From Candidatus Latescibacterota bacterium (lineage in GTDB: Bacteria; Latescibacterota; UBA2968; UBA8231): a stretch of 64,000 nt of DNA. Location of the stretch: positions 6,080,001-6,144,000 of the forward strand of contig CBDETY010000003.1 of the NCBI GenBank assembly GCA_965243025.1, written 5' to 3'. How positions within the stretch are numbered: position 1 is the first letter of the stretch; every line of letters starts with the position of its first letter. The position numbers and the translations under genes were made by a program. The notes under the pieces are model-generated. The model had not been told where the DNA came from, ran no database searches, and was given only the letters and a program-made list of their open reading frames with translations. Shown here one piece after another: positions 1-64,000 of this stretch.

Positions 1-921
1 GACTGGCACCTCAACGTGGGGGTGCCTGTGTCGAGCAACAGCGCCGAGGCGGAGCTACGCCTCTTCCGGCGGATCCTCGTCGCAGCGTGGGGAATTGCCT
101 CGCGCAGTGCCATCCAGGAATCCGACGTTTGCCAGGCTTTGCAAAATACAGACAAGGACGAGAACTGGACGGGAGTCCACCCGGAGAAGATCAACGCGGT
201 GCCCGAAGTCGCCGCCGAGGTCGCCGGCTATGCGAATCGCGACCGACCGGAGGGACTGCAGTTCCTTATCGACGTGGGAGCAATGACTTTGGATATGGCT
301 GCGTTTATTGCCCACGAGAGAGAGGACAGGGATCACTACGAGCTGTTATGCACAGATGTCAGGCTTTTTGGCTGTAGTGAGTTTGTCAAGACACAAGCGG
401 ATGTTTTCTCAGACCTCGTGCACAAACAGGGACTGGCGAACTATGGGATGTCCCGGATGCCCACCCGCTTCGAAGAGTTCTTGCCGACTGATGAAGCCTT
501 GCAAGAGGCGTTCGAGACTAGCCAGCGGGGATTTTGCAGAAAGGTGGCGGGGGCGGTTGCCAAAGTTATCATCGAGACCAAAATGAATCGATACCCTCTC
601 GCGAGGGAGTGGGAGCAGGGGCTTCCTACCCTCCTGTGCGGGGGCGGCAGTTCCAGTCAAGTCTACGAAAATGTGCTCAGAATATGCGAAAGCAAGTTCG
701 ACCAAATGGGGTGGCAATGGCGAGGGTTACCGAAGATTCCCTTGCAAAAGTCAGGTGAACTGGAAGCCCCTTTCCTCGGACCTGATGATTTCCATCGCCT
801 GGCCGTAGCACACGGGTTGAGCCATCACGTCTGGGATATTGGTGAGGTCCATTTGCCCGGGGAGATTCCAGATGGTGAAGGCCCACCGGTACGCGAGCGT
901 CCTCCGGAGATCACGGTGTAA
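1..921 (+). CDS. Actin-like/Hsp70-fold (ASKHA) ATPase domain protein, 5' truncated by window edge
   Basis: Frame 1 is open from base 1 (DWHLNVGVP...). It has a phosphate-2-like IDVGAMTLD, an adenosine-like LCGGGSSS and a connect-2-like LAVAHGLS motif. Confidence 0.6.
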   Translation, partial: DWHLNVGVPVSSNSAEAELRLFRRILVAAWGIASRSAIQESDVCQALQNTDKDENWTGVHPEKINAVPEVAAEVAGYANRDRPEGLQFLIDVGAMTLDMAAFIAHEREDRDHYELLCTDVRLFGCSEFVKTQADVFSDLVHKQGLANYGMSRMPTRFEEFLPTDEALQEAFETSQRGFCRKVAGAVAKVIIETKMNRYPLAREWEQGLPTLLCGGGSSSQVYENVLRICESKFDQMGWQWRGLPKIPLQKSGELEAPFLGPDDFHRLAVAHGLSHHVWDIGEVHLPGEIPDGEGPPVRERPPEITV

Positions 922-926
922 CTCCG

Positions 927-942
927 TTTCCCACGTGGGAAA
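927..942. promoter_or_regulatory. Perfect 16-bp palindrome TTTCCCACGTGGGAAA, candidate protein-binding site
   Basis: Self-complementary with no loop, located between the first two genes. Confidence 0.4.
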
Positions 943-983
943 AATCATTCTGCTGTGAGCCCTGCATCATCCATCGATAGGCC

Positions 984-1979
984 GTGCTTCTGGTAATGCC
1001 TGGGAACGGATTTCCAATGAACTCTCCTCCCCCGGGCGCTTCCCGACACGGCGACAGTCGCATTGTTGTCGCCCGCGACAGTTCCGACGCGGTCCGCACG
1101 ATTAACCGACAGATCGGGACCATCGGCGATTTTGCCCGGGCAACTAACCCCGATGCAATGCCGGCGCCCAAGGTAACCGACACGGTATCCGTCTACGACC
1201 TCGACACCCGCTCCCTCCACTTAATCCTCGTGCACCGTCTCGACATCCGGCCACAACCCGCACCGGCCGTCCGCAACATGGTCGTCTTCTCGGAACCGGC
1301 CTACGCCCCTTGTCGAGTTGAGAAGCTCCAACTCGCCACCCCCGCTTACTACCGCGATCACGAAGATCTTGAGCCCGGAATTCGTGACCATCACGACGGC
1401 ACCCTCACCCGGGACGGCACGCGGTGGGCAAGCTCGATCATGGGTGGGACCGTGAGCGCCCGCCTTTCGTTCTCCTCCTCAAGCGAACCCTGGGTCTACT
1501 GCGCCTCCCATTACTGCACCGACAGGGAGCTTCGCCGTCTGCGGAGCAAATTCTGTGGCAAGTACGGCTATTCCGCGGCTACCCTGATAGAGGATGCCGA
1601 TGCCTTCGCCACATGGCTCGGCGTCGACTTCGCTCTGGGCTTCGACAAGACGGCCGATGTCTCCCTCGGTCCGATTGACGAAATCTGTTACGCGCGCAGC
1701 AGCTACACGACGAACCTGTGGGATGGATCCGGTCCCATCGACACCTTCGTTCACGTCTACCACGGTCCGGTCAACTATCAGGACGTGTCCGGCCGCGTCG
1801 ACAGGCAGGAACAGTGGTTTGACCCGAACGCCGGTCCCATGGCATGGTTTACCAAGAAGACCTCGTTCAGGAACCAGAGCGAATACCGCTTCGCGGTCAC
1901 GACGCTTGGCACTCCCGTGCAGCCGAAACACTACGTCGCCGTGTCGCCGGAATTGAGCGCCCTGACTTCCGCCCTGTGA
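984..1979 (+). CDS. Hypothetical protein (DUF2971-like C-terminal motif); alternative start 1017
   Basis: 331-aa ORF with coding-like codon usage; WVYCAS and FTKKTSFRNQSEYRF motifs. Confidence 0.6.
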   Translation: MLLVMPGNGFPMNSPPPGASRHGDSRIVVARDSSDAVRTINRQIGTIGDFARATNPDAMPAPKVTDTVSVYDLDTRSLHLILVHRLDIRPQPAPAVRNMVVFSEPAYAPCRVEKLQLATPAYYRDHEDLEPGIRDHHDGTLTRDGTRWASSIMGGTVSARLSFSSSSEPWVYCASHYCTDRELRRLRSKFCGKYGYSAATLIEDADAFATWLGVDFALGFDKTADVSLGPIDEICYARSSYTTNLWDGSGPIDTFVHVYHGPVNYQDVSGRVDRQEQWFDPNAGPMAWFTKKTSFRNQSEYRFAVTTLGTPVQPKHYVAVSPELSALTSAL

Positions 1980-2432
1980 GTTTCCTTGGAAGCAGTGCCC
2001 ATCTGGGGGATAGGAACCGGAGATCCAGACCCTCCCCCCTCGACTGGTCGTGGCTCTCGACCCTCGGTGTCAATTTGGCATTCCCCCGGGTCTCCGAATA
2101 GTCTTTGCCGTCATGCCAAGTACCCTGATAGACAAGGAGTTAGAGCCCGACGTTACTATCAAATTCACCGAGATGGGGAGATGGCCCTTTCCAGAATTGC
2201 CTGACCTTCAGCACCTGATCCTATGGACTTGCCAGCCAGCCGACATCCCAGATTTCCCGGCAGAACTGCAGGGAACCGCACTCTATTCATCTTGCTAACT
2301 TTTCATAACATTCGACGTAATTCCCATTAAAAAGCTTCCCGACCGGGGCTCCGGAGTTCCGGCCCGAAGCATCCGGCATCCCGGCGGACCGGGAGCTCGA
2401 ATCGCCGCCTTTACATGTGAGAAAGGAAGAGA

Positions 2433-3278
2433 ATGGACAGCCAGCTGTTGCCGACGACGAATGGGGACGGTCTGCCGGTCGTTCCCATGACCGAGGGGCA
2501 GAGATACACCTTCGACGTCAAGGGTTGGATCTGCCTGCCGGGGCTTTTGAGCGATGACGAGTTGGGAGCGGTCCTCGAACATCAGCACAAGCTGATGGAG
2601 GAACCGGAGTCCCTGCCGCCGGAAGAGCGGAACTCGGTGGGCGGCCCCTCGCAGGTCATGCTCGACCACCCCGTGCTCGCCGGCGTTCTCAACGAGATCG
2701 TGTCCCACCAGGGGCTGGCCAGCGAGGACTGCTACGGTTTCCGCTTCGAGCGCACCCGCACCGAACGGAGGCCCTTCGGCAACGACAATTTCAACGCCCA
2801 CGGGGGGAGCGGATACTTCAACCTCTGCGGAGATTCCCACCTCTACCAGATGGTGCCCGGGAAGATCCACGCCGGCCTCACGCGCGTGGTGTGGGAGTTG
2901 AACGAGGTGGCCTGTGGAGGCGGGGGCACTCTGTTCATCCCGGGAAGCCACAAGGCGGCGTTCGAGCTGCCGGACGAGGTCAGCGGCCGGGACAGCCCCC
3001 TGTGGGAGACCTACGCCTGCCCCCCGGGATCTGTCGTCGTCTTCACCGAGGGCATCTGCCATTCCGGGTCGACCTGGACCAACAGGGAATGGGACCGCCT
3101 CTGCCTGTTCAGCCTCTACAACACGGTGAACTGCCGTTGGGGAAGGAGCAGCGTGCCGCCAGAAGTCGTGGCCGCGATGCCGCCGAAGCGCCGCACCCTG
3201 TTCCGCGACGTGTGGGTCGCCCGCGGAAAACCGATCGACGACAACCTGTATTTCGACGAGAAGAACTTCGCCGCCTGA
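2433..3278 (+). CDS. Phytanoyl-CoA dioxygenase (PhyH)-family Fe(II)/2OG enzyme
   Basis: QRYTFDVKGW N-terminus, GGTLFIPGSHK, PPGSVVVFTEGICHSG; AAAGGAAG RBS upstream. Confidence 0.85.
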   Translation: MDSQLLPTTNGDGLPVVPMTEGQRYTFDVKGWICLPGLLSDDELGAVLEHQHKLMEEPESLPPEERNSVGGPSQVMLDHPVLAGVLNEIVSHQGLASEDCYGFRFERTRTERRPFGNDNFNAHGGSGYFNLCGDSHLYQMVPGKIHAGLTRVVWELNEVACGGGGTLFIPGSHKAAFELPDEVSGRDSPLWETYACPPGSVVVFTEGICHSGSTWTNREWDRLCLFSLYNTVNCRWGRSSVPPEVVAAMPPKRRTLFRDVWVARGKPIDDNLYFDEKNFAA

Positions 3279-3459
3279 GACCGGGTTGTCCGGGGCGGCC
3301 GCTCCGGGAGCCGGCGGCGCAGCCTGATCCCGGCGTCCTGTGGAGACCCATTATGGAAGAGCCGTTGGTGCGCATCGTGTCGCGGCTGGGCCCTGATCCG
3401 GAAGCCGAAAAAATCGGCGGCCTTCGCGGCACCCGGGGCGCAAGTGCCCCTGAGCCTGC

Positions 3460-4575
3460 CTACCAGTCCTGCACCGAGCCGTCACCCCGGCGCAGGTGAG
3501 GCGGCTCCTTCCCTGAGTGGGGATAGGCCGCGGCAGCTTCCTCGTTCAGGTCGATCCCCAGGCCCGGGGCGTCCGAGCGCAGCAGGTACCCGTCCTCGGT
3601 CCGGAGGTCGTGCTCGATCACCTCGTTCATCCAGGGGGCGGGGGGCGAGTACTCCTGCACCGCGCAGTTGGGGACGGCGAGGTTCAGGTGCAGCATCGCC
3701 GCGGTGCTCACCGGGCTTGCTGTGTAGTGGCAGGCGAGCTCCTGGTAGTGCACCTCCCCCATCGCCGCGATCTTCCTCCCTTCGGTGATGCCGCCGGAGT
3801 GGCAGATGTCCACCCTCAGGTAGTCGACCAGCTCTTCCTCGATCAGCTCCCGGAACGCCCATTTCGTCGGCAGCTGCTCGCCGGTGCCGAGGGGGACGCT
3901 GGTCTGTTCCCGCAGCGTCCTGAAGGAGGCGGGATTCTCCGAGCGGATCGGGTCCTCGACGTAGAACGGGTGGAAGGCCTCGATGCCGTTGCACAGCTCG
4001 ATGGCGCGCGGCGGCGTCAGGCGGGTGTGCACTTCGAGGATGATCTCCAGCTCGTCGCCGATGGCGGCCCGCAGGGCCTCGAAATGTTCGATGCCGCGCC
4101 GCACCGCGGCCTTGGGATCGAAGGGGCCGTCGCAGCGGATCGGGGAGATCCGCAGGACGCGCCAGCCCTCGTCGATCAGCCTGCGGGCGTGCCGTACCAG
4201 TTCTTCGGGGGAACCGCCGCCGGAGTGCCGGTAGAGGAGGACCTTGTCGCGCGACGCTCCCCCCAGCAGCCGGCAGGTCGGGACGCCCAGCGCCTTGCCG
4301 GCGAGGTCCCAGAGCGCTATGTCGACCCCGGCGAGGGCCGATTGCAGCACCGGCCCCCCGCGCCAGAAGGTGCCCCGGAAGATGTCCTGCCAGATATGCT
4401 CGATCCGCGTGGCGTCCTGCCCCACCAGCAGGGGCTTCAGGTGTTCGAGGGCGCCGACCACCGCCAGCGACCTCCCGCTCAGCGAGGCTTCCCCGATGCC
4501 GTGCAACCCGTCGGCGGCGATCTTGACGTACACGAATTCCCCCACTGCGAAGACTTTCACATCGGTGATTTTCAC
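3460..4575 (-). CDS. Enolase-superfamily acid-sugar dehydratase (galactonate/mannonate dehydratase-like)
   Basis: GIGEA, FWRGGPVLQSALAGVDIALWDLAGK, EVHTR/EDP/GEQ metal-ligand positions, PGLGIDLNE. Confidence 0.9.
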   Translation of the reverse strand: MKITDVKVFAVGEFVYVKIAADGLHGIGEASLSGRSLAVVGALEHLKPLLVGQDATRIEHIWQDIFRGTFWRGGPVLQSALAGVDIALWDLAGKALGVPTCRLLGGASRDKVLLYRHSGGGSPEELVRHARRLIDEGWRVLRISPIRCDGPFDPKAAVRRGIEHFEALRAAIGDELEIILEVHTRLTPPRAIELCNGIEAFHPFYVEDPIRSENPASFRTLREQTSVPLGTGEQLPTKWAFRELIEEELVDYLRVDICHSGGITEGRKIAAMGEVHYQELACHYTASPVSTAAMLHLNLAVPNCAVQEYSPPAPWMNEVIEHDLRTEDGYLLRSDAPGLGIDLNEEAAAAYPHSGKEPPHLRRGDGSVQDW

Positions 4576-4838
4576 GGGTTTCTCCTTCGGTCAGCCCCTG
4601 CGCGCGTGAGTCGAGGTACGATCGAGGGCGGTGAATTCACGCCGAATCGCGCGCGCTGGCACTGGGTGAAATCGACTGAACAATCGGTCCTCCAATGGCG
4701 AAATGCGGCTTTCGCAAGGAACCGAATCGTCACGGGTCCGGGAAGGCCGGACAGGGTCTGTCCTTCGTACACGTAGCGGGTCGGGCAGGTGCTCATGTGG
4801 TTCGCCAGGCATGAGGATCCGCACTCCTGGAGCCCGGA

Positions 4839-6260
4839 TCATTCCCGGAACTGAAACGCGAACAGCTTCATCGAGCGCATGACGAAGCGCAGCCGTACCG
4901 GTTGGTTCCGCAACCTCGGGAGCTCGGACGAGCCGTTCCAGGTGATCGCCTTCGCCACCGAGTTGCCGCGGATCGTGTCGCAGCGGTCGAGGCGGTGAGA
5001 CGGGAGCGGCCGTCCGTCGACTGACTGCAGCTCGACCTGCAGCCACCCGCCGGCGCTGCCCTCCATGTTGACTTCCAGGCGCGCCCCGGAAAAGGTCACG
5101 GCAGGAGTGGTGAACTCCCCGCCGCCGTACCCGCCGCGGACCGACACGAACCCGTCCCGCCGTATCCGCGCCCGGAAGACACCCGACAGGGAGGGGTCGC
5201 GGAGCTCTTCCCGGTGATCGCGGCCGGCCCCTCCGTAGTAGATCCACAGCTCGTCCCCGACCGGTATGGGCCAGGGGTTGGCGAAGATCATGCCCGAGCT
5301 GGCCGACCCGTCCGCTCCCAGGCGGAGGAACGGTTCCCGGTCGGGATGCTGCCACCAGGTGATCCCGTCCCGGCTGGTGGCCAGGCGCACGTCGATCGTC
5401 GATGGGAAGGCGTCCTCCTGCCAGTGGTGGTAGGCGGTGGGCAGCAGGATGTAAGCGTCGGGAACGCCGGGCACCTTCATGCCCCCGGGGGTGTAGAAAT
5501 CGACGGTCGGGCGCCAGTCCGGCTCCCCGTTCGGCACCGGGGAGTTCTCGTCGCATTCGTCCGCCTTGAATACCTCCCTGGCCATTGTCCAGGTGCGGAA
5601 ATCGTCCGAGAACATGACGCCGGCCGAGCAGGTCCGCTGTCTGCCTTGCGGCCGTTTCTTGATGCGCACGAAGGCGACGTACCTCCCCAGGTCTTCGTCC
5701 CGGAAACAGAAGCTCTGGGTGTCGGCGGCGTTCCCCCTCCACAGCGGATACCCTTCGTCCGCCCGCTTCCACCGGAATCCGTCAGGGGAGACCATGGCCC
5801 ACAGGCCGGTGCGGATGCCCTGCTTCCGGTCTTCCTCGCTGGCGTAGTACTTGGTCCACAGCTTGTAGCGTTCGGCGGCCGGGGCCTGGTCGTCCCGGAA
5901 GACGCTGGCCCCGGCCATCCGCGAGGGGGCGACGATGTTGTTGTTCATGGATCCGCCGAACGGGATCAGGCCGGTCTCCCGCTTGTCCCAGTGGACTCCG
6001 TCCTCCGACTCGGCATGGCACAGGGCGCGGTGGCTCGTTCCGTCCGGTGCGACAGCCATGGCGTCGTACCACATGCGGAAGCCGCCGTTTTCCAGCATCA
6101 CGGTGTTGAAGCAACCGATGCCCCTGTCTTCCCAGGGTTTGTCGGCGGCGAGGACCGGTGCGGGGTCCTGAACGGGCGTCTCCACGGTCAGGGCGACCCC
6201 TTTGGATTCCGCCAGGAACAGCGGGTCGAACAGCAACTGCCGGTGCGATCCCAGCTCCAT
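4839..6260 (-). CDS. Five-bladed beta-propeller glycosidase-like protein (GH32/43/130 clan-like) with C-terminal beta-sandwich
   Basis: ATG 6260 has an AGGAAGGA RBS. Motifs FRMWY, AESEDGVHW, SRDGITW, ELWIYYGG, RRDGFVS, VRLRF..KLFAFQF. Confidence 0.75.
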   Translation of the reverse strand: MELGSHRQLLFDPLFLAESKGVALTVETPVQDPAPVLAADKPWEDRGIGCFNTVMLENGGFRMWYDAMAVAPDGTSHRALCHAESEDGVHWDKRETGLIPFGGSMNNNIVAPSRMAGASVFRDDQAPAAERYKLWTKYYASEEDRKQGIRTGLWAMVSPDGFRWKRADEGYPLWRGNAADTQSFCFRDEDLGRYVAFVRIKKRPQGRQRTCSAGVMFSDDFRTWTMAREVFKADECDENSPVPNGEPDWRPTVDFYTPGGMKVPGVPDAYILLPTAYHHWQEDAFPSTIDVRLATSRDGITWWQHPDREPFLRLGADGSASSGMIFANPWPIPVGDELWIYYGGAGRDHREELRDPSLSGVFRARIRRDGFVSVRGGYGGGEFTTPAVTFSGARLEVNMEGSAGGWLQVELQSVDGRPLPSHRLDRCDTIRGNSVAKAITWNGSSELPRLRNQPVRLRFVMRSMKLFAFQFRE

Positions 6261-6488
6261 CGGGTTTCCTTCCTGAGGTCCGGTCATCGGCGTTCTCCGG
6301 TCATTTCACCGCACTCCGGCGCATCCTGAAACAGGCTCCCGGCGCTGCAGCAGCAGTCGGGCGCGAAGATGTTTCTGCAGATCCGGACCGCCTGACCCTC
6401 GAGCAGCTCCGGATCCGCGCAGCTCCCGTCCTCCTGCTGCAAAATACTCTCATCGAGACCTCCTTGTACTCCTTCTTCCGGCGCGGCG

Positions 6489-8063
6489 TCAACGCGGAGG
6501 ATCATCCGCTGCCGGGTCGAGCCAGTACGAGAAGAGCGCGGCATTGCGCAGCCTGAACCGCAGCTGAACGAAGCGGTTCACGTGGGTCTGCAGATCGCCG
6601 GATTCCCATTGCAGGGGACAGCGCAGGTGGTCTCCCCGCACCTCCTTCGACCGCGCCACCACCGAGCCTTCGTCGACGGCCTCGACCACGAGCGAGCCGC
6701 GGCCGGCATCGACATTGACGCAGAGCCAGGGAGTTTGCAGAGCGAAGCGGTCGGTGGTCACGACGCCCTCTTCGGCGCCGGCGTCCAGCGACATGAACCC
6801 GTCCCGCCGCATCGTCGCCAGGTGGATGGCGCCAGTTTTCTCATCCGCGTCGGGCGGGGCGCTGCGGTACTTGGCCCCCATGTAATAGAACCAGAGCTCG
6901 CCGTCGATGAGGACAGGTCGCGAAGGCGGCATGATCTGGCTCAGGTCGCAGGCACCCGAGCCCGTTTCCGAGGGACCGATGAAGGGACGGCGGTCCCCGA
7001 GCCGTTTCCAGCTGGCCAGGTCGCGGCTGCAGACGAGTTGCACGTGGTGGAAACCGTCCGAGTTCTCGTTGACGTTTCCCGTGTGGTAGAAGAAAGCGGC
7101 CATGCCGATGTAGAGTCCCTCGTAGCGGCTGACCCCCATGTTGTAGACGTCCACCATGTATTCGGCCGGCACGTTGTGCTGCGGCTGCTGCAGCCTCGGG
7201 TTTGCCAGACGTTCCGCAATTACCTGACGGGCGAGTTGCTGATCCTCCTGGTCGGCGTGGAAGGTGAGCCTCGGGCCGTTCCAATGCTCGAAGTCGGGGC
7301 TGGTGGCCAGGGCGACCGAGCGTCCGTACGGGCCCATCTCCCCTTCCTTCAGCGTAGCGAGGAAGGTTCCCGTGGCCTCGTCGTAACTGAGGTTTGCCTC
7401 GTCGCCGGAAGGCAGGCTGCGGCAGTCCAGCCTGCGCCAGTGAATGCCGTCCGCGCTGACCGTCAGGTCGTGGGTCTGGAATCTCCCCCTGCCGGAAAAG
7501 CGCTCTTCCGGTTCGGCGTCGGGATGCTCCTCGACCTGAATCACCCAGCTCAACTGGTATTGGGAAGGGTCGTTCAGTACATGCCGGTCGGGGTAGGCGA
7601 GCCGCCAGGGATTCTCCGTCAAGCGCCAGTGGGCGCCGGTGGGACTCACCATGCGTTCGCTGACACCGCGCAGCTTCAGGCTCTTGTAGCGGCGGGAGGG
7701 ATCGGGGTCGTGCGGATCGTAGACGACCTGTTCTCCACACAGGGGGGAGACGAGGTTGTTTTCCAGCGACCCCCGGTACTCGCGGCATCGCAGGACGGGC
7801 CGGACCCAGTCGAGGCCGTCCTGACTTTCGGCGTATGAAATACCGTCTTTTTCGGAAAGCCAGATTTTGTAGCAGCGGTCTTCCGGGACCCAGGACGGGG
7901 CGCACCTGGTCTGCACGCTGCCAGCCCCTTCGGGTTCGATGACGGGGCCCTTCTTCTGCGGCTGGTGGAGCGTGTGGCCGAGGTTCTCGCGGCTGGCTAC
8001 TCCCTCGAGGTCGAGAAAGAGCTGGCGCTCGCCGACGGGAACCTCCCATGGTCCGGCTCTCAC
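6489..8063 (-). CDS. Five-bladed beta-propeller glycosidase-like protein, paralog of 4839-6260
   Basis: RQLFLD, YAESQDGLDW, SADGIHW, ELWFYYMG, RRDGFMSL, VQLRFRL..LFSYW. Confidence 0.75.
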   Translation of the reverse strand: MRAGPWEVPVGERQLFLDLEGVASRENLGHTLHQPQKKGPVIEPEGAGSVQTRCAPSWVPEDRCYKIWLSEKDGISYAESQDGLDWVRPVLRCREYRGSLENNLVSPLCGEQVVYDPHDPDPSRRYKSLKLRGVSERMVSPTGAHWRLTENPWRLAYPDRHVLNDPSQYQLSWVIQVEEHPDAEPEERFSGRGRFQTHDLTVSADGIHWRRLDCRSLPSGDEANLSYDEATGTFLATLKEGEMGPYGRSVALATSPDFEHWNGPRLTFHADQEDQQLARQVIAERLANPRLQQPQHNVPAEYMVDVYNMGVSRYEGLYIGMAAFFYHTGNVNENSDGFHHVQLVCSRDLASWKRLGDRRPFIGPSETGSGACDLSQIMPPSRPVLIDGELWFYYMGAKYRSAPPDADEKTGAIHLATMRRDGFMSLDAGAEEGVVTTDRFALQTPWLCVNVDAGRGSLVVEAVDEGSVVARSKEVRGDHLRCPLQWESGDLQTHVNRFVQLRFRLRNAALFSYWLDPAADDPPR

Positions 8064-8172
8064 TGTCCGTGCTCCTTGCTGACCGGGTTCAAGTCGGTGG
8101 ATCGCCCTGAAACGGGACGGGCGCCTCCGTAAGTGACATGGGGCGGGAACGCCCGTCTTCGCGCACGTTGAA

Positions 8173-8964
8173 TCAGTACCCTGCCAGCAGCTCGCGCAGA
8201 CAGACCGCGGCCTTGCGCACCTGCTCGACCCGGTCTTCCGCTTCCCCTTCGTAGACGATGGATATGCAGCCGTTGTAGTCGACCTTTTTGAGAATCGGCA
8301 CGATGCGCTCGTAGTCGAGCCACTCGTCCCGCCCGCTCTCGATCCGGTAGAACTTGGTGCGCACGTAGAAGGCGTGCGGGGCGATCTCCTCCATGAAACG
8401 GTAGAAGTCGACCTTCGGTGCTTGCCCGCGCGGGTACGAGCCGGGAGACCCGATCCATTGGCCGGTGTCCATTACGAAGGTGAAGTTCTCGCGGTCGGTC
8501 TCCCGCCATATGCGCAGCATGACGTCGCTCGTAGACGGGTGGTTCTGCAGCCCCACCGCAATTCCCCTGGCTGCGGCGTAGTCGGCGACCTCCTGGTAGC
8601 CGCCGATCATCGCCGGCCAGGGGTCCTCCCCGTCGGCCCCCCTTTCCGGCTCCCCCTTGCAGAACACGCGGATGATCGGCGATCCGATGAAGGCGGCCAG
8701 GTCGACGGCGTTCCGGCAGGTGTCGGTGAATCCCCGCCGTTCTTCGTCCGTCCCCAGGGGAAGTCCGCTGACCCCGATGTACCCTATCGGCAGTCCGTAC
8801 TTCAGGCAGAGCAGCTTGACGCTGCTGAGGTATTCGGGGTCGGTCGAAGCGAACGACCGCTGATGGAAGTCGACGCAATCGAGTCTCAGATCGCGAGCGG
8901 TTTCGATGAATGCCTCGATGCTGGTGTCCCTGAGACTCAGGTGGTTGCAGCCGATCTTGAGCAT
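8173..8964 (-). CDS. Sugar phosphate isomerase/epimerase (xylose isomerase-like TIM barrel)
   Basis: GSPIIRVF, GLQNH, MDTGQW, DYERIV.IL...YNGCISIVYEG. Confidence 0.85.
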   Translation of the reverse strand: MLKIGCNHLSLRDTSIEAFIETARDLRLDCVDFHQRSFASTDPEYLSSVKLLCLKYGLPIGYIGVSGLPLGTDEERRGFTDTCRNAVDLAAFIGSPIIRVFCKGEPERGADGEDPWPAMIGGYQEVADYAAARGIAVGLQNHPSTSDVMLRIWRETDRENFTFVMDTGQWIGSPGSYPRGQAPKVDFYRFMEEIAPHAFYVRTKFYRIESGRDEWLDYERIVPILKKVDYNGCISIVYEGEAEDRVEQVRKAAVCLRELLAGY

Positions 8965-9085
8965 GGTTCTCCAGTCCTTTCAGGTTTCGGTTATACCCCT
9001 CGCGGAATGCCCGCGAGCGCCTTCACGTCAAACCAAGCGTACGGACGAGGGGGAGGACCAACTGCGACCTTTCGCCGATGCGTCC

Positions 9086-9153
9086 GCTCGCAAGGGGCCT
9101 GCGCGAGCCTGACCGGGAGTGTACGGAGAGCGAAGGCACCGCCGCGGCACTAG
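9086..9153 (+). repeat. Degenerate partial copy of the MITE-like element at 52571
   Basis: GCTCGCAAGGGGCCTGCGCGAG..GTACGGAGAGCGAAGGCACCGCCG matches the element core GCTCACAAGGCGCCTGAGCGAG..GTACGGGGAGCGAAGGCAACGCCG. It ends in CTAG overlapping the UPF0182 stop codon. Confidence 0.6.
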
Positions 9154-11984
9154 GGCCGACGCTCCAGCTCGCGGCGCAGCTCGTTCAGCTTGTCCTCCAG
9201 CGCCTCGAGCTCTTCCCCGGCCCGGGTCCAGTCCCATTCCTGCAGCGCCGTCCGGGCCCCGCGGTAGTGGCCTTCCGCCTCCGAGACCATCCGCGCCGCG
9301 GTCTGCAGCGACGCCGCGTCCGGGACGCCCTCGGCAAGGACGCCCCCGGCCGGGGCAGCCTCGATTACAGCTCCGGCGTCCGCCGGTGGTTCGACCATGC
9401 CGAAGATCTCGGCCAACGCCTCCTCGAACGTGCCGCGCATCACCACCCGGCCGCCGAAGGCGACGATCACCTGCTTGAGCTCGGGGATCGCGGTGCTGCG
9501 ATAGGAAGGCCGCCGCGGGCCCTCGGGCCGTCCCATCCCGAGGGTCCCCGGTTCAGGCAGGCGCGAGACCTGCGGCTGCTGGCTGGCCTGCAGGTACACC
9601 GGCTCGACGTACAGGAACGACTGCTCGATCGGGATCGCCAGCATGTTGCCGCGGATCACCTCCGATCCCTTCTGCCCCCAGAGGGTGAGCTGGCTCGAGA
9701 TCTCCGGCTGCTGGTCGATGCGCGCCTCCAGCTGCATCGGTCCGAAGATCATGCGGTCCTTGGGGAGCCGGTAGACGAGCAGGTCCCCGTAGTTGTCGGC
9801 GTCGCAGCGCGCCGCCAGCCAGCCGATCATGTTGTCCTTCCGCGCCGGCGTGAACGGGACCATGAGCATGAACTCCTCGCGCTCCTCTCCGGGCAGCTTG
9901 ACGACGATGTAGTACGGCTCCATCAGCTGCGGGCGGTCGCGGTAGATCTCGTTGGGTATGGCCCACAGGTCTTCCTGGTTGTAGAAAACCCGCACGTCCC
10001 GCATGTGGTAGCTGCGGTAGATCATCGCCTGGTACTTGAACATGTCGCGGGGGTAGCGCAGGTGCCGGCGCAGGTCGGGAGGCATGGCCTCCAGGGGCTG
10101 GAACAGGTCGGGGAAGATCTCGGCGTACGCGGCGATCAGCGGATCCTCCCCGTCCACCCTGTAGAAGGCGACCGAGCCGTTGTAGGCGTCGATCACGACC
10201 TTGGCGGAGTTGCGGATGTAGTTGATGGCCGACCGCCCCCCGCGCGAGGAGTAGGGGTACATCTCCGTGGTCGTGTAGGCGTCGACCACCCAGAAGAGCC
10301 GTCCCTCGGATATGACCATGTACGGGTCGGTGTCGTAGTGCAGGAAGGGGGCGACGGCCCGCACCCGGGCGGCGATCTGGCGGCGGAACATCACCCGGCT
10401 GTCGGCGGTGACGTAGGCGCTCAGCAGCAGGTTCAGGTCCTTGAAGCGCAGCGCGAAGGCGAGGCGGCCGAACAGTCCGCCGATGCGCACCCCCCCCTTG
10501 CCGGCGTAGGTCGAGAAGACGTTCTCGGACCCCTTGGGGTAGTCGAACTCGCGGGTTCCGGTGTTGGTCACCACGTACGGCCAGGTCAGCTCGCCGTAGT
10601 AGATCTCGGGGCGGTCGATCTCGAGGCCGGGGGCCGACACCGGCGGGAGGTCGCGCACCAGCAGGTCGGGCAGGCCGTCCGGCGTGACGTGGTTCACCGG
10701 GCTCATGGCGATGCCGTAGCCGTGGGTGTACTGCAGCCGCTCGTTGACCCAGCTGCGCGCCTGGGGGGGCAGCCTGTCGGAGGCCATCTCGCGCGCCGAC
10801 AGCATGACCTGGCGGTACACCCCGTCCACCGTGTAGCGGTCGACGTCCACCCCGGGGAAGAGGTAGTAGGGGCGGATCTCCTGGACCTGCTGGAAGGTCT
10901 GCATCAGCGGCCGCTCGTCCCAGATGCGGATGTTGCGGATGGTGAGGGGGTTGGCCTGGATGTCCTCGGCGGTGAGTTGGTCCGACCCGGCGAAGGTCTG
11001 CTCCTCGATCCGGTCGAGGCCGTAGGCGCGCCGCGTGGCCTCGAGGTTGTGGCGGATGTAGGGAGCTTCGCGCGCCAGCTCGTTGGGCTCGACCACGAAG
11101 CTCTGGACCAGCGACGACGGGACGATGCCCAGGAGGATGGCGGCGACCACCAGGGCGGCCGCAACGAGCAGGGGCCGGCGGCCCCTCCAGGACCGGGCCG
11201 CGGCGAAGAGCACCGCTCCGGCCGCCAGGTACATCAGGACGAGCAGCCGGTAGATCCATACCTGGACATTGGCGTCGACGTAGCCGGCCCCGAACGCCAC
11301 CCAGTCGTCGGAGTACAGCAGACCGTGGATCTTGAGCCGGTAGATCCAGGCGATGACGAGCAGGAAGAAGCCGGCCAGGACCGACAGATGCGCCGCGGGA
11401 CGGGGCAGCGCGGAGATCCGCTCCTGGAAGCGGATGCCGCCGCCGGAAACGTAGACGACGCAGACGGCGACCAGCGAAAGGATGATGCAGGCGAGAAGGT
11501 ACCCCGACAGGAAGCGCAGGAACGGGAGCTCGAAGACGTAGAAGCCGATATCCCGCGAGAAAATCGGGTCGGCGAGGCCGAAGGGCTGGTCGTGGAAGAA
11601 GCGCAGCCACAGCAGCCACTGGCCCGACCCGATCCGCCCCATCAGCAGCACCAGCACCGCCCCGGCCACCAGGTAAGCGGAGCGGGACCGCAGCAGCGGG
11701 TCGAGGGGTCCTCCCTCGGGGCCCCACGGCGAGCCGGCGGCGCGCAGCAACTCGCGCGTGAAGCGCCGCGCCAGGGCGAGATTGGGGGCGATCAGCAGCG
11801 CCGCCACCAGGCCGAAGAAAACGCCGGCGAAAAGGCGCGCCCGCATCGCCCGCCAGTAGACGGACTCGAGGTCCAGGCTGTGGAACCACTTCCAGTTGGT
11901 GTACACCGTGGCCAGCACGAGGGCGCCGATTGCCGCGCCCAGCAGCGCTGCGGCAAGCGCCCAGCGGCGCTGTCTGCTCGTCAT
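9150..11984 (-). CDS. UPF0182 family integral membrane protein
   Basis: DPIFSRDIGFYVFELP, VEPNEL.RE.PYI..N..ATR.AYGL, NIRIWD.RP, YTHGYG, NYIRNS.K.VIDAY.G, LYVEPVY. Confidence 0.95.
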   Translation of the reverse strand: MTSRQRRWALAAALLGAAIGALVLATVYTNWKWFHSLDLESVYWRAMRARLFAGVFFGLVAALLIAPNLALARRFTRELLRAAGSPWGPEGGPLDPLLRSRSAYLVAGAVLVLLMGRIGSGQWLLWLRFFHDQPFGLADPIFSRDIGFYVFELPFLRFLSGYLLACIILSLVAVCVVYVSGGGIRFQERISALPRPAAHLSVLAGFFLLVIAWIYRLKIHGLLYSDDWVAFGAGYVDANVQVWIYRLLVLMYLAAGAVLFAAARSWRGRRPLLVAAALVVAAILLGIVPSSLVQSFVVEPNELAREAPYIRHNLEATRRAYGLDRIEEQTFAGSDQLTAEDIQANPLTIRNIRIWDERPLMQTFQQVQEIRPYYLFPGVDVDRYTVDGVYRQVMLSAREMASDRLPPQARSWVNERLQYTHGYGIAMSPVNHVTPDGLPDLLVRDLPPVSAPGLEIDRPEIYYGELTWPYVVTNTGTREFDYPKGSENVFSTYAGKGGVRIGGLFGRLAFALRFKDLNLLLSAYVTADSRVMFRRQIAARVRAVAPFLHYDTDPYMVISEGRLFWVVDAYTTTEMYPYSSRGGRSAINYIRNSAKVVIDAYNGSVAFYRVDGEDPLIAAYAEIFPDLFQPLEAMPPDLRRHLRYPRDMFKYQAMIYRSYHMRDVRVFYNQEDLWAIPNEIYRDRPQLMEPYYIVVKLPGEEREEFMLMVPFTPARKDNMIGWLAARCDADNYGDLLVYRLPKDRMIFGPMQLEARIDQQPEISSQLTLWGQKGSEVIRGNMLAIPIEQSFLYVEPVYLQASQQPQVSRLPEPGTLGMGRPEGPRRPSYRSTAIPELKQVIVAFGGRVVMRGTFEEALAEIFGMVEPPADAGAVIEAAPAGGVLAEGVPDAASLQTAARMVSEAEGHYRGARTALQEWDWTRAGEELEALEDKLNELRRELERRP

Positions 11985-12044
11985 GATTCGCCTCGTCTAT
12001 CCGATAAGGGGGAAACGCGCGCGGCAGGGGACGGGCATCGGAGG

Positions 12045-15000
12045 TCAGGCCGTCGCCCCGGTCCGCTCGCCGGAAAGGATCTCCTCGCCCTGCAGCCGGT
12101 AGCCGGCCTTGGTCTCGAGATCCAGGGTGCGCCAGATGAGGAACTGTTTGCGGATGACGTTGATGAAGCGCTGGTTGACCCGCTGCCACGAGGCGTCCTC
12201 GCCGCTGAGGCGGCGGATCGCCAGCGCAATGGCGTAGATGTTGTGCTCCGCCTCGGGAACCGCCCGGAAAACGACGTGCTGGCTCACGCCGAGATCGAAA
12301 GGCGCCAACCCGATGACCATCGAGATGCTGTAGCCCTCGCCGTGCTCTGTCGCCGTCCTGCCGAGCTCGGCCCCTTCCGTGTAGAACGTGCCGATCGATT
12401 CCTCGCTGTACGAGTCGAAGTAGCCGGCGAGGAACACCGACAGTCCGAGCACCTCGTGGCCGCTCACCGTGAAGGGGAACTCGAAGTCCCAGTTGTCGCC
12501 GTCGGCGGGGGGCAGCTGCCACTTGCGGGTGACGTCGGGCACCGCCATCCGCGAGGCCCTGTGGGCGGGGTACAGGGTGGACAGCAGCACCACCGCCATT
12601 ACCAGCATGCAGGAGAAGACCGCGGCCAGCGACGAGTAGTTCAGCGTGAAGCCGGCCAGCAGGCCGAAGGCCACCAGCAGTGCGGCGACCGTCTGGCCGG
12701 TGAGGAACCCCGCGACCACGCCGAGCACGGAGTAGACGCAGGACTCGGCGATGAAAAGCCAGGCGATGTGGCCGGGAGCGAGCCCGACGGAAGAGTAGAT
12801 GCCGATCTCGCGGAAGCGTTCGTAGACGCTGCCCATCATCGTGTTGAGCACGATCAGCGAGGCGATGAGAATGGGGATGAAGAGGTTGGCGAGCCCGGAG
12901 AAGCCGGTCACGCCCAGGGAGCTGTATACCGATACGTGGATGCGCTCATCCCCCTCCTCCCTGATGCCGGCGAACAGCGTCACCGCCAGCCGCGCAAGCA
13001 GCTTCTCGATCTGCCCGCGTTCGTCGACCCCCTCGTCGAAACGCACCGCCACCGACTGCAGCGGATTGCCGCTGCCGACGTTGCGCAGCAGGCGGTAGGG
13101 AATGATGAGCACGTTGGCCGGCTCCAGGTGCGCGAACGGCTCGATGGAGACGTTGGTCCCCGACAGGCCCTGTCTCTCGCGCCGCTCCTCGTCGGCCATC
13201 TCCATCACCGTCAGACCGCTGGTGCCGGCGAAGTCCGCCGGGGTCAGCATCTCGCCGTCCAGGTCTTTCAGGTCTTCCAGAATTTCCGAGTCGACCACAC
13301 CGATTACCCTGAACATCTCGCCGAAAACGCGGATGCTTTCGGTTCCCGCGGCCACCTTCCCAAGGTCGATGCCGAGCTTGTCGGCGGCGATCATGTCTTC
13401 GGGCAGGATGCAGACGTCCCCGTCCCCTTCCCGGAACCAGCGCCCGGCGACGAGGGCCCGGTCGAGTCCGCTCACCGCGGCTTCCTGCGGCGTCAGCCCG
13501 AGCACGCCGAGAGCGTTATGCGACTTGCCGCCGCGCTTCATCTTGATGTGGGCCCTGTCCTTGTGGCCGTACCAGCTGCGCGGTGCCACCACCGCGATGT
13601 CGCCGAAGGCGTTGTCGGCGTACTCGAGGACCGACTCCTCCAGGGGGGTCCAGGCCTTGTTGCGGATCAGCATGCCCTCGTAGAGGCCCTCGCTGTCGCG
13701 CCGGAACTCGTAGAACTCGAGGGAGGTCTGGATCGAGGTGAACGAGAGCACCGTGAAGGTCAGCAGCATCAGGGTGGCGAAGGTCAACGCCGTGCGCAGC
13801 TTGCGCCGCTTCATGTTGGAGATTCCCAGCTGGAAGGCCGCCAGCGAGGCCCCCGAGCGGCTGACGTCGGTATCGTGAATGACGGCGACCTCGGTGCGCA
13901 GCTTCCTCATCTGCTCGCTGAAGCGCCCGCTGACAATGGAAATGGCGAGAACGGCCAGGGCGAGGATGACGAAGGCGAGAAGGATTACGAAGGGATTGCC
14001 GAGATCGAACGCCGGGTGGACGAGGGACAGGACGACCCAGATCGCCAGGAACACGGCGGCGAACCCGGTGATCTGGTTCCTGATCGTCGCCGCGGATATC
14101 AGCAGGCGCTCGGCGAAGAAGGCGCACGGAATGACCAGCGCCATGAAGAAGACGATGCCGCGGATCACGTCGTTCTGCGTCCCCTTGACGTCGGGGTAGG
14201 CGCGCGACTCGAGACCGATGGCGGCGCGGGTGCGGCGCACGAACTCGCTCCAGCGGCGCTGCTCCATCGCCTTCCCCGCCGCTTCGAGGTGGGCGCGCGC
14301 CTGCCGGTGCAGGCTGCCGAGTCGGCGGTTCTCGATGCCGAAGCCGCTGAGCTCGCGCATGCGCGCCTCGTCGAGGTTCCACATGTCGCGGGCGGCGAGA
14401 TAGGTGGTGCGGGCGAACGAGGTGCCGGGGTCGATCCGGTAGCCGCGGCCGAGCGCCCCTCCCGTGTCGTCGGAGACCGCCGAGTTGAGCAGCAGGTAGC
14501 GGAAACCGAGGATGTCGGCGCCCAGTCCGAGCTTGATGCGGTCCCCGTCGCGGGCGAACAGCACTCCTACCGGCTCGTCCCTTGCCGACGGCCCTTCCCC
14601 GAGAGTGTAGCCGTATTCCAGGGGTGCGGTGTTGGCCTCGCTGAACACGGAGATACGGGACAGCTTGGTCAGGTACTGGGGGTCGACCAGGTCGTAGAGG
14701 TTGTGGGCGCGGCACGGGAACAGCACCACCTGCCAGCGCTTGTCGCGCCAGTCCATGGCGACTCTCATGGAGTAGACGCCTCCCTGCCGGCCGCGGTCCG
14801 GGGCGTAGGTGATCCGGCCGGTGGCGGGGTCCATGTAGTACCCCTCGATCTGCAGGTGCCTGATGCCGTGCTCCGCCATGCGGATGCGGTTGATGTAGAA
14901 GGCGCCGTCGTCGTCGACGATCTCGTAGAACTCGCCGCGCACCCCCTTGCTCGACTTCTTCTTGCCGGTGCGGACCACCCCTACCGCCCCGGCGCGCGGC

Positions 15001-16874
15001 AGGTCGGGTACGATGCTGCGCCGCGGGAAGACCATGGTCCGCGCCGTGAGCGATCCAAGGGAGTCCTTCAGCCGCATCCTGAAATCCGGGAACAGGCCGG
15101 CATCCTCGAAGGCCATGTGGAACATGGCGGCCAGGGCGCGGATCTGGCGGGCGAGATTGCCGACGTCGACCCCCGGCAGGCGGTCCAGGGGGGTGTCGAC
15201 GGCGAAGCGGGCATCGTTGACGGTGACGAAGGCCAGCGCCGGCGTGCCGGCGGCCAGCACCATCTCGCTGTTGACGGAGATCTCGCCGGGAACGAAGGAA
15301 TCCCAGGTCATCCCTCCGCCGGGGCTGATGCCGTTGACGAGCACATCTTCGCGGCGGTACCCCAGGGCGTTGGCCACTTCGCCGGCGTACCCCATGAACC
15401 TCTTGCCGAACGGGGCGAAGTAGCGCTGGAAGTAGAACTCGGAATTGCTGTTCCAGACGCCCAGCTCGTCGGTCCGGGTCGACAGGTCGAGGCTGATGAA
15501 GAGCTTGACCGAGAGCGGGCCGGCCCTGGGGCCGACCCAGTCACTGTAGAGCGCCAGGAGCAGATCGCCGTCGTCGGTCAGCGTTTCGACCAGGGCGTCG
15601 ACGCTCTCGAATCCGCGGCCCCCATACGAGAGCCGACCTCCCCGCGACCGGGCGACGAACCCCTCCTCGAGCGCCGCCAGGGCGACGCGGCGGACCAGGG
15701 TGGAGTCCCCCTCCGCGGCGCGGCGCACGAGACCCTCCCTGCCGAGGAACTCCCGGCTGCCGAGGCGGTACCTTACGCCCTCCTGCTCGATCAGGTCCCG
15801 CTCCAGGGCCGCATCGACGACGCGGCGGATCAGCATGCGGTCGACGAACGGGTCTTCGCGGCGCAGGTAGCGCTGGATGAAATCGTCGATCCCGCGCAGG
15901 CCGAGATGGTGGGCGGAGGTCGCCAGGAAGACCAGGGTGCGTTCCGGCGGGTTGCGGCGGAAGTAGCGGGCAAGCTCGATCAGGGCGGTTATGCCGGCGG
16001 CCTGTTCGGCTCCGGGGGCCAGCGCCGGCACCACGGACATGGCGTCGTAGTACGACTCGAGAACGATGACTTCGTCCCGCAGCTGCGGACCGGTCCCGGG
16101 GATGGCCCCGAGGATGTTCCACGCCGGGCGCCGCTCCCAATCCATGCGGTACTCGATGTGCACCTCGACCTCGCCAGCGGGGCTCATGGAGATGCGCTCG
16201 CGCAGGCGGACCCCCTCTTCCCGGGGGACCCAGTAGCGCGGCAGGTCGAGAGGCATCGTCAGGAACTTGCGCTCCCCCTCCAGGTAAACGGTCGAGTCCG
16301 GTTCGATGAAGACCACCCCGGCGGCTCCGAGGTAGGCGCACTTGAGCCAGGCGTCGCCGGTGTTGAAGTCCATCAGCACCACCGCGTCTTCGACCCGCCT
16401 GCCGTCGAGATGGGCATAGGAGCCGTCGCCGCCGTCGATCAGGCGCGCGATCCTCCCGCCATCGGGCAAGGTGGAGGTCCTGACGAGGTTGGGCCACAGG
16501 CCGTGCAGCGGGGCGGTCTCCCCGGTGGCGGCGATCCGGAGGCTGCCGGGTGCCTCTTCCACCGGAACGGAGACGTCGTATTCATGGGCCTCGATTCCAC
16601 CCAGCCCGATGTCGCGGAAGGTCTCCCGAATGTAACGGGCAGCTGCGTCGGCCCCGGGGTATCCGGCCACGCGGGATTCCTGCCCGGCGAAGTGCGCGAG
16701 CGTCCCGGCGACGCGCTCCTCGGAAACGAGATTCCGGACCGAGGCAAGGTCGATCTCTGCATGGAGCGGCAGCGCTGCCAGCGGGACGCTACACAGGAGC
16801 GACGACAAACAGCCGTTGCGCGGCAGCGGCCGGGTTATGAATCCCGAGAACGGCATCGAGGCGATAGTACTCAT
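12045..16874 (-). CDS. Large FtsX/MacB-type permease fused to an N-terminal M28-peptidase-like/PA domain
   Basis: Signal peptide, SRVAGYPG, NILGAIPG, APGAEQ; central TM bundle; NMKRRKLRTALT; MMGSVYERFREIGIYSSVGL (FtsX). Start at ATG 16874 or 16856; the track start 17024 looks over-extended. Confidence 0.85.
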   Translation of the reverse strand: MSTIASMPFSGFITRPLPRNGCLSSLLCSVPLAALPLHAEIDLASVRNLVSEERVAGTLAHFAGQESRVAGYPGADAAARYIRETFRDIGLGGIEAHEYDVSVPVEEAPGSLRIAATGETAPLHGLWPNLVRTSTLPDGGRIARLIDGGDGSYAHLDGRRVEDAVVLMDFNTGDAWLKCAYLGAAGVVFIEPDSTVYLEGERKFLTMPLDLPRYWVPREEGVRLRERISMSPAGEVEVHIEYRMDWERRPAWNILGAIPGTGPQLRDEVIVLESYYDAMSVVPALAPGAEQAAGITALIELARYFRRNPPERTLVFLATSAHHLGLRGIDDFIQRYLRREDPFVDRMLIRRVVDAALERDLIEQEGVRYRLGSREFLGREGLVRRAAEGDSTLVRRVALAALEEGFVARSRGGRLSYGGRGFESVDALVETLTDDGDLLLALYSDWVGPRAGPLSVKLFISLDLSTRTDELGVWNSNSEFYFQRYFAPFGKRFMGYAGEVANALGYRREDVLVNGISPGGGMTWDSFVPGEISVNSEMVLAAGTPALAFVTVNDARFAVDTPLDRLPGVDVGNLARQIRALAAMFHMAFEDAGLFPDFRMRLKDSLGSLTARTMVFPRRSIVPDLPRAGAVGVVRTGKKKSSKGVRGEFYEIVDDDGAFYINRIRMAEHGIRHLQIEGYYMDPATGRITYAPDRGRQGGVYSMRVAMDWRDKRWQVVLFPCRAHNLYDLVDPQYLTKLSRISVFSEANTAPLEYGYTLGEGPSARDEPVGVLFARDGDRIKLGLGADILGFRYLLLNSAVSDDTGGALGRGYRIDPGTSFARTTYLAARDMWNLDEARMRELSGFGIENRRLGSLHRQARAHLEAAGKAMEQRRWSEFVRRTRAAIGLESRAYPDVKGTQNDVIRGIVFFMALVIPCAFFAERLLISAATIRNQITGFAAVFLAIWVVLSLVHPAFDLGNPFVILLAFVILALAVLAISIVSGRFSEQMRKLRTEVAVIHDTDVSRSGASLAAFQLGISNMKRRKLRTALTFATLMLLTFTVLSFTSIQTSLEFYEFRRDSEGLYEGMLIRNKAWTPLEESVLEYADNAFGDIAVVAPRSWYGHKDRAHIKMKRGGKSHNALGVLGLTPQEAAVSGLDRALVAGRWFREGDGDVCILPEDMIAADKLGIDLGKVAAGTESIRVFGEMFRVIGVVDSEILEDLKDLDGEMLTPADFAGTSGLTVMEMADEERRERQGLSGTNVSIEPFAHLEPANVLIIPYRLLRNVGSGNPLQSVAVRFDEGVDERGQIEKLLARLAVTLFAGIREEGDERIHVSVYSSLGVTGFSGLANLFIPILIASLIVLNTMMGSVYERFREIGIYSSVGLAPGHIAWLFIAESCVYSVLGVVAGFLTGQTVAALLVAFGLLAGFTLNYSSLAAVFSCMLVMAVVLLSTLYPAHRASRMAVPDVTRKWQLPPADGDNWDFEFPFTVSGHEVLGLSVFLAGYFDSYSEESIGTFYTEGAELGRTATEHGEGYSISMVIGLAPFDLGVSQHVVFRAVPEAEHNIYAIALAIRRLSGEDASWQRVNQRFINVIRKQFLIWRTLDLETKAGYRLQGEEILSGERTGATA

Positions 16875-16913
16875 TGCAGCCGGCCTGGCGCCATGCACGC
16901 GGCGTTTTTTTGC

Positions 16914-16942
16914 TTGGATGGCAAGATGGGATGGAGTACCAT
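16914..16942 (+). promoter_or_regulatory. Possible sigma70 promoter for the exbD cluster
   Basis: TTGGAT-17 nt-TACCAT in the AT-richer divergent intergenic region. Confidence 0.25.
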
Positions 16943-17081
16943 TTGAACAATTTTCGACCGGCTGGAGCGACCCCCCTGCTCCTGGCGGGTTGCAGATCCA
17001 TCTCGGGCACCGCGGGGATGACAACCGCCGTCCTCAAGGTCGACGAGATGCGGGTGAGATCGTCGAGATCTCGAAGGAAAT

Positions 17082-17495
17082 ATGGCCCGTCACCGGGAAA
17101 AACAGAGCTTCATCAGCGAAGAAACGGTGGATCTGACCCCCCTGATCGACTGCGTTTTCCTGTTGCTGGTCTTCTTCATGGTTACCACCGTCTTCATCCA
17201 TGCACGGGGACTCGATGTCGATTTGCCCAGGGCGTCGCAGGCCACCGAGCAGCAGGAGAAGAAGGATATCAACATCATCGTCGAACGGGACGGCCGCATT
17301 GAAATCGGCGGTGAGGAAGTTCTCCCTGGACAGCTGCGGGTCCGGATAGAGCGGGCGATGGTGGAGAACCGGAACGACAACGTGATCATCCAGGGGGACC
17401 GGGATGTCGCCCAGTCCCGGGTGGTGGAGGTGGTGGATGCGGCGAGAGGTGTGGGTGTGAAGGGGATCGCCTTCGCCAAGTTGCAGGGGTCCTGA
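17082..17495 (+). CDS. exbD: Biopolymer transporter ExbD/TolR
   Basis: DLTPLIDCVFLLLVFFMVTT, LDVDLP.A, VIIQGDRD, VVEVVD.AR.VG. Confidence 0.95.
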   Translation: MARHREKQSFISEETVDLTPLIDCVFLLLVFFMVTTVFIHARGLDVDLPRASQATEQQEKKDINIIVERDGRIEIGGEEVLPGQLRVRIERAMVENRNDNVIIQGDRDVAQSRVVEVVDAARGVGVKGIAFAKLQGS

Positions 17496-17497
17496 AC

Positions 17498-17926
17498 ATG
17501 GGACCGGAACGCCGGGAGGGCGGTGTCGAGTCGGGGGAGATGGAGTTGACTCCGCTGATCGACTGTGTATTCCTGCTGCTGATCTTCTTCATGGTGACGA
17601 CGGTGTTCCAGGAGCCGTACAGGCTTAAGGTTTTTCTGCCCGAGGCGGAAGAGGCGGCGATGATCGAGGAGAAGAAGCTGGTGGCGACGATCGATCGCGC
17701 CGGCGCGATGGAGGTGAACCGCCATCCGGTGACGATGGAAAGTGTGGAGGGCGTGTTGGCGCGGGAGAAGGAGGGAGTGAGGGTGGTGACGCTGATCATT
17801 CGCACCGACAAGGAAACCCGGCACGGGCTTGTCCTCGATCTGATGGAAACGGCGAAGCGGATCGGGATCGAGAAGATCGTGCTCGCTACCGAAAAGAAAG
17901 CGGAGGCCCTGCTGGGGACGTCGTGA
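17498..17926 (+). CDS. exbD: Biopolymer transporter ExbD/TolR (second copy)
   Basis: ELTPLIDCVFLLLIFFMVTT, IRTDKET.HG.V..LM..AK.IGI. Confidence 0.95.
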   Translation: MGPERREGGVESGEMELTPLIDCVFLLLIFFMVTTVFQEPYRLKVFLPEAEEAAMIEEKKLVATIDRAGAMEVNRHPVTMESVEGVLAREKEGVRVVTLIIRTDKETRHGLVLDLMETAKRIGIEKIVLATEKKAEALLGTS

Positions 17927-17951
17927 TTCCCCGGGGTATTCAGGGACAGAA

Positions 17952-18506
17952 ATGCTTGGGATTCGAGGTGTGCTTGGGATTCGAGGTGTTTTCGTATTAG
18001 GTTGTTGCGGTATTCAACTCGTTTCCTGTTCCGAGAGGGGGGAAGACGCACAGGACGAAAGTGCAAAGGTTGCAGCCCTCAAGGCGGCGAGGAATCCCGA
18101 AGGTGAGACCTATCTCGATGTCCACTTCGTGCTCGGCAGCAGCGTGGAGGAACTGGTCGCGCGCTTCGGTGAACCCGACGCCTACCGCCCGCAGCTGGGG
18201 AATCAGCCGTACGGGAATATCAAATGGAACGATCTGAAGGGGGTGAAGGTTTTCGCGATCCTCAAGGACAGTCTGTGCGCTTACGTGAACTACGGTTTCC
18301 AAAAGATGGACCCTTTCGACGAGACCAGGGCTTTGAGGATCATCGGAGTTGAGCCTCCTGGGGAGGAGCCGGCGGTCTCGGTACTCGAAACCGGGGTCAA
18401 GAAGTGGTATCCGTTCGAGCAGTACCATCACTTGACGGTCAGTCCCCGGGTGAAGAATGTCACCGTCAAAGGTTTTGATTTTGTGATAGTGCCCGGTACG
18501 TCGTAG
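17952..18506 (+). CDS. Hypothetical lipoprotein
   Basis: Hydrophobic N-terminus with LVSC lipobox-like motif; co-directional with the exbD genes. Confidence 0.65.
   Translation: MLGIRGVLGIRGVFVLGCCGIQLVSCSERGEDAQDESAKVAALKAARNPEGETYLDVHFVLGSSVEELVARFGEPDAYRPQLGNQPYGNIKWNDLKGVKVFAILKDSLCAYVNYGFQKMDPFDETRALRIIGVEPPGEEPAVSVLETGVKKWYPFEQYHHLTVSPRVKNVTVKGFDFVIVPGTS
17953..17988 (+). repeat. Exact 18-bp tandem duplication TGCTTGGGATTCGAGGTG x2
   Basis: Seen directly; encodes LGIRGV twice in the signal peptide. Confidence 0.9.
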
Positions 18507-18670
18507 GGCAATCAGGCGAGTGCGATGTCACTTAAACCGACAGGCTGCCGAAAGGAGCAGAAAGGAGAAGATCCGTTAAGTAAACTGTCAGAAAGCAGCA
18601 AGCGGACTTTGCCGGACTCACGGCTCGGCGAAGGCATTACCATTCATCATGTCGAACCAAGGAGCATGAG

Positions 18671-20668
18671 ATGAGAGTCAAATTGACTTTGATGTCCGTT
18701 GCAATCCTCACCCTTTGTGCGTCCCTGACGTACGCGGGGACCGCCGGCTACGAGTACGTGCGGAGCGAGGATCTGACGATGCTCGGGATTGAAGTGGGTG
18801 ATGTGGAATACGATTTCAGCGGCAACGCGGAGGTTCCCTTTACTCTGTCCGGTACCCAAGCCACGGTCTATCTGGCGATTTACACCAAGGACCAGCCCAC
18901 TCCAGGTGGTTTCGGCGGCCCGGGGAGACCCGAATGGAATGGCGGCCACGCGCTGCTTCGCAGAGAGGGAATCCCCAACATGGTGAAAGTGGTCGAGTGC
19001 GGCCAGTTCGACGTGGGATCGCATACCTGCCTGTGGGATGGCACCGATTGGGCCGGAGAGGACGTCGAGCCGGGCACCTACACCCTCTATGTTCTGGGCT
19101 ACGACAACATCACCGACGCCAACTGGGTTGCCGTCACGGGGTACGGATTCCGGATGCGCAGCTCCGAGGTGAAGGTCATGCAGGGCCAGGGATACATGTA
19201 CATGGTCCCCGCCCGTTTGGGTGGCTGTTGCGCCAACGATCTGGGCGGGCCGAGAAGCCACCTCCTCGGCGGTATGGGTGGCGGCTTCACACTGTATCCG
19301 ATCCCCCCGGGAAATTGGCTGGAAGCCGACGACCCCTTCGACATCCTCTCCGCATACACAACCGAATTGCCGGATTACGGTTTGACCAACGACGAAGGGA
19401 ACCCGATACAGATCCTGAATGGCCAGGCACACGGCGTGGCCATCGATCCTGAAGATTTCTCCAGGAACTGGATGTACGGTTATGCCGGCGTAGGCGTCAT
19501 CGGCGTTACCATAGACTGGGATTCGCAGACCTCCGAGCCCATGGACGGCTTCGGGGAACCGCCGAACAGCTGGCAGACAGGGGAGAATATCGCCCAGGGC
19601 GATGATGGCACTTTCTTCTTCTCCCTGCAGTATCACGAGGGTTTCCTGTACATGGGCAACGGGTGGTTCAACGATCCCCCGTCCGCCGGTATCTACCAGT
19701 TGGATTCCAGCACAGGCGAAGTCACCGACATCATCGACGTCTCCGAGTACATGGTGTGGGAGCAGTACGGTCACGACCCGGAAGTTACCGAAACGACTCT
19801 CGCGGCGAGCATGATCAACTGCATATCGATCGACGAGGAAGGGTTCGTCATGTCCGCTGGCGGTTGGGGTCCAAGTTCGATCCCATGGGTTCCGATCAAA
19901 GTCGACTGGGACGGCGACCTCATTTACCAGAACCACACCGGGGACGGATACAACGACAACATCTGGGCGGGCGAAGCCCAGGCGCTCGGTGTCGAGCCTG
20001 TGACGGATGGTGAGTCTCATTCGGTCTCGATCTCCGGTGGGGAGATCCCGGGGTTCGTCTTCATGACTGAGGGCTCGAAGGGAGACATGTCCCGCCAGCC
20101 GGCCTATGGAGCGGTCTACGGCCCCGATGGCGCCGGCATTTTCCACGCCCAGGGCCCCAATATCCCGCTCAGCAATCACGAGGCGACCGGTACGGGGACG
20201 AATATGGTCCACGAGCAGTCTGACTGGGACGGACTCTATATCCTGACCGCCGAGAAGGGCGTGGGCGAGGAGGAAGGTTGGAACGACGAGTTCGGTGGCT
20301 ATCAGGTCGCCCATTGGCCCTTCCGGATCGAGCAGGCTCTGATCGGCACCGAGGTTACCGTGGTCGAGGAAACCTCCGCTGCAACGCCGGACGCGTTTGA
20401 CCTGGGCGATGCGTATCCCAACCCGTTCAACGCGCAGACGACGATCGAGTTCGCTGTTCCCTCCGACGGCCATGCGAAGTTGACCATACTCAACAGCCAG
20501 GGCCAGATAGTGTCCACGCCGGTTAACCAGTTCCTGTCGGCGGGGTCCTATCGCACCAGTTGGAACGGGAACGACGACGGCGGAAAGGCCGTTGGCGGCG
20601 GCATCTATTTCTACCGTCTGAAGGTCGGGGACTACGAGCAGGCCAAGAAGATGACCTTGCTCAAGTAA
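18671..20668 (+). CDS. Secreted acidic protein with N-terminal FlgD-Ig domain, probable beta-propeller core and C-terminal FlgD/T9SS type A-like sorting domain
   Basis: AAGGAG RBS, signal peptide, WDGTDWAGEDVEPGTY, YPNPFNAQTTIEF...GIYFYRL...KKMTLLK. Confidence 0.85.
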   Translation: MRVKLTLMSVAILTLCASLTYAGTAGYEYVRSEDLTMLGIEVGDVEYDFSGNAEVPFTLSGTQATVYLAIYTKDQPTPGGFGGPGRPEWNGGHALLRREGIPNMVKVVECGQFDVGSHTCLWDGTDWAGEDVEPGTYTLYVLGYDNITDANWVAVTGYGFRMRSSEVKVMQGQGYMYMVPARLGGCCANDLGGPRSHLLGGMGGGFTLYPIPPGNWLEADDPFDILSAYTTELPDYGLTNDEGNPIQILNGQAHGVAIDPEDFSRNWMYGYAGVGVIGVTIDWDSQTSEPMDGFGEPPNSWQTGENIAQGDDGTFFFSLQYHEGFLYMGNGWFNDPPSAGIYQLDSSTGEVTDIIDVSEYMVWEQYGHDPEVTETTLAASMINCISIDEEGFVMSAGGWGPSSIPWVPIKVDWDGDLIYQNHTGDGYNDNIWAGEAQALGVEPVTDGESHSVSISGGEIPGFVFMTEGSKGDMSRQPAYGAVYGPDGAGIFHAQGPNIPLSNHEATGTGTNMVHEQSDWDGLYILTAEKGVGEEEGWNDEFGGYQVAHWPFRIEQALIGTEVTVVEETSAATPDAFDLGDAYPNPFNAQTTIEFAVPSDGHAKLTILNSQGQIVSTPVNQFLSAGSYRTSWNGNDDGGKAVGGGIYFYRLKVGDYEQAKKMTLLK

Positions 20669-20690
20669 AGAGGTCGCCGATCGTGTAACC

Positions 20691-20731
20691 GAGGTGGAGG
20701 AGGGCAATGTCCTTCCTCCACCTCTTGTTTT
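20691..20731 (+). terminator. Intrinsic terminator after the 18671 gene
   Basis: GAGGTGGAGGAGGG/CCTTCCTCCACCTC stem followed by TTGTTTT. Confidence 0.85.
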
Positions 20732-20770
20732 CTAAGGTGATTTTTCTTGCGTGATTTCGAGGCGGTCCGA

Positions 20771-22840
20771 ATGATGAAGCGCAGCCACGAACAGCTCAGG
20801 AGCCTGAGTCTGTCGGTTTTCCTGCTCACCTTACCGGCGCCTGTCGCGTCGGAGATGGAGTGCGGTTCGGGGATATGCCGGCAGGCCTCCTGGAACAGTA
20901 CGACGTGGTACTACAGCGAGTTCGAAGCCGATGCAGCGGGGGATGGGGAGATTCGGCTCACCGCGGTGGATGGGTACGAGCTGTGGCTGAATGGTACGAG
21001 TATCGGGTTCGGTGACGACTGGACGACGATGGAGACTTACGAGGTATCGGTCGACCGGGGCACCAATGAAATCCTGGTGCGGGTGACCAGTGAGGGGATG
21101 GGGAACGGGAGCGGACTGCTGGTGGAGCTGGAGACCGGTGCGCAGCGCACCGGAACGAAGGTGGGGAATCGGGAGGAGCGGGAGGGTGCATGGCGATGGT
21201 CCAGCGAGGATCCGGACCTGGCGGAGGTGGACTGGAGCAAGGCCCCGCTGGTTCAGTCCGGCACCCTGGATCTGACCCGGATAGCGGGGCGTACGAATCT
21301 ATCGGTCGTGTCTGTGGCGGGATATCCCGGAGACGTGGACATCGGGACCTCGGAAGGGGGGATTGCGCTGAGCTCGATAGAAGGCCGGAATCTGGCCCTG
21401 GGGCAGCCCTCCAGCGTCCTGGAAGCCAACGACGGGGTGCTGACCAGTTCGTGGACGCCCGGTGCGAATGCCCTGAACAAGCATGTGAGCATGGACCTGC
21501 GGGAGGTCCGCAGGGTGAGCGGGGTCCGGGTGATCACCAAGGCGCCTTCGGGCAGGTCGGGCAGCTATTTCATCAATTCCCTGAAGGGGTATTCGGTGCA
21601 GGTGAGCGAGGACCAGTTCCGCTGGTCTGAGGTCGCGGTGCTGCACGGGATCACCGAGTACGAGGAGACGACGGTTCGTTTTGAGCCCGCCCTGGCGCGA
21701 TACATACGGATTGTTGTCGCCGAGATTGACGGGGTCAGTTCCCCGGATGTGGCCGAGATCGAGGTGTACGGTGAGGCCTACAGTGCCGCCGGGACGTTCG
21801 AATCCGAGCCCCTCGATCTCGATGAACAGGGCGGGAAGAACATCGGCAGGATCACCTGGGAGGCGGACGTACCGGTCGGCACGTCGGTCGCTTTCCAATT
21901 CAGGACGATGGTGGACGGCGCCTGGAGTGCGTGGACGAGGGAATACGCGTACGAGGACAGCAATACCTTCGTCGAGTCGCCCGAGCCCGCGAGCCAGTTC
22001 CAGTACCGGGTACTTCTGTCGACGGGGGTGGAGGTCGTCACGCCCCGGTTTCGGAGTATCACGGTGGAATCCTCTGCGGAGGACGTACCCGCAGAATCAG
22101 CTTTGGGGCGGGTTTCGCCGTCGACCGTGGAGATGGGGAGGGACACGACATTTACATACGCTCTCGATTTGGAGATCTCAGGGCAGAACAGCGGTGTCGA
22201 GCGGCTGATCATCGCGGTTCCGGGGCCGGTGACCCTCGACCCGGATGCGCCCGTCGACGGCCTGGAAGGCACTGGCAGTCAGGTGGTGGGCGCCGGAATG
22301 ACCGACAGGGGGTTGGAGATTCCTTTCGATCCTCCTCTGGACGAGGATGTGCAGTTGTCGATCCCCATGAGAGGCGCGATATACACGATAGCTCACTCCT
22401 GGAGCGCGCAGCTGCTCGCGCTGGATTCGGGGAATCCGCAGAACGTGGTCGAAGATACACAGGGAGGAGGATGGTCGGTTTCCGCCCCTCAAGTGCTGGG
22501 TCAAGTGCTGGTAGAGGCGCGGGCACAGCCCGCCGTTTTCACGCCGAACGGGGATGGCAGGAACGACCACGCTACCATCGTTTTCACGCTGGCCAAGGCG
22601 GAGGAGGCGCCGGTATCGATTCGGGTTTTCTCTCTGGGTGGATCGCTCGTTCGGGAGCTGCACGCGGGGTCACTGTCGGCGCGGCGGTATGACGGCAGTT
22701 CGCAGTCTCCTCCGGGGCGCTGGGATGGAACAGATGCCAGCGGAAATGTCGTGCCTCCGGGGATTTATCTGTATGAGTTGCTGGTGGAAGCGGATGAAGG
22801 GGATGAGCGACGCGTCGGCACCGTAGGCCTCGTGTACTGA
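20771..22840 (+). CDS. Secreted protein with discoidin (F5/8 type C)-like domain and C-terminal CHU_C/T9SS type B-like FlgD domain
   Basis: Signal peptide after ATGATG; MDLREVRRVSGVR..YSVQVSED..W..ARYIRI..VAEIEVYG; FTPNGDGRND...WDGTDASGNVVPPGIY. Confidence 0.8.
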   Translation: MMKRSHEQLRSLSLSVFLLTLPAPVASEMECGSGICRQASWNSTTWYYSEFEADAAGDGEIRLTAVDGYELWLNGTSIGFGDDWTTMETYEVSVDRGTNEILVRVTSEGMGNGSGLLVELETGAQRTGTKVGNREEREGAWRWSSEDPDLAEVDWSKAPLVQSGTLDLTRIAGRTNLSVVSVAGYPGDVDIGTSEGGIALSSIEGRNLALGQPSSVLEANDGVLTSSWTPGANALNKHVSMDLREVRRVSGVRVITKAPSGRSGSYFINSLKGYSVQVSEDQFRWSEVAVLHGITEYEETTVRFEPALARYIRIVVAEIDGVSSPDVAEIEVYGEAYSAAGTFESEPLDLDEQGGKNIGRITWEADVPVGTSVAFQFRTMVDGAWSAWTREYAYEDSNTFVESPEPASQFQYRVLLSTGVEVVTPRFRSITVESSAEDVPAESALGRVSPSTVEMGRDTTFTYALDLEISGQNSGVERLIIAVPGPVTLDPDAPVDGLEGTGSQVVGAGMTDRGLEIPFDPPLDEDVQLSIPMRGAIYTIAHSWSAQLLALDSGNPQNVVEDTQGGGWSVSAPQVLGQVLVEARAQPAVFTPNGDGRNDHATIVFTLAKAEEAPVSIRVFSLGGSLVRELHAGSLSARRYDGSSQSPPGRWDGTDASGNVVPPGIYLYELLVEADEGDERRVGTVGLVY

Positions 22841-23099
22841 GCCTCTTCCGGCCGTGGGGGCCGGCCGCGCTTTGCACGTAATCTCGAGGGATGGATCAAG
22901 TGCCAGCCTGGCTTAATTCCCGTTCCGCACGAGCGCCGATCCATCCCGCTCGCCACGTCCGCTCCCTCCCCGGGTGCCCCAACCCGGCTCGGTCGCGGCC
23001 TTTCACCAGGGAGGCAGCAGGGACCGCGAATTCCTCGAGGGCGGTGTGGCTCTTCCCTCCTCGAACAATTCCCGTCGACCTCTGACCAGGGGAGCAGCC

Positions 23100-25832
23100 G
23101 TGCATCTTCCAAGGCTCTCGATCACCGTGCCATGGGTCGTCTTCGTCCTCGCCTCCGGGGCTTCGGGGCAGTTCATCTCCAGGGACTACTACCCCCTGTG
23201 GGGAGAGGCGTACGAGAACTACGGATCGATCGGGTATCGGGATGCGCTGCAGCCGATCCTGGGAACGGGAGGCGGCGGGACCAGGGACACCGCTCCAGTC
23301 GATGGCTTTACGCTGGAGTTGGAGCGTCGACAGTACGATCCGTTCGGCAATTACCTGGCCGATGGCCTTGACGTGTTTCGCCTGCAGGAGTTCCGCGGCA
23401 TCGCGCCGAGCCGGGGGAGTCTTCTGTTCGAGAGCGACCTGTCCAACAGCATTTTCCAGAACCTGATGATCGCCAGCGATGACTTTCGCGGCTGGTCCAA
23501 CCGCGTTCTCATCGGGCATGCGATACGCACGAAGTTCACCTCGCTGACGTTCAGCCGGGCGCGGTTCAGCGGGATTCGGTGGGACGGGGCCACCCGGCGC
23601 AACCGCTTCACCGTTCTCGGGTCCAGGATCTCCAACCCCACCCCGCGGTCCGAGGAAACGGGTGCGGATCGGCATTCGGCCTATCTGTTCGGGGGTCGGT
23701 GGGAAAACACCGTCGGAGATCTCCTGACGATGGGGCTTTCTTACGTGACCACCTTCCGCAGCGATGCTACCCGGCGCAAGGGAGGGCGTATTCAGCGCGG
23801 GGTGGTTCCCGTTGATCTGGGTGGGGGAGGTCCGGTAGAGGATCTCTATGTGATCTTCAGTGACGACAGTCCGGAGGATGGGTCTGGCGCACAAGTCCAC
23901 GCGTTGGAGGTGTACATCGACGGGGTGCGCGCGAACCTCCAACCCGAGGTGGTGTTGATACCGCAAATCCATACCTATACCAAGGCGAGTCCCCTCGTCA
24001 TAGAAAAATTGCCGCTTCGGACTCAAGTACTGTCCTACGTGCGTGCCGACGGGCCATGGCTGTCTGAAGCGCTCAGCCACAACACTGACATAGGTCCTCT
24101 TTCGCGTCTTGAAGCGATTCTGAGACAGAGGGGGGCCGACGACAGGACGAAGAATCCACGCCACGGCCCTCCTCCACATCCTGTCGCGCTGATCGAGGGA
24201 CAGCCCCTGGAGACCAGCGGCACCGATGTAATACTGTTCAAATACCGGATACCCCCGAAGGCGCGATCGGTCCAGTTCCGGGCTCTGGTTGCAAACGACT
24301 ACTCGATCGATGTGGCTACGCGCGTGGGGTACTGGGCGGACTGGCACAATGTCCGGCGTGCGGCGGGCAACGTGCGCGACCGTTCCAATCTGGGCTGGGT
24401 ATCCTTCGATTACGGGTTCCCCACGGGCCTCGCGACGTATGGGACAGACGCTGAACTCGATATTCTCGGCGCAAAGATTCGTGGGGAGATCGTCAACAAC
24501 CTCGGGTATTATACCTATCCCGGCATCTCCGGGGCGTGGCACAAGCAGAGCACGCGAGCCTACTTCGTCAACGCATCACGCCGTTTCTCACGGGTCCATG
24601 CAGGTGCTGAACTGTTCGATCTTCCTTCGACCTACAGGACCTCGTTGGAGGCTGTGGATCCGGGATCGCCCAACGCGGTCGCGAAGCTCTACCATCTGGT
24701 CGAGGACAACGATGACCGGGATGAATGGCCCGACGATGACGAATGGCCGAACAGCCCGGATCCGCGCGACGGGGACGGGATTTTCCCCGGGCTGGACGAG
24801 GATGGCGACGGGATTATCGATACCAACGTCAACGACAACCAGGTGCCGGACTACCAGGAGCCGTTCCTGATGTACTATGTGGATCCGGATGGATACACGT
24901 ACGGCGACGACTTCGACAACAACGGGACAGTGGATGTCCGGCAGGACGACAACCGCCCCGACTACCCGTACGATCTGGATCGGCGCGGACGGCATCTGTT
25001 CGCCCGGCTCGACCTGACTCCCACACTGAAGAATACGGTCGGCTGGTACCGCCTCAGGAGCGTCACCGGCGGGGGGCGCAACAAGGCGCTGTACTCGAAG
25101 CTGCACTATGGGGTCGGACGCGGGGGGGTGGGCAGGATCGATGTGTATTACAGGATCAAACGGGTGAACGACGACATACCGGCGGACATCCGGGGCGGGT
25201 ACCTTCAGTTTGCGGGATTCGACGCGGTGGGCGCGATCCAGCCGGATACGCTGCCCATGCGCAACAGCCTGGTCAACCTGTTGTTCGTGGAGACGAGGTT
25301 TACGGGTATCCCGCATCTGAATGTGTCGTCCAAGCTGCGCTATGAAGTCAATGACCGTCGGCGCACGGAGTTCGACGACGGCTCGGTTCAGGAGAAGAGC
25401 CGGGATCGTTGGCGAGCGCTGGTAGCGCGGGCTGACTACAAGTGGAAGCTCGGGCAGCTGACGGTCATGCCGATGTTCAAGTTCCTGACCGAGCACAGAG
25501 AGGTACCGTCTTCGGGACGGCACCCACTCCTGCACACCCGCCATGTGATTCCCATCTTCCGGATGGATTACGCAGTGACCTCGGGCAATGTATTGCGAGC
25601 GGGGATCCAGGGCTTTGGGATGCTGAAGGAACGATACCGGAATGTCGCCTGGCCATTTGTCGCGTATGATGCGACGAGTCAGGTGTTTCTGTTTCAGAAT
25701 CGCGGGAATTACTCCGGATACGACGTGCGGCTCAACCTCGGGTTCCGCCGCCAGAGCGTAGATACCCGGAGCGCTCTCAGTCGCAGGTCCGCGTCCTCGA
25801 AGGAAGTGTTCCTGCAGCTGTACTTCGAATAG
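23100..25832 (+). CDS. Putative outer-membrane beta-barrel protein with Asp-rich Ca-binding insert, paralog 1
   Basis: GTG 23100 with GGGGAG RBS and signal peptide (ASG|Q); alternating amphipathic strands; C-terminus VFLQLYFE; FPGLDEDGDG..EPFL.Y.VDPD motif. Confidence 0.75.
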   Translation: MHLPRLSITVPWVVFVLASGASGQFISRDYYPLWGEAYENYGSIGYRDALQPILGTGGGGTRDTAPVDGFTLELERRQYDPFGNYLADGLDVFRLQEFRGIAPSRGSLLFESDLSNSIFQNLMIASDDFRGWSNRVLIGHAIRTKFTSLTFSRARFSGIRWDGATRRNRFTVLGSRISNPTPRSEETGADRHSAYLFGGRWENTVGDLLTMGLSYVTTFRSDATRRKGGRIQRGVVPVDLGGGGPVEDLYVIFSDDSPEDGSGAQVHALEVYIDGVRANLQPEVVLIPQIHTYTKASPLVIEKLPLRTQVLSYVRADGPWLSEALSHNTDIGPLSRLEAILRQRGADDRTKNPRHGPPPHPVALIEGQPLETSGTDVILFKYRIPPKARSVQFRALVANDYSIDVATRVGYWADWHNVRRAAGNVRDRSNLGWVSFDYGFPTGLATYGTDAELDILGAKIRGEIVNNLGYYTYPGISGAWHKQSTRAYFVNASRRFSRVHAGAELFDLPSTYRTSLEAVDPGSPNAVAKLYHLVEDNDDRDEWPDDDEWPNSPDPRDGDGIFPGLDEDGDGIIDTNVNDNQVPDYQEPFLMYYVDPDGYTYGDDFDNNGTVDVRQDDNRPDYPYDLDRRGRHLFARLDLTPTLKNTVGWYRLRSVTGGGRNKALYSKLHYGVGRGGVGRIDVYYRIKRVNDDIPADIRGGYLQFAGFDAVGAIQPDTLPMRNSLVNLLFVETRFTGIPHLNVSSKLRYEVNDRRRTEFDDGSVQEKSRDRWRALVARADYKWKLGQLTVMPMFKFLTEHREVPSSGRHPLLHTRHVIPIFRMDYAVTSGNVLRAGIQGFGMLKERYRNVAWPFVAYDATSQVFLFQNRGNYSGYDVRLNLGFRRQSVDTRSALSRRSASSKEVFLQLYFE

Positions 25833-25844
25833 TGGGTATGCGCC

Positions 25845-28784
25845 GTGGATGCCCGCCGCAGGCGGCGCCATAGGAGTTTGTGGGCAGTGACGCTCAAGAA
25901 GTCGTCTATCCGCAGGGGCTTCCTGTTCAGTGTGTGGTTGCTGAGCGTGGTCCTCCTCTGGCCCAGTGAGAGTGAGGCTCAGCTGGTATCGCGCCGATCC
26001 CTTCTGTCCCGGCAGGTGCCGGAGTATGAGAACTACGCGCTGCAGGGCTATCGGAGGACGGGGCGCCAGGAGTTCGAACGCACGACGACGCTGGTTTTCG
26101 ACGACTTCGGCAACCTGCTGATGGACGGGGTGGAGCTCTACCGGCTGTCCCAGTCGCACCCGGTGTTCGACGATCCGACGACGGAAGCCCGCGATCCGGG
26201 CAGCCTGCTTAGAAAGAGTCTGCTCTACCACGAATTTCTCGCCCGGCTGGTGCTGGCCAAGGACACCTACGTCGGCGCCAACCAGCGGCTCATCATAGGG
26301 GATCGGATTCGCACGCGTTTTTCATCGTTGACGATGGACATGGCGGCGTTGAACGGGATCCGCTGGGATTGGGATTTCGGTCGGCACGGCTTGTCCCTGG
26401 TGACCTCGCGGCTGGACAGGCCCATCTACGAGCTGGAGGCCATCTTTTCGTACGAAGACAACGTCCATTACGATTCGAGGGTAGAGGAGGTTCGGGGTCT
26501 GTCGCGGAGCTTGTTGGCGGCGTTTCTGCTGGGCGGCCACGGCCAGACGCGTATAGGGATGTTCGATGTGGGGGTTTCGTATCTGAATCAGTTCCGGGTG
26601 GACACCCAGGTTGGGCTGGCACAGAACAGCTTGAAGGGCACGCTTCCGGTTCACGATCCGGGAGGGATCGGGGTGGCGCGGCGTCCGTCGTTCATCGAAT
26701 ACCTGGTGGTCAAGATAGCGGATGAGACGGAGCGGGATGGGCAGGGGGCGCGGGTGTTCGATGTGCGCATGTTCATCAACGGGGTAGCCAGGGACGACAT
26801 TCGTCCTGTGATCACCCGCCACGATACGGAGGTGCTCGAGCAGAGCAACCTGGGGGCCAACGCCAACAATGACCGGCTTTTTCCCCGCGGCCGCACGATC
26901 CCTCCGTATGTGGAGTTCATCAAGAGTGAGACCGCGCCGGAGCCTTTTCTGCCGACGGAGACGGCGGGGGCGGATGGGCTGGAGGCCAGCGGCACGGAGT
27001 ATCTGTTGTATTGGTTCGCCATGCCCGAGGCGGGGGCGCGGGAGGTGCACTTCGAGGCGCTGGTGGCCAACGACTACGAGATCAGCGTGTCGGAGGTGTA
27101 TGTGGCCGGCCTCGTGAGCAAGGAGGCGAACCGGCCTCAGGATCGAAACCGGGCGACGTATTTCTACCGGGTTGCCGGATCGGAAGGGCGCGTTACGGAC
27201 ATGAGCAATCTGGGGTGGGTGGGGTTCGACTACGGGCGGCAGACGGGGGTCACCGTCGGCGGGATAAACCTTTCGACGGCGGTGTTGGGTTTCCAGTTGA
27301 GCGCCGAGTACGACCTGAGCTGGGACTTCAGGCAGTATTCCGACCTGGGGGGTCGCTACCACCAGCGCCGATCGGATGCGTACTACGTCAACGTGAAAAA
27401 GGACGTGGGGGGTAACGGATTTCTGGGAGGAGAGCTGTTCAATATATCCCCGCACTACACGACGACGCTCTCCATTCAGGATGGGAGTTTGGCGCTGTAT
27501 GGCGCCGTGCCCTTTTTCACCGAACTGGGCGGGACGGTCGACGAGACGCGCAACAACACCATGGAGTTGGATCTGGTGGATGACAACGACGATCGCGACG
27601 TCTTCCCGGAGAATCACTTCCTGCCGGCATTTACCGACCGCGACGGCGTGTTTCCCGGGCTGGACAGAGATCTGGACGGCCGTCCGGACATCAATCAGAA
27701 CAACAACAGTCTGCCGGACTACCTCGAGCCCTTCCTGCTCTACTATGTCGATCCGGACGATTTCGTCTACGGGGACGACATGAACAACAACGGGGTGATC
27801 GACCACCGCGAGGACGACGACAAGCCCGATTACCCCTACGACAGGGATTCACAAGGGTTTCACCTGTTTACCGGGGGTCGTTGGGACAACGGGCTGCAGC
27901 TGAGGCTGGGGATGCTCGACTTGCGCCAGGTCCTGGGTGGGGGGCGCAACTGGATGAGGTATGCCAAGGCGGAGTACACCAGGGACGAGCCGTCTTTGGG
28001 CAGGATCCAGGCGGTCAACTTTCTGAAGAGGGTCAAGGACACCATCCCCGACGAGCTGAATCGCTTTTCCCATGACGACACTTTCGGGCCGTTGGGACCG
28101 ATCACCCCGGTGGGTACCCGCGGGGTGAATCCCGCCGATCTGATCGGCATCGGTATCACGAGGTACCTGGACCGGCCCCTGCGCATGCGCAACAGCGTGG
28201 TGAATACGACGTTCGTGGAGGGCCGCTTGAGGTGGTTTCCGGGATTCAGCGTGCGCGCGAACGCGAAGCTGAATCTGAATTTCCAGCGGCGGACGGCGTT
28301 TCACGGGGCCAACCGGATTAAGGACTGGTCTTCGGTGATCGCCGCGGATTACGTGTGGGAGCGTGGGAACTGGACGGTCAGGCCCCAGCTGAAGTACATG
28401 GCCCGGAGGACGACGGACCGGGAAGCGGTGGTGCTGCCGGCTCACGAGCTGCACTACTATCCCATTCTGCGGCTCGACTACCGGCTGAGTCCGAATACGG
28501 TGGTGAAGCTCGGTGTGCAGGCGCCGGGTCGCTATCGGGACATTTTGAACGATTCGGCTGACTACGGATCGCAAGACTACCTGGCGATGGTGACCAACAC
28601 CTCCTCGTACAGCGGCTACGAAATGAGCTTCAACGCCGGCTATCAGCTCAAGCGCCGCCGGTTGGACGATCGCAGCCGCGCGATCGAGGACATAGACTAC
28701 TCACTTTTCTTCGTCCGCATGGTTGTCGGGCTGAGGGCCTCGGAGGGACGGAAGCCCGCGGTTGCCCGGAACGCAGGGACGTGA
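25845..28784 (+). CDS. Putative outer-membrane protein, paralog 2
   Basis: Signal peptide (SEA|Q); colinear motifs with paralogs 1 and 3 (YENY, DDFGNL, ALVANDY, DDNDD, EPFLLYYVDPD, GGGRN, YSGY). Confidence 0.75.
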   Translation: MDARRRRRHRSLWAVTLKKSSIRRGFLFSVWLLSVVLLWPSESEAQLVSRRSLLSRQVPEYENYALQGYRRTGRQEFERTTTLVFDDFGNLLMDGVELYRLSQSHPVFDDPTTEARDPGSLLRKSLLYHEFLARLVLAKDTYVGANQRLIIGDRIRTRFSSLTMDMAALNGIRWDWDFGRHGLSLVTSRLDRPIYELEAIFSYEDNVHYDSRVEEVRGLSRSLLAAFLLGGHGQTRIGMFDVGVSYLNQFRVDTQVGLAQNSLKGTLPVHDPGGIGVARRPSFIEYLVVKIADETERDGQGARVFDVRMFINGVARDDIRPVITRHDTEVLEQSNLGANANNDRLFPRGRTIPPYVEFIKSETAPEPFLPTETAGADGLEASGTEYLLYWFAMPEAGAREVHFEALVANDYEISVSEVYVAGLVSKEANRPQDRNRATYFYRVAGSEGRVTDMSNLGWVGFDYGRQTGVTVGGINLSTAVLGFQLSAEYDLSWDFRQYSDLGGRYHQRRSDAYYVNVKKDVGGNGFLGGELFNISPHYTTTLSIQDGSLALYGAVPFFTELGGTVDETRNNTMELDLVDDNDDRDVFPENHFLPAFTDRDGVFPGLDRDLDGRPDINQNNNSLPDYLEPFLLYYVDPDDFVYGDDMNNNGVIDHREDDDKPDYPYDRDSQGFHLFTGGRWDNGLQLRLGMLDLRQVLGGGRNWMRYAKAEYTRDEPSLGRIQAVNFLKRVKDTIPDELNRFSHDDTFGPLGPITPVGTRGVNPADLIGIGITRYLDRPLRMRNSVVNTTFVEGRLRWFPGFSVRANAKLNLNFQRRTAFHGANRIKDWSSVIAADYVWERGNWTVRPQLKYMARRTTDREAVVLPAHELHYYPILRLDYRLSPNTVVKLGVQAPGRYRDILNDSADYGSQDYLAMVTNTSSYSGYEMSFNAGYQLKRRRLDDRSRAIEDIDYSLFFVRMVVGLRASEGRKPAVARNAGT

Positions 28785-28805
28785 TCCTGGTGATGACGGT
28801 TCAGG

Positions 28806-31800
28806 ATGCGCTGTATCGTGCGTAAAGACCCAGGATCGGAAGAGGCAGGGAGCCAGCGCGTCCGTCGAGGGGGGTGTGGGGCTCTCGCCCTCCATCTGCT
28901 GGCGATGACGGTCGCGGTAGGGGGGGAGGCCGGATCCGTTGAGGCGCAGGAGGAGGAGGTGTGGACGGCGGAGCGTCGGTGGAAGGAGACGCCGGCGGTG
29001 CCCCTGGTCGTGACTGATCGGATGTTCCTGGGCGACCCGGGGGAGGTGTACCGGAACTACGCCTTCACCGGGTATCGCAACTACGAATCGCTGTCGGGTG
29101 TGCCGCCGTGGTCAAACATCTACGATCCGCTCGGCAACTTTCTGATCAGCGGCCGGCAAGTGGCCACCTGGTACGCCGAACAATCCCGGACGGGTGACAT
29201 CCGCGGTGGAAACAGTCGTATCCAATCCAATCTCGCCAACTTTCACGGGGTCTTGTCCATGGGCGGGCAGAGCTACTCGGGATGGGCGAGCAATCTGATC
29301 TTTTCCCAGGCTGGCACCAGAGGTTTCTGGACCCATGGGATCATCACGCGGTTCACACCGCTGACGCTGAATCGAGTGTCGCTGCAGGGCGCTCGGGGGG
29401 ACATTCTGACCCCCTTCGGCGATGCCCTGAGCCTGATAGCCTCCTACCAGTACCTGGGCTATGCGGGCGGAAGAGGACTGCACGGAGGTGGCGACGATTC
29501 GGCGATCATCCTGGCCGGACACTATGAGCGCGAGACGGGGCCGTTGCGGTTGGGCGCCACCTTTGCCAACCTGCACTTCTTCGATGTACGCACTCCGATG
29601 ACCGACTTGAAGGGGGATCTGCACGCCACTCAGCCGATCCCGTCCCTCATTGCCGTGCGGATCTCGGACGATTCGCCGAGCGATGGACGGGGCGGTCCCG
29701 TCGTGTACGGGGTGCAGCTGGTGGTCAACGGTGAACCGCGCCCGGATATAGCTCCGGACGTGATACGCCGGGATCTGGACAACAGGTTCACGGTGGTGGG
29801 AACGACGACGCTTCAGGGGACTTTCCGGCCCAGCTTCTACTACGATCCCACCGCAGGGAGCAACCCGAACAACCCCTACTTCGAGATGGAAAAACCGCTG
29901 TATGCCGACTACCTGTTTCGGAAGGATCACGCGCAGAATCTCGCCGACGACGACCCGGACAATGATGAGGAGGTGGCCGAATCCGCCGACGTGGATCGGC
30001 TGGTGAGGTACATCAGCCTGGAAGACCCGAGGCAGGTTCAGCGCGCGGATGGGACCGAGGCCCTGGTGTACTACTTCAATCTGGAGGGGTTGACCCACGT
30101 GCGCTCGGTGGAGGTGGAGGCGTCGCTGGGTAATGACTACCGGATCGAGGTCGCCGACATCGGCGTGGTGAATGCGAGGGAAGGCACCCCCCATGACGAG
30201 CGCTACGAAGCGCCGTTCTACAAGACGGTGCGTCGTGCGGAAGGGAACGTGCAGGATCTGTCGAATATCGAGCGGATCCGGATACCGATCGGCAATGAGA
30301 CCGGGCAATCGGTGTGGGGTACGAACATGGCCCTGGACCTCCCAGGTCTGCGGGTGCGCGGGGAGTTTGCCGAGAGCATCAGGTACAGCCGCTACCGGGA
30401 CGGAGTGCCCGGGCAGGAGCTGCCTTCCATCCCGGGGAGCACCGACCCGGACCCTCCCCTCTACGAGGGCAACGGCGAACGTCACGACGAAGAGGACCGG
30501 GCCGCGTACGTTCAACTCGAGCGGGAGACGGCGGGCTACGGTTTCGGGGCAGAGCTGTTTTCCATCGGGCCCAGGTTCAACGAGCGATTGACGAAGCGGC
30601 CCGGCGATGTCGGGGGGCTTGGGGGAGGCCAGCCCTACGTGAGGAACAGGACGACCTTCTTCTCTCTTGTCGAGGACAATGACGATGGGGACGCCAACCC
30701 GGAGCTCAAGGTCCGCGGCGCCGCCCCCCGTGATCTGGCCGTGTTCCCCGGACAGGATGCGGACAACGACGGTATCCCGGATACCAACCGCAACCTGAAC
30801 GGGCTGCCGGATTATCTGGAGCCCTTCCTGCTTTATCAGGTGGATCCGGATGAATACGTGTACGGTCTGGATTTCAACAACAACGATGTCGTGGACGAGC
30901 GCGAGGACGACCGCAAGGAAGATTTTCCGTATGACCGGGATCTGCGGGGGGGGCATGCTTATGTCCGCTGGAAGCCATGGACAGGCGCAGAGGCCACGGG
31001 GGGCTGGCTGCAATCGCGTCAGATTGCCGGCGGAGGCCGCAACGACCAGCGCTACCTCCGGCTGCACTACAGCGGCGAGCGTCCCGGGGTGGGGGAATGG
31101 CTGATCGAGAACGAGCTGAAGCGGGTGTGGGACGATGTGCCGGATGACGTGTTCAGCTGGACCGCGGCGGCCGCGAACGTAGACCAGAGATTCCTCAGGA
31201 ACGATGAGGGGCGGTTCGCGTACTTCCCGACGTTCACCTTCGATCCGCTGCACTACCGCAACAGCCTGGCGAACCGGTTGTACGTATCGGGCACCCTGAG
31301 GTGGCTTCCGGGCTGGCGGATCCTCACCCGGATGAAACTGGAACACAACCGGCAGTATGGGGGTCGGCTCGGGGACGGTTCGGAGCAGGCCAGGGACCGG
31401 ATCCGTTCCCTGGCGTGGGTGCAGCAGGCCGACTACACGTGGCGCTGGGGAAAATTGACGCTGCAGCCGGCCCTGAAAGGACTCTGGCTGAAGCGGACCC
31501 GGCAGCAGGGAAAGCGGCCGTTGGACCACACCCACACGGTCGTCCCCCTGTTCAAGGCTCGCTATGAACTGTCTCCGGCGACCGAGGTGAAGGCGGGTCT
31601 CCAGGGGTTCCCGGGCTGGTGGTTCGAGGAAACCCACCTGGCCGATCCGCGCAACAGCTTCAAACGGCGGACGACGATGGTCTTCCTCTCCAACATCTCC
31701 GATTACTCGGGGTACAGGATTTCCACCAATCTGGGGTTCAAGCAGGACAGGCTGGAGTACGCGGACGAATTTCGTTTTCTCGAGAGCTTCGACACGACGG

Positions 31801-31850
31801 AAATCTTCGTGCGCCTGTTCATGGGGTATGGGCAGAACGTCCTCTATTAA
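28806..31850 (+). CDS. Putative outer-membrane protein, paralog 3
   Basis: Signal-like N-terminus (VEA|Q); same colinear motifs; ends IFVRLFMGYGQNVLY. Confidence 0.75.
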   Translation: MRCIVRKDPGSEEAGSQRVRRGGCGALALHLLAMTVAVGGEAGSVEAQEEEVWTAERRWKETPAVPLVVTDRMFLGDPGEVYRNYAFTGYRNYESLSGVPPWSNIYDPLGNFLISGRQVATWYAEQSRTGDIRGGNSRIQSNLANFHGVLSMGGQSYSGWASNLIFSQAGTRGFWTHGIITRFTPLTLNRVSLQGARGDILTPFGDALSLIASYQYLGYAGGRGLHGGGDDSAIILAGHYERETGPLRLGATFANLHFFDVRTPMTDLKGDLHATQPIPSLIAVRISDDSPSDGRGGPVVYGVQLVVNGEPRPDIAPDVIRRDLDNRFTVVGTTTLQGTFRPSFYYDPTAGSNPNNPYFEMEKPLYADYLFRKDHAQNLADDDPDNDEEVAESADVDRLVRYISLEDPRQVQRADGTEALVYYFNLEGLTHVRSVEVEASLGNDYRIEVADIGVVNAREGTPHDERYEAPFYKTVRRAEGNVQDLSNIERIRIPIGNETGQSVWGTNMALDLPGLRVRGEFAESIRYSRYRDGVPGQELPSIPGSTDPDPPLYEGNGERHDEEDRAAYVQLERETAGYGFGAELFSIGPRFNERLTKRPGDVGGLGGGQPYVRNRTTFFSLVEDNDDGDANPELKVRGAAPRDLAVFPGQDADNDGIPDTNRNLNGLPDYLEPFLLYQVDPDEYVYGLDFNNNDVVDEREDDRKEDFPYDRDLRGGHAYVRWKPWTGAEATGGWLQSRQIAGGGRNDQRYLRLHYSGERPGVGEWLIENELKRVWDDVPDDVFSWTAAAANVDQRFLRNDEGRFAYFPTFTFDPLHYRNSLANRLYVSGTLRWLPGWRILTRMKLEHNRQYGGRLGDGSEQARDRIRSLAWVQQADYTWRWGKLTLQPALKGLWLKRTRQQGKRPLDHTHTVVPLFKARYELSPATEVKAGLQGFPGWWFEETHLADPRNSFKRRTTMVFLSNISDYSGYRISTNLGFKQDRLEYADEFRFLESFDTTEIFVRLFMGYGQNVLY

Positions 31851-31901
31851 CCGAGGGAAATGGTTGCGAGCATTCATGACGACGGCGGGGAGCGCGCAGG
31901 C

Positions 31902-33179
31902 GTGGCAAAAGGCGATCTGATTTCTTCTGAAAAGCGGGAGTTCCCGGACCCGGCGACGGACGTACGCGTCGTCCAGCTCACGGACCAGCCGTGTGCCAAC
32001 ACGAATGCCTACTACAATCAGGAGCAGTTCATCGGCGGGTCGGAGAAGTTCGTTTTTTCGTCGAACCGCAGTGGCCTGCAACAGCTCTACTCGGTGGATA
32101 TCGAGTCCGGCAGGATCGTGCAACTGACGGACGAAGAGCCGTCCGGCGGCTTCACCGTCGACTCCGGGCGCGGCATCGTCTACTTCGGCCGCGAACGGCA
32201 GTTCTTCGCCCTGGATGTGGAGACGCTGCGCGAGGAGGCGGTCGCCGAATCGCCCGAGGGCTGCGGACCCCTGCACGGTCCGGATCTGTCGTCGTGCGGG
32301 CGCTACCTCGTCCTTGGCTGCGGACCGGAGTCCAGACGCCCGAGCTTCGCCTACCGGTACGGCAGGGAAGCGATGGTGCTCCTGGTCGACGTACAGGACA
32401 AGCGGCAGGAAGTGGTCTACCACGGGCCGAGCGCCGACAACCGGGCAGCCCCCGACAGCCACCTCTTCATCAGCCGCGGCGACCCGTCCTGGGTGTGGTT
32501 CGGCAGCTACTCGAGGTTGCAGCCCACGGGCGTCAAGACCGCCTGGTTCATGAAGGTCGATCTCGAGCGCCTCAGGCCGGTGCACGACCCGATGCCGCTG
32601 TTCGACCAGCAGCCCTTCGACTACATCAACCACTACTACCCGGCGCCGGATGCCCACGTCGAGTCGTTCCACTACCAGCAGACGGCCTGCGACCGGGACG
32701 GAATTCCGGTCGTTCCTCAGCAGAAGCTGCCGATGCTGCTCGACGTAGACCTCGCCCGGCGCACGACCAGCCGGTGGGTGTTCCCGGGACTGGCGCCCAC
32801 CCACTTCAAGTGCAACAACGCCGGTGACATGTGGGCCGGAGACCGGGCCGATCCCGGTTTCCTGTGGCTCGAAGGCCGCGGTGTGAACGGCAGCGCCTTC
32901 CGCCGGGAAGACTCGCCGGATTTCGATTACTGGCTGCACTACTGGCCCGAGGCCAGCGAGCCGGACTTTCCCGCTCACGAGTGGATAGGAGTGTTTCGCA
33001 AGCGCGGCCCATATCTCGAGGTGCGTCCGTTGGTCCGGCACAACACCACATGGGCGGGGGGGGCGCATCCGCACCCCGTATTTTCGCCGGACGACAGGTG
33101 GATTGCGTATTGCGCCGGGGAAAAGGGGCGGTCCCAGCTCTTCCTGGCAGAGGCGGTCTGGCCGAGATGGCTTGCGTGA
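31902..33179 (+). CDS. Oligogalacturonate lyase (PL22)-like/TolB-like beta-propeller
   Basis: F.DPATDVRVVQLTD, FVFSSNRSG..QLY..D...G.IVQLTD, HPHPVFSPDD. Start GTG 31902 or ATG 31860. Confidence 0.75.
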   Translation: MAKGDLISSEKREFPDPATDVRVVQLTDQPCANTNAYYNQEQFIGGSEKFVFSSNRSGLQQLYSVDIESGRIVQLTDEEPSGGFTVDSGRGIVYFGRERQFFALDVETLREEAVAESPEGCGPLHGPDLSSCGRYLVLGCGPESRRPSFAYRYGREAMVLLVDVQDKRQEVVYHGPSADNRAAPDSHLFISRGDPSWVWFGSYSRLQPTGVKTAWFMKVDLERLRPVHDPMPLFDQQPFDYINHYYPAPDAHVESFHYQQTACDRDGIPVVPQQKLPMLLDVDLARRTTSRWVFPGLAPTHFKCNNAGDMWAGDRADPGFLWLEGRGVNGSAFRREDSPDFDYWLHYWPEASEPDFPAHEWIGVFRKRGPYLEVRPLVRHNTTWAGGAHPHPVFSPDDRWIAYCAGEKGRSQLFLAEAVWPRWLA

Positions 33180-33261
33180 GGGGCCCGCTCGTTCATGTTC
33201 GGGATCCGCAGCCGGTGACGGGGCGCGGGCCCATGCGGCCTGCAATGGACAGGAGTCTGTG

Positions 33262-36200
33262 ATGTCTCTTGCGTGGATCATGGTGGCGTTGGGGCTGGGG
33301 GTTACAGCCTGGACCCGGTATGTGCCCACCGCGGAGGACCTGCTGGCCTCTTTTCAAGAGGGGCAGCGCTTCTACGGGGCCGAAGCATACGACCAGGCGG
33401 TCGAACAGTACGAGAAGGTCGGCCAGGTGCACAGTGCCCTGCTCCACGTCGAAGAGGTCACCGTGACTGTAGGGGAAATCACCGCACCGGTCACCGAAGC
33501 GGCGCTCTACCAGTCGGGCAACGCCTACTTCAAGATGGCTCAGGAGGCGCTGCGAAAAGTGGGGCGGGGGGAGAGCGCAGCGGACCGGGAAAAAGCCGAA
33601 CGCGAGGCACAGACGTTCCTGGAGCGGGCGGTGGAATTCTTCGAGCGAGTCGAATCCGAGGCCACGGCTCAAGGATTGGGAGTGCTGGCGCAGAGTCGTC
33701 TGGTTACGACGTGGTACGAAGCGAAGGATTACGAACAGACCATAGTTGAAGCGCAAACGCTGATATCGAAGTACCCGGACAGCAAGTTCGTTGAAAACGC
33801 GATGTACGACATCGCCTGGTCGCACTTCGAGCAGGATGACTACGAGTCCAGCATCCGGGCGTTCGAAGCGCTGATCCGGCATTCCCCTACGGGCTTCCGG
33901 GCGGACCGGGCGCTGTTCCAGATCGCCGAATGCTACTATCTCCAGAGCGGCTATGAGAAGGCGATAGGCTACTACGATCAGCTCGTCGCCAGGGCAAATG
34001 TGTATGGCCTGACAGAGCGGGACCTGATGAAGATGCGGCGGGAAAAGCTGGCCGGGCTGGTGGACGAGACGGCGCTGGAGCTGGCCGCCAAGGCCCAGCT
34101 GAAGATCGGGGACGGGTTTTCGAGGCTGGGGCAGCTCGACAAGGCGACCGAGGCGTTCGAGCGGGTGATTACCCTGTTCTCGGCGGAAAGGGGCTTTGTC
34201 GAAGAGGGGTATCGCCGTCTGGCGGACATGTACTATGAAAAGGGGAATCTCGAGCAGTCCATCCAGACCTACAAGGATGCCATCGACCGGGTGCGCGACA
34301 GGTTCTTTCAGGCGCGCATGCAGGCCCAGATCGCCCGCCGCTATTCGGAAAGCGGGCGTTTCGACGAAGCCATCGACGAGTACGAAGTCTACATCAAGGG
34401 ATACGACGATGTGGCGGTTCGCGCCGGCTTTCCCGTGGACGAGGCGGAATACAACATCGGCCGGGCGCACTACGACAAGGGACAGCAGGCGCTGGCCGCG
34501 AGTCGGCGGCCCGCCGCCGCAGCGCTTTTCCGTGAGGCCGTTTCCCGGTACGAGAGTACGCTGAATGCCTGGCCCGGCACGCGGCTGCAGGTCGACTTGC
34601 AGTTCAATATCGCGCTCTGCCGGCAGTTCATGGGGGATGAATCCTCGACCGCCCGGGCCCTGGAGGGGTTCCGGGGAATCATCTCGGATTTCCCCGACCA
34701 CCCGCTCGTCGAAAGCTCGCTGTTTCAGGTCGCCCGCATCTTCTACGACCAGCAGGCGTATGCCGAAGCCCTGAAGACCTACGGCGAACTGCTCCGCCGC
34801 TTTCCCGATTCGCCCCAGGCGTCGATGGCGCATTTCGAAAGGGGGGTCTGCCATCGCGACCAGGGGCAGGAGGCCGAGGCTGTCGAGGCCTTCCTGATGG
34901 TGCAGGCCGGGTCGCCCCTGTTCGCCGATGCGCGGGTGGCCGCGGGGGAGATTCTGATCCGCAGGCAGGCCTATTCCCGGACGCTGGATATCATGGATGA
35001 AGCGCTGGCCTCTGCGGCGACCTCCGAGGTGCGGACACGCTATCTGTACATCAAGGCCAAGGCCCACACCGGTGAAAAGGCGTACGAGCGGGCTGCGGAG
35101 GATTTTTCCGGGGTTATCGACGGCGCCCGGGATCAGCCCCGGATGCTGGTGAGTTCACTCTATGCCAGGGGAACCGCCCTGTTGAGCCTGGGGCGGCATG
35201 GGGAAGCCGACCGGGACTTCGAGCGCGTGGTGGAAGAGGCGGATGATCCGGTGCTTCAGCGGGCTGGCCGCCGCATGCTGGGTCTGTCCCTGATCCAGCA
35301 GGGCCGGGAACTGGAGGCCAGCAGGAACTACGAGGCCCTGGCTGCGCAGGCCACCGATCCGCAGGAGAAGGCCGAATACCTGCTGCTTCTGGCGGAGCTG
35401 TATCACGGGCTGAAAGCCTGGGAGCAGGTCGTGCGCATCTCTCGCGAAATCGTTGAGGTTTCGGGCGGGAAACCGGAGGGAGGCGATGCGATCGAAGAGA
35501 AGGCTCTCTTCCTCCTGGGGGACGCCTGCAACCGCCTGGAGGATTACGCCGCGCTCATAGAAACCTACAAGGAAGCCCTGCGGCGCTATCCGGGCTCCAT
35601 ATACGCACCGGATATGACCTTCGCGTTGGGGCTGGGTTACATGCAAACGGGGCGGCCGGAAGAGGCGGCGACCGAGTTCGATCGATTCCTGGAGCGCCAT
35701 GCGGGAGATGCGAACACCTCGCATGCGCTTTACTACCTGGGGCACATCCGGTCCGGCCGGAGGGAGTTCGCGCCCGCCATAGTTGCGTTCGAGCGGCTGG
35801 TCGCGGAGTTCCCCGGACACGAGGCGGCCGGCGATGCCTGGTTCAGGATAGGGGAGAGCTACTTCAACCTGGGTAAGTACGAGGAGGCGCTGAGGGCGTA
35901 CAGGACGGTCGCCGACGACTGGCCCGGAGCGGAACAGGACGACGCCCTGTACAGCAGCGCGTGGGTCTATATGGAACTGGGGCGCGGAGAAGAAGCGACG
36001 GCGAGTCTGGGCCGGCTGGTCGCGGAGTTTCCCGGCAGCGAGCTGGCTGCCAGCGCCAAGTTCACCATCGGTGATTACCACTACAACGAAGGGCGCTACG
36101 AGGAGGCTCTGGAGGCCTACGTCGGGCTCGTAAACGATCATCCCGACGATGAACTCGCGGCCGAGGTGCCGAAGTTGATCGCCGACCTGAGGGAGGCGGT

Positions 36201-36504
36201 GGCTTTCACTAGGTTTCAGAAGATCGCCGTGGACTTCCGCCAGGCCATGGCCAACGAGGACGAGGAGTCGCTCCGGCGCATCCTCTCCCACATGGGGGAA
36301 CTCGTCGAGGAGTATCCAGGTACGGAAACTGAGCTCGGCGTTCTGAACAACATGGGCATTACCTACGAGTCCCTCAATGAGTGGAAGGAGGCCGTAGGTG
36401 TGTATGACCGCGTGATAGCCCGCCACGAAGAGGGGACAGGCACTCCCGATGCCTATCAGTTCGCCAGGCAGCACAGGGATTGGATCGTCGCCAACCGGCT
36501 GTAG
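33262..36504 (+). CDS. Large periplasmic TPR-repeat protein (BamD/CpoB-like repeats)
   Basis: AGGAG RBS, hydrophobic N-terminus, more than 20 TPR units with YP.S..A.DA.F/Y linkers. Confidence 0.9.
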   Translation: MSLAWIMVALGLGVTAWTRYVPTAEDLLASFQEGQRFYGAEAYDQAVEQYEKVGQVHSALLHVEEVTVTVGEITAPVTEAALYQSGNAYFKMAQEALRKVGRGESAADREKAEREAQTFLERAVEFFERVESEATAQGLGVLAQSRLVTTWYEAKDYEQTIVEAQTLISKYPDSKFVENAMYDIAWSHFEQDDYESSIRAFEALIRHSPTGFRADRALFQIAECYYLQSGYEKAIGYYDQLVARANVYGLTERDLMKMRREKLAGLVDETALELAAKAQLKIGDGFSRLGQLDKATEAFERVITLFSAERGFVEEGYRRLADMYYEKGNLEQSIQTYKDAIDRVRDRFFQARMQAQIARRYSESGRFDEAIDEYEVYIKGYDDVAVRAGFPVDEAEYNIGRAHYDKGQQALAASRRPAAAALFREAVSRYESTLNAWPGTRLQVDLQFNIALCRQFMGDESSTARALEGFRGIISDFPDHPLVESSLFQVARIFYDQQAYAEALKTYGELLRRFPDSPQASMAHFERGVCHRDQGQEAEAVEAFLMVQAGSPLFADARVAAGEILIRRQAYSRTLDIMDEALASAATSEVRTRYLYIKAKAHTGEKAYERAAEDFSGVIDGARDQPRMLVSSLYARGTALLSLGRHGEADRDFERVVEEADDPVLQRAGRRMLGLSLIQQGRELEASRNYEALAAQATDPQEKAEYLLLLAELYHGLKAWEQVVRISREIVEVSGGKPEGGDAIEEKALFLLGDACNRLEDYAALIETYKEALRRYPGSIYAPDMTFALGLGYMQTGRPEEAATEFDRFLERHAGDANTSHALYYLGHIRSGRREFAPAIVAFERLVAEFPGHEAAGDAWFRIGESYFNLGKYEEALRAYRTVADDWPGAEQDDALYSSAWVYMELGRGEEATASLGRLVAEFPGSELAASAKFTIGDYHYNEGRYEEALEAYVGLVNDHPDDELAAEVPKLIADLREAVAFTRFQKIAVDFRQAMANEDEESLRRILSHMGELVEEYPGTETELGVLNNMGITYESLNEWKEAVGVYDRVIARHEEGTGTPDAYQFARQHRDWIVANRL

Positions 36505-36516
36505 AAAGGAGAGCTC

Positions 36517-37068
36517 GTGAAACACCTGATCTGCGTTCTGTTGTGTGTGGGGTTTGTCTGTGGGTCGGCGCGGGAGTCCGGAGGCGAGGAAGAGATGTTT
36601 GCCGAAGAGATCCGCGTGTCGCGGAATACGGCGGTGATTCTGTCCGTGCTCTTTCCCGGTCTGGGACAGATGGCCTCGGGGCAGAAGCGGAAGGGCGGGG
36701 CGCTCTTTCTCGGCGAGCTGGTCTCGTTGATCGTGGCGGTGGACGGGCACGAGTCCTACAACACACGCCGGGGTGTATACGAGACCTCCCGGAGCGAGTA
36801 CGAAGCCCTGCGTGTGGGGGGGAGCCACGAGGAGGCGGAGGCCAAGTGGCGGCGTCTGGTGGATCTGAACGATGACCTGGACAACCTGCACGGCCGCCGG
36901 CAGATCTTCGGGTATGCGGCGGCCGGGATCTACGCCTTGAACCTGGTGGATATCCTGTTCTTGCAATCGGGAGATGCGACGGCTGCGCAAGAAGTCGACC
37001 GCCGGCCGCGGGTGTCGTTGGGTCCCGTAGGCGGGGCCACGGGAATCGTGATATCGAAGAGGTTCTGA
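36517..37068 (+). CDS. DUF5683-like exported/membrane protein
   Basis: AAAGGAG RBS, signal peptide, LSVLFPGLGQ...KG, YALNLVD, C-terminal Phe. Confidence 0.7.
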   Translation: MKHLICVLLCVGFVCGSARESGGEEEMFAEEIRVSRNTAVILSVLFPGLGQMASGQKRKGGALFLGELVSLIVAVDGHESYNTRRGVYETSRSEYEALRVGGSHEEAEAKWRRLVDLNDDLDNLHGRRQIFGYAAAGIYALNLVDILFLQSGDATAAQEVDRRPRVSLGPVGGATGIVISKRF

Positions 37069-37091
37069 CCAGCGGAGGATGGAGGAGGATC

Positions 37092-37538
37092 GTGTTACGG
37101 AATAAAGAGATGGCGACGGCGGGTTCTTCGCCTCGAAGGATCGGTCACTTGAACGTATGGCACCTCCTTTTGTTCGGTATGCTGTCGGCAGGTCTGGCCT
37201 TCTGCAGCAAACAGCACAAAGCCCCGGTTGCCTTCCACGAAACGCTGCTGGGTTCGCCCAGCGACCTGCGGGCGCTGGTCGAAGAGGGGAATCGGGTCGT
37301 CCTGACGTGGAGGATGGCGGACGACACGAACGTGGCGGGGTTTGTCGTCTCGTTGTCCGATACCCTGGGACTTCGGAGGGAGGCCCTCGTGACGGAGACG
37401 GCCTACGGCATCGAAGAGTCCAGTTTGACCGATGAAGGGTTTGCCGATTCGACCTGGTTTTTCTTCCTGGTCAGCGCGGTGGACGACTCCCTGTTCCGGG
37501 GGGCCCCTTCCCGCCTCGATACGGTGTTTGTGTTCTAG
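37092..37538 (+). CDS. Lipoprotein with fibronectin type III-like domain
   Basis: GGAGGAGG RBS, LAFC lipobox, PSDLRA...VVLTW...GFVV...FLVSAVD. Confidence 0.7.
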   Translation: MLRNKEMATAGSSPRRIGHLNVWHLLLFGMLSAGLAFCSKQHKAPVAFHETLLGSPSDLRALVEEGNRVVLTWRMADDTNVAGFVVSLSDTLGLRREALVTETAYGIEESSLTDEGFADSTWFFFLVSAVDDSLFRGAPSRLDTVFVF

Positions 37539-37561
37539 CAGGAGCACCCGGGGAAAGAGCG

Positions 37562-38755
37562 ATGGCCCAGCACGGACGATTCGAAACACCTGCCGATGCC
37601 CTGAAGTTGGGCAGGCTGCTCGCCGACACCCGCCGGCTTGCTGTCGCCGGCCTCGTCATCGCCCTGTTGGCACACGCGGCTCTGTTCTCCTACCTGGTGA
37701 TCACCAGGTCGGAGATCCGGGAAGCTCAACCGCCCACGCTCGAGTTCGTGATGCGGACGCCCAGGCTTACCAAACCCTTCGAGTTGAAGAAGAAGCGGGT
37801 GCAGCGAAAGATGACGCGCAGGCAAGTCCAGGCAGAGATCGTTCCCGAGGTCGCCATCAGCGAGCGCATAAACCGTCCGGACGTATTCGGAACCGTGGCC
37901 ACCTTCAATTATGCGATCGAGAGCGGGGCGACCGTGGGCGGGCAGGCCGTCGTGCCGGAGATCGCGGCTTTCGCGCGACTGGCCAGCACCAAGGAGCCCG
38001 AAAAGCGGCTGAGCATGCAGGAGGAGTTTCTCGATCTGGACGCGTTGGACACAGGGAAGTACAAAGGGCTCGTGATCCAGGATCCGACCAACAAGCAGGA
38101 CATCCAGGGGTTCGTGTACCTGGCACTGGCGGTTGGAGAAGAGCTCGATCCGCCAACGCCCCGGGCGATTCCGCAACTGGCGAGGGCGGTCAACAAGTAT
38201 ACCATGATCAACGCCAAAGTAGAGGATCGTCTGAAGCTGGATTCGCGGGATCTGTTCAAGGCGCCCTTCGTGTATATCACCGCGAACAAGGCATTCAATC
38301 TCACCGCCCAGGAGGTCCGCAACGTGCGGGAATACCTGCGGATGGGTGGGTTCGTGTTCGCGGAGAACGGGGTCCCGTCCCTGGAATACGGACCGGCTGA
38401 AGCCTCGTTGCGGAAGATGTTCAAGGATGTGCTCAAGAAGGATGCGCGGTTCATAATGCTCTCGTACGACCACCCCATCCATCACAGCTTTTTTGACTTC
38501 AACGATGGACCGCCACCCGGTGGAGAGATCTTGAGCGCAACAGGAGGCAGTAAGGTTCCGTCGCCGCATCTGGAGGGGATCTTCCTGGAAGGACGCCTGG
38601 TGGCGGTCTATTCGGACAAGGCGTACGGGGCCATCTGGGAGAGAGAGTTTTCGAATGAACCGCAGTTGAAGATGGGGTTGAACCTGGTGGTATTCGCCCT
38701 GACGCAACAGGGCTCGATCGCGCAGCAGCAGATCGATTTCTACAGCCAGAAATAG
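37562..38755 (+). CDS. Membrane-anchored DUF4159 domain protein
   Basis: TonB-like TM with His (ALLAHAAL), basic linker, PFVYIT...LREYL..GGFVFAE, DHPIHHSFFDF, LEGI..EGRLV, GLNLVVFALT. Confidence 0.8.
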   Translation: MAQHGRFETPADALKLGRLLADTRRLAVAGLVIALLAHAALFSYLVITRSEIREAQPPTLEFVMRTPRLTKPFELKKKRVQRKMTRRQVQAEIVPEVAISERINRPDVFGTVATFNYAIESGATVGGQAVVPEIAAFARLASTKEPEKRLSMQEEFLDLDALDTGKYKGLVIQDPTNKQDIQGFVYLALAVGEELDPPTPRAIPQLARAVNKYTMINAKVEDRLKLDSRDLFKAPFVYITANKAFNLTAQEVRNVREYLRMGGFVFAENGVPSLEYGPAEASLRKMFKDVLKKDARFIMLSYDHPIHHSFFDFNDGPPPGGEILSATGGSKVPSPHLEGIFLEGRLVAVYSDKAYGAIWEREFSNEPQLKMGLNLVVFALTQQGSIAQQQIDFYSQK

Positions 38756-38764
38756 CGTGGAAAG

Positions 38765-40534
38765 ATGACGGCACCATCGAACGGTCAAGGTCCACCGATC
38801 ACCCTCCCGGACGGGACCGCGTTCCAGCTCTGGCGGGATGAGACCGTCTACGGACAGGTCTACTACGTGGATCAGCGTCACCCGGGGGCAGCCGATGACA
38901 ATGCGGGCACCGAGGAGGCGCCTTTTCTCACGATTCAGCGCGCCGCTGAACTCGTCGAGCCGGGCGGGAAGGTTCTGATAAAGTCGGGAGTCTACCGCGA
39001 GCTCGTTCAGCCCCGGCGCGGCGGCACCGGTGCGGATTCGATGATCAGCTACGAGGCGGCGCCGGGGGCCGAGGTCGTCATTCGCGGTTCCCGGGTTATC
39101 GACGCCGCGTGGACACATACGGGTGCCGCCCGGTCACTGAGTGTGTGGACGGCGGAGCTGCCCGAAGCCTTCTTCGAAGGGGATCATCCCTTCGCCGTCG
39201 TCAACACCACCGAGGCGGACTTCGAGCTCATGCACTGGGCCCGAGCCGAGCGCGGAAGGGCCCCGCACACGCTGCCCCGGACCATGGTTTTCCAGGACGG
39301 CCGCCGCCTGACCCAGCTGGAGACGCGCGCCGACCTGCCCCGGGTTCCGGGCACATTCTCAATCGACCCCGGGAGCAGGACGCTGCTCGTACATCCCTTC
39401 GATCGCAGCAATCCCAACACCTGCGAAATCGAGGCCACGACCCGGCAGTTCCTGTTCAATCCGCGGGTGAGGGGGCTGGGGTACATCCGCATCAAAGGGT
39501 TGACCTTCGAGCACGCCGGCAACGGTTTCATCCGCTCGGGGAACGGCGCCGTGACGACCTGGGGCGGGCACCACTGGATCATCGAGGAGAACACCGTTCG
39601 TCACATCAATTCCGTGGGCATCGAGATCGGCGGTTTCACCGACGAGACCCTGGAGGATGAAAACCGCAACGAACTGGAAGAGACGACGGGCGGGCATCTG
39701 GTACTCCGCAACCACGTCTGCGACTGCGGCACCGGCGGCATTCAGGGAACCGTCGTCCCGCGGAGCCTGGTGGCCGACAACCACATCCACGACTGCGGCT
39801 GGCAGGAAGTCGAGCGCTACTGGGAGACCGCCGGCATCAAGATCCTCATCCTCAGCGATACCGTCGTGCAGTGCAACCACATCCACCACTGTCGCGCAGC
39901 CCCCGGAATCTGGATCGATTTCGCCAACAGGAATTCACGGGTGACGCGAAACCTGCTGCACGACATCGCGGCGACAACCGGGGGGATCTTCTTCGAGGCA
40001 TCGAATGCCCCGAACACGATCGACCACAATGTCATCTGCAACGTGGAAGCGGGCAGCGGCGTGTATCAGCAGGATTGCGACCGGCTCCTGATCGCCCACA
40101 ACCTGGTGATGAACTGCGACTATGCCGGGGTCCATATGCGGAAGTGTCCGACCCGCGACCGGGTCGGTGTGTGCAAAGACAACCGCATCGTCAACAACGT
40201 CATCGTGGGATGTTCGAAGGGATTCGAATACGTGGTCATGGACAACTTCTCGGACCACAACGTACTCGCCGGCATGGACGGGGACTTCCGTCTGGACGAC
40301 TGGCAGGCTACCGGTCTGGATGCCCACAGCCGCGTGGTAGAGCTCGACATGGTGATCGACACCGAGGAGCAACACCTGGCTTGGTCGTCACCGTGCGATG
40401 CGGTCCCCAAGGTGATCCGTGACGAGCTGTTGAGTCTCGACTACTTCGGTCGTCCGTATCCCGGGGAAGAGGTCCCGGTAGGGCCTTTCACCGAAGGTTG
40501 GGGCCCCGTGGGGCGCCGACTGCGACTTCGGTAG
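38765..40534 (+). CDS. Right-handed parallel beta-helix protein (DUF1565 N-terminus; pectin-lyase fold)
   Basis: YYVD...A.D.N.GT..APF.TIQRAA..V.PG....I..GVYRE; repeated N.IH.C...GI; no signal peptide. Confidence 0.85.
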   Translation: MTAPSNGQGPPITLPDGTAFQLWRDETVYGQVYYVDQRHPGAADDNAGTEEAPFLTIQRAAELVEPGGKVLIKSGVYRELVQPRRGGTGADSMISYEAAPGAEVVIRGSRVIDAAWTHTGAARSLSVWTAELPEAFFEGDHPFAVVNTTEADFELMHWARAERGRAPHTLPRTMVFQDGRRLTQLETRADLPRVPGTFSIDPGSRTLLVHPFDRSNPNTCEIEATTRQFLFNPRVRGLGYIRIKGLTFEHAGNGFIRSGNGAVTTWGGHHWIIEENTVRHINSVGIEIGGFTDETLEDENRNELEETTGGHLVLRNHVCDCGTGGIQGTVVPRSLVADNHIHDCGWQEVERYWETAGIKILILSDTVVQCNHIHHCRAAPGIWIDFANRNSRVTRNLLHDIAATTGGIFFEASNAPNTIDHNVICNVEAGSGVYQQDCDRLLIAHNLVMNCDYAGVHMRKCPTRDRVGVCKDNRIVNNVIVGCSKGFEYVVMDNFSDHNVLAGMDGDFRLDDWQATGLDAHSRVVELDMVIDTEEQHLAWSSPCDAVPKVIRDELLSLDYFGRPYPGEEVPVGPFTEGWGPVGRRLRLR

Positions 40535-40613
40535 TTCCCGATCATGGCTCTCCACGCTGCGCCGATACGGGGAATGCGGCGGCGAGAGCTGATTGCTGCA
40601 GGAGTTGGAACTG

Positions 40614-41849
40614 ATGCCAAATAGCCGTGTCCTGCGTTCCGGTATGCTGATGGCCCCGGTTTTCCTGGCCGCGTGCCTGTCGGTGCCGCGGGTCGAGTAC
40701 CGCTCCGCCCTCGACCCGAAGGAGTCGGAGCGGGAGGAATACTCGATAGGGGATGACGGAGTAGTCTCCTACCACCTGGAAGGCTCCCGGCTGGATGTGC
40801 AGTACATGACCGACCCGGCGCTGAACGAGATGTTTCCCGACGATTCGAAAGGGGGAGAGCTTTCGACCAATCCCTACACCTACGGGGACTGGATGGATCC
40901 GAACGTTGGCTACGTGCCGAATCGATTCACCGTGTTCAACATCGCGGTGTACAACTACACCTACGCCAAAATGCAGCTGGATCCGCTGAAGGTCATCCTG
41001 TTGACGGACCGGGGAGGCTATCTGGAATCGTACACGATCGCCCCGGTGGCCGATCGCAAAAGCCTGGAGGGGTACTACCGGGGCCTGCGCGGCATCAGCG
41101 GGAACGAGCACTATCGCTTTTCGAAACGGATAGGGATCGTGCGCGCCACCGCCTATGGAGAAGACGAGGTGATTTTCAAAGGGGAGGGGTACAGCGGGCT
41201 TGTGGTGTTCGATCCCCTCCATCCCAAGGTGCGCAACGCGCGTCTGATTCTCAAGGAATTCGCCCTCAAGTTCGACGCCTCGGGGCACCCGATCGAGACC
41301 ATGGACATTCCCTTTGATTTCAGCCGTACGGTCAGCAGGGAAGTGATCGCCGAGGAAGAGTTGGCAGAGCGAAGGCCCACCGAGACGACGCGGGTGGTAA
41401 TTCGGGGCCCCCGCCAGATCCGCGGCAACCAGCAGGGAGACCTGGCCCGGAACACGGGCGCGATCAACTCGATCGTCGACCGCAACCTCGCGGACCTGCG
41501 GCGGTGTTTTGCCGGGGCGTTTGACCGGGGAGAGGCCGTCGAGGGCGCGGTGGAGGTTCAGTTCACGATTCGCGTGAACGGCGTGGTCGAGGCGGTGAGC
41601 GTGACCAGTTCCACGGTCATGAACGCGCAGGTGGGCGCCTGTATTGCGGCCGAAGTGCAGCGCTGGCAGTTCCAACCCGCCGGGCAGTACGCACAGCAGG
41701 ACAGGCCGTCCCAACAGAGCGCCGCGCGGGTGGGCGAGCCAGGATCGGGAGCTGAATCCCGCCGGGAGGAACCCTCGAGACCTCAGCGACGCCCCCCGGT
41801 GACCGATGTGGTGGTGGTGTATCCGTTCACTTTCGAGGAAATCGAGTAG
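40614..41849 (+). CDS. Lipoprotein with C-terminal TonB-C/AgmX-PglI-like domain
   Basis: FLAAC lipobox; LRRCF......EGAVEVQFTIRVNGVV.V.VTSST....VGACI...V.RWQF...VVYPFTF. Confidence 0.8.
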   Translation: MPNSRVLRSGMLMAPVFLAACLSVPRVEYRSALDPKESEREEYSIGDDGVVSYHLEGSRLDVQYMTDPALNEMFPDDSKGGELSTNPYTYGDWMDPNVGYVPNRFTVFNIAVYNYTYAKMQLDPLKVILLTDRGGYLESYTIAPVADRKSLEGYYRGLRGISGNEHYRFSKRIGIVRATAYGEDEVIFKGEGYSGLVVFDPLHPKVRNARLILKEFALKFDASGHPIETMDIPFDFSRTVSREVIAEEELAERRPTETTRVVIRGPRQIRGNQQGDLARNTGAINSIVDRNLADLRRCFAGAFDRGEAVEGAVEVQFTIRVNGVVEAVSVTSSTVMNAQVGACIAAEVQRWQFQPAGQYAQQDRPSQQSAARVGEPGSGAESRREEPSRPQRRPPVTDVVVVYPFTFEEIE

Positions 41850-41983
41850 CACTCTTCGCGCCTTTCCGCTGGTGCTCATCTCCATCTCTCCATCCCTTCG
41901 CTGCCGTTTCATTCCTGTCGACAGCTGGAATTGAGTAGGTCGTCGAGGTTCCCCGGCGACACTCGAGGGAGGGACTACCCGGT

Positions 41984-43951
41984 TTGTCAGGAGGTGTAGA
42001 AGACCGGCCGGCGTCCGGGGTTTCGCTGCGCGCCCTCGTCATCGGCGCCGCTCTCAGCCTGGCGATCGGCGTGGGAGAGCCCTTCGGTGCCTTCGTCATC
42101 ATGGGCACCCGCATGAGCGGGTTGAACGGTCCCGCCGCGTTCTTCCTGTTCTTCCTGTGGGTGGGTGTGGTCCAGGTCGTGTTGGGGCTCATTCACAGAA
42201 GGCTGGCCCTGGACAAGGGAGAGCTGCTGACCATCTACATCATGATGGTCGTCGCCACGGCGTTCTCGGGTGGCGAGCGCAACGGGTTCTGCCTGATGCT
42301 GTTGGGGTCGACTGCCGGGGTATCCTACCTGGCCAGTCCGGAAAACAACTGGGCGGAACGGGTCCATCCCTACGTGGCCAAGTGGATGGTTCCGCAGGAC
42401 GAGATGGGGATCCGGTGGTTTTTCGAGGGCATGCCGGAGGGCGAGTCGATCCCCTGGGGCATGTGGCTGCCGCCGCTGTTGTGGTGGTTGCTGTTCATGA
42501 CGGCGCTGTGGACGGCGAGCATCTGCGCGATGGTCATCCTTCGCCGCCAGTGGGTGGAACACGAACATCTCATCTATCCCATCACCAAGGTGCCGCTGGC
42601 CATGGTGCAACCGCCGCCGGGCGGTTCGCTGGTGGCGCCTTTCTTCAAGAGCGGCCTGATGTGGGCGGGTCTGTCGCTGTCGTTCGGCCGCGAGAGCCTC
42701 AACGCCCTGAATCACTACTTCCCCATCGTTCCCGTGGTTCCGACCCACTTCGGGCAACTCACGCTGATACCGCGATTCGCCAATGTAGGCTTTTCGCTGA
42801 ACCTGATGATCCTGGGGTTCGCCTATTTCCTCAAGGCGGACGTCATGCTCGGGATGTGGGTTTTCTACGTTCTGCGCCGCCTCGAGGAGGGTGTCCTGCA
42901 CCTGACGGGAGCCGGCATCGGGGAAGCGCTTTCCAACTACGGCGGCGGCGGTGGTGTCAGGGGGATCCTCGCGCACCAGAGCATAGGGGCGATGATCGCG
43001 CTGGTCCTCTTCGGACTGTGGATTTCCCGGGGACATCTGCGGAAGGTGTTCCGCAAGGCCTTCAGAGGGGACGACTCGGTGGACGATGCCGACGAAATCA
43101 TGCCCTACCGCACCGCCGTATGGGGGGTGATCCTCGGGGTGATCGGAATGAGCCTGTGGCTGTGGCGGGCGGGTCTGCCCCTGTGGGCGGGTCTGCTGTT
43201 TCTGTTCGGGGCGCTTGTGACCTTCGTCAGCCTGACGCGCATCATCGCCGAGGCGGGACTGCCGATGGTGTTTCCCCGCAACATCCCCCTGGACTTCGTG
43301 GTCTCCGGAATCGGGGTGCGCTACACGGGGCCGGCGGGGATGGCGGCCCTGGGTCCGACGGTGATATGGACGGAGTCCCTGGCGAGCACGATGATGGCCC
43401 ACACCGCCACCGGGTTGAAGCTGACCGGCGAGATCGCCCATCGCAGGCGCTGGCTGCTGCTGGCGCTGGCGATCGCCATTCTGGTCTCCGTAGTCAGCAC
43501 CTTCTGGATGTCGCTGTCGATCGCATACCGCGAGGGGGGCGTCAACGTAGCGCGTTCCGTCGGTTACCTCCCCGACTTCACCTGGGCGTACGTGGCGAGC
43601 CGGGTCGAGGAGAACGCGGGACCGAACGGGCTGGGTTGGCTCATCCGGTTGGCCGGGGGAGGGGTTATGACCGGTCTGCTTCTCATGCAGCGCCGGTTCC
43701 TGTGGTGGCCGTTGCACCCGCTGGGATTCGTGGTCAGCATGGACCGGGTGATGGACACGGCCTGGTTCCCCGTCTTCCTGGCCTGGACGCTCAAGACGGT
43801 CCTCTTGAAGTACGGCGGCCTCAAAGCGTACCAGGCGCTCATCCCCGTTTTCTACGGGTTGATACTGGGTCAGTTCGTCGCCGGGGGATTCTGGTTGATC
43901 GTCGACTTTTTCACCGGGATGAGGGGTAACGGACTGAGCATGATGTACTGA
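41984..43951 (+). CDS. DUF6785/DUF6784-type polytopic membrane protein (putative transporter), copy 1
   Basis: TTG start with GGAGGGA RBS; ELLTIYIMM, ILRRQWVEHEHLIYPI, WWPLHPLGF, LKYGG, GLILG. Confidence 0.85.
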   Translation: MSGGVEDRPASGVSLRALVIGAALSLAIGVGEPFGAFVIMGTRMSGLNGPAAFFLFFLWVGVVQVVLGLIHRRLALDKGELLTIYIMMVVATAFSGGERNGFCLMLLGSTAGVSYLASPENNWAERVHPYVAKWMVPQDEMGIRWFFEGMPEGESIPWGMWLPPLLWWLLFMTALWTASICAMVILRRQWVEHEHLIYPITKVPLAMVQPPPGGSLVAPFFKSGLMWAGLSLSFGRESLNALNHYFPIVPVVPTHFGQLTLIPRFANVGFSLNLMILGFAYFLKADVMLGMWVFYVLRRLEEGVLHLTGAGIGEALSNYGGGGGVRGILAHQSIGAMIALVLFGLWISRGHLRKVFRKAFRGDDSVDDADEIMPYRTAVWGVILGVIGMSLWLWRAGLPLWAGLLFLFGALVTFVSLTRIIAEAGLPMVFPRNIPLDFVVSGIGVRYTGPAGMAALGPTVIWTESLASTMMAHTATGLKLTGEIAHRRRWLLLALAIAILVSVVSTFWMSLSIAYREGGVNVARSVGYLPDFTWAYVASRVEENAGPNGLGWLIRLAGGGVMTGLLLMQRRFLWWPLHPLGFVVSMDRVMDTAWFPVFLAWTLKTVLLKYGGLKAYQALIPVFYGLILGQFVAGGFWLIVDFFTGMRGNGLSMMY

Positions 43952-44181
43952 CATGCCGCGATAAAGTTGCTCTGCAGACGAGGCCGGAGTCAGAGACGCC
44001 GGCCGGGCAGCGGTGTCGAGGTACCCGACTGTACCGAATGCCGCGGCGTGGCGGTGAGGTGAATCTTCACCACCGGGCTGGATTGTTGCTTGCGCTCTGT
44101 ATATTCATACCCGAAAGCATTACGCGCCCGTTCTCTTTCGCGTCCGCCCCTGACGAGGGTGAATTCTCCGAAAACAATGCC

Positions 44182-44874
44182 ATGAGATTTGCGGTGACAG
44201 CCCTTCATTTCGGGCTCTGGGCTTTGCTTTCGTTTGGCTGCGGCAGCGATGTGGTCCACACCTCCACGCCGCCTTCTCCGGTCGACCAGGGACAGGGGGA
44301 GGAAGGAGAGGTTTTCATCACCGACCACACCGGAAAAGCATGGGACGTGACCCACGCTGTGGGGAAATACGGCATGGAGCCGTCAATGTTCGGGAACGGT
44401 CTGGGGCCATTTGCCATCAAACCGATAGTGAACGCCCGGATGCTGTCCCCCGGCGACCTGAACTACCCGATCGACAGCCAGGGCATGCTGGTGATCGGGA
44501 CGACCCTGAACGGTTTCACCCGCGCTTACCCCATCGAAATCCTGAGCCGGTTCGAAGTCGCCAACGAGCGCTTCGGGGAGGCGCACGTGGCCGTGGCCTA
44601 CTGACCGCTGGTCGACCTGGCTGCCGTGTACAGCCGAGAAATCGACGGAGAGATCCTGACCCTGAGCGCCAGTGGATGGACCTATCGATCCACGTTCGTG
44701 CTGTACGACTACGAGACCGAAAGCCTGTGGTACCACCTGCCCGGCGAGGATGGCCTGACCTGTATCGGCGGCGCCTACGCCGACCGGAAGCTGACGGAAC
44801 TCCACTCCGTCCTCACCCGCTGGAACCTCTGGAAAGCGGAGTTTCCGGATTCAAGGGTTCTCACGATCCCTTAG
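44182..44874 (+). CDS. DUF3179-family lipoprotein, probable selenoprotein (UGA at 44602-44604 = Sec141)
   Basis: LSFGC lipobox; RAYPI.IL...EVAN, VAY*PLV at the family Y-C-P-L site, continuing in frame to YSREIDG..SGW.Y....LYD.ETESLW; hairpin just after UGA. Confidence 0.8.
44611..44646 (+). promoter_or_regulatory. Bacterial SECIS-like stem-loop
   Basis: GTCGA/TCGAC lower stem, GGCTG/CAGCC upper stem, G-containing loop CCGTGTA starting about 20 nt after UGA. Confidence 0.65.
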
Positions 44875-45045
44875 CGCGCCGCTGAACGGCGCGACAGGGT
44901 CCTGTCTCAGGGGAAACGACACTATCGACAGCTTGCCCGCGGCTTCCGCCTTCGATTGGAGGACGGCGATGGAAGTCCGGTCGGTTGGCGCGATTGCTTC
45001 AACGGCCGGCAAAACCGGGTTTTATCAGGCGATGAGGTCTGAGCC

Positions 45046-46704
45046 ATGAAATGTCCGAAACGGCTCCTGCCCTGTGCGGTGTTGCCGGTGTTGGGGTTGG
45101 CCGGCTGTGACGACAGAAGCCCCACGCAATCCGGCTCAGGCTCCACGGTCCTGGAGGGCGATTTTTCCGTCCGTTCCCAGGAGGACCTGGACCTCCTCGC
45201 GGCTCTTGGGGGGGATTCGTTCGGCATCGCCGGCGATCTCTCGGTCGAGGATTCTCCTTTCACCACGCTCGAGGCCCTCGAGAATCTCACCGGCATAGGC
45301 GGGAACCTGTCCATAGGCAGCTTCGGCGCCGGCAACGCGGAGCTGACCAGTCTGGCAGGTCTCGGGAATCTCACCCGCATCGGCGGGTACCTGTCCATAT
45401 TCGGCAACGTCTCCCTGACCAGCCTGGCGGGGCTGGAGGGTGTCACCGGCATCGGCGGGGGTTTGTTCATCAGGAACACTTCCCTGACCAGCCTGTCAGG
45501 GCTCGAAAACGTCTCCGGCATCGGCGGGAGGGTGAAGGTCGTCAACAACGATGCCCTGACCAGCCTGTCGGGGCTCGACAATCTCACCCGCATCGGCGGG
45601 TACCTGTCCATCGTCGGCAATGATTCCCTGACCAGCCTGACAGGGCTCGGAAACCTCACCAGCTTCGAGGGGGACCTGATTGTCAACGACAACCCGGCGC
45701 TTACCAGCCTGGCGGGGCTGGAAAAGATCACGAGCATCGACGGGGACGCGTTTGACCGGGAATCCCGGACGGGTCCGGGCGTGTCGATCCTTGACAACGA
45801 TGCACTTGCCAGCCTGTCGGGGCTCGACAATCTCACCCGCATCGGCGGGGACTTGTGCATCGGCAAGGTGCGCGAGGGCAACCCTGCGTTGACCAGCCTG
45901 TCGGGGCTCGACAACCTCGCCGACGTCGGCGGGAGTTTGACCATCTCCCACAACCCCGCACTGGCCAGCCTGTCGGGGCTCGGGAATCTCGCCCGCATCG
46001 GCGGAGTCCTGTCCGTGTTCAGCAGCGCCGCCCTGACCGACCTGTCAGGGCTCGAGAACCTCGCCGGCATCGGTGGCGTCTGGCTTACCGGCAATCCGGC
46101 GCTGACCAGCCTGTCAGGGCTCGAGACGCTCACCAGCGTCGGCGGATTCCTGTCTCTGGCCAACAACTCCGCCCTGAGCAGCCTGACGGGACTCGACAAT
46201 ATCACCGGCATCGACGGGATGCTGCAGATACTGCACAACGACGCGCTGACCGGCCTGGCACCGCTCGGGAACGTCACCCGGGTCGGGGGCGATCTGAAAG
46301 TCGGCGGCAATCACCTGCTGGCCAACCTGGCAGGGTTCGAGAGCGTCACCGGCATCGGCGGGGACCTGTCCATCTGGTACACCGGCCTGACGAGCCTGGC
46401 AGGGCTCGGGAACCTCGCCACCATCGGCGCGGACCTGTCGATCGGCGGCAATGACGCCCTGGTCAGCCTGGCAGGGCTCGAAAGTCTCACCGACATTGGC
46501 GGGAGTCTCGCAATCGGCGACCGCCGTACCGGCAACACCGCCCTCGCCAGCCTGGCAGGCCTCGAGAATCTCACCCGCATCGGCGGCGACTTGTCCATCC
46601 ACGGCAATGGAGCGCTGACCGATTCGTCGGCCCGGGCCTTCGCCGACAGACTGGTGGCAAGCGGGTTCACGGGCAGCGTGACGATCAGCGGCAATCAGCG
46701 ATGA
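45046..46704 (+). CDS. Lipoprotein with about 18 receptor L-domain/leucine-rich repeats
   Basis: LAGC lipobox; ~25-aa repeat LTSLxGLxNLTxIGGxLxIxxNxA, also repetitive at the DNA level. Confidence 0.9.
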   Translation: MKCPKRLLPCAVLPVLGLAGCDDRSPTQSGSGSTVLEGDFSVRSQEDLDLLAALGGDSFGIAGDLSVEDSPFTTLEALENLTGIGGNLSIGSFGAGNAELTSLAGLGNLTRIGGYLSIFGNVSLTSLAGLEGVTGIGGGLFIRNTSLTSLSGLENVSGIGGRVKVVNNDALTSLSGLDNLTRIGGYLSIVGNDSLTSLTGLGNLTSFEGDLIVNDNPALTSLAGLEKITSIDGDAFDRESRTGPGVSILDNDALASLSGLDNLTRIGGDLCIGKVREGNPALTSLSGLDNLADVGGSLTISHNPALASLSGLGNLARIGGVLSVFSSAALTDLSGLENLAGIGGVWLTGNPALTSLSGLETLTSVGGFLSLANNSALSSLTGLDNITGIDGMLQILHNDALTGLAPLGNVTRVGGDLKVGGNHLLANLAGFESVTGIGGDLSIWYTGLTSLAGLGNLATIGADLSIGGNDALVSLAGLESLTDIGGSLAIGDRRTGNTALASLAGLENLTRIGGDLSIHGNGALTDSSARAFADRLVASGFTGSVTISGNQR

Positions 46705-46788
46705 CTGCTGCAGCGCCGGTATCGATGGCACAGGAAAGCAGTTCGTCGCCGGGGAACGCCGTCGGGCGCCGACTGGCTAGCCCCTGAC

Positions 46789-48978
<2,190 letters not shown>

Positions 48979-49107
48979 GAAGCCGCAGGCCCCGGGGCGG
49001 CACAGGTTCCTTCGGTTCCTCGCTTTTATCGCTGATTAAATGATCGAAGCCGGGTTTTCGGAGTCGTCCGAACCGGCTGACCGCTGACTCCGTTGGAGGC
49101 GTGTGAA

Positions 49108-50187
49108 GTGAAAATTGCGAAGATAGAAGCCCATCAGATCGAGACACCGCGCGTCACCGGACACATCTCCGGTCACCTCATCGTCAAAGTCCATGTCGAC
49201 GACGGCCCCACCGGCCTGGGCGAAGCCTCTGACAGCAAGTGCAGCGACGTTGCCGCTGTCGTCCGCCAGTACAACGAACTCCTCGTCGGCCGCGACCCCA
49301 CCCGCATCACCGAAACCAACGAGTTCCTGCGCACGCACAGTTTCGAGAGCACCGTCTCGGACCATCATCTCGTCTCCGCCATCGACCTCGCCCTCTACGA
49401 CCTCAACGGAAAGGCGCTGGGGGTGCCCGCCTACCGTCTCCTCGGCGGCAAGTTCCGGGACAGGATCTACTGCTGTTTCCCGACCTGGGGGGTCCTCGTC
49501 AAGGAGGACTACGAGGCGACTGCCGGTTACCTTCAGCGTCTCGTCGACCACGGCCACCATCTCTTCCGCTTTTACATCTCCGGGGACGACGCCGAATTCG
49601 ACAACCGCTTTCTCACCGACATGTTCTCCCGCTTCGGGGACAGGATCCGGCTCAAGCAGATCGATTTCTCAGGCCGATTCCCGGATTGGCAGGCCGCTCT
49701 CCGCTACGCCGACGTCCTCCGTCACCACAACCCCGTTCACTTCGAGCAGCCATCCTGGGACCTCCGCGTCTGCGCGGAATTCACCAGGCGCATGGACCTC
49801 CCCGTCAGTCTCCATACCGCCACCCTCGAACGCGGTCTGGAATCGATCGAGCGCGGCGCCTGTACCGCCTTCAACCTGTGCAATGTCTTCTGCGGCCCGA
49901 CCTACATCCGCCGCCTCTATGCCCTGGCCGAATCCGCAGGCATCTACTGCACCATCGGCACCGACCAGGAATCCACCCTCGGCACCGCGGGTCAGCTCCA
50001 TCTGGGGGCCTCCATGCCCAACCTCAGCCTCCCGTGCGACCCCATGGGCCCGATGCTCTACACTGCCTCTCCGGCAAAGGAACGCATCCACGCCGAAGGC
50101 TCCTTCCTTACCGTTCCCGACGGCCCCGGTCTGGGGGTCGAGCTCGACGATGAGAAAATGGCCGCGATCACGGTTGCGTCGGCGTGA
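49108..50187 (+). CDS. Enolase-superfamily dehydratase, galactarate dehydratase II-like
   Basis: GTG start with GGAGG RBS; PR.TG...H, GEASD, FRFY (R-x-Y), IDFS, EQP, SLH, GTDQE, DPMGP.LY. Confidence 0.8.
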   Translation: MKIAKIEAHQIETPRVTGHISGHLIVKVHVDDGPTGLGEASDSKCSDVAAVVRQYNELLVGRDPTRITETNEFLRTHSFESTVSDHHLVSAIDLALYDLNGKALGVPAYRLLGGKFRDRIYCCFPTWGVLVKEDYEATAGYLQRLVDHGHHLFRFYISGDDAEFDNRFLTDMFSRFGDRIRLKQIDFSGRFPDWQAALRYADVLRHHNPVHFEQPSWDLRVCAEFTRRMDLPVSLHTATLERGLESIERGACTAFNLCNVFCGPTYIRRLYALAESAGIYCTIGTDQESTLGTAGQLHLGASMPNLSLPCDPMGPMLYTASPAKERIHAEGSFLTVPDGPGLGVELDDEKMAAITVASA

Positions 50188-50287
50188 TCGGAAACAGACG
50201 GTGCTCGTCGAAACCAGGAATCTTCGTGCGCCGTCTCCCGGGCGCCGACCCCCCGGGCAAAGGCGCGCCGCGGGACTCTTGCCCCGC

Positions 50288-51292
50288 CTACAGCTCCTCC
50301 ACTCCTACGAATCTGCCGGTGCCGCGACTTCTGACGGCCGCCTCCACCAGCGCCAGAGTGTGGATCGCGTCAGCATACGGCGAGCGAACCAGCGACCGTT
50401 CCCCTGTTTCGACAGCGCGCAACCAGGCACCGGTCTTGTCCATGCCCAGGCTGTTCTCTTCAGGCACCGGCTCGTCCAACTCCTGCCCATTGAGGTAGCC
50501 GGATATCCGGTTTCGGGTCGCGTTTGCGCGAAGACGCAGGTGGGGGCCGATAACCTCGAGATCAAAGCTGAATCCTTCGGTGCCGCAGTGATTGGCATGG
50601 GTGCCAAAGACACCGTTGTCGAGCGCGTAGGTCATCTGGACGGCGTTCTCGGCGTCGAATTCGGTGCGATTCAGTGCCATGTTCTTGACTGCGAGCGCAT
50701 GCGCCTGAACCGGTTCGGGATTGCCAAGGACGAAACGTCCACAATCGAGCAGGTGGATGGCCTGCTCGGCAACAGGCCCGCCGCTGATCCGCTGTTGCAG
50801 GAACCAGGGCGCCATTTTAAAGCTCAGATAGTAATCGACTGTACAGACGGTCTGGATGAGATGGACCGTCTCCCTGGCCAACAGATCCTTCAGCCTCTCG
50901 TAGAGCGGGGCGTAACGCAATTGAAAACCAACCGCGGCAATAACCCCGGCTCTTTCGATCTGCTCCAGGCATGCCCGTCCCTCATCCATGTTCAGCGCCG
51001 GCGGCTTTTCGATCAGCAGATGGATACCCCGTTCACAAGCCATGCGCACCGGTTGAAGGCGTACAGGAGGGGGCGCAGCGATGACTACGCCATCGATGTG
51101 GTGCTCGAAAAATGCGTGGAGTTCATCAGTGGCGGTCTCTGCACCGCTTTCCGTCGCCAGCTGCTGTGCAGCTTTCAGGCGAGTGCTGTGAACCGCGGCG
51201 ACCTGCGCTCCGCAGGCGGCAACCGCCCGCCCATGCGCACGTCCCATGTTGCCGGCACCAACAATTCCGATTCTCAAGCCATTCCGGTTCAT
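50288..51292 (-). CDS. Gfo/Idh/MocA family oxidoreductase
   Basis: RIGIVGAGNMGRAH, LIEKP, VGFQLRY, SGGP..EQ.IH.LD. Confidence 0.92.
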   Translation of the reverse strand: MNRNGLRIGIVGAGNMGRAHGRAVAACGAQVAAVHSTRLKAAQQLATESGAETATDELHAFFEHHIDGVVIAAPPPVRLQPVRMACERGIHLLIEKPPALNMDEGRACLEQIERAGVIAAVGFQLRYAPLYERLKDLLARETVHLIQTVCTVDYYLSFKMAPWFLQQRISGGPVAEQAIHLLDCGRFVLGNPEPVQAHALAVKNMALNRTEFDAENAVQMTYALDNGVFGTHANHCGTEGFSFDLEVIGPHLRLRANATRNRISGYLNGQELDEPVPEENSLGMDKTGAWLRAVETGERSLVRSPYADAIHTLALVEAAVRSRGTGRFVGVEEL

Positions 51293-51379
51293 TGACGGCT
51301 CTCGTATGATTTGATCGATGGGCAGCAGGCGAACTGCAGCCATCCGGCCCAACAGCACCGACCTGCTGATTCCCTGCCT

Positions 51380-52549
51380 TCATACCGTCACGATAGTCCT
51401 CGCCTCGATCTGCGCCCAGTCTATCTCCCGCCCCAACCCGGGCGTCTGCGGCACGTACATATAGCCGTCCCTGACCTGGGTAGTTTCCCGTATCAGGCCG
51501 GCGAATGCCGCCGAAATCGACCGGTCAGCGGCGGTCGGCGGCCATGCCCCCACTTCCCACCAGTCGTCGTTGCGGATCGCCGCCACGACCTGCGCCCCTC
51601 CACCGTGGACGTTCAGTCCGAACATCTCCGCGAGATTGGCGAGCTTCACCTTGCCGGTGATCCCGAGCCCGGTGTTGCGCACGATATCGATCGCCCCGGC
51701 CACGAGATAGGGGGTCGCCAGGTAGGGGTTCCCCTGTATCGATTCGAGCGCCATCACCGGCAGGTCGACCGCGTCGGAAAGTCGTTTCAGCCCGTTGATG
51801 TCGAACTCCTGCAGGGGCTCTTCGATCCATATGTAACCCAGCTCCTCCAACCCGCGCGACACTTTGATGGCATCTTCGACGCTGTATTGCTGGACGGGAT
51901 CGTGCATCAATGCCATGCCGTCGCCGACCAGGCTGCGGATGTCCCTGGCGAGGGCGAGGTTTGTTTCGACGCCCAGCATCGAGTGGTCCTTGAACCCCTT
52001 GTACCCCTCGTCCACTGCCCGTTGAGCCGACTTCAGCGTGTCTTCGTAGGGGATGCCCGTTTCGGTGAGATAGGCCGGGACACGGTCGCGAAATCCCCCG
52101 AGCAGCTTGTGGACGGGCAGCCTGGCGTGGAGCCCCGCCAGGTCCCACAAAAGCGTGTCGATCAAAGCGAGAGGGTCTGTCGACGCCATATGAAAGTAGC
52201 GGCGGGCCATCCACATCTTGTGCCACATGTACTCGCGGTTCAGCGCATCCTGCCCGACGAGCTCCCGCTCCCACTGGAGCTTGAACGTGCGCGCCTTCCA
52301 CTCGAGATCCTCTTTTCCCCAACCGGAGGCGAAGGATCCGACGGTCTCGAGATTCGCATCGGTCCGGATCCGCAGCAGACAGGTGTAGGCCGGCCTGGGC
52401 TCCAGGCGGATCCCGTCTCCGCTGAACAGCCGGTGCCCGAACCGCACCCTGGTCGACCCCGGATACTCCCGCATGGTCCGCAGCGGACGCCACTCCGGTT
52501 CGACGGGATCGCTTTCGAGGATCTGGAAGTCGATCGATTCGATTTTCAT
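51380..52549 (-). CDS. Mandelate racemase/muconate lactonizing enzyme family protein
   Basis: IDTLLWDLAG..A.LPVHKLLGG.RDRVPAY, GFKDH, MHDP, EEP, LES, PGLG.EIDW. Confidence 0.9.
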   Translation of the reverse strand: MKIESIDFQILESDPVEPEWRPLRTMREYPGSTRVRFGHRLFSGDGIRLEPRPAYTCLLRIRTDANLETVGSFASGWGKEDLEWKARTFKLQWERELVGQDALNREYMWHKMWMARRYFHMASTDPLALIDTLLWDLAGLHARLPVHKLLGGFRDRVPAYLTETGIPYEDTLKSAQRAVDEGYKGFKDHSMLGVETNLALARDIRSLVGDGMALMHDPVQQYSVEDAIKVSRGLEELGYIWIEEPLQEFDINGLKRLSDAVDLPVMALESIQGNPYLATPYLVAGAIDIVRNTGLGITGKVKLANLAEMFGLNVHGGGAQVVAAIRNDDWWEVGAWPPTAADRSISAAFAGLIRETTQVRDGYMYVPQTPGLGREIDWAQIEARTIVTV

Positions 52550-52570
52550 GGGGGTGCCTCCTCGCAGACA

Positions 52571-52797
52571 CTAGTGTCCCGTCGCAGAGATAGATTGACA
52601 AAATTGGGATGCCGAGGCGCCCGGCTCACAAGGCGCCTGAGCGAGTCGTACCGAGGGCGTACGGGGAGCGAAGGCAACGCCGTGAGCCGGGATTGAGGGG
52701 AAAAATCGCACCGGATGAGGGTTTCATAAAACCGCGATTTTTCCCCTCAAATGGATCGGCGTCCCGATGTCGAGATATTTCTGCGACGGGACACTAG
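52571..52797 (+). mobile_element. 227-bp MITE-like element with 22-bp terminal inverted repeats (CTAG ends)
   Basis: CTAGTGTCCCGTCGCAGAGATA / TATTTCTGCGACGGGACACTAG (21/22 match); internal perfect 10-bp and 17-bp stems; related copies at 58030 and 9086. Confidence 0.8.
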
Positions 52798-54761
52798 AAA
52801 TCCATCGCTATTTGATTGCCCGTCATCCCGGTGAAATAGTCCACTATGAGCCAGAATCCCCCGGCGACGAACTGGCCCAGGATCAACCCGTAGAAAAGGG
52901 GGATGAGCGAGCGGTACCCTCTGAGGCCGCCATACTTCAGAAGGACCGACTTGATCGACCACGCCACGAAGACCGGAAACCAGGCCGTGTCCATAACCCT
53001 GTCCATGCTGACCACGAAACCGAGAGGATGCAACGGCCACCACAGAAAGCGGCGCTGCAGGATCAGCAGGCCAGCCATCACTCCCCCTCCGGTCAGCCGG
53101 ATGAGCCAGCCCAGCCCGTTCGGTCCCGCGTTCTCGTCGATCCTGCGCCCCACGTACTCCCAGGTGTACTGGGGCAGATAGCGCGAGGGACCATCCACAT
53201 TGATGCTCCCCTCCCGGTAGGCTATCGACATCGACATCCAGAACGTGCTGACCGCGGAAACCCCGATGGCGATGGCGATCGCCAGCAGCAACCAGCGCTT
53301 GCGATGCGCGATCTCCCCGGTCAGCTTCAGTCCCGTGGCGGTATGCGCCATCATCGTGCTCGCCAGGGATTCCGTCCAGATCACCGTCGGACCCAGCGCC
53401 GCTATCCCGGCAGGCCCTATGAACCGCGCCCCGATCCCGGAGATCACGAAGTCCAGGGGGATATTGCGGGGAAACACCATCGGCAATCCCGCCTCGGCGA
53501 TGATGCGCGTCAGGCTGATGAAGGTCACGAGCGCCCCGAACAGGAACAGCGGCCCCACCCACAGGGGGAGGCCCGCCCGCCACAGCCAAACGCACATCCA
53601 GGCCACTCCGAGGATCACCCCCCAGACGGCGGTGCGGTAGGACATGATCTCGTCGGAATCGTCCACCGACGGGTCCCCCCTGAACGCCTTGCGGAACACC
53701 TCCCGCAGGTGCCCCCGGGCGATCCAGAGCCCGAAGAGCACCAGGGAGATCATCGCACCTATGCTCTGATGCGCCAGCAACCCGGTTACGCCGCCGCCGC
53801 CGCCATAGTTGGAAAGGGATTCCCCGATGCCCTGCCCCGTGAAGGTCAGCACACCCTCCTCCAGGCGCCGCAGCAGAGTGAATACCCACATCCCCAACAT
53901 CACGTCCGGTTTGAGGAAATACGCAAACCCCAGGATCATCAGGTTCAGCGAGAAGCCCGCACTCGCGGCGCCCCGCAACAGGGTCACGTGCCCGAGGTGT
54001 CTCGGAACCACGGGAACGAAGGGGTAGTAATGGTTCAGGGCATTCAGGCTCTCGCGGCCGAACGTCAGCAGCAGTCCCACCCACATCAGGGGGCTCCTGA
54101 AGAAAGGCGCCACCAGCGAACCGCCGGATGGCGGCTCTGCCATCGCCAGGGGGACCTTGGTGATCGGGTAGATCAGATGTTCGTGCTCGACCCACTGGCG
54201 GCGGAGAATCACCATCGTGCAAATGCTCGTCATCCACAACGCGGTCATGAACACGAACCACCAGAACAGCGGCGGCAACCAGACACCCCAGGGAATGGAC
54301 TCGCCAGCCGGCAGCCCTTCGAAGAACCAACGGATACCCGTCTCGTCGCGAGGGACCATCCAGTCCGCCACGTAGGGATGGACCCGATCCGCCCAGCCGT
54401 TCTCCGGCGTCGCCAGGTAAGACACCCCGGCAGCGGACCCCAGCAGCATGAAGCAGAATCCGTTGCGCTCTCCCCCCGAGAAAGCCGTGGCGACGACCAT
54501 CATGATGTAAATGGTCAACAGCTCCCCCTTGCCCAGGACCAGCCTGCGGTGAATGACCCCCAACAGTACCTGGACAACGCCCACCCACAGGAAGAACAGG
54601 AAGAAGGCGGCAGGGCCGTTCAACGAGCTCAGATGGCTGCCCATGACGACACGCGCGCCGTAGGGCTCGCCCACACCGATCAACAGACTCAGCCCCGCGC
54701 CGATGACCAGCGAGCGCGGCGTCACCCCCGGCGCCGACCGCTTCTGTGTTCCCCCTGACAA
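52794..54761 (-). CDS. DUF6785/DUF6784-type polytopic membrane protein, copy 2
   Basis: Same length (655 aa), same TTG start and long identical blocks with 41984-43951. Confidence 0.85.
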   Translation of the reverse strand: MSGGTQKRSAPGVTPRSLVIGAGLSLLIGVGEPYGARVVMGSHLSSLNGPAAFFLFFLWVGVVQVLLGVIHRRLVLGKGELLTIYIMMVVATAFSGGERNGFCFMLLGSAAGVSYLATPENGWADRVHPYVADWMVPRDETGIRWFFEGLPAGESIPWGVWLPPLFWWFVFMTALWMTSICTMVILRRQWVEHEHLIYPITKVPLAMAEPPSGGSLVAPFFRSPLMWVGLLLTFGRESLNALNHYYPFVPVVPRHLGHVTLLRGAASAGFSLNLMILGFAYFLKPDVMLGMWVFTLLRRLEEGVLTFTGQGIGESLSNYGGGGGVTGLLAHQSIGAMISLVLFGLWIARGHLREVFRKAFRGDPSVDDSDEIMSYRTAVWGVILGVAWMCVWLWRAGLPLWVGPLFLFGALVTFISLTRIIAEAGLPMVFPRNIPLDFVISGIGARFIGPAGIAALGPTVIWTESLASTMMAHTATGLKLTGEIAHRKRWLLLAIAIAIGVSAVSTFWMSMSIAYREGSINVDGPSRYLPQYTWEYVGRRIDENAGPNGLGWLIRLTGGGVMAGLLILQRRFLWWPLHPLGFVVSMDRVMDTAWFPVFVAWSIKSVLLKYGGLRGYRSLIPLFYGLILGQFVAGGFWLIVDYFTGMTGNQIAMDF

Positions 54762-54949
54762 ACTCAGTGGTCTCCTCCCCGACCTCGAGCGCGGCTCATC
54801 AACAGGCTGTCAGCCGGCAGGTGCAACAGGCTGGCTGGCGGCGCTTTTGTCCATCAGAAGCTGTGGTTCGGGCTGTCAAATCTGTGTACCATTTCTTCCG
54901 CCTGCGAGGTCGTCCGATTCTTCAGGCATTGAGGAAAGAACCCGGAGCG

Positions 54950-56353
54950 ATGGACGAGCGACGTATGAGGAGCCCGCCGGTGGAGCGCTGGGCGCTCTGC
55001 TGGCTCCTGGCGTGCTGCAGTTGCGGGGATCAGCCCGCGCTTCCGGAGCTCGCGATTCCCCGGAATCTCGATGCCGAGATCCGTTCCCTGGTGGATGATC
55101 ACCTCGAGAGGGTGCGAGCCGACCCATCCGATGCGGAGCGGTTGGGGCAACTCGGCCTGGTTTTCGAGGCGAACGCCCTCTGGCAACAGGCCCGTCAGTG
55201 TTTCGAAGCGGCGGCGCTGCTCGCCCCCCGGGAACCCGTCTGGGCGTACCATGCCGCCCGCGCCACGCAGAAGAAAGGCGATTTCGACGGGGCCGCAGCG
55301 GCCATGCATGCGGTGGTGAAGAGATTTCCGGGCTTCGCTCCCGCCCAGCACCATCTCGGGGACCTGCTGATCGAGTCCGGCGACATCGATGGGGCGGATG
55401 CGGCGTTCCGGCGCGCCGCAGCGCTGCGGGGGAAGTCCCCGGAGGGTCACGTCGGTCTCGGCCGCGTCGCTCTCGAGCGTCGCGACTATGCCGCCGCCAT
55501 CACGGCTCTGGAGCACGCCCTCTCCCTCCAACCGGACCATAAAATGGCGGCGTTTCTCGTCGGGCGCGCCTACCGGCGCGTCGGCCGCACCGAGGATGCC
55601 GACCGCGCCCAGGCCCGGGGCGAGAATGCGGAGAAGTCCTACATACCCGACCGCACGAGCAGCGACCTGAAACGCTACTCCCGCGGCTACAGCACGCGGC
55701 TCGATAACGCGGTGGGACTCCTCCGCGCCGGCAAACCCGCGGACGCCATCGCCGTCCTGGAGAGGATGTACCGGGAGCGGCCGCAGGACCTGATGGTCAT
55801 GAACAACCTCGCGGTGGCCTACCGCCGGGTTAACCGCGCTCGAGAGGCCCTCGCCATCCTCGATGCGGGCCTCGAGTTTCACCCGGGAGCGTTCGGGATT
55901 TACATCAACAAGGCGGATTGCCTCTCCTCGCTGAAGCTGTATCCGCAGGCACTCGCAGCCGCGGACGCCGCCATCGACAGGGCGCCCCAGGTCGCGCAAG
56001 CTCACTTCGAGCGCGGCAAGGCGCTCCTGTTCATGGGAGAGTCCGCCCAGGCGCGCGCGTCTCTGGAAACCGCCATCGGTCTCGACAACAGCCGCCCCGG
56101 TTTCCACCAGTTTCTCGCCCAGGCGTGCCTCCGGCTCGAGGACCGCACCGGGGCTCGAGCCGCACTCGAAGAGCTTCTCCGGCTCACTCCGCAAAATTAC
56201 ACCGTCCCCATCAACGTCAGCCTCGGGACTCTCTGCGTGGATCTCGAGGACTGGACGTGTGCGAAGCGGGCCCTCGAGGCGGCGCGCAAACTCATGCCGA
56301 ATCACAGAGCCGTGAAGCAACTCGGGCAGTACTACCGGCAGCGGAAACCGTGA
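54950..56353 (+). CDS. Exported TPR-repeat protein (possible lipoprotein)
   Basis: LLACCSC N-terminus; many TPR units; stop overlaps the next start (TGATG). Confidence 0.85.
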   Translation: MDERRMRSPPVERWALCWLLACCSCGDQPALPELAIPRNLDAEIRSLVDDHLERVRADPSDAERLGQLGLVFEANALWQQARQCFEAAALLAPREPVWAYHAARATQKKGDFDGAAAAMHAVVKRFPGFAPAQHHLGDLLIESGDIDGADAAFRRAAALRGKSPEGHVGLGRVALERRDYAAAITALEHALSLQPDHKMAAFLVGRAYRRVGRTEDADRAQARGENAEKSYIPDRTSSDLKRYSRGYSTRLDNAVGLLRAGKPADAIAVLERMYRERPQDLMVMNNLAVAYRRVNRAREALAILDAGLEFHPGAFGIYINKADCLSSLKLYPQALAAADAAIDRAPQVAQAHFERGKALLFMGESAQARASLETAIGLDNSRPGFHQFLAQACLRLEDRTGARAALEELLRLTPQNYTVPINVSLGTLCVDLEDWTCAKRALEAARKLMPNHRAVKQLGQYYRQRKP

Positions 56354-58032
56354 TGCGGGCGCGGAGAGTGTCCGCCGCCGCCGTTCTGTTCGTCGCCAGC
56401 CTCGGCTGTGAGGAGCCGACGCCGACCACCACGGGCACGAACGGGACCCCCGGGCCCGGCGGATCTCCGTGGTTCGAGGACCGGACCGCGGGGTCGGGAA
56501 TCGATTTCCTCCACACGTCCGGCAAGAAGCGGTTCTGGTACCCGGAGATCTTCGCCGGCGGCGTTCTCCTCCTCGATTACGACGGGGACGGGCTCCTCGA
56601 CGTCTACCTGGTGCAGGGCGGCGAGATCGCCGCGGAGGGAGGAGATTCGCCGGGGAACCGCCTGTACCGGAACCTCGGGGACTTTCGCTTCCAGGATGTA
56701 ACCGGGAGCGCCGGGGTCGGAGACAGGGGCTATGGCATGGGCGGCACCGTGGCGGACTACGACGGCGACGGAGACACCGACATCTACGTCACCAACCTCG
56801 GGGCGAACGTCCTCTACCGCAACGAGGGCAACGGCCGGTTCACGGACGTCACCGCCGCCGCCGGAGTCGGCGATGTGAACTGGAGCGCGAGCAGCGTCTT
56901 CTTCGACGCCGACCGCGACGGAGACCTGGACCTCTACGTAGCGGACTATCTGCGCTGGTCGATCGCTACCGACGTCGAGTGTTTCTCCGGATCGGGGCGG
57001 CGGGTCTACTGCAACCCGAACAACTTCCAGGCGTCGCAGCCTGACGTGCTCTACCGCAACGACGGCGGCGGGCGCTTCACCGACATCAGCGCCGAGGCCG
57101 GCATCCACGAGGCGCGCGGCAACGGACTCGGCGTCGTCGCCGGGGATTTCGGGGGCGACGACCGCATCGATCTCTACGTCGCCAACGACGGCATGGCCAA
57201 CCAGCTGTGGATCAACCAGGGCGGTCTGAAGTTCGTCGACGAGGGACTCTCCTCGGGAACGGCATTCAACGCCGTCGGCGAGGCGGAGGCCGGTATGGGT
57301 ATCGCCGCCACGGATGTCGACAGCGACGGGGATCTCGACCTGTTCGTCTCACACCTGAGGGAAGAAACCAACACCTTCTATCTCCGGGATACCGGCCGCT
57401 TTTTCGAGGATATAACGAATCGCACCGGGCTCGGCTCGACGAGCTACGAGTTCACCGGGTTCGGGCTCGGCATCATCGACTTCGACCACGACGGCCTCCT
57501 CGACATCTACGTGGCGAACGGCCGGGTCAACTACTGGGATCCGACCAACGACCCCGAGGACATCTACGCGGAATCGAATCAACTCTTCCGCGGAGTCGGT
57601 GTTCTCAGATTCGAGGAAGTCGTTCCCCGGGGAGGCACCGCCGCACCGATCGTCGAGACCAGCCGCGCCGCTGCTTTCGGAGACCTCGACAACGACGGCG
57701 CCGTCGACATCGTCGTCGGCAACCGCGATGCGAAAGCCACGGTTTTGCGCAACACCGCCGGTTCAGGGGGACATTGGGTGCAGTTCGCCGTCCGCGACCG
57801 CGATGGGCGGTATGCCCTGCACGCCCGGTTGCGCATCGATGCCGGCGGCGTGTCGCGCTGGCGGCGCGTGGAGCGGGGGTACAGCTACTGCGCCAGCAAC
57901 GACCCCCGCGTCCACTGCGGGTTGGGACCGGCGGCTGCGGTAGACGCTGTCACGGTGTACTGGAACGACGGGGCGACGAGCGAATTCGGACCCTTCGAAG
58001 TCGATCGGGTTCACGTGCTGCAGCGAAAATAG
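56353..58032 (+). CDS. CRTAC1-family protein (FG-GAP repeats + ASPIC/UnbV)
   Basis: SLGC lipobox; F.D.T..SGIDF.H, DYDGDG, EAGMG, SRAAAFGDLDNDG, SY....DPRVHCGLG. Confidence 0.92.
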   Translation: MRARRVSAAAVLFVASLGCEEPTPTTTGTNGTPGPGGSPWFEDRTAGSGIDFLHTSGKKRFWYPEIFAGGVLLLDYDGDGLLDVYLVQGGEIAAEGGDSPGNRLYRNLGDFRFQDVTGSAGVGDRGYGMGGTVADYDGDGDTDIYVTNLGANVLYRNEGNGRFTDVTAAAGVGDVNWSASSVFFDADRDGDLDLYVADYLRWSIATDVECFSGSGRRVYCNPNNFQASQPDVLYRNDGGGRFTDISAEAGIHEARGNGLGVVAGDFGGDDRIDLYVANDGMANQLWINQGGLKFVDEGLSSGTAFNAVGEAEAGMGIAATDVDSDGDLDLFVSHLREETNTFYLRDTGRFFEDITNRTGLGSTSYEFTGFGLGIIDFDHDGLLDIYVANGRVNYWDPTNDPEDIYAESNQLFRGVGVLRFEEVVPRGGTAAPIVETSRAAAFGDLDNDGAVDIVVGNRDAKATVLRNTAGSGGHWVQFAVRDRDGRYALHARLRIDAGGVSRWRRVERGYSYCASNDPRVHCGLGPAAAVDAVTVYWNDGATSEFGPFEVDRVHVLQRK

Positions 58033-58247
58033 GGTTCTGTCCCATCGACATCCGCAATTCTCCCGCCGATCCACTTGAGGGGAAGGATCGCGGTTTAATG
58101 GAATTCTCATCCGGTGCGATTTTTTCGCTCAATCCCGGCTAAGGGCGTTGTCTTCGCTCTCGCCGTACACCGTCGGTACGACTCGCTCAGGCGCCTTGTG
58201 AGCCGGGCGCCTCGGCATCCCAATTTTGTCAATCTATCTCTGCCTAG
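58030..58247 (-). repeat. Second, diverged and inverted copy of the MITE-like element
   Basis: Reverse complement reads GCAGAGATAGATTGACAAAATTGGGATGCCGAGGCGCCCGGCTCACAAGGCGCCTGAGCGAGTCGTACCGA, identical to 52584 onward. Bounded by the CRTAC1 TAG stop and by CTAG. Confidence 0.85.
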
Positions 58248-58277
58248 TACCTCACGGCACAGGTATTCCAGACATTC

Positions 58278-60875
58278 ATGGTATATCTGATTTTTTTCAT
58301 TTCCGGTATAAGCGGCCTCATCTACCAGGTCATATGGATCCGGCAGTTTGGACTGGTTTTTGGAAATACCATCTACTCGTCCTCGATCGTTATCGGCGTT
58401 TTCATGCTGGGCCTCGGGCTCGGGAGCTGGGTCATCGGTTCCTTTTCCGACGGCAAGTACCGCCGGAGTCCCGCAACAGCATTGAAGCTTTACGCGGTTT
58501 CCGAGGTTTTGATAGCAGCTCTGGGCCTTGGCATAGCATTTTTGCTGGTCCACCTGGAAGGCATATCGAGCGCAATCACATCCTATCGCACCGGGGAACA
58601 CGGTTGGCACTACATCACTTTCTCATCCTACCTGGTAAGGTATGTCATCGCCGTCTTCACCATTTTTCCGATTACCTTCCTTATGGGAGGAACCCTGACC
58701 CTTCTGATCCGCTACCTGGTGAGGGCCAATCTTTCCAGCGCCGGGTGGCGCATCGGCCTGCTTTATGGATTGAATACAGCCGGTGCAGCCCTGGGCTGCA
58801 TCCTGGTCGATTTCTTTGCCATCCCCAACTTCGGCCTGTTTCAGGCCCAGGTCATGGCGGTCCTGCTCAATCTGCTCGCGGCTGTCGGCGCCTTTCGGAT
58901 ATTGAACACCGAAGGACGCAAGCCCCGCTTGGATCCAACCCCCGTTGCTCAGGACAACCACACAGCCCGGGATGTCCACAATCGGCGGTTCGGACTTGTC
59001 ATTCTGGCGATTGCCCTGTCCGGCTTTGCGGCAATGGGAATGGAAATCGCATGGATTCGCTTCCTGACCAGCGCTGTCGGGCACCTGCGCTCCGTGTATT
59101 CAATTCTGCTGATGGCGATACTGGTCGGAATATGGATCGGATCTGTGGGCGGAGGGTATCTTGCACGATTCTTCAGGCGGCCCGCCGATCTGTACATACT
59201 TTCACAGCTGTTGTTTGCAATAACCTGCCTGACTGCTTTTCTGGTTTTCAACGAACATGGCCTGTACACGTTCGACAAACCCCCCAACCCTCTGGAGCTG
59301 AGTGCTTTTTCAGGTACACTCCTCAATATCTGGGTTATACTGCACCCGACCCTGGTTTTGATATTCGTCCCATCGGTTTTGATGGGATTCGCGTTTCCCC
59401 TCGCCAACGCCATCGTTCAGACGAGTGAGCACACGGTCGGCAGAAGAGCGGGAATCCTCTATCTGGCCAACACCCTCGGTGCGCTGGGAGGAAGCCTGCT
59501 GTGCGGTTTTGTTCTTTTGCCTCTCCTGGGACTGAAATGGAGCATCGCAACACTCCTGACGGTTGCTCTTCTGGCCACGATCCCTCTTCTCCTGCTCTCC
59601 AGATTTCAGGCAAGGACGACAGAGAACGGAAGCAGGCTTCACAAGCCCGTCTTCGCCGTTGTTTCCCTGGTGCTGCTCGCCGGGCTGACACAATGGTTTC
59701 TGCTGCCTGCGAACGAACTTCTGCACACAGGCTCCTGGACCAGGAAAGGCAAATCGATTTTTCAGGGTTCCCGCGTCGTTGAAACCAGCGAAGGAATCCT
59801 CGAAACGATCGTCATACTGGAGTTGCCCGAAAATGAAAAAACATTGATAACCAACGGACACCGGATGTCCAGCACCTTCTGGCAGGCCCAGCGTTACATG
59901 AGGGCTTTTTCGCATATTCCGCTGCTTCACCTGAGCGACCCCACGGACGCTCTGGTGATCTGCTTCGGCGCCGGCAACACGGCCCATGCGGCGGCCCTGC
60001 ATCCTTCGTTGACCGACATAGAGGTGGTCGATCTGTCCGGGCATATTCTCGAACACGCAGGCTATTTCAGAGAAGCCAATCGAGATGTCCTCGGAGATCC
60101 CCGGGTTTCGGTGTTCGTCAACGACGGGCGGCAGCATTTGAGGATGCAAAAGAACGACCGGTACGACCTGGTCACCCTGGAACCCCCGCCAATCAAGCAG
60201 GCAGGCATTGCCTCCCTGTACTCCCGGGACTTTTACGAGCTGGTCAGAAGCCGCCTGAAATCCGGGGGATTCCTGACGCAGTGGCTGCCGCTGACGCAAC
60301 AGCCCGCGCCGATCGTCAAATCGATGATCCGCTCTTTCATCGATGTGTTTCCCAATACCATAATGCTTTCGGGTGCCAGGACAGAGTGCATTCTGGTCGG
60401 GCGGAAAGACGCGGAAATTGTCCTCGATCCCGTTTCGGCAGAGAGGAAATTGATTCAAAGCTCCCAGTTGCAGGAAGACCTTGTGAGAATACGGATCAAT
60501 TCTCTTGTCGACGTCGCCGGCATGTTCCTGTCCGACTACCGGACCCTGTCGAGTGCGGTCAAAGACCACGAGCCGGTTACCGATGATTTTCCGATCATGG
60601 AATACGGCATGATCTTTTTTCATGACCCAACCCCTGCAATCGACCTGATGAATCCCGCGAGAGCCCGATCGTGGTGCCCAGACTGCTACGAAAACGGAAA
60701 TCCCGCCCCGGAGTTCGGGGACCTCGATTTCTATCTGCGTCTGATACAGACTGTATTCACGGAAAAAGCCAAAGGCCCGGAAGCACCGGGTTCGAGGCTG
60801 CGAATTGACGATCCGAACCTTATCAGAACCATCGAACGCCACCCGTTTCTGAAATCCCTATTTTCAAAGGCATAA
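58278..60875 (+). CDS. Membrane (MFS-like) / spermidine-synthase-like SAM-binding fusion protein
   Basis: SG.SGLIYQV.W.R....FGN, LYGLNT.GA repeated twice; LVICFGAGNT, VVDL, NDGRQHL, LEPP, QWLP. Confidence 0.9.
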   Translation: MVYLIFFISGISGLIYQVIWIRQFGLVFGNTIYSSSIVIGVFMLGLGLGSWVIGSFSDGKYRRSPATALKLYAVSEVLIAALGLGIAFLLVHLEGISSAITSYRTGEHGWHYITFSSYLVRYVIAVFTIFPITFLMGGTLTLLIRYLVRANLSSAGWRIGLLYGLNTAGAALGCILVDFFAIPNFGLFQAQVMAVLLNLLAAVGAFRILNTEGRKPRLDPTPVAQDNHTARDVHNRRFGLVILAIALSGFAAMGMEIAWIRFLTSAVGHLRSVYSILLMAILVGIWIGSVGGGYLARFFRRPADLYILSQLLFAITCLTAFLVFNEHGLYTFDKPPNPLELSAFSGTLLNIWVILHPTLVLIFVPSVLMGFAFPLANAIVQTSEHTVGRRAGILYLANTLGALGGSLLCGFVLLPLLGLKWSIATLLTVALLATIPLLLLSRFQARTTENGSRLHKPVFAVVSLVLLAGLTQWFLLPANELLHTGSWTRKGKSIFQGSRVVETSEGILETIVILELPENEKTLITNGHRMSSTFWQAQRYMRAFSHIPLLHLSDPTDALVICFGAGNTAHAAALHPSLTDIEVVDLSGHILEHAGYFREANRDVLGDPRVSVFVNDGRQHLRMQKNDRYDLVTLEPPPIKQAGIASLYSRDFYELVRSRLKSGGFLTQWLPLTQQPAPIVKSMIRSFIDVFPNTIMLSGARTECILVGRKDAEIVLDPVSAERKLIQSSQLQEDLVRIRINSLVDVAGMFLSDYRTLSSAVKDHEPVTDDFPIMEYGMIFFHDPTPAIDLMNPARARSWCPDCYENGNPAPEFGDLDFYLRLIQTVFTEKAKGPEAPGSRLRIDDPNLIRTIERHPFLKSLFSKA

Positions 60876-60933
60876 ACTCGCTCTTTGTCCCGATCCCCGA
60901 TGCATCCCCGCGGTCGGCAGTGAAGGCTTGTAC

Positions 60934-63699
60934 ATGAGCTTTGACCTCCGCTCCCTCGTTTTTCTTCTCACCTTCTACATAGCTTTCTTCGCCTCCGGCG
61001 CCGCCAGCCTGATCGCCGAGGTCACATGGAATCGGATGCTGGTCACGGTAGTCGGCAACTCGGTGAGCGCGACCGCCATGATCCTGGCCGCCTTCATGGG
61101 CGGTCTCGGACTGGGCAGCTATGCCGGAGGGGAATACTTCAGCAGGCGCCGCCCCTCGCTGATTCCCTACATCCTGCTGGAGATCGCTATCGGCGCCTAT
61201 GTATTCCTGTCGCCGGCGCTGTTCGATCTGCTGGCACGGCTCTTCACCTCGTTGGCGGAGAGCTTCGACGACCGGGCAAGCCTTGCAATGGCGCGAAGCA
61301 TGGTAAGCCTGGCGGCGCTCCTTCTGCCCGCATTCCTGATGGGTGCGACGTTCCCGGCGATGATCTCCGGTGTCGCTCCCGATTCCTCGTCACGGAGAAC
61401 GGCACGGACAGGTTACCTGTACAGCACGAACACCCTGGGGGCTGCGGTGGGCTGTTTCGCGGCGGGGTACTACCTGCTGGGGGAGTTCGGAGTTCAGAGC
61501 ACCCTGACCTGCGCCCTGGGTCTGTACGTCGTCGCCGTCCTGTGTGCGTTAGCGGCGAGGAGGGCTGCCCCGCCCGGCCTGGCTCAGGCTGCCGCGGCCC
61601 CGGCTGCCGGAAGCAGCTCCGCCCGGCCCGCGGAGGATCCCGGGCGGCGTTTCCTGCAGCTGGCGACGTTCGCGGTCGGTTTCGTCGCCCTGGCCTACCA
61701 GGTTCTGTTGACCCGGCTGGGCATTCTCTACCTCGGCAACAGCGCTCCGGTGTTCCCGGTCGTGCTCACGGGGTTTCTCCTGGGAACCGGAATCAGCGCC
61801 GTCGTGGGGACATGGCTGTACGGGGTGTTGCGCCGCAACACGGGCAGAAGCGACGACCTCTTCGGTTTCACCGCGCTGGCTGCCGGGGCCTTCGTGCTGC
61901 TGACTCCCTATCTCCTGCTGACCGACTGGGTGCTCGGCACGGACCAGTCGGCGCAGTTCGGCCAGGCAAGCTTCGAAAACCTCGTACTGGTCATCGCAAT
62001 CATCGTCGCACCGACGGTCCTGATCGGGGCGCTTCTGCCGCTGGCGATCAGGATGCTCCAGCCGGAGGGGCGCGGCGCGGCGACGCGGGAAGCCGCCACC
62101 CTGTATGCCCTCAACACCGCGGGAGGTCTGCTGGGCGCCGGCCTGGCCAACCACTATCTCGTCCCCCTCATCGGGGTGCAGGGCGTTCTCATCGGCCTGG
62201 CATCGGCATGCGCCGCGGTGGGGGTCTTCAATCTGCTTTCTCCGGACCGGGTTTTCCGGCGGTGGGCGGCCACCGTACTCGCTGTCGCGGGGCTGGCCGT
62301 CGCGCTTGCCGCGGCGCTCCCGAGGATGATGGACCTGTACGCAGTGAAGCTCGGGGAGTTCACCAGGGCGGCCTCGACCGAAGTCAGGCTCATCCAGGAG
62401 GGACGGGTGGCCACCGTTACCGTCCTCGACCAGGTCGATCCGAGGAGAGGCACGTACCGCGACATGTACCTCAACGGCGTCGAGGAAGCGTCGACACGCT
62501 ACTGGCACACCCAGTTGTTCAAGCTGCTGGGAAGCTTTCCGGTGCTCGTCCACGAGGGGGCCGAACCCAAACAGGTGCTGGTGATCGCCTTCGGGGCCGG
62601 CATTACGGCCGGCTCGGTACTGGCTTCGGACCGGGTCTCCAGCCTCGATGTCGTCGACCTGAATCCCGACGTGGAAGGCATCAACGACCTGTTTACCGAT
62701 GTGAACGGGGACGTGTTTCACAAACCCGGGTTCCACTTTCACAACGACGACGGGCGCAACTACCTGGTGACCAGCAGCAAACGCTACGACGTGATCATCA
62801 GCGATTCGACCCATCCGCGCGCCTACGACAGCTGGGTCCTCTACACGGAAGAGTTCTACCGGGCCGTCGCCGGGCGCCTGCTTCCCGGCGGCATCTTCGC
62901 GCAGTGGGTGCCCGTTCTCGGCAACATGCAGGGTGACCTGTTGAGGATACACCTCAACACGTTCCGAAGGGTGTTTCCCAACTCCACCTTCTGGTATGTC
63001 TACGGCTCCGACCAGGCGTTTCTCCTGGCGACCCCCGAACCCTTCTCACTCGACGCCGAATACCTGCAGGAACAGCTCGACCGCCTGCCCGGATGGTTCC
63101 GGGCACAGCACTACCAGATCGACACGGTCGAGCGCATCGCCGGTTTTTTCTGGCTGGACGGCGAGGCCTTGGCCAGGATGATCGGCGGTGAGACACGGCT
63201 CAACACCGACGACCTCCATTTCTTCGACAACCAGTCCGCCCTCGAGCCGGCGCCCCCGGAAATGCGGCTGCCGCGCTATCAGGCAGCGGCCCATCCCTAC
63301 TTCATGCGGGCCGACGACAGGCTGCGCGACGCCATCGGCAGGGAACAGCTGATGGCGCAATTGATGGCCAGGTACGGATTCTACCGCACGCAGCAGGACC
63401 TGTTCAGTGCGTATTGCCTGATGCCCGGCAACGGCAATGTGAGGTATTTCCTGTCCCGGGGATTTCCCGATGGCAAGCCGCCGGATCACCAGACGTTCTG
63501 CACTGTGAGGAGCCTGACCCGACAGGCGCAGGGTCTCCGCGATCAGGGCAGGTATGCCGAGGCGGAGCCCCTTTACAGGCAGGTGCTTGAAATATTGCAG
63601 GATTCCTACGGGCCCGGGCACCCCGGGGTGGCCGAAACCCTGAAAACCCTGGCCGAGCTCCATCGCCAAATGGGAAGCAGGAAAGAAGCGGAACGGTGA
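60934..63699 (+). CDS. Membrane / spermidine-synthase-like fusion protein with C-terminal TPR
   Basis: SGAASL..EV.W.R, LYSTNTLGA; LVIAFGAGIT, DDGRNYL, DVIISD, QWVP; QGRYAEAEPLY...GPGHPGVA TPR. Confidence 0.9.
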   Translation: MSFDLRSLVFLLTFYIAFFASGAASLIAEVTWNRMLVTVVGNSVSATAMILAAFMGGLGLGSYAGGEYFSRRRPSLIPYILLEIAIGAYVFLSPALFDLLARLFTSLAESFDDRASLAMARSMVSLAALLLPAFLMGATFPAMISGVAPDSSSRRTARTGYLYSTNTLGAAVGCFAAGYYLLGEFGVQSTLTCALGLYVVAVLCALAARRAAPPGLAQAAAAPAAGSSSARPAEDPGRRFLQLATFAVGFVALAYQVLLTRLGILYLGNSAPVFPVVLTGFLLGTGISAVVGTWLYGVLRRNTGRSDDLFGFTALAAGAFVLLTPYLLLTDWVLGTDQSAQFGQASFENLVLVIAIIVAPTVLIGALLPLAIRMLQPEGRGAATREAATLYALNTAGGLLGAGLANHYLVPLIGVQGVLIGLASACAAVGVFNLLSPDRVFRRWAATVLAVAGLAVALAAALPRMMDLYAVKLGEFTRAASTEVRLIQEGRVATVTVLDQVDPRRGTYRDMYLNGVEEASTRYWHTQLFKLLGSFPVLVHEGAEPKQVLVIAFGAGITAGSVLASDRVSSLDVVDLNPDVEGINDLFTDVNGDVFHKPGFHFHNDDGRNYLVTSSKRYDVIISDSTHPRAYDSWVLYTEEFYRAVAGRLLPGGIFAQWVPVLGNMQGDLLRIHLNTFRRVFPNSTFWYVYGSDQAFLLATPEPFSLDAEYLQEQLDRLPGWFRAQHYQIDTVERIAGFFWLDGEALARMIGGETRLNTDDLHFFDNQSALEPAPPEMRLPRYQAAAHPYFMRADDRLRDAIGREQLMAQLMARYGFYRTQQDLFSAYCLMPGNGNVRYFLSRGFPDGKPPDHQTFCTVRSLTRQAQGLRDQGRYAEAEPLYRQVLEILQDSYGPGHPGVAETLKTLAELHRQMGSRKEAER

Positions 63700-63727
63700 G
63701 AAGCGCGGCCCGGAAGACCGGGGCAGG

Positions 63728-64000
63728 GTGGATGATTTGAGTGCGAAACCGGAGGTGATTTCCGTTGCCTGGGAGGAAACGGCATCCCGGCGGATGAGTT
63801 CCGGACGCCTCCAACAGGCGGTGGAGGCGGTCAGGCGGGACGGATTCGTTGTCATCGAAAACGCGGTTCCCCACGAGCCGCTCGACGTCCTCCGGGAGAA
63901 GATGGATCGGGATTCCAGGGTCCTGATCGATCGCAAGCTGTGGGGGGGCGCCGGAGGTCTGAAAGGCCATCTCCAACAGGGGCCGCCCCCGTTCGCCCCG
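63728..64000 (+). CDS. PhyH-family dioxygenase, 3' truncated by window edge (absent from ORF track)
   Basis: Frame open to the window end: LQQAVEAVRRDGFVVIENAVPHEPLDVLREKM...GHLQQGPPPFAP. Start GTG 63728 or TTG 63737. Confidence 0.75.
   Translation, partial: MDDLSAKPEVISVAWEETASRRMSSGRLQQAVEAVRRDGFVVIENAVPHEPLDVLREKMDRDSRVLIDRKLWGGAGGLKGHLQQGPPPFAP

Follow-up and report, generated by a model that had tools for sequence, protein, structure and literature searches.

A run of 16 envelope-protein genes in a Candidatus Latescibacterota bacterium raises two questions: what these genes build together, and what the product might do at the cell surface. They lie at 17082..43951 of the window, the 64,000-nucleotide stretch of contig CBDETY010000003.1 analysed here. 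The best explanation of the cluster is a lineage-specific envelope-spanning machine, shared by bacteria that carry the labels Latescibacterota and Gemmatimonadota, and it looks like an undescribed way to move material across the cell envelope.

Locus and gene content

Genes were defined from the ORF list and a GC3-based gene call, and families were assigned by Pfam and NCBIfam profile searches of the cluster proteins. These bear out the 16 co-directional genes of the initial annotation, mostly under the labels given there, all on the + strand and separated by gaps of 2 to 164 bases. The M28/FtsX fusion (12045-17024) and UPF0182 protein (9150-11984), said to be divergently transcribed, do lie on the - strand, and both family assignments were confirmed. 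A terminator-like hairpin on the + strand (20691..20724; 14 pairs, 9 of them G-C, then a T-rich tail) separates CTD1 from CTD2, so that one single transcript for the cluster is not assured; the overall total of terminator-like sites does not exceed that of shuffled sequence. Strong hairpins often follow highly expressed structural genes. The source bacterium is sponge-associated.

Giant outer-membrane barrels

Three paralogs, OMa (22974..25832), OMb (25845..28784) and OMc (28806..31850), of 952, 979 and 1014 aa, correspond to the three outer-membrane-type proteins of about 950 aa proposed initially; the true start of OMa is possibly later than 22974. OMa and OMb are each 31 % identical to OMc, and the three gave no match in Pfam or NCBIfam, neither of which holds a model for this paralog family. 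The AlphaFold model of OMc (pLDDT 79.9, pTM 0.81) is nearly all beta and is a predicted large beta-barrel, with about 24 strands by our reading. Its best fold matches were SlpA (Z 14.2, 274 residues aligned), FimD (Z 13.3) and porins (Z about 13), and PelBC (Z 11.9) and a polysaccharide secretin (Z 11.4) were also matched; TBDTs scored Z 9-11, below the SlpA, usher and porin barrels. PF21620 SlpA_C was matched weakly in relatives (at most 31.7 bits vs a cut-off of 35). Neither a Plug or TBDT Pfam match nor a TonB box was found in OMa, OMb or OMc, as expected from the first reading of the locus, in which no plug/TonB-box receptor was recognised. These large proteins are thus neither ordinary TonB-dependent receptors nor non-barrels, but beta-barrels closest to SlpA and FimD. 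The barrel tree across genomes resolved three orthologous clades by position, of 12, 14 and 24 rows and each with a support of 100, with OMa in the 12-row position-1 clade, OMb in the 14-row position-2 clade and OMc in the position-3 orthogroup. This supports OMa, OMb and OMc as ancient, distinct, giant outer-membrane beta-barrels.

Secreted proteins and the type IX secretion system

Upstream of the barrels, the two secreted proteins with sorting-like tails proved to score above cut-offs in their tails. CTD1 (18671..20668) has a type A sorting domain of the secretion system known as type IX (T9SS; TIGR04183, 33.2 bits vs a cut-off of 23; FlgD_ig, 53.1 bits), and CTD2 (20747..22840) joins an F5/8 type C, lectin-like domain (PF00754, 41.4 bits) to a type-B-like T9SS tail that passes CHU_C (28.7 bits vs 27) and scores just 17.8 bits against TIGR04131, under its cut-off of 35. 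T9SS genes are found elsewhere in the genome (SprA, two PorU and a PorV-like protein), as are 81 CTD2-paralogous stretches in all, with varied lectin-like heads. Type B T9SS cargo is described as anchored on PorP-like barrels encoded by adjacent genes (PMC9143113).

Periplasmic core and stator

The cluster opens with the two exbD genes of the initial annotation, which were verified as ExbD/TolR-type stator subunits of distinct types (17082..17495, PF02472 97.9 bits; 17498..17926, PF02472 94.7 bits) with 38 % identity to each other and top scores against TolR models. Their nearest paralogs, each at 45 % identity, are respectively the first and second ExbD of a sibling ExbB-ExbD-ExbD locus. None of the genome's seven MotA/ExbB matches falls in the window, and in neither of two same-genus genomes was an ExbB found in the 1.5 kb that lie upstream of the two exbD genes. 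In most relatives the cluster has an ExbB together with two unlike ExbD proteins, and in related loci having ExbD an ExbB adjoins the ExbD-ExbD pair in 10/10. The genome has a canonical ExbB-ExbD-ExbD-TonB set elsewhere, at 5.02 Mb, and 27 TBDT barrel matches; the motor of the cluster is therefore an additional system.

A small putative lipoprotein (17952..18506) matches no Pfam or NCBIfam family, has one paralog in the genome and keeps its position in both same-genus genomes. The TPR scaffold (33262..36504; TPR_6, 189 bits; TIGR02795 YbgF, 227 bits vs a cut-off of 90) has an N-terminal membrane anchor or signal; its start at 33262, placed by ortholog alignments, is probable and gives 1080 aa. 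It is followed by a small DUF5683 membrane protein (36517..37068; PF18935, 31.4 bits) and a second small putative lipoprotein (37092..37538), of which a lipobox is the sole visible feature; the earlier Fn3 label for it was dropped, no Fn3 match being found in Pfam or NCBIfam. The DUF4159 protein (37562..38755; PF13709, 110.3 bits; PDB 4i66, E 5.7e-11) is single-pass in the inner membrane with a periplasmic domain, and the His of the TonB-like anchor once ascribed to it is present here but conserved in just 9 of the 21 sequences, orthologs and paralogs together, that were aligned. A further lipoprotein (40593..41849) combines a lineage-specific N-domain with a TonB-C-like domain of the AgmX/PglI type (NF033768, 65.6 bits vs a cut-off of 40), scoring 19.7 bits against Pfam TonB_C, under the cut-off of 24.6. 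Its lipobox Cys is invariant in 12/12 sequences, and a short form, without the TonB-C domain, occurs in some relatives.

Conservation and genome-wide modules

Had homologs been scattered without synteny, the machine would have been doubtful; instead three tandem barrels with shared neighbours were found in 25 of 76 related loci, flanks being examined to 10 kb or to the contig end. In these 25 loci the neighbours were CTD2 (18), TPR (17), CTD1 and DUF4159 (16 each), the TonB-C lipoprotein (12), DUF5683 (11), the small lipoprotein of the 37092..37538 type (10), ExbB (8) and ExbD (7). Since many genomes share this order of genes, the cluster goes far beyond what chance would give. In the families where barrels of this kind occur, nearly every sampled genome has them, including 63/63 of the organism's own family and 13/13 of another; in sister families of the same class 0/30 and 0/19 sampled genomes do. 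At a sister locus a PorP/SprF-like protein (22.3 bits, exactly at cut-off) replaces the giant barrels beside TPR-ExbB-ExbD-DUF4159.

The genome itself holds 41 barrel genes; its peripheral barrel paralogs number 30. Thirty-nine of the 41 have a CTD2-like gene no more than 10 kb away, vs a random expectation of 6.1, and none of 2000 shuffles reached 39; where peripheral barrels are paired, all seven adjacent pairs are ordered first-clade then second-clade. Flanks of the peripheral modules carry SurA-like PPIases, FG-GAP/ASPIC proteins, PhyH, a sulfatase and DUF6785, and recognisable CAZymes are few. SusD was not found in this 96 %-complete genome.

Proposed function and alternatives

We tentatively favor a motor-linked system for surface capture and import, at somewhat below an even chance. 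CTD1 and CTD2 would be exported by the T9SS encoded elsewhere and remain docked on the barrels, mirroring type B cargo on PorP-like barrels; OMa, OMb and OMc may together form one outer-membrane complex, with the TPR protein spanning the periplasm as a bridge. Into this bridge a stator of ExbB, ExbD and ExbD' would pass proton-motive energy; in this genus a sister locus would need to lend the ExbB. The likeliest purpose would be for the lectin-like proteins at the surface to catch glycan or glycopeptide, which would then cross the barrels in an energised step, with OPT-like DUF6785 permeases and cytoplasmic enzymes as optional downstream add-ons. The extra barrel and CTD2 modules could then serve as substrate-specific receivers, in the role of SusC/SusD pairs in Bacteroidota. 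Counting against import are the non-conserved anchor His, the short form of the lipoprotein in some relatives, the lack of a plug or TonB box, the lack of a local ExbB, the accessory standing of the permease and catabolic genes, the weak genome-wide association of DUF6785 with barrels, and the scarcity of recognisable CAZymes around the peripheral modules. The presence of the barrel family in nearly all genomes of its families fits a housekeeping role equally well.

A published parallel is Myxococcus Agl-Glt, whose core complex and structural model (PMC3169522 and PMC11761067) comprise three outer-membrane barrels, the TPR protein GltD of about 1190 aa, TonB-C domains in GltG and GltJ, and the AglR5QS motor of one TolQ-like and two TolR-like proteins. 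The cluster shares this parts list of three barrels, TPR pillar, TonB-C domains and stator (ExbB being absent at this locus), and as a matter of parts, rather than of proven membership, the analogy has real support. Of the T9SS/Agl-Glt-like export apparatus first envisaged, the Agl-Glt parts list thus stands, and the locus lacks its own ExbB. An Agl-Glt-like or SprB/SprF-like apparatus for anchoring or transport at the surface, in which barrels anchor T9SS adhesins or lectins and the motor moves or tensions them through the TPR pillar for adhesion, gliding or coat remodelling without import, would account for this parts list, for the AgmX/PglI-type domain, for the CHU_C-type tail of CTD2, for CTD2-like genes beside nearly all barrels in the manner of type B cargo (PMC9143113), and for the PorP/SprF-like protein at the sister locus. 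We nevertheless consider it rather unlikely, though still a serious rival: the barrels are about 4x the size of GltA/B/H and do not belong to PorP/SprF, the equivalog models for GltG and GltJ score well under cut-off (44.7 vs 650 and 17.3 vs 450), Pfam and NCBIfam revealed no AglZ, MglA or GltI type cytoplasmic platform genes in the cluster, and dozens of paralogous modules, with permeases and catabolic genes nearby, are more in keeping with nutrient capture.

Two further readings depart from surface movement. An envelope-integrity system in place of Tol-Pal would have the barrels as SlpA/OmpM-like major outer-membrane proteins, linked to an energised inner-membrane stator by way of the TPR protein and the lipoprotein, and CTD1 and CTD2 as a surface layer above them. 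This reading agrees with Deinococcus SlpA as top fold match, the weak SlpA_C matches, the TolR-like ExbD scores, the YbgF/CpoB match, the strong hairpin after CTD1, the occurrence in every sampled genome of two families, and the lack of TolB and Pal above cut-off in the genome (144.9 bits vs 343 and 79.8 vs 125). It is improbable, if still a rival to be taken seriously, given that Pfam and NCBIfam showed no SLH, OmpA-like or other peptidoglycan-binding domain in the barrels or lipoprotein, that sister families have no barrels, and that the YbgF score of the 1080-aa protein derives from its many TPR repeats and is no sign of orthology; 30 peripheral barrels and 81 CTD2-like genes are also hard to explain by tethering alone. 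Much more remote is a gate through which exopolysaccharide or another polymer would leave the cell, on the pattern of PelB/PelC, BcsC or AlgK/AlgE: the TPR gene does adjoin outer-membrane barrel genes, but the PelBC and secretin Z scores fall within the general crowd of barrel matches, and the conserved core has no glycosyltransferase, polymerase, flippase or co-polymerase gene. To our knowledge, such exporters do not have three different barrels, T9SS cargo or an Exb-type stator.

Accessory genes

The Ogl-like propeller (31860..33179; PF14583, 41 bits) and the right-handed beta-helix protein (38765..40534; PF13229, 62.8 bits), both without signal peptide, and the DUF6785/DUF6784 inner-membrane permease (41984..43951; 382 and 102 bits) are accessory, each occurring in 1/25 triple-barrel loci. 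The initial proposal of a PUL analogue for uronic-acid glycans is therefore not supported as a core property. The permease model (pLDDT 90) matches barley YS1 in Foldseek (E 1.4e-7, TM 0.64/0.69) and VIA (Z 24.3 over 537 residues; next match Z 6.3), and the protein is predicted to fold like an OPT/YSL permease. DUF6785 is weakly associated with barrels genome-wide (9 of 49 copies within 10 kb; random mean 4.3; 54 of 2000 shuffles reach 9). In the window, as in the loci L031 and L115, it comes directly after the motor or cluster, and a paralog of the beta-helix protein (71 % identity) sits by another DUF6785 gene.

Gene cluster organization

The 16 genes on the + strand between positions 17082 and 43951 of the window form a genuine and conserved envelope system, so far undescribed, in which known kinds of parts are grouped around a new barrel family. 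The window spans positions 6,080,001-6,144,000 of contig C3, in a source genome of 6.8 Mb that is 96 % complete. An ORF list and a GC3-based gene call agree with the initial annotation on these co-directional genes, which lie 2 to 164 bases apart. Matches to Pfam and NCBIfam models bear out its two ExbD genes, which are distinct from each other, its two secreted proteins with sorting-like tails, which carry T9SS-type tails (CTD1, 18671-20668; CTD2, 20747-22840), and its genes for an Ogl-like propeller, a TPR protein (33262-36504), DUF5683 and DUF4159 proteins (the latter at 37562-38755), a beta-helix protein, a TonB-C-type lipoprotein (40593-41849) and a DUF6785 protein (41984-43951). The start of the TPR protein (~1080 aa) was placed at 33262 from ortholog alignments, and the DUF6785 gene product is a DUF6785/DUF6784 membrane protein according to Pfam. 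Two details were dropped: the Fn3 label of the small lipoprotein is unsupported by any family match, and the TonB-like histidine of the DUF4159 anchor is not a conserved feature, occurring in 9 of 21 sequences.

A terminator-like hairpin at 20691-20724 (+), with 14 G+C-rich pairs and a T-rich tail, lies directly 3' of the CTD1 stop codon and ahead of CTD2, and may be an attenuator that lets expression of CTD1 exceed that of the downstream genes. Promoter and terminator scans gave site numbers no higher than in shuffled sequence. The divergent M28/FtsX fusion and UPF0182 genes beside the cluster were found as annotated, the former being a single 1659-aa ORF (12045-17024, -) with an M28 peptidase domain and a C-terminal FtsX-like permease domain. 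A 2622-aa ORF on the + strand (9078-16946) was rejected as a gene: this shadow ORF of high-G+C DNA has no Pfam match and lies opposite UPF0182 and M28/FtsX. A leucine-rich-repeat protein (Recep_L_domain, LRR_5) is encoded a short way downstream of the cluster, at 45046-46704 (+). Eukaryote-like repeat proteins of this kind are often noted in sponge symbionts, and the source organism is a sponge associate.

The giant barrel proteins

Three tandem paralogs, OMa, OMb and OMc (952, 979 and 1014 aa; 22974-31850), have no Pfam family at E values up to 0.01 and no NCBIfam match. OMc as query retrieved 137 relatives, which are called "hypothetical protein" where the source names them; their organism labels, where shown, read Latescibacterota or Gemmatimonadota, and a few relatives have weak, sub-cut-off matches to the SlpA_C barrel. 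A profile of the family, run over 1.84 billion proteins, recovered 1048 representatives at E values up to 0.001. In a tree of 84 barrels, the first, second and third positions form three separate clades with support of 100 each, which marks the barrels as subunits that are old and distinct.

The AlphaFold model of OMc, built from a 99-row alignment, is nearly all beta (pLDDT 79.9, pTM 0.81). The outer-membrane fold proposed for the large paralogs was upheld by Foldseek, in which this model matched outer-membrane barrels only (MtrB, SlpA, OmpG, OccK), all with low TM scores. A full-library structural aligner ranked SlpA highest (Z 14.2 over 274 residues), followed by FimD (Z 13.3), porins (Z of about 13) and TonB-dependent transporters (TBDTs; Z 9-11). 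No match to the Plug (PF07715) or PF00593 domains was found in any of the three barrels and the TBDT scores fall below those of SlpA, usher and porin, in agreement with the earlier statement that no plug receptor was recognised in the cluster. As read from the DSSP string of the model, OMc appears to have 24 long strands, with turns of 2-5 residues all on one side, taken as periplasmic; an insert of 228 residues (about 261-488) and an Asp-rich stretch of 125 residues (about 588-712) would both lie on the side of the extracellular loops. Conservation within the family is highest in the Asp-rich stretch. At the N-terminus the model has ~100 disordered residues, which nevertheless hold a conserved aromatic motif with Y82 and N84 nearly invariant; considered as a possible TonB box, this motif could be given no partner. 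A complex prediction with TPR residues 25-420, TonB-C residues 275-418 of the lipoprotein and OMc residues 55-128, run without controls, scored 0.00, which counts neither for nor against an association.

Conservation in related genomes

A scan of species-representative genomes gave 76 loci, against which the cluster proteins were searched by tblastn. The neighbourhood is conserved, as the initial annotation had proposed checking: 25 of the 76 related loci encode three barrels in tandem. Because no more than 10 kb of flank was covered, and less at contig ends, the gene counts in these 25 triple-barrel loci are lower bounds: at least 18 have CTD2, 17 the TPR protein, 16 CTD1, 16 DUF4159, 12 the TonB-C lipoprotein, 11 DUF5683, 10 the small lipoprotein, eight ExbB and seven ExbD, and the Ogl-like propeller and the beta-helix protein were each seen in one. 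DUF6785 was set aside as a core part, being present in one of the 25 and having a weak association with barrels across the genome.

The barrel family was found in 94 of 151 sampled genomes of the phylum, including all 63 from the organism's own family, and in 0 of 30 and 0 of 19 genomes of two sister families. SprA_N is present in 143 of the 151, and in 29 of 30 and 19 of 19 genomes of the barrel-free sister families; T9SS presence was rejected as a discriminator of barrel-bearing families because SprA_N is also found in those without barrels.

Secretion, receptor and stator genes

CTD1 matches TIGR04183 (type A) at 33.2 bits (cut-off 23). CTD2 has an F5/8 type C domain and a CHU_C tail (PF13585, 28.7 bits against 27), and its TIGR04131 match is below cut-off (17.8 against 35). 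The T9SS core genes of the genome include SprA_N (107.8 bits), two PorU (621 and 615 bits against 420) and a PorV-like protein under its cut-off (95.6 against 250). SusD (PF07980) gave 0 matches across the whole 96 %-complete genome, with a positive Bacteroides control, which extends the earlier statement that the cluster has no SusD; TBDT barrels gave 27 matches. The best genome-wide matches to TolB (144.9 bits against 343) and Pal (79.8 against 125) do not exceed the curated cut-offs, and the Ogl-like propeller of the cluster scores 31.1 bits with the TolB model (cut-off 343).

No ExbB gene was found within the 64-kb window, which holds two distinct ExbD without ExbB. The full stator of one TolQ-like and two distinct TolR-like proteins occurs in relatives: ExbB adjoins ExbD-ExbD in 10 of 10 related loci with ExbD, and ExbB-ExbD-ExbD is present in a sister locus of the source genome. 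ExbB is absent upstream of the ExbD pair in both same-genus genomes (L113, L114), and lies directly upstream of it in three loci (L115-L117) from other genomes or genera of the family. An orphan ExbB-like gene (264 aa; locus L026) is located 70 kb upstream of the cluster, adjoining a 71 %-identical paralog of the beta-helix gene and a truncated DUF6785 gene. A canonical ExbB-ExbD-ExbD-TonB set at 5.02 Mb is separate from the cluster.

The protein with the TonB-C domain is a lipoprotein and differs in this from transmembrane FHA proteins. It matches the AgmX/PglI-type model NF033768 at 65.6 bits (cut-off 40), and scores 44.7 against the GltG equivalog (cut-off 650) and 17.3 against GltJ (cut-off 450). 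In an Atlas search, its N-domain reached unnamed clusters labelled Latescibacterota only, with a score of 0.86.

Paralogs and modules in the source genome

Counted as stretches matched by tblastn of the cluster proteins, the genome holds 41 barrel, 81 CTD2-like, 49 DUF6785, 15 DUF4159, nine lipoprotein-like and five TPR stretches. A second full cluster is located at 84,740-103,888 of the same contig. A sister locus at 6.17-6.19 Mb contains DUF4159, CBM9, barrels, a CTD2-like gene, TPR and ExbB-ExbD-ExbD, and another at ~3.50-3.51 Mb (L024; 3500000-3511000) contains CBM9, a paralog of the lipoprotein N-domain, a PorP/SprF-like protein, TPR, ExbB, ExbD and DUF4159. The PorP/SprF-like protein, seen in this locus only, scores 22.3 bits, exactly the cut-off, and this second locus has no giant barrel.

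A CTD2-like gene lies within 10 kb of 39 of the 41 barrels (random mean 6.1; 0 of 2000 shuffles reach 39). The 30 peripheral barrels form their own clade, with two sub-clades that correspond to the first and the second gene in 7 of 7 adjacent pairs. Neighbours of the peripheral modules include SurA-like PPIases, FG-GAP/ASPIC proteins, PhyH, a sulfatase and DUF6785. One such module (L103) has a pair of transposase genes (8021-9109, -; 12785-13873, +) with identical Pfam matches and scores (DDE_3) that bracket a CTD2-like gene, and IS1595-type and Y2-type transposases occur near others. Mobile elements may aid the shuffling of barrel modules.

Proposed function and comparison with known systems

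Latescibacterota-type bacteria are widespread uncultured degraders. Computation establishes which parts make up the system, that they are conserved and have orthologs, that the large paralogs have a barrel fold, and that the genome provides a T9SS context and keeps a canonical TonB system apart from the cluster. In the mechanism proposed from these findings, CTD1 and CTD2 would be exported by the T9SS and then retained on the barrels, the three barrels would assemble as a single complex, the anchored TPR protein would bridge the periplasm, and an ExbB/ExbD/ExbD' stator would act as driver, with either the DUF4159 single-pass protein or the TonB-C lipoprotein as a candidate coupler. Capture and import is the purpose that we tentatively favour, as a plausible though not yet probable reading, because barrel and lectin modules have multiplied in the manner of SusC/SusD, SusD is absent, and permease and catabolic genes are neighbours. 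The cluster family and SusC/SusD both pair a barrel gene with one whose product binds at the cell surface, and have dozens of modules in one genome, and TonB/SusCD systems likewise encode a proton-motive-force stator with outer-membrane barrels. Unlike TBDT/SusCD, the barrels of the cluster have no Plug/TBDT domain, the genome has no SusD, and the lid candidate is a T9SS-exported protein; the genome also keeps its separate canonical TonB system and TBDTs. A bolder proposal, which we consider rather unlikely, would add to TonB-dependent transporters and SusCD a third class of energised importer in the outer membrane, with ~24-strand barrel hetero-oligomers that have no classical plug, T9SS-delivered lectin-like lids and an Agl/Tol-like ExbB-ExbD-ExbD' stator acting via a ~1080-aa TPR pillar, one conserved three-barrel core serving dozens of substrate-specific two-barrel modules.

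Judged by its parts list, Agl-Glt is the closest architectural parallel, and an anchoring or motility device like Agl-Glt or SprB/SprF is a minor possibility. The Agl-Glt core complex (aglRQS with gltD, E, G and C) is widespread and its role outside myxobacteria is given as not known (PMC3169522); in its 2025 structural model, GltABH form a trio of porins, GltD is the pillar, GltG/J contribute TonB-C domains and AglR5QS is the motor (PMC11761067). Common to both are one TolQ/ExbB-like and two different TolR/ExbD-like stator proteins (in the cluster family), a ~1100-aa TPR protein that bears a signal or an anchor, an AgmX/PglI-type TonB-C-like domain, and an outer-membrane barrel trio that would carry surface-exposed proteins. 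Set against descriptions, the GltD/E/C TPRs and GltA/B/H barrels are like those of the cluster in size, number and order only, and because the Glt equivalog cut-offs are not reached and the likeness comes from descriptions rather than Glt sequences, membership is not claimed. The cluster barrels have ~900-1000 aa and belong to an unmodelled family, whereas Glt barrels have ~200-270 aa; the surface proteins are T9SS cargo rather than lipoproteins; the TonB-C protein is itself a lipoprotein and has neither an FHA nor a transmembrane part; and the cluster adds the DUF4159 single-pass protein and DUF5683 and has no cytoplasmic platform. As to SprF-like anchoring, type B cargo of the T9SS is described as anchored on PorP-like proteins (PMC9143113), and the cluster similarly has a gene with a CHU_C-type tail adjoining a barrel gene, in a genome with SprA, PorU and a PorV-like protein. 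Its barrels nevertheless lie outside the PorP/SprF family (no match to PF11751 in OMa, OMb or OMc), are about three times longer, and the cluster also has its own Exb-type stator parts and TPR scaffold.

An envelope-integrity system that resembles Tol-Pal and has SlpA-like barrels as its basis is less likely still. Tol-Pal with CpoB/YbgF shares with the cluster TolR-like stators, YbgF-like TPR units and a lipoprotein partner, and Deinococcus SlpA (30 strands) is among the best structural matches of OMc, with FimD/PapC ushers (24) and MtrB (26). No TolB, Pal or TolA equivalent attains its curated cut-off, however, and the giant barrel trio and T9SS cargo are foreign to Tol-Pal. In SlpA/OmpM tethers an SLH domain and a coiled coil precede the barrel, whereas OMc matches in the barrel only; Pfam gave no SLH match in the three barrels. 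The ~24 strands of OMc, by our own reading, equal the usher count, but identity to SlpA, ushers and MtrB is 6-10 %, a fold-level match only, and OMc has no coiled coil and no usher N- or C-domains. The role of polymer exporter is highly improbable.

Literature searches, outside supplements, found no publication on the three-barrel system, only a paper about Pfam for DUF4159, only unrelated papers for DUF5683 and for Latescibacterota with beta-barrel, only PMC4454575 for Latescibacter with sponge and ExbD, and none for Latescibacter with T9SS or type IX secretion. A genomic study of Latescibacteria assumes that nutrients cross the outer membrane via non-specific porins (PMC4454575), a picture that a motor-linked three-barrel complex, if true, would revise. 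The proposal would also tie together T9SS cargo anchoring, Ton/Tol-type motors and Agl-Glt architecture, which are usually studied separately, in a SusD-free genome where barrel and lid genes have multiplied into dozens of modules. For several unannotated families, namely the barrel family, DUF4159, DUF5683 and, as an OPT-like permease, DUF6785, it offers a first clue to function.

DUF6785 as a putative permease

The model of the DUF6785 protein (pLDDT 90, pTM 0.91) matches barley Yellow Stripe 1 (YS1) in Foldseek (E 1.4e-7, TM 0.64/0.69) and in the full-library aligner (Z 24.3, rmsd 3.7 Å over 537 residues; next match Z 6.3), a whole-protein fold match at 11 % sequence identity. On the strength of this match, it is very probably an OPT/YSL-type secondary transporter, which looks like the first functional assignment for DUF6785/DUF6784; no published work on DUF6785 was found in the literature. 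The gene has no match to the Pfam OPT family (PF03169) at E values up to 0.01, and a DUF6785 profile had 0 matches among PDB sequences. An Atlas feature search led to OPT clusters at 0.77-0.79, under the trusted level of 0.9 and so a lead only.

A second DUF6785/DUF6784 copy at 52794-54761 (-) belongs to a series of - strand genes that includes a member of the enolase superfamily and a GFO/IDH/MocA oxidoreductase gene. FG-GAP/ASPIC (UnbV) proteins recur near barrel modules and DUF6785 genes (46789-48978 and 55918-58032 in the window; loci L105, L106 and L108), and their genes are often accompanied by genes for SurA-like double-PPIase proteins. Two large membrane proteins with a spermine/spermidine-synthase-like domain, one of them with C-terminal TPRs, are encoded in tandem at 58278-60875 and 60928-63699 (+), and in another locus (L107, 9886-12456, -) such a domain is fused to an MFS-like part.

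Follow-up and report, generated by a model that had tools for sequence, protein, structure and literature searches.

The window, a stretch of 64,000 nucleotides from the genome of a Candidatus Latescibacterota bacterium, carries a forward-strand reading frame of 230 residues (44182-44874) that translation shows to contain one in-frame TGA, at 44602-44604. This codon is residue 141 (U141) and stands in the context AHVAVAY-U-PLVDLAAVYSREIDG. The gene lies between those of a DUF6785 membrane protein and a receptor-L protein, and FG-GAP proteins are also encoded nearby. The features of the locus are:

44182..44874, + strand: gene of a short (single-repeat) DUF3179 protein, almost certainly a selenoprotein; 230 aa, stop codon TAG
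44182..44241, + strand: predicted lipoprotein signal peptide, a hydrophobic stretch ending at Cys20 (L-S-F-G-C, a non-canonical lipobox)
44314..44427, + strand: N-terminal module characteristic of the short forms, with an I-x-D-x-x-G-x-x-W-D hairpin, a helix and a G-L-G-P loop, from alignments
44431..44865, + strand: one DUF3179 repeat, residues 84-228, equivalent to PF11376 positions 9-148 of 292
44509..44823, + strand: region matching Rieske domains in the predicted structure, residues 110-214, with no C-x-H or C-x-x-H
44602..44604, + strand: in-frame TGA, almost certainly selenocysteine 141 (U-P-L-V), from translation, homologue comparison and run contigs
44611..44646, + strand: two-tier hairpin of the earlier note, which folds in the source genome; lower tier unconserved in that register
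44619..44635, + strand: conserved SECIS upper stem-loop, 5 bp, beginning 15 nt past the TGA
44761..44763, + strand: Cys194 (L-T-C-I-x-G), a second Cys, variable among selenocysteine forms, from alignments

Two open reading frames, one ending at 44604 and the other starting at 44626, had been described in the earlier note as one frame split by a single TGA, and they were found to be so. The closest homologues begin 140-143 codons upstream of the TGA, and GC content by codon position is equal on either side of it (0.61/0.45/0.79 versus 0.60/0.46/0.80). Contigs of the public runs X3, X7 and X10 cross 44602-44604 unchanged, so the TGA is not an assembly error; X3 is possibly the source of this DNA, and two of the runs with contigs across the codon are labelled sponge metagenomes. 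Contigs of the RNA run X20 cover the downstream half with 14 differences and do not thereby show transcription. A search around the gene for a sigma-70 promoter or a terminator gave none. The upstream DUF6785/DUF6784 membrane protein (41984-43951, +) is 83-86% identical to its copy in a congener and has paralogues nearby, at G000:C3:6132797-6134761 (window 52797-54761, minus strand) and 6016173-6017621, while 45046-46704 (+) encodes a 552-aa probable lipoprotein of receptor-L repeats that is syntenic with the gene in four loci.

The product is almost certainly a 230-aa selenoprotein in which the TGA is read as selenocysteine (Sec), since a single frame, a conserved in-frame TGA, a covarying hairpin and a full Sec machinery occur together. 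The search for selA, selB, selC and selD that had been proposed as a check found tRNA-Sec, SelA, SelB and SelD in the source genome, all above curated cut-offs, and this SelD carries an in-frame TGA of its own. Among 41 related genomes, all 31 matches (46-100% identity, in 16 genomes including the source) keep the TGA, these relatives being kin and the counts not independent. A wider search of the phylum gave matches in 17 of 151 genomes, all in the source genome's taxonomic family, with TGA in 32/32 matches. The metagenome set, which comprises the best 80 of 480 matches and is biased to close relatives, holds 79 distinct sites in 78 loci, 77 with TGA and two with TGT. A Candidatus Latescibacterota MAG (L017), a close relative at 63% identity, was excluded from the counts as a probable duplicate. 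These matches and sites keep TGA or Cys, as had been asked of the orthologues, and the codon does align to Cys, which stands here in 10 database orthologues and in a TGT paralogue read at the DNA level in the metagenome contig L080. The machinery also follows the gene: SelA was found in 16/17 relatives with a TGA copy, and five of the six genomes that lack SelA lack a TGA copy too, the sixth (G005, 81% complete in 810 contigs) having two TGA copies and no SelA match. Two of the 31 matches additionally hold a TAG and several copies appear frameshifted, which indicates that some copies are decaying.

Two other readings of the codon concern its translation. That the TGA is a true stop, so that the locus is a pseudogene or two separate small genes, could appeal to the 84 database homologues, 64 of which terminate here (Cys stands at the site in 10, Trp in 6 and Thr in 1; the other 3 are downstream pieces), and to a GTG at 44626 that could begin an 82-aa ORF. 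The comparative data refute this reading, and we give it next to no weight: TAA or TAG is never found at the site in close homologues from related genomes, metagenome sites or phylum genomes, the codon lies in the middle of a domain, and the SECIS hairpin covaries. Identity downstream of the TGA is at least as high as upstream, and the downstream half is under purifying selection, with dN/dS of 0.13-0.77 in 24/24 comparisons and values below 1 for the upstream half in 22/22 computable comparisons, five frameshifted or incomplete copies being excluded. The truncated entries agree with the expectation that standard gene callers would split the gene, and, as most database entries for short DUF3179 proteins stop at the Sec position, the size of this subfamily is underestimated. 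An alternative genetic code, in which TGA is read as Trp or Gly, is scarcely credible. It would account for the six database proteins with Trp here, but these are most likely code-4 gene calls; TGA terminates ordinary genes, for example the upstream DUF6785 gene at 43949-43951, the sole tRNA with a UCA anticodon is tRNA-Sec, and both non-TGA sites at the DNA level (among the best 80 of 480 metagenome matches) are TGT.

The hairpin that follows the Sec codon was conserved in part. The two-tier structure at 44611-44646 folds as the earlier note stated (-12.8 kcal/mol, z -2.84, equalled by 2/200 shuffles), and longer windows are no better than shuffles (60-nt z -1.1, 100-nt z -0.7). Its upper tier, with pairs 44619-44623/44631-44635 and a loop of 7 nt, or of 5 nt (CGUGU) if a C-A pair closes it, covaries among homologues: both-side changes occur in four of the six pairs tested, a result reached by 0/500 shuffles in an alignment of 35 aligned TGA sites (34 distinct; 35 of 36 TGA sites, L063 (+) being omitted), although this shuffle test is inflated by the relatedness of the sequences. 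RNAalifold recovers the same upper stem. The lower tier, in contrast, has both-side changes in 0/5 pairs and only 64% of its cells are paired. Codons +6..+10 show a synonymous identity of 0.95, versus 0.52 at 98 other positions. Among the best 80 of 480 metagenome matches, the loop CGTGT is kept in 76/76 short TGA sites and all five pairs in 71, and of 77 TGA sites 49 have G-C and 22 have A-U at pair 19-33. On contig L080 the TGA copy retains the stem (5/5 pairs), whereas the TGT paralogue, with a near-identical peptide, has lost it (2/5, loop altered). The spacing had been called SECIS-like, and the measured 19-20 nt lies inside the 16-37 nt of the bSECIS consensus as given in the accessible portion of PMC13188914; the other values set there (upper stem 4-16 bp, loop 3-9 nt, MFE <= -7.5 kcal/mol) also accommodate the 5 bp, the loop of 5-7 nt and the -7.7 kcal/mol found here. 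That consensus also asks for a G in the first two loop positions. Here the G is second when a closing C-A pair is counted, and third in a strict Watson-Crick fold. This loop-closing pair is C-A in most members and U-A in 6/77 metagenome sites (best 80 of 480 matches) and 5/34 homologues. A genome-wide pattern for the exact hairpin gave seven sites, of which only 44619-44635 looks like part of a real gene. Sec DUF3179 forms outside the short clade (L063 (-), L064, L065, L069 and L070; motifs U-P-M-V, U-P-L-A, U-P-I-N and U-P-L-C) share the CGTGT loop and its spacing; four of them retain the stem, which is broken in L063.

The protein matches PF11376 (DUF3179) over residues 84-228 (E 2.9e-32, 112.7 bits against a cut-off of 27), which is one repeat of the profile, with the TGA in mid-domain; NCBIfam gave no match for it. 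It is probably an exported lipoprotein, as the earlier note had proposed, and lipidated at Cys20, judging by inspection from a hydrophobic stretch and a conserved Cys20 with a non-canonical residue at -3. In 24/24 aligned short forms a Cys is found 114-139 residues ahead of Sec, the script having searched for such a Cys. By profile comparison the N-terminal module resembles parts of the long forms only weakly; its derivation as a permuted piece of repeat 2 is not claimed (13 columns, probability 25%).

Long DUF3179 proteins consist of two homologous repeats (E 2e-41), and most of them (54/67) have C-x-x-C in the first; the long paralogue of the source genome has C-P-L-T. A quick tree (90 rows, 133 columns) joins the short single-repeat forms in a single clade with SH-aLRT 93. 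Y-C-P-L-C had been taken as the usual DUF3179 motif; its C-x-x-C is usual in the long proteins but absent from 10/10 Cys orthologues of the short subfamily. In the same way, U-P-L-V had been considered an unusual variant, but Val at +3 is standard in the short subfamily (68/76 short TGA sites among the best 80 of 480 metagenome matches, and Cys in 0/76). The statement that a resolving Cys is absent is right for +3, which is Val144, but overlooked the second Cys, Cys194. In nine of 23 distant short representatives the site has neither Cys nor Sec but S, D, Q, E, R or W, so that catalysis at this residue is not required by the whole subfamily. A set of short forms (P0002, P0090-P0093, P0095, P0097, P0107 and P0115) carries T, S, D, Q, E or R in place of Sec; most of them keep the Cys194 equivalent, and they are possibly non-redox or differently catalytic members.

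The existence of Sec variants of DUF3179, also stated in the earlier note, is on record: the available parts of two reviews (PMC9312934 and PMC13188914) list them as UxxC/T and cite PMC1976440, the accessible text of which does not use the DUF name. The RefSeq name in use is 'DUF3179 domain-containing (seleno)protein'. A short Y-U-P-L-V protein, MDJ0667903.1, is among the previously reported selenoprotein representatives in deep-Sep Table S1 (PMC12013277), and a second U-P-L-V DUF3179 entry appears in Data S1 of that paper; on the strength of these tables, U-P-L-V is not novel. By eye, MDJ0667903.1 resembles the protein described here in its single repeat, N-terminal D-x-T-G-x-x-W-D module, Y-U-P-L-V-D-L and about 90 residues after Sec, but in its tabulated form it has no lipoprotein signal and no Cys194 equivalent and comes from a different organism; the part of PMC12013277 that holds its entry gives no function, fold or SECIS analysis. 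The long two-repeat selenoproteins such as MDJ0986319.1 share the homologous repeat and the Sec/Cys at the same position, and differ from the present protein, which has one repeat, Val144 at +3 in place of UxxC/T, an extra N-terminal module and a place in the separate clade of the short forms. As a selenoprotein gene it is unexceptional: both its family and its motif are already catalogued.

The only new lead from the gene is a predicted one, a Rieske-like shape without an iron-sulfur cluster. The structural alignment of the model with Rieske domains covers 91 residues (model 71-174 versus chain 1-94) and is nearly gap-free. Compared with Rieske [2Fe-2S] domains (ferredoxins 3dqy, 1vm9 and 3gce, and the NirD-like small subunit 3c0d), identity is 3-16%, and the present protein, a predicted lipoprotein, differs from them in having no cluster ligands: C-x-H and C-x-x-H ligand boxes are absent from the sequence and the family alignment, and no His is conserved. 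NirD proteins can lack the Fe-S cluster. Searches of PDB sequences with the single sequence and with a profile gave no match, Foldseek against PDB gave nothing at E <= 0.001, and 36 members scanned against Pfam at E 10 matched no Rieske family. A search of the ESM Atlas with the TGT orthologue in L080 returned DUF3179 clusters only and no structure. The first profile comparison with Rieske domains scored 13.3, no better than shuffles, and a re-cut of the same six Rieske sequences scored 22.8 (30 shuffles, maximum 15.1) and, for repeat 2 only, 28.4; with a Rieske profile as thin as six sequences, these scores lend weak support. On balance, we lean modestly to the view that the DUF3179 repeats share a cluster-less Rieske fold, and if they do, a family of thousands would acquire a first structural relative, together with an active-site position open to testing. 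In BFVD, the 236-aa Indivirus ILV1 protein A0A1V0SD44 matches the model (E 1.7e-6, TM 0.61, 16% identity), which suggests a DUF3179-like fold in a giant virus.

Within the window, no thiol-redox partner gene was found near the gene. Across 25 genome loci, where ancestry is much shared and the counts are raw ones, ArsS (TIGR04167, above cut-off) occurs in 8 (7 with short copies), a DUF255/DsbD-N thioredoxin protein in 8, DUF6785 in 8 and a barrel-like gene in 9. ArsS was also found in 6/78 metagenome loci (best 80 of 480 matches), and a TlpA-like protein adjoins two long Sec forms. In the source genome, genes for ArsS, DUF255 and FAD/Fe-S proteins lie around the long C-P-L-T paralogue, about 700 kb from the window copy; that locus (G000:C3:5409973-5420009, L073) encodes a DUF255 thioredoxin protein, ArsS, an FAD oxidoreductase, a polyferredoxin membrane protein, the long DUF3179 and an FAD/Fe-S membrane protein.

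The mechanism that we put forward, tentatively and with doubts slightly outweighing the grounds for it, is that of a redox protein with a single selenol, lipid-anchored and acting outside the cytoplasm. According to established Sec biology, SelB-tRNA-Sec would bind the hairpin and insert Sec141, after which the protein would be exported and lipidated at Cys20. The predicted Rieske-like beta scaffold, with no Fe-S cluster, would present Sec on a hairpin turn, where the selenolate could attack an oxidised or electrophilic substrate. As no Cys is present at +3, re-reduction may be carried out by a separate periplasmic thioredoxin-like protein, by analogy with 1-Cys redox enzymes, a step suggested by the redox neighbours, namely the DUF255/DsbD-N and TlpA-like genes. 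The residues other than Cys and Sec that occupy the site in distant short representatives weigh against this mechanism, as does the absence of a thiol-redox partner gene nearby in the window.

A different function for the lone selenol would be to bind or handle a soft metalloid at the cell surface, likeliest trivalent arsenic, as an accessory of the arsenosugar (ArsS) gene cluster, with the barrel-like neighbour perhaps serving as a channel. We regard this as unlikely, though worth keeping in view. It draws on the ArsS counts above, on TIGR04169 and TIGR04283 genes that are present too, on the ArsS that adjoins the long paralogue, and on 29 de-duplicated metagenome loci of at least 3.5 kb, where ArsS or a TIGR04282-like glycosyltransferase occurs in 6, including AT-rich loci unlike the source family, and the barrel-like gene adjoins the gene in 8. 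However, such genes are missing from most loci and far from the window copy, seven of the genome loci represent a single synteny block inherited within one family, and ArsS is cytoplasmic whereas the short DUF3179 protein is predicted to be exported. Arsenic is usually bound by two or three thiols, which also counts against a lone selenol. The ArsS-cluster link nevertheless offers a first substrate class to try for DUF3179. The broader proposal that DUF3179 is a cluster-less Rieske-fold lineage with a Cys/Sec hairpin, whose short lipoprotein would serve Se-dependent, ArsS-linked arsenic handling at the surface of marine bacteria, is rather improbable.

Cys194, 53 residues downstream, might instead be the resolving Cys and form a Se-S bond with Sec141, within the chain or across a dimer. 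It is present in 45/72 metagenome (best 80 of 480 matches) and 11/30 genome short Sec forms and in 25/31 rows of alignment A4, but many Sec forms have Gly, Ser or Ala instead, and the retention of this Cys in most short forms without Cys or Sec at 141 means that it does not track Sec. The probable Rieske register would also place the two residues on different sub-domains, and we hold a Sec141-Cys194 pair to be rather improbable. A degenerate Rieske ligand site at Sec141, binding a metal or an Fe-S cluster, is more improbable still. The profile alignment that scored 22.8 does put Sec/Cys on the first Rieske ligand Cys, and the short-form and repeat-1 profiles take the same register with no significance (E 0.06 and 0.04), yet the missing ligand motifs and conserved His oppose it, and the best profile alignment (28.4) and the structural ranges speak for a register that places Sec on an earlier hairpin. 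The probability left after these readings falls to non-catalytic roles.

The exported barrel-like protein of about 300 aa is the commonest neighbour (9/25 genome loci and 17/78 metagenome loci, best 80 of 480 matches). It has no Pfam family, one distant member being weakly PF13557, and is absent from the window locus; examples are L049:7681-8595 (-) and L050:5278-6222 (+), with a homologue at G000:C3:3748486-3749157. Congeners have a second copy at the same place, and some also have the barrel-like gene. Tandem arrays of two or three divergent Sec copies occur in L057, L058, L026, L062, L048 and L110, those in L057, L058 and L062 being divergent from a long C-P-L-T DUF3179. Two long DUF3179 forms that were checked have a FlgD-like C-terminal tail, and P0094 (1004 aa) appears by eye to be a fusion of a TlpA-like thioredoxin with two long DUF3179 units.
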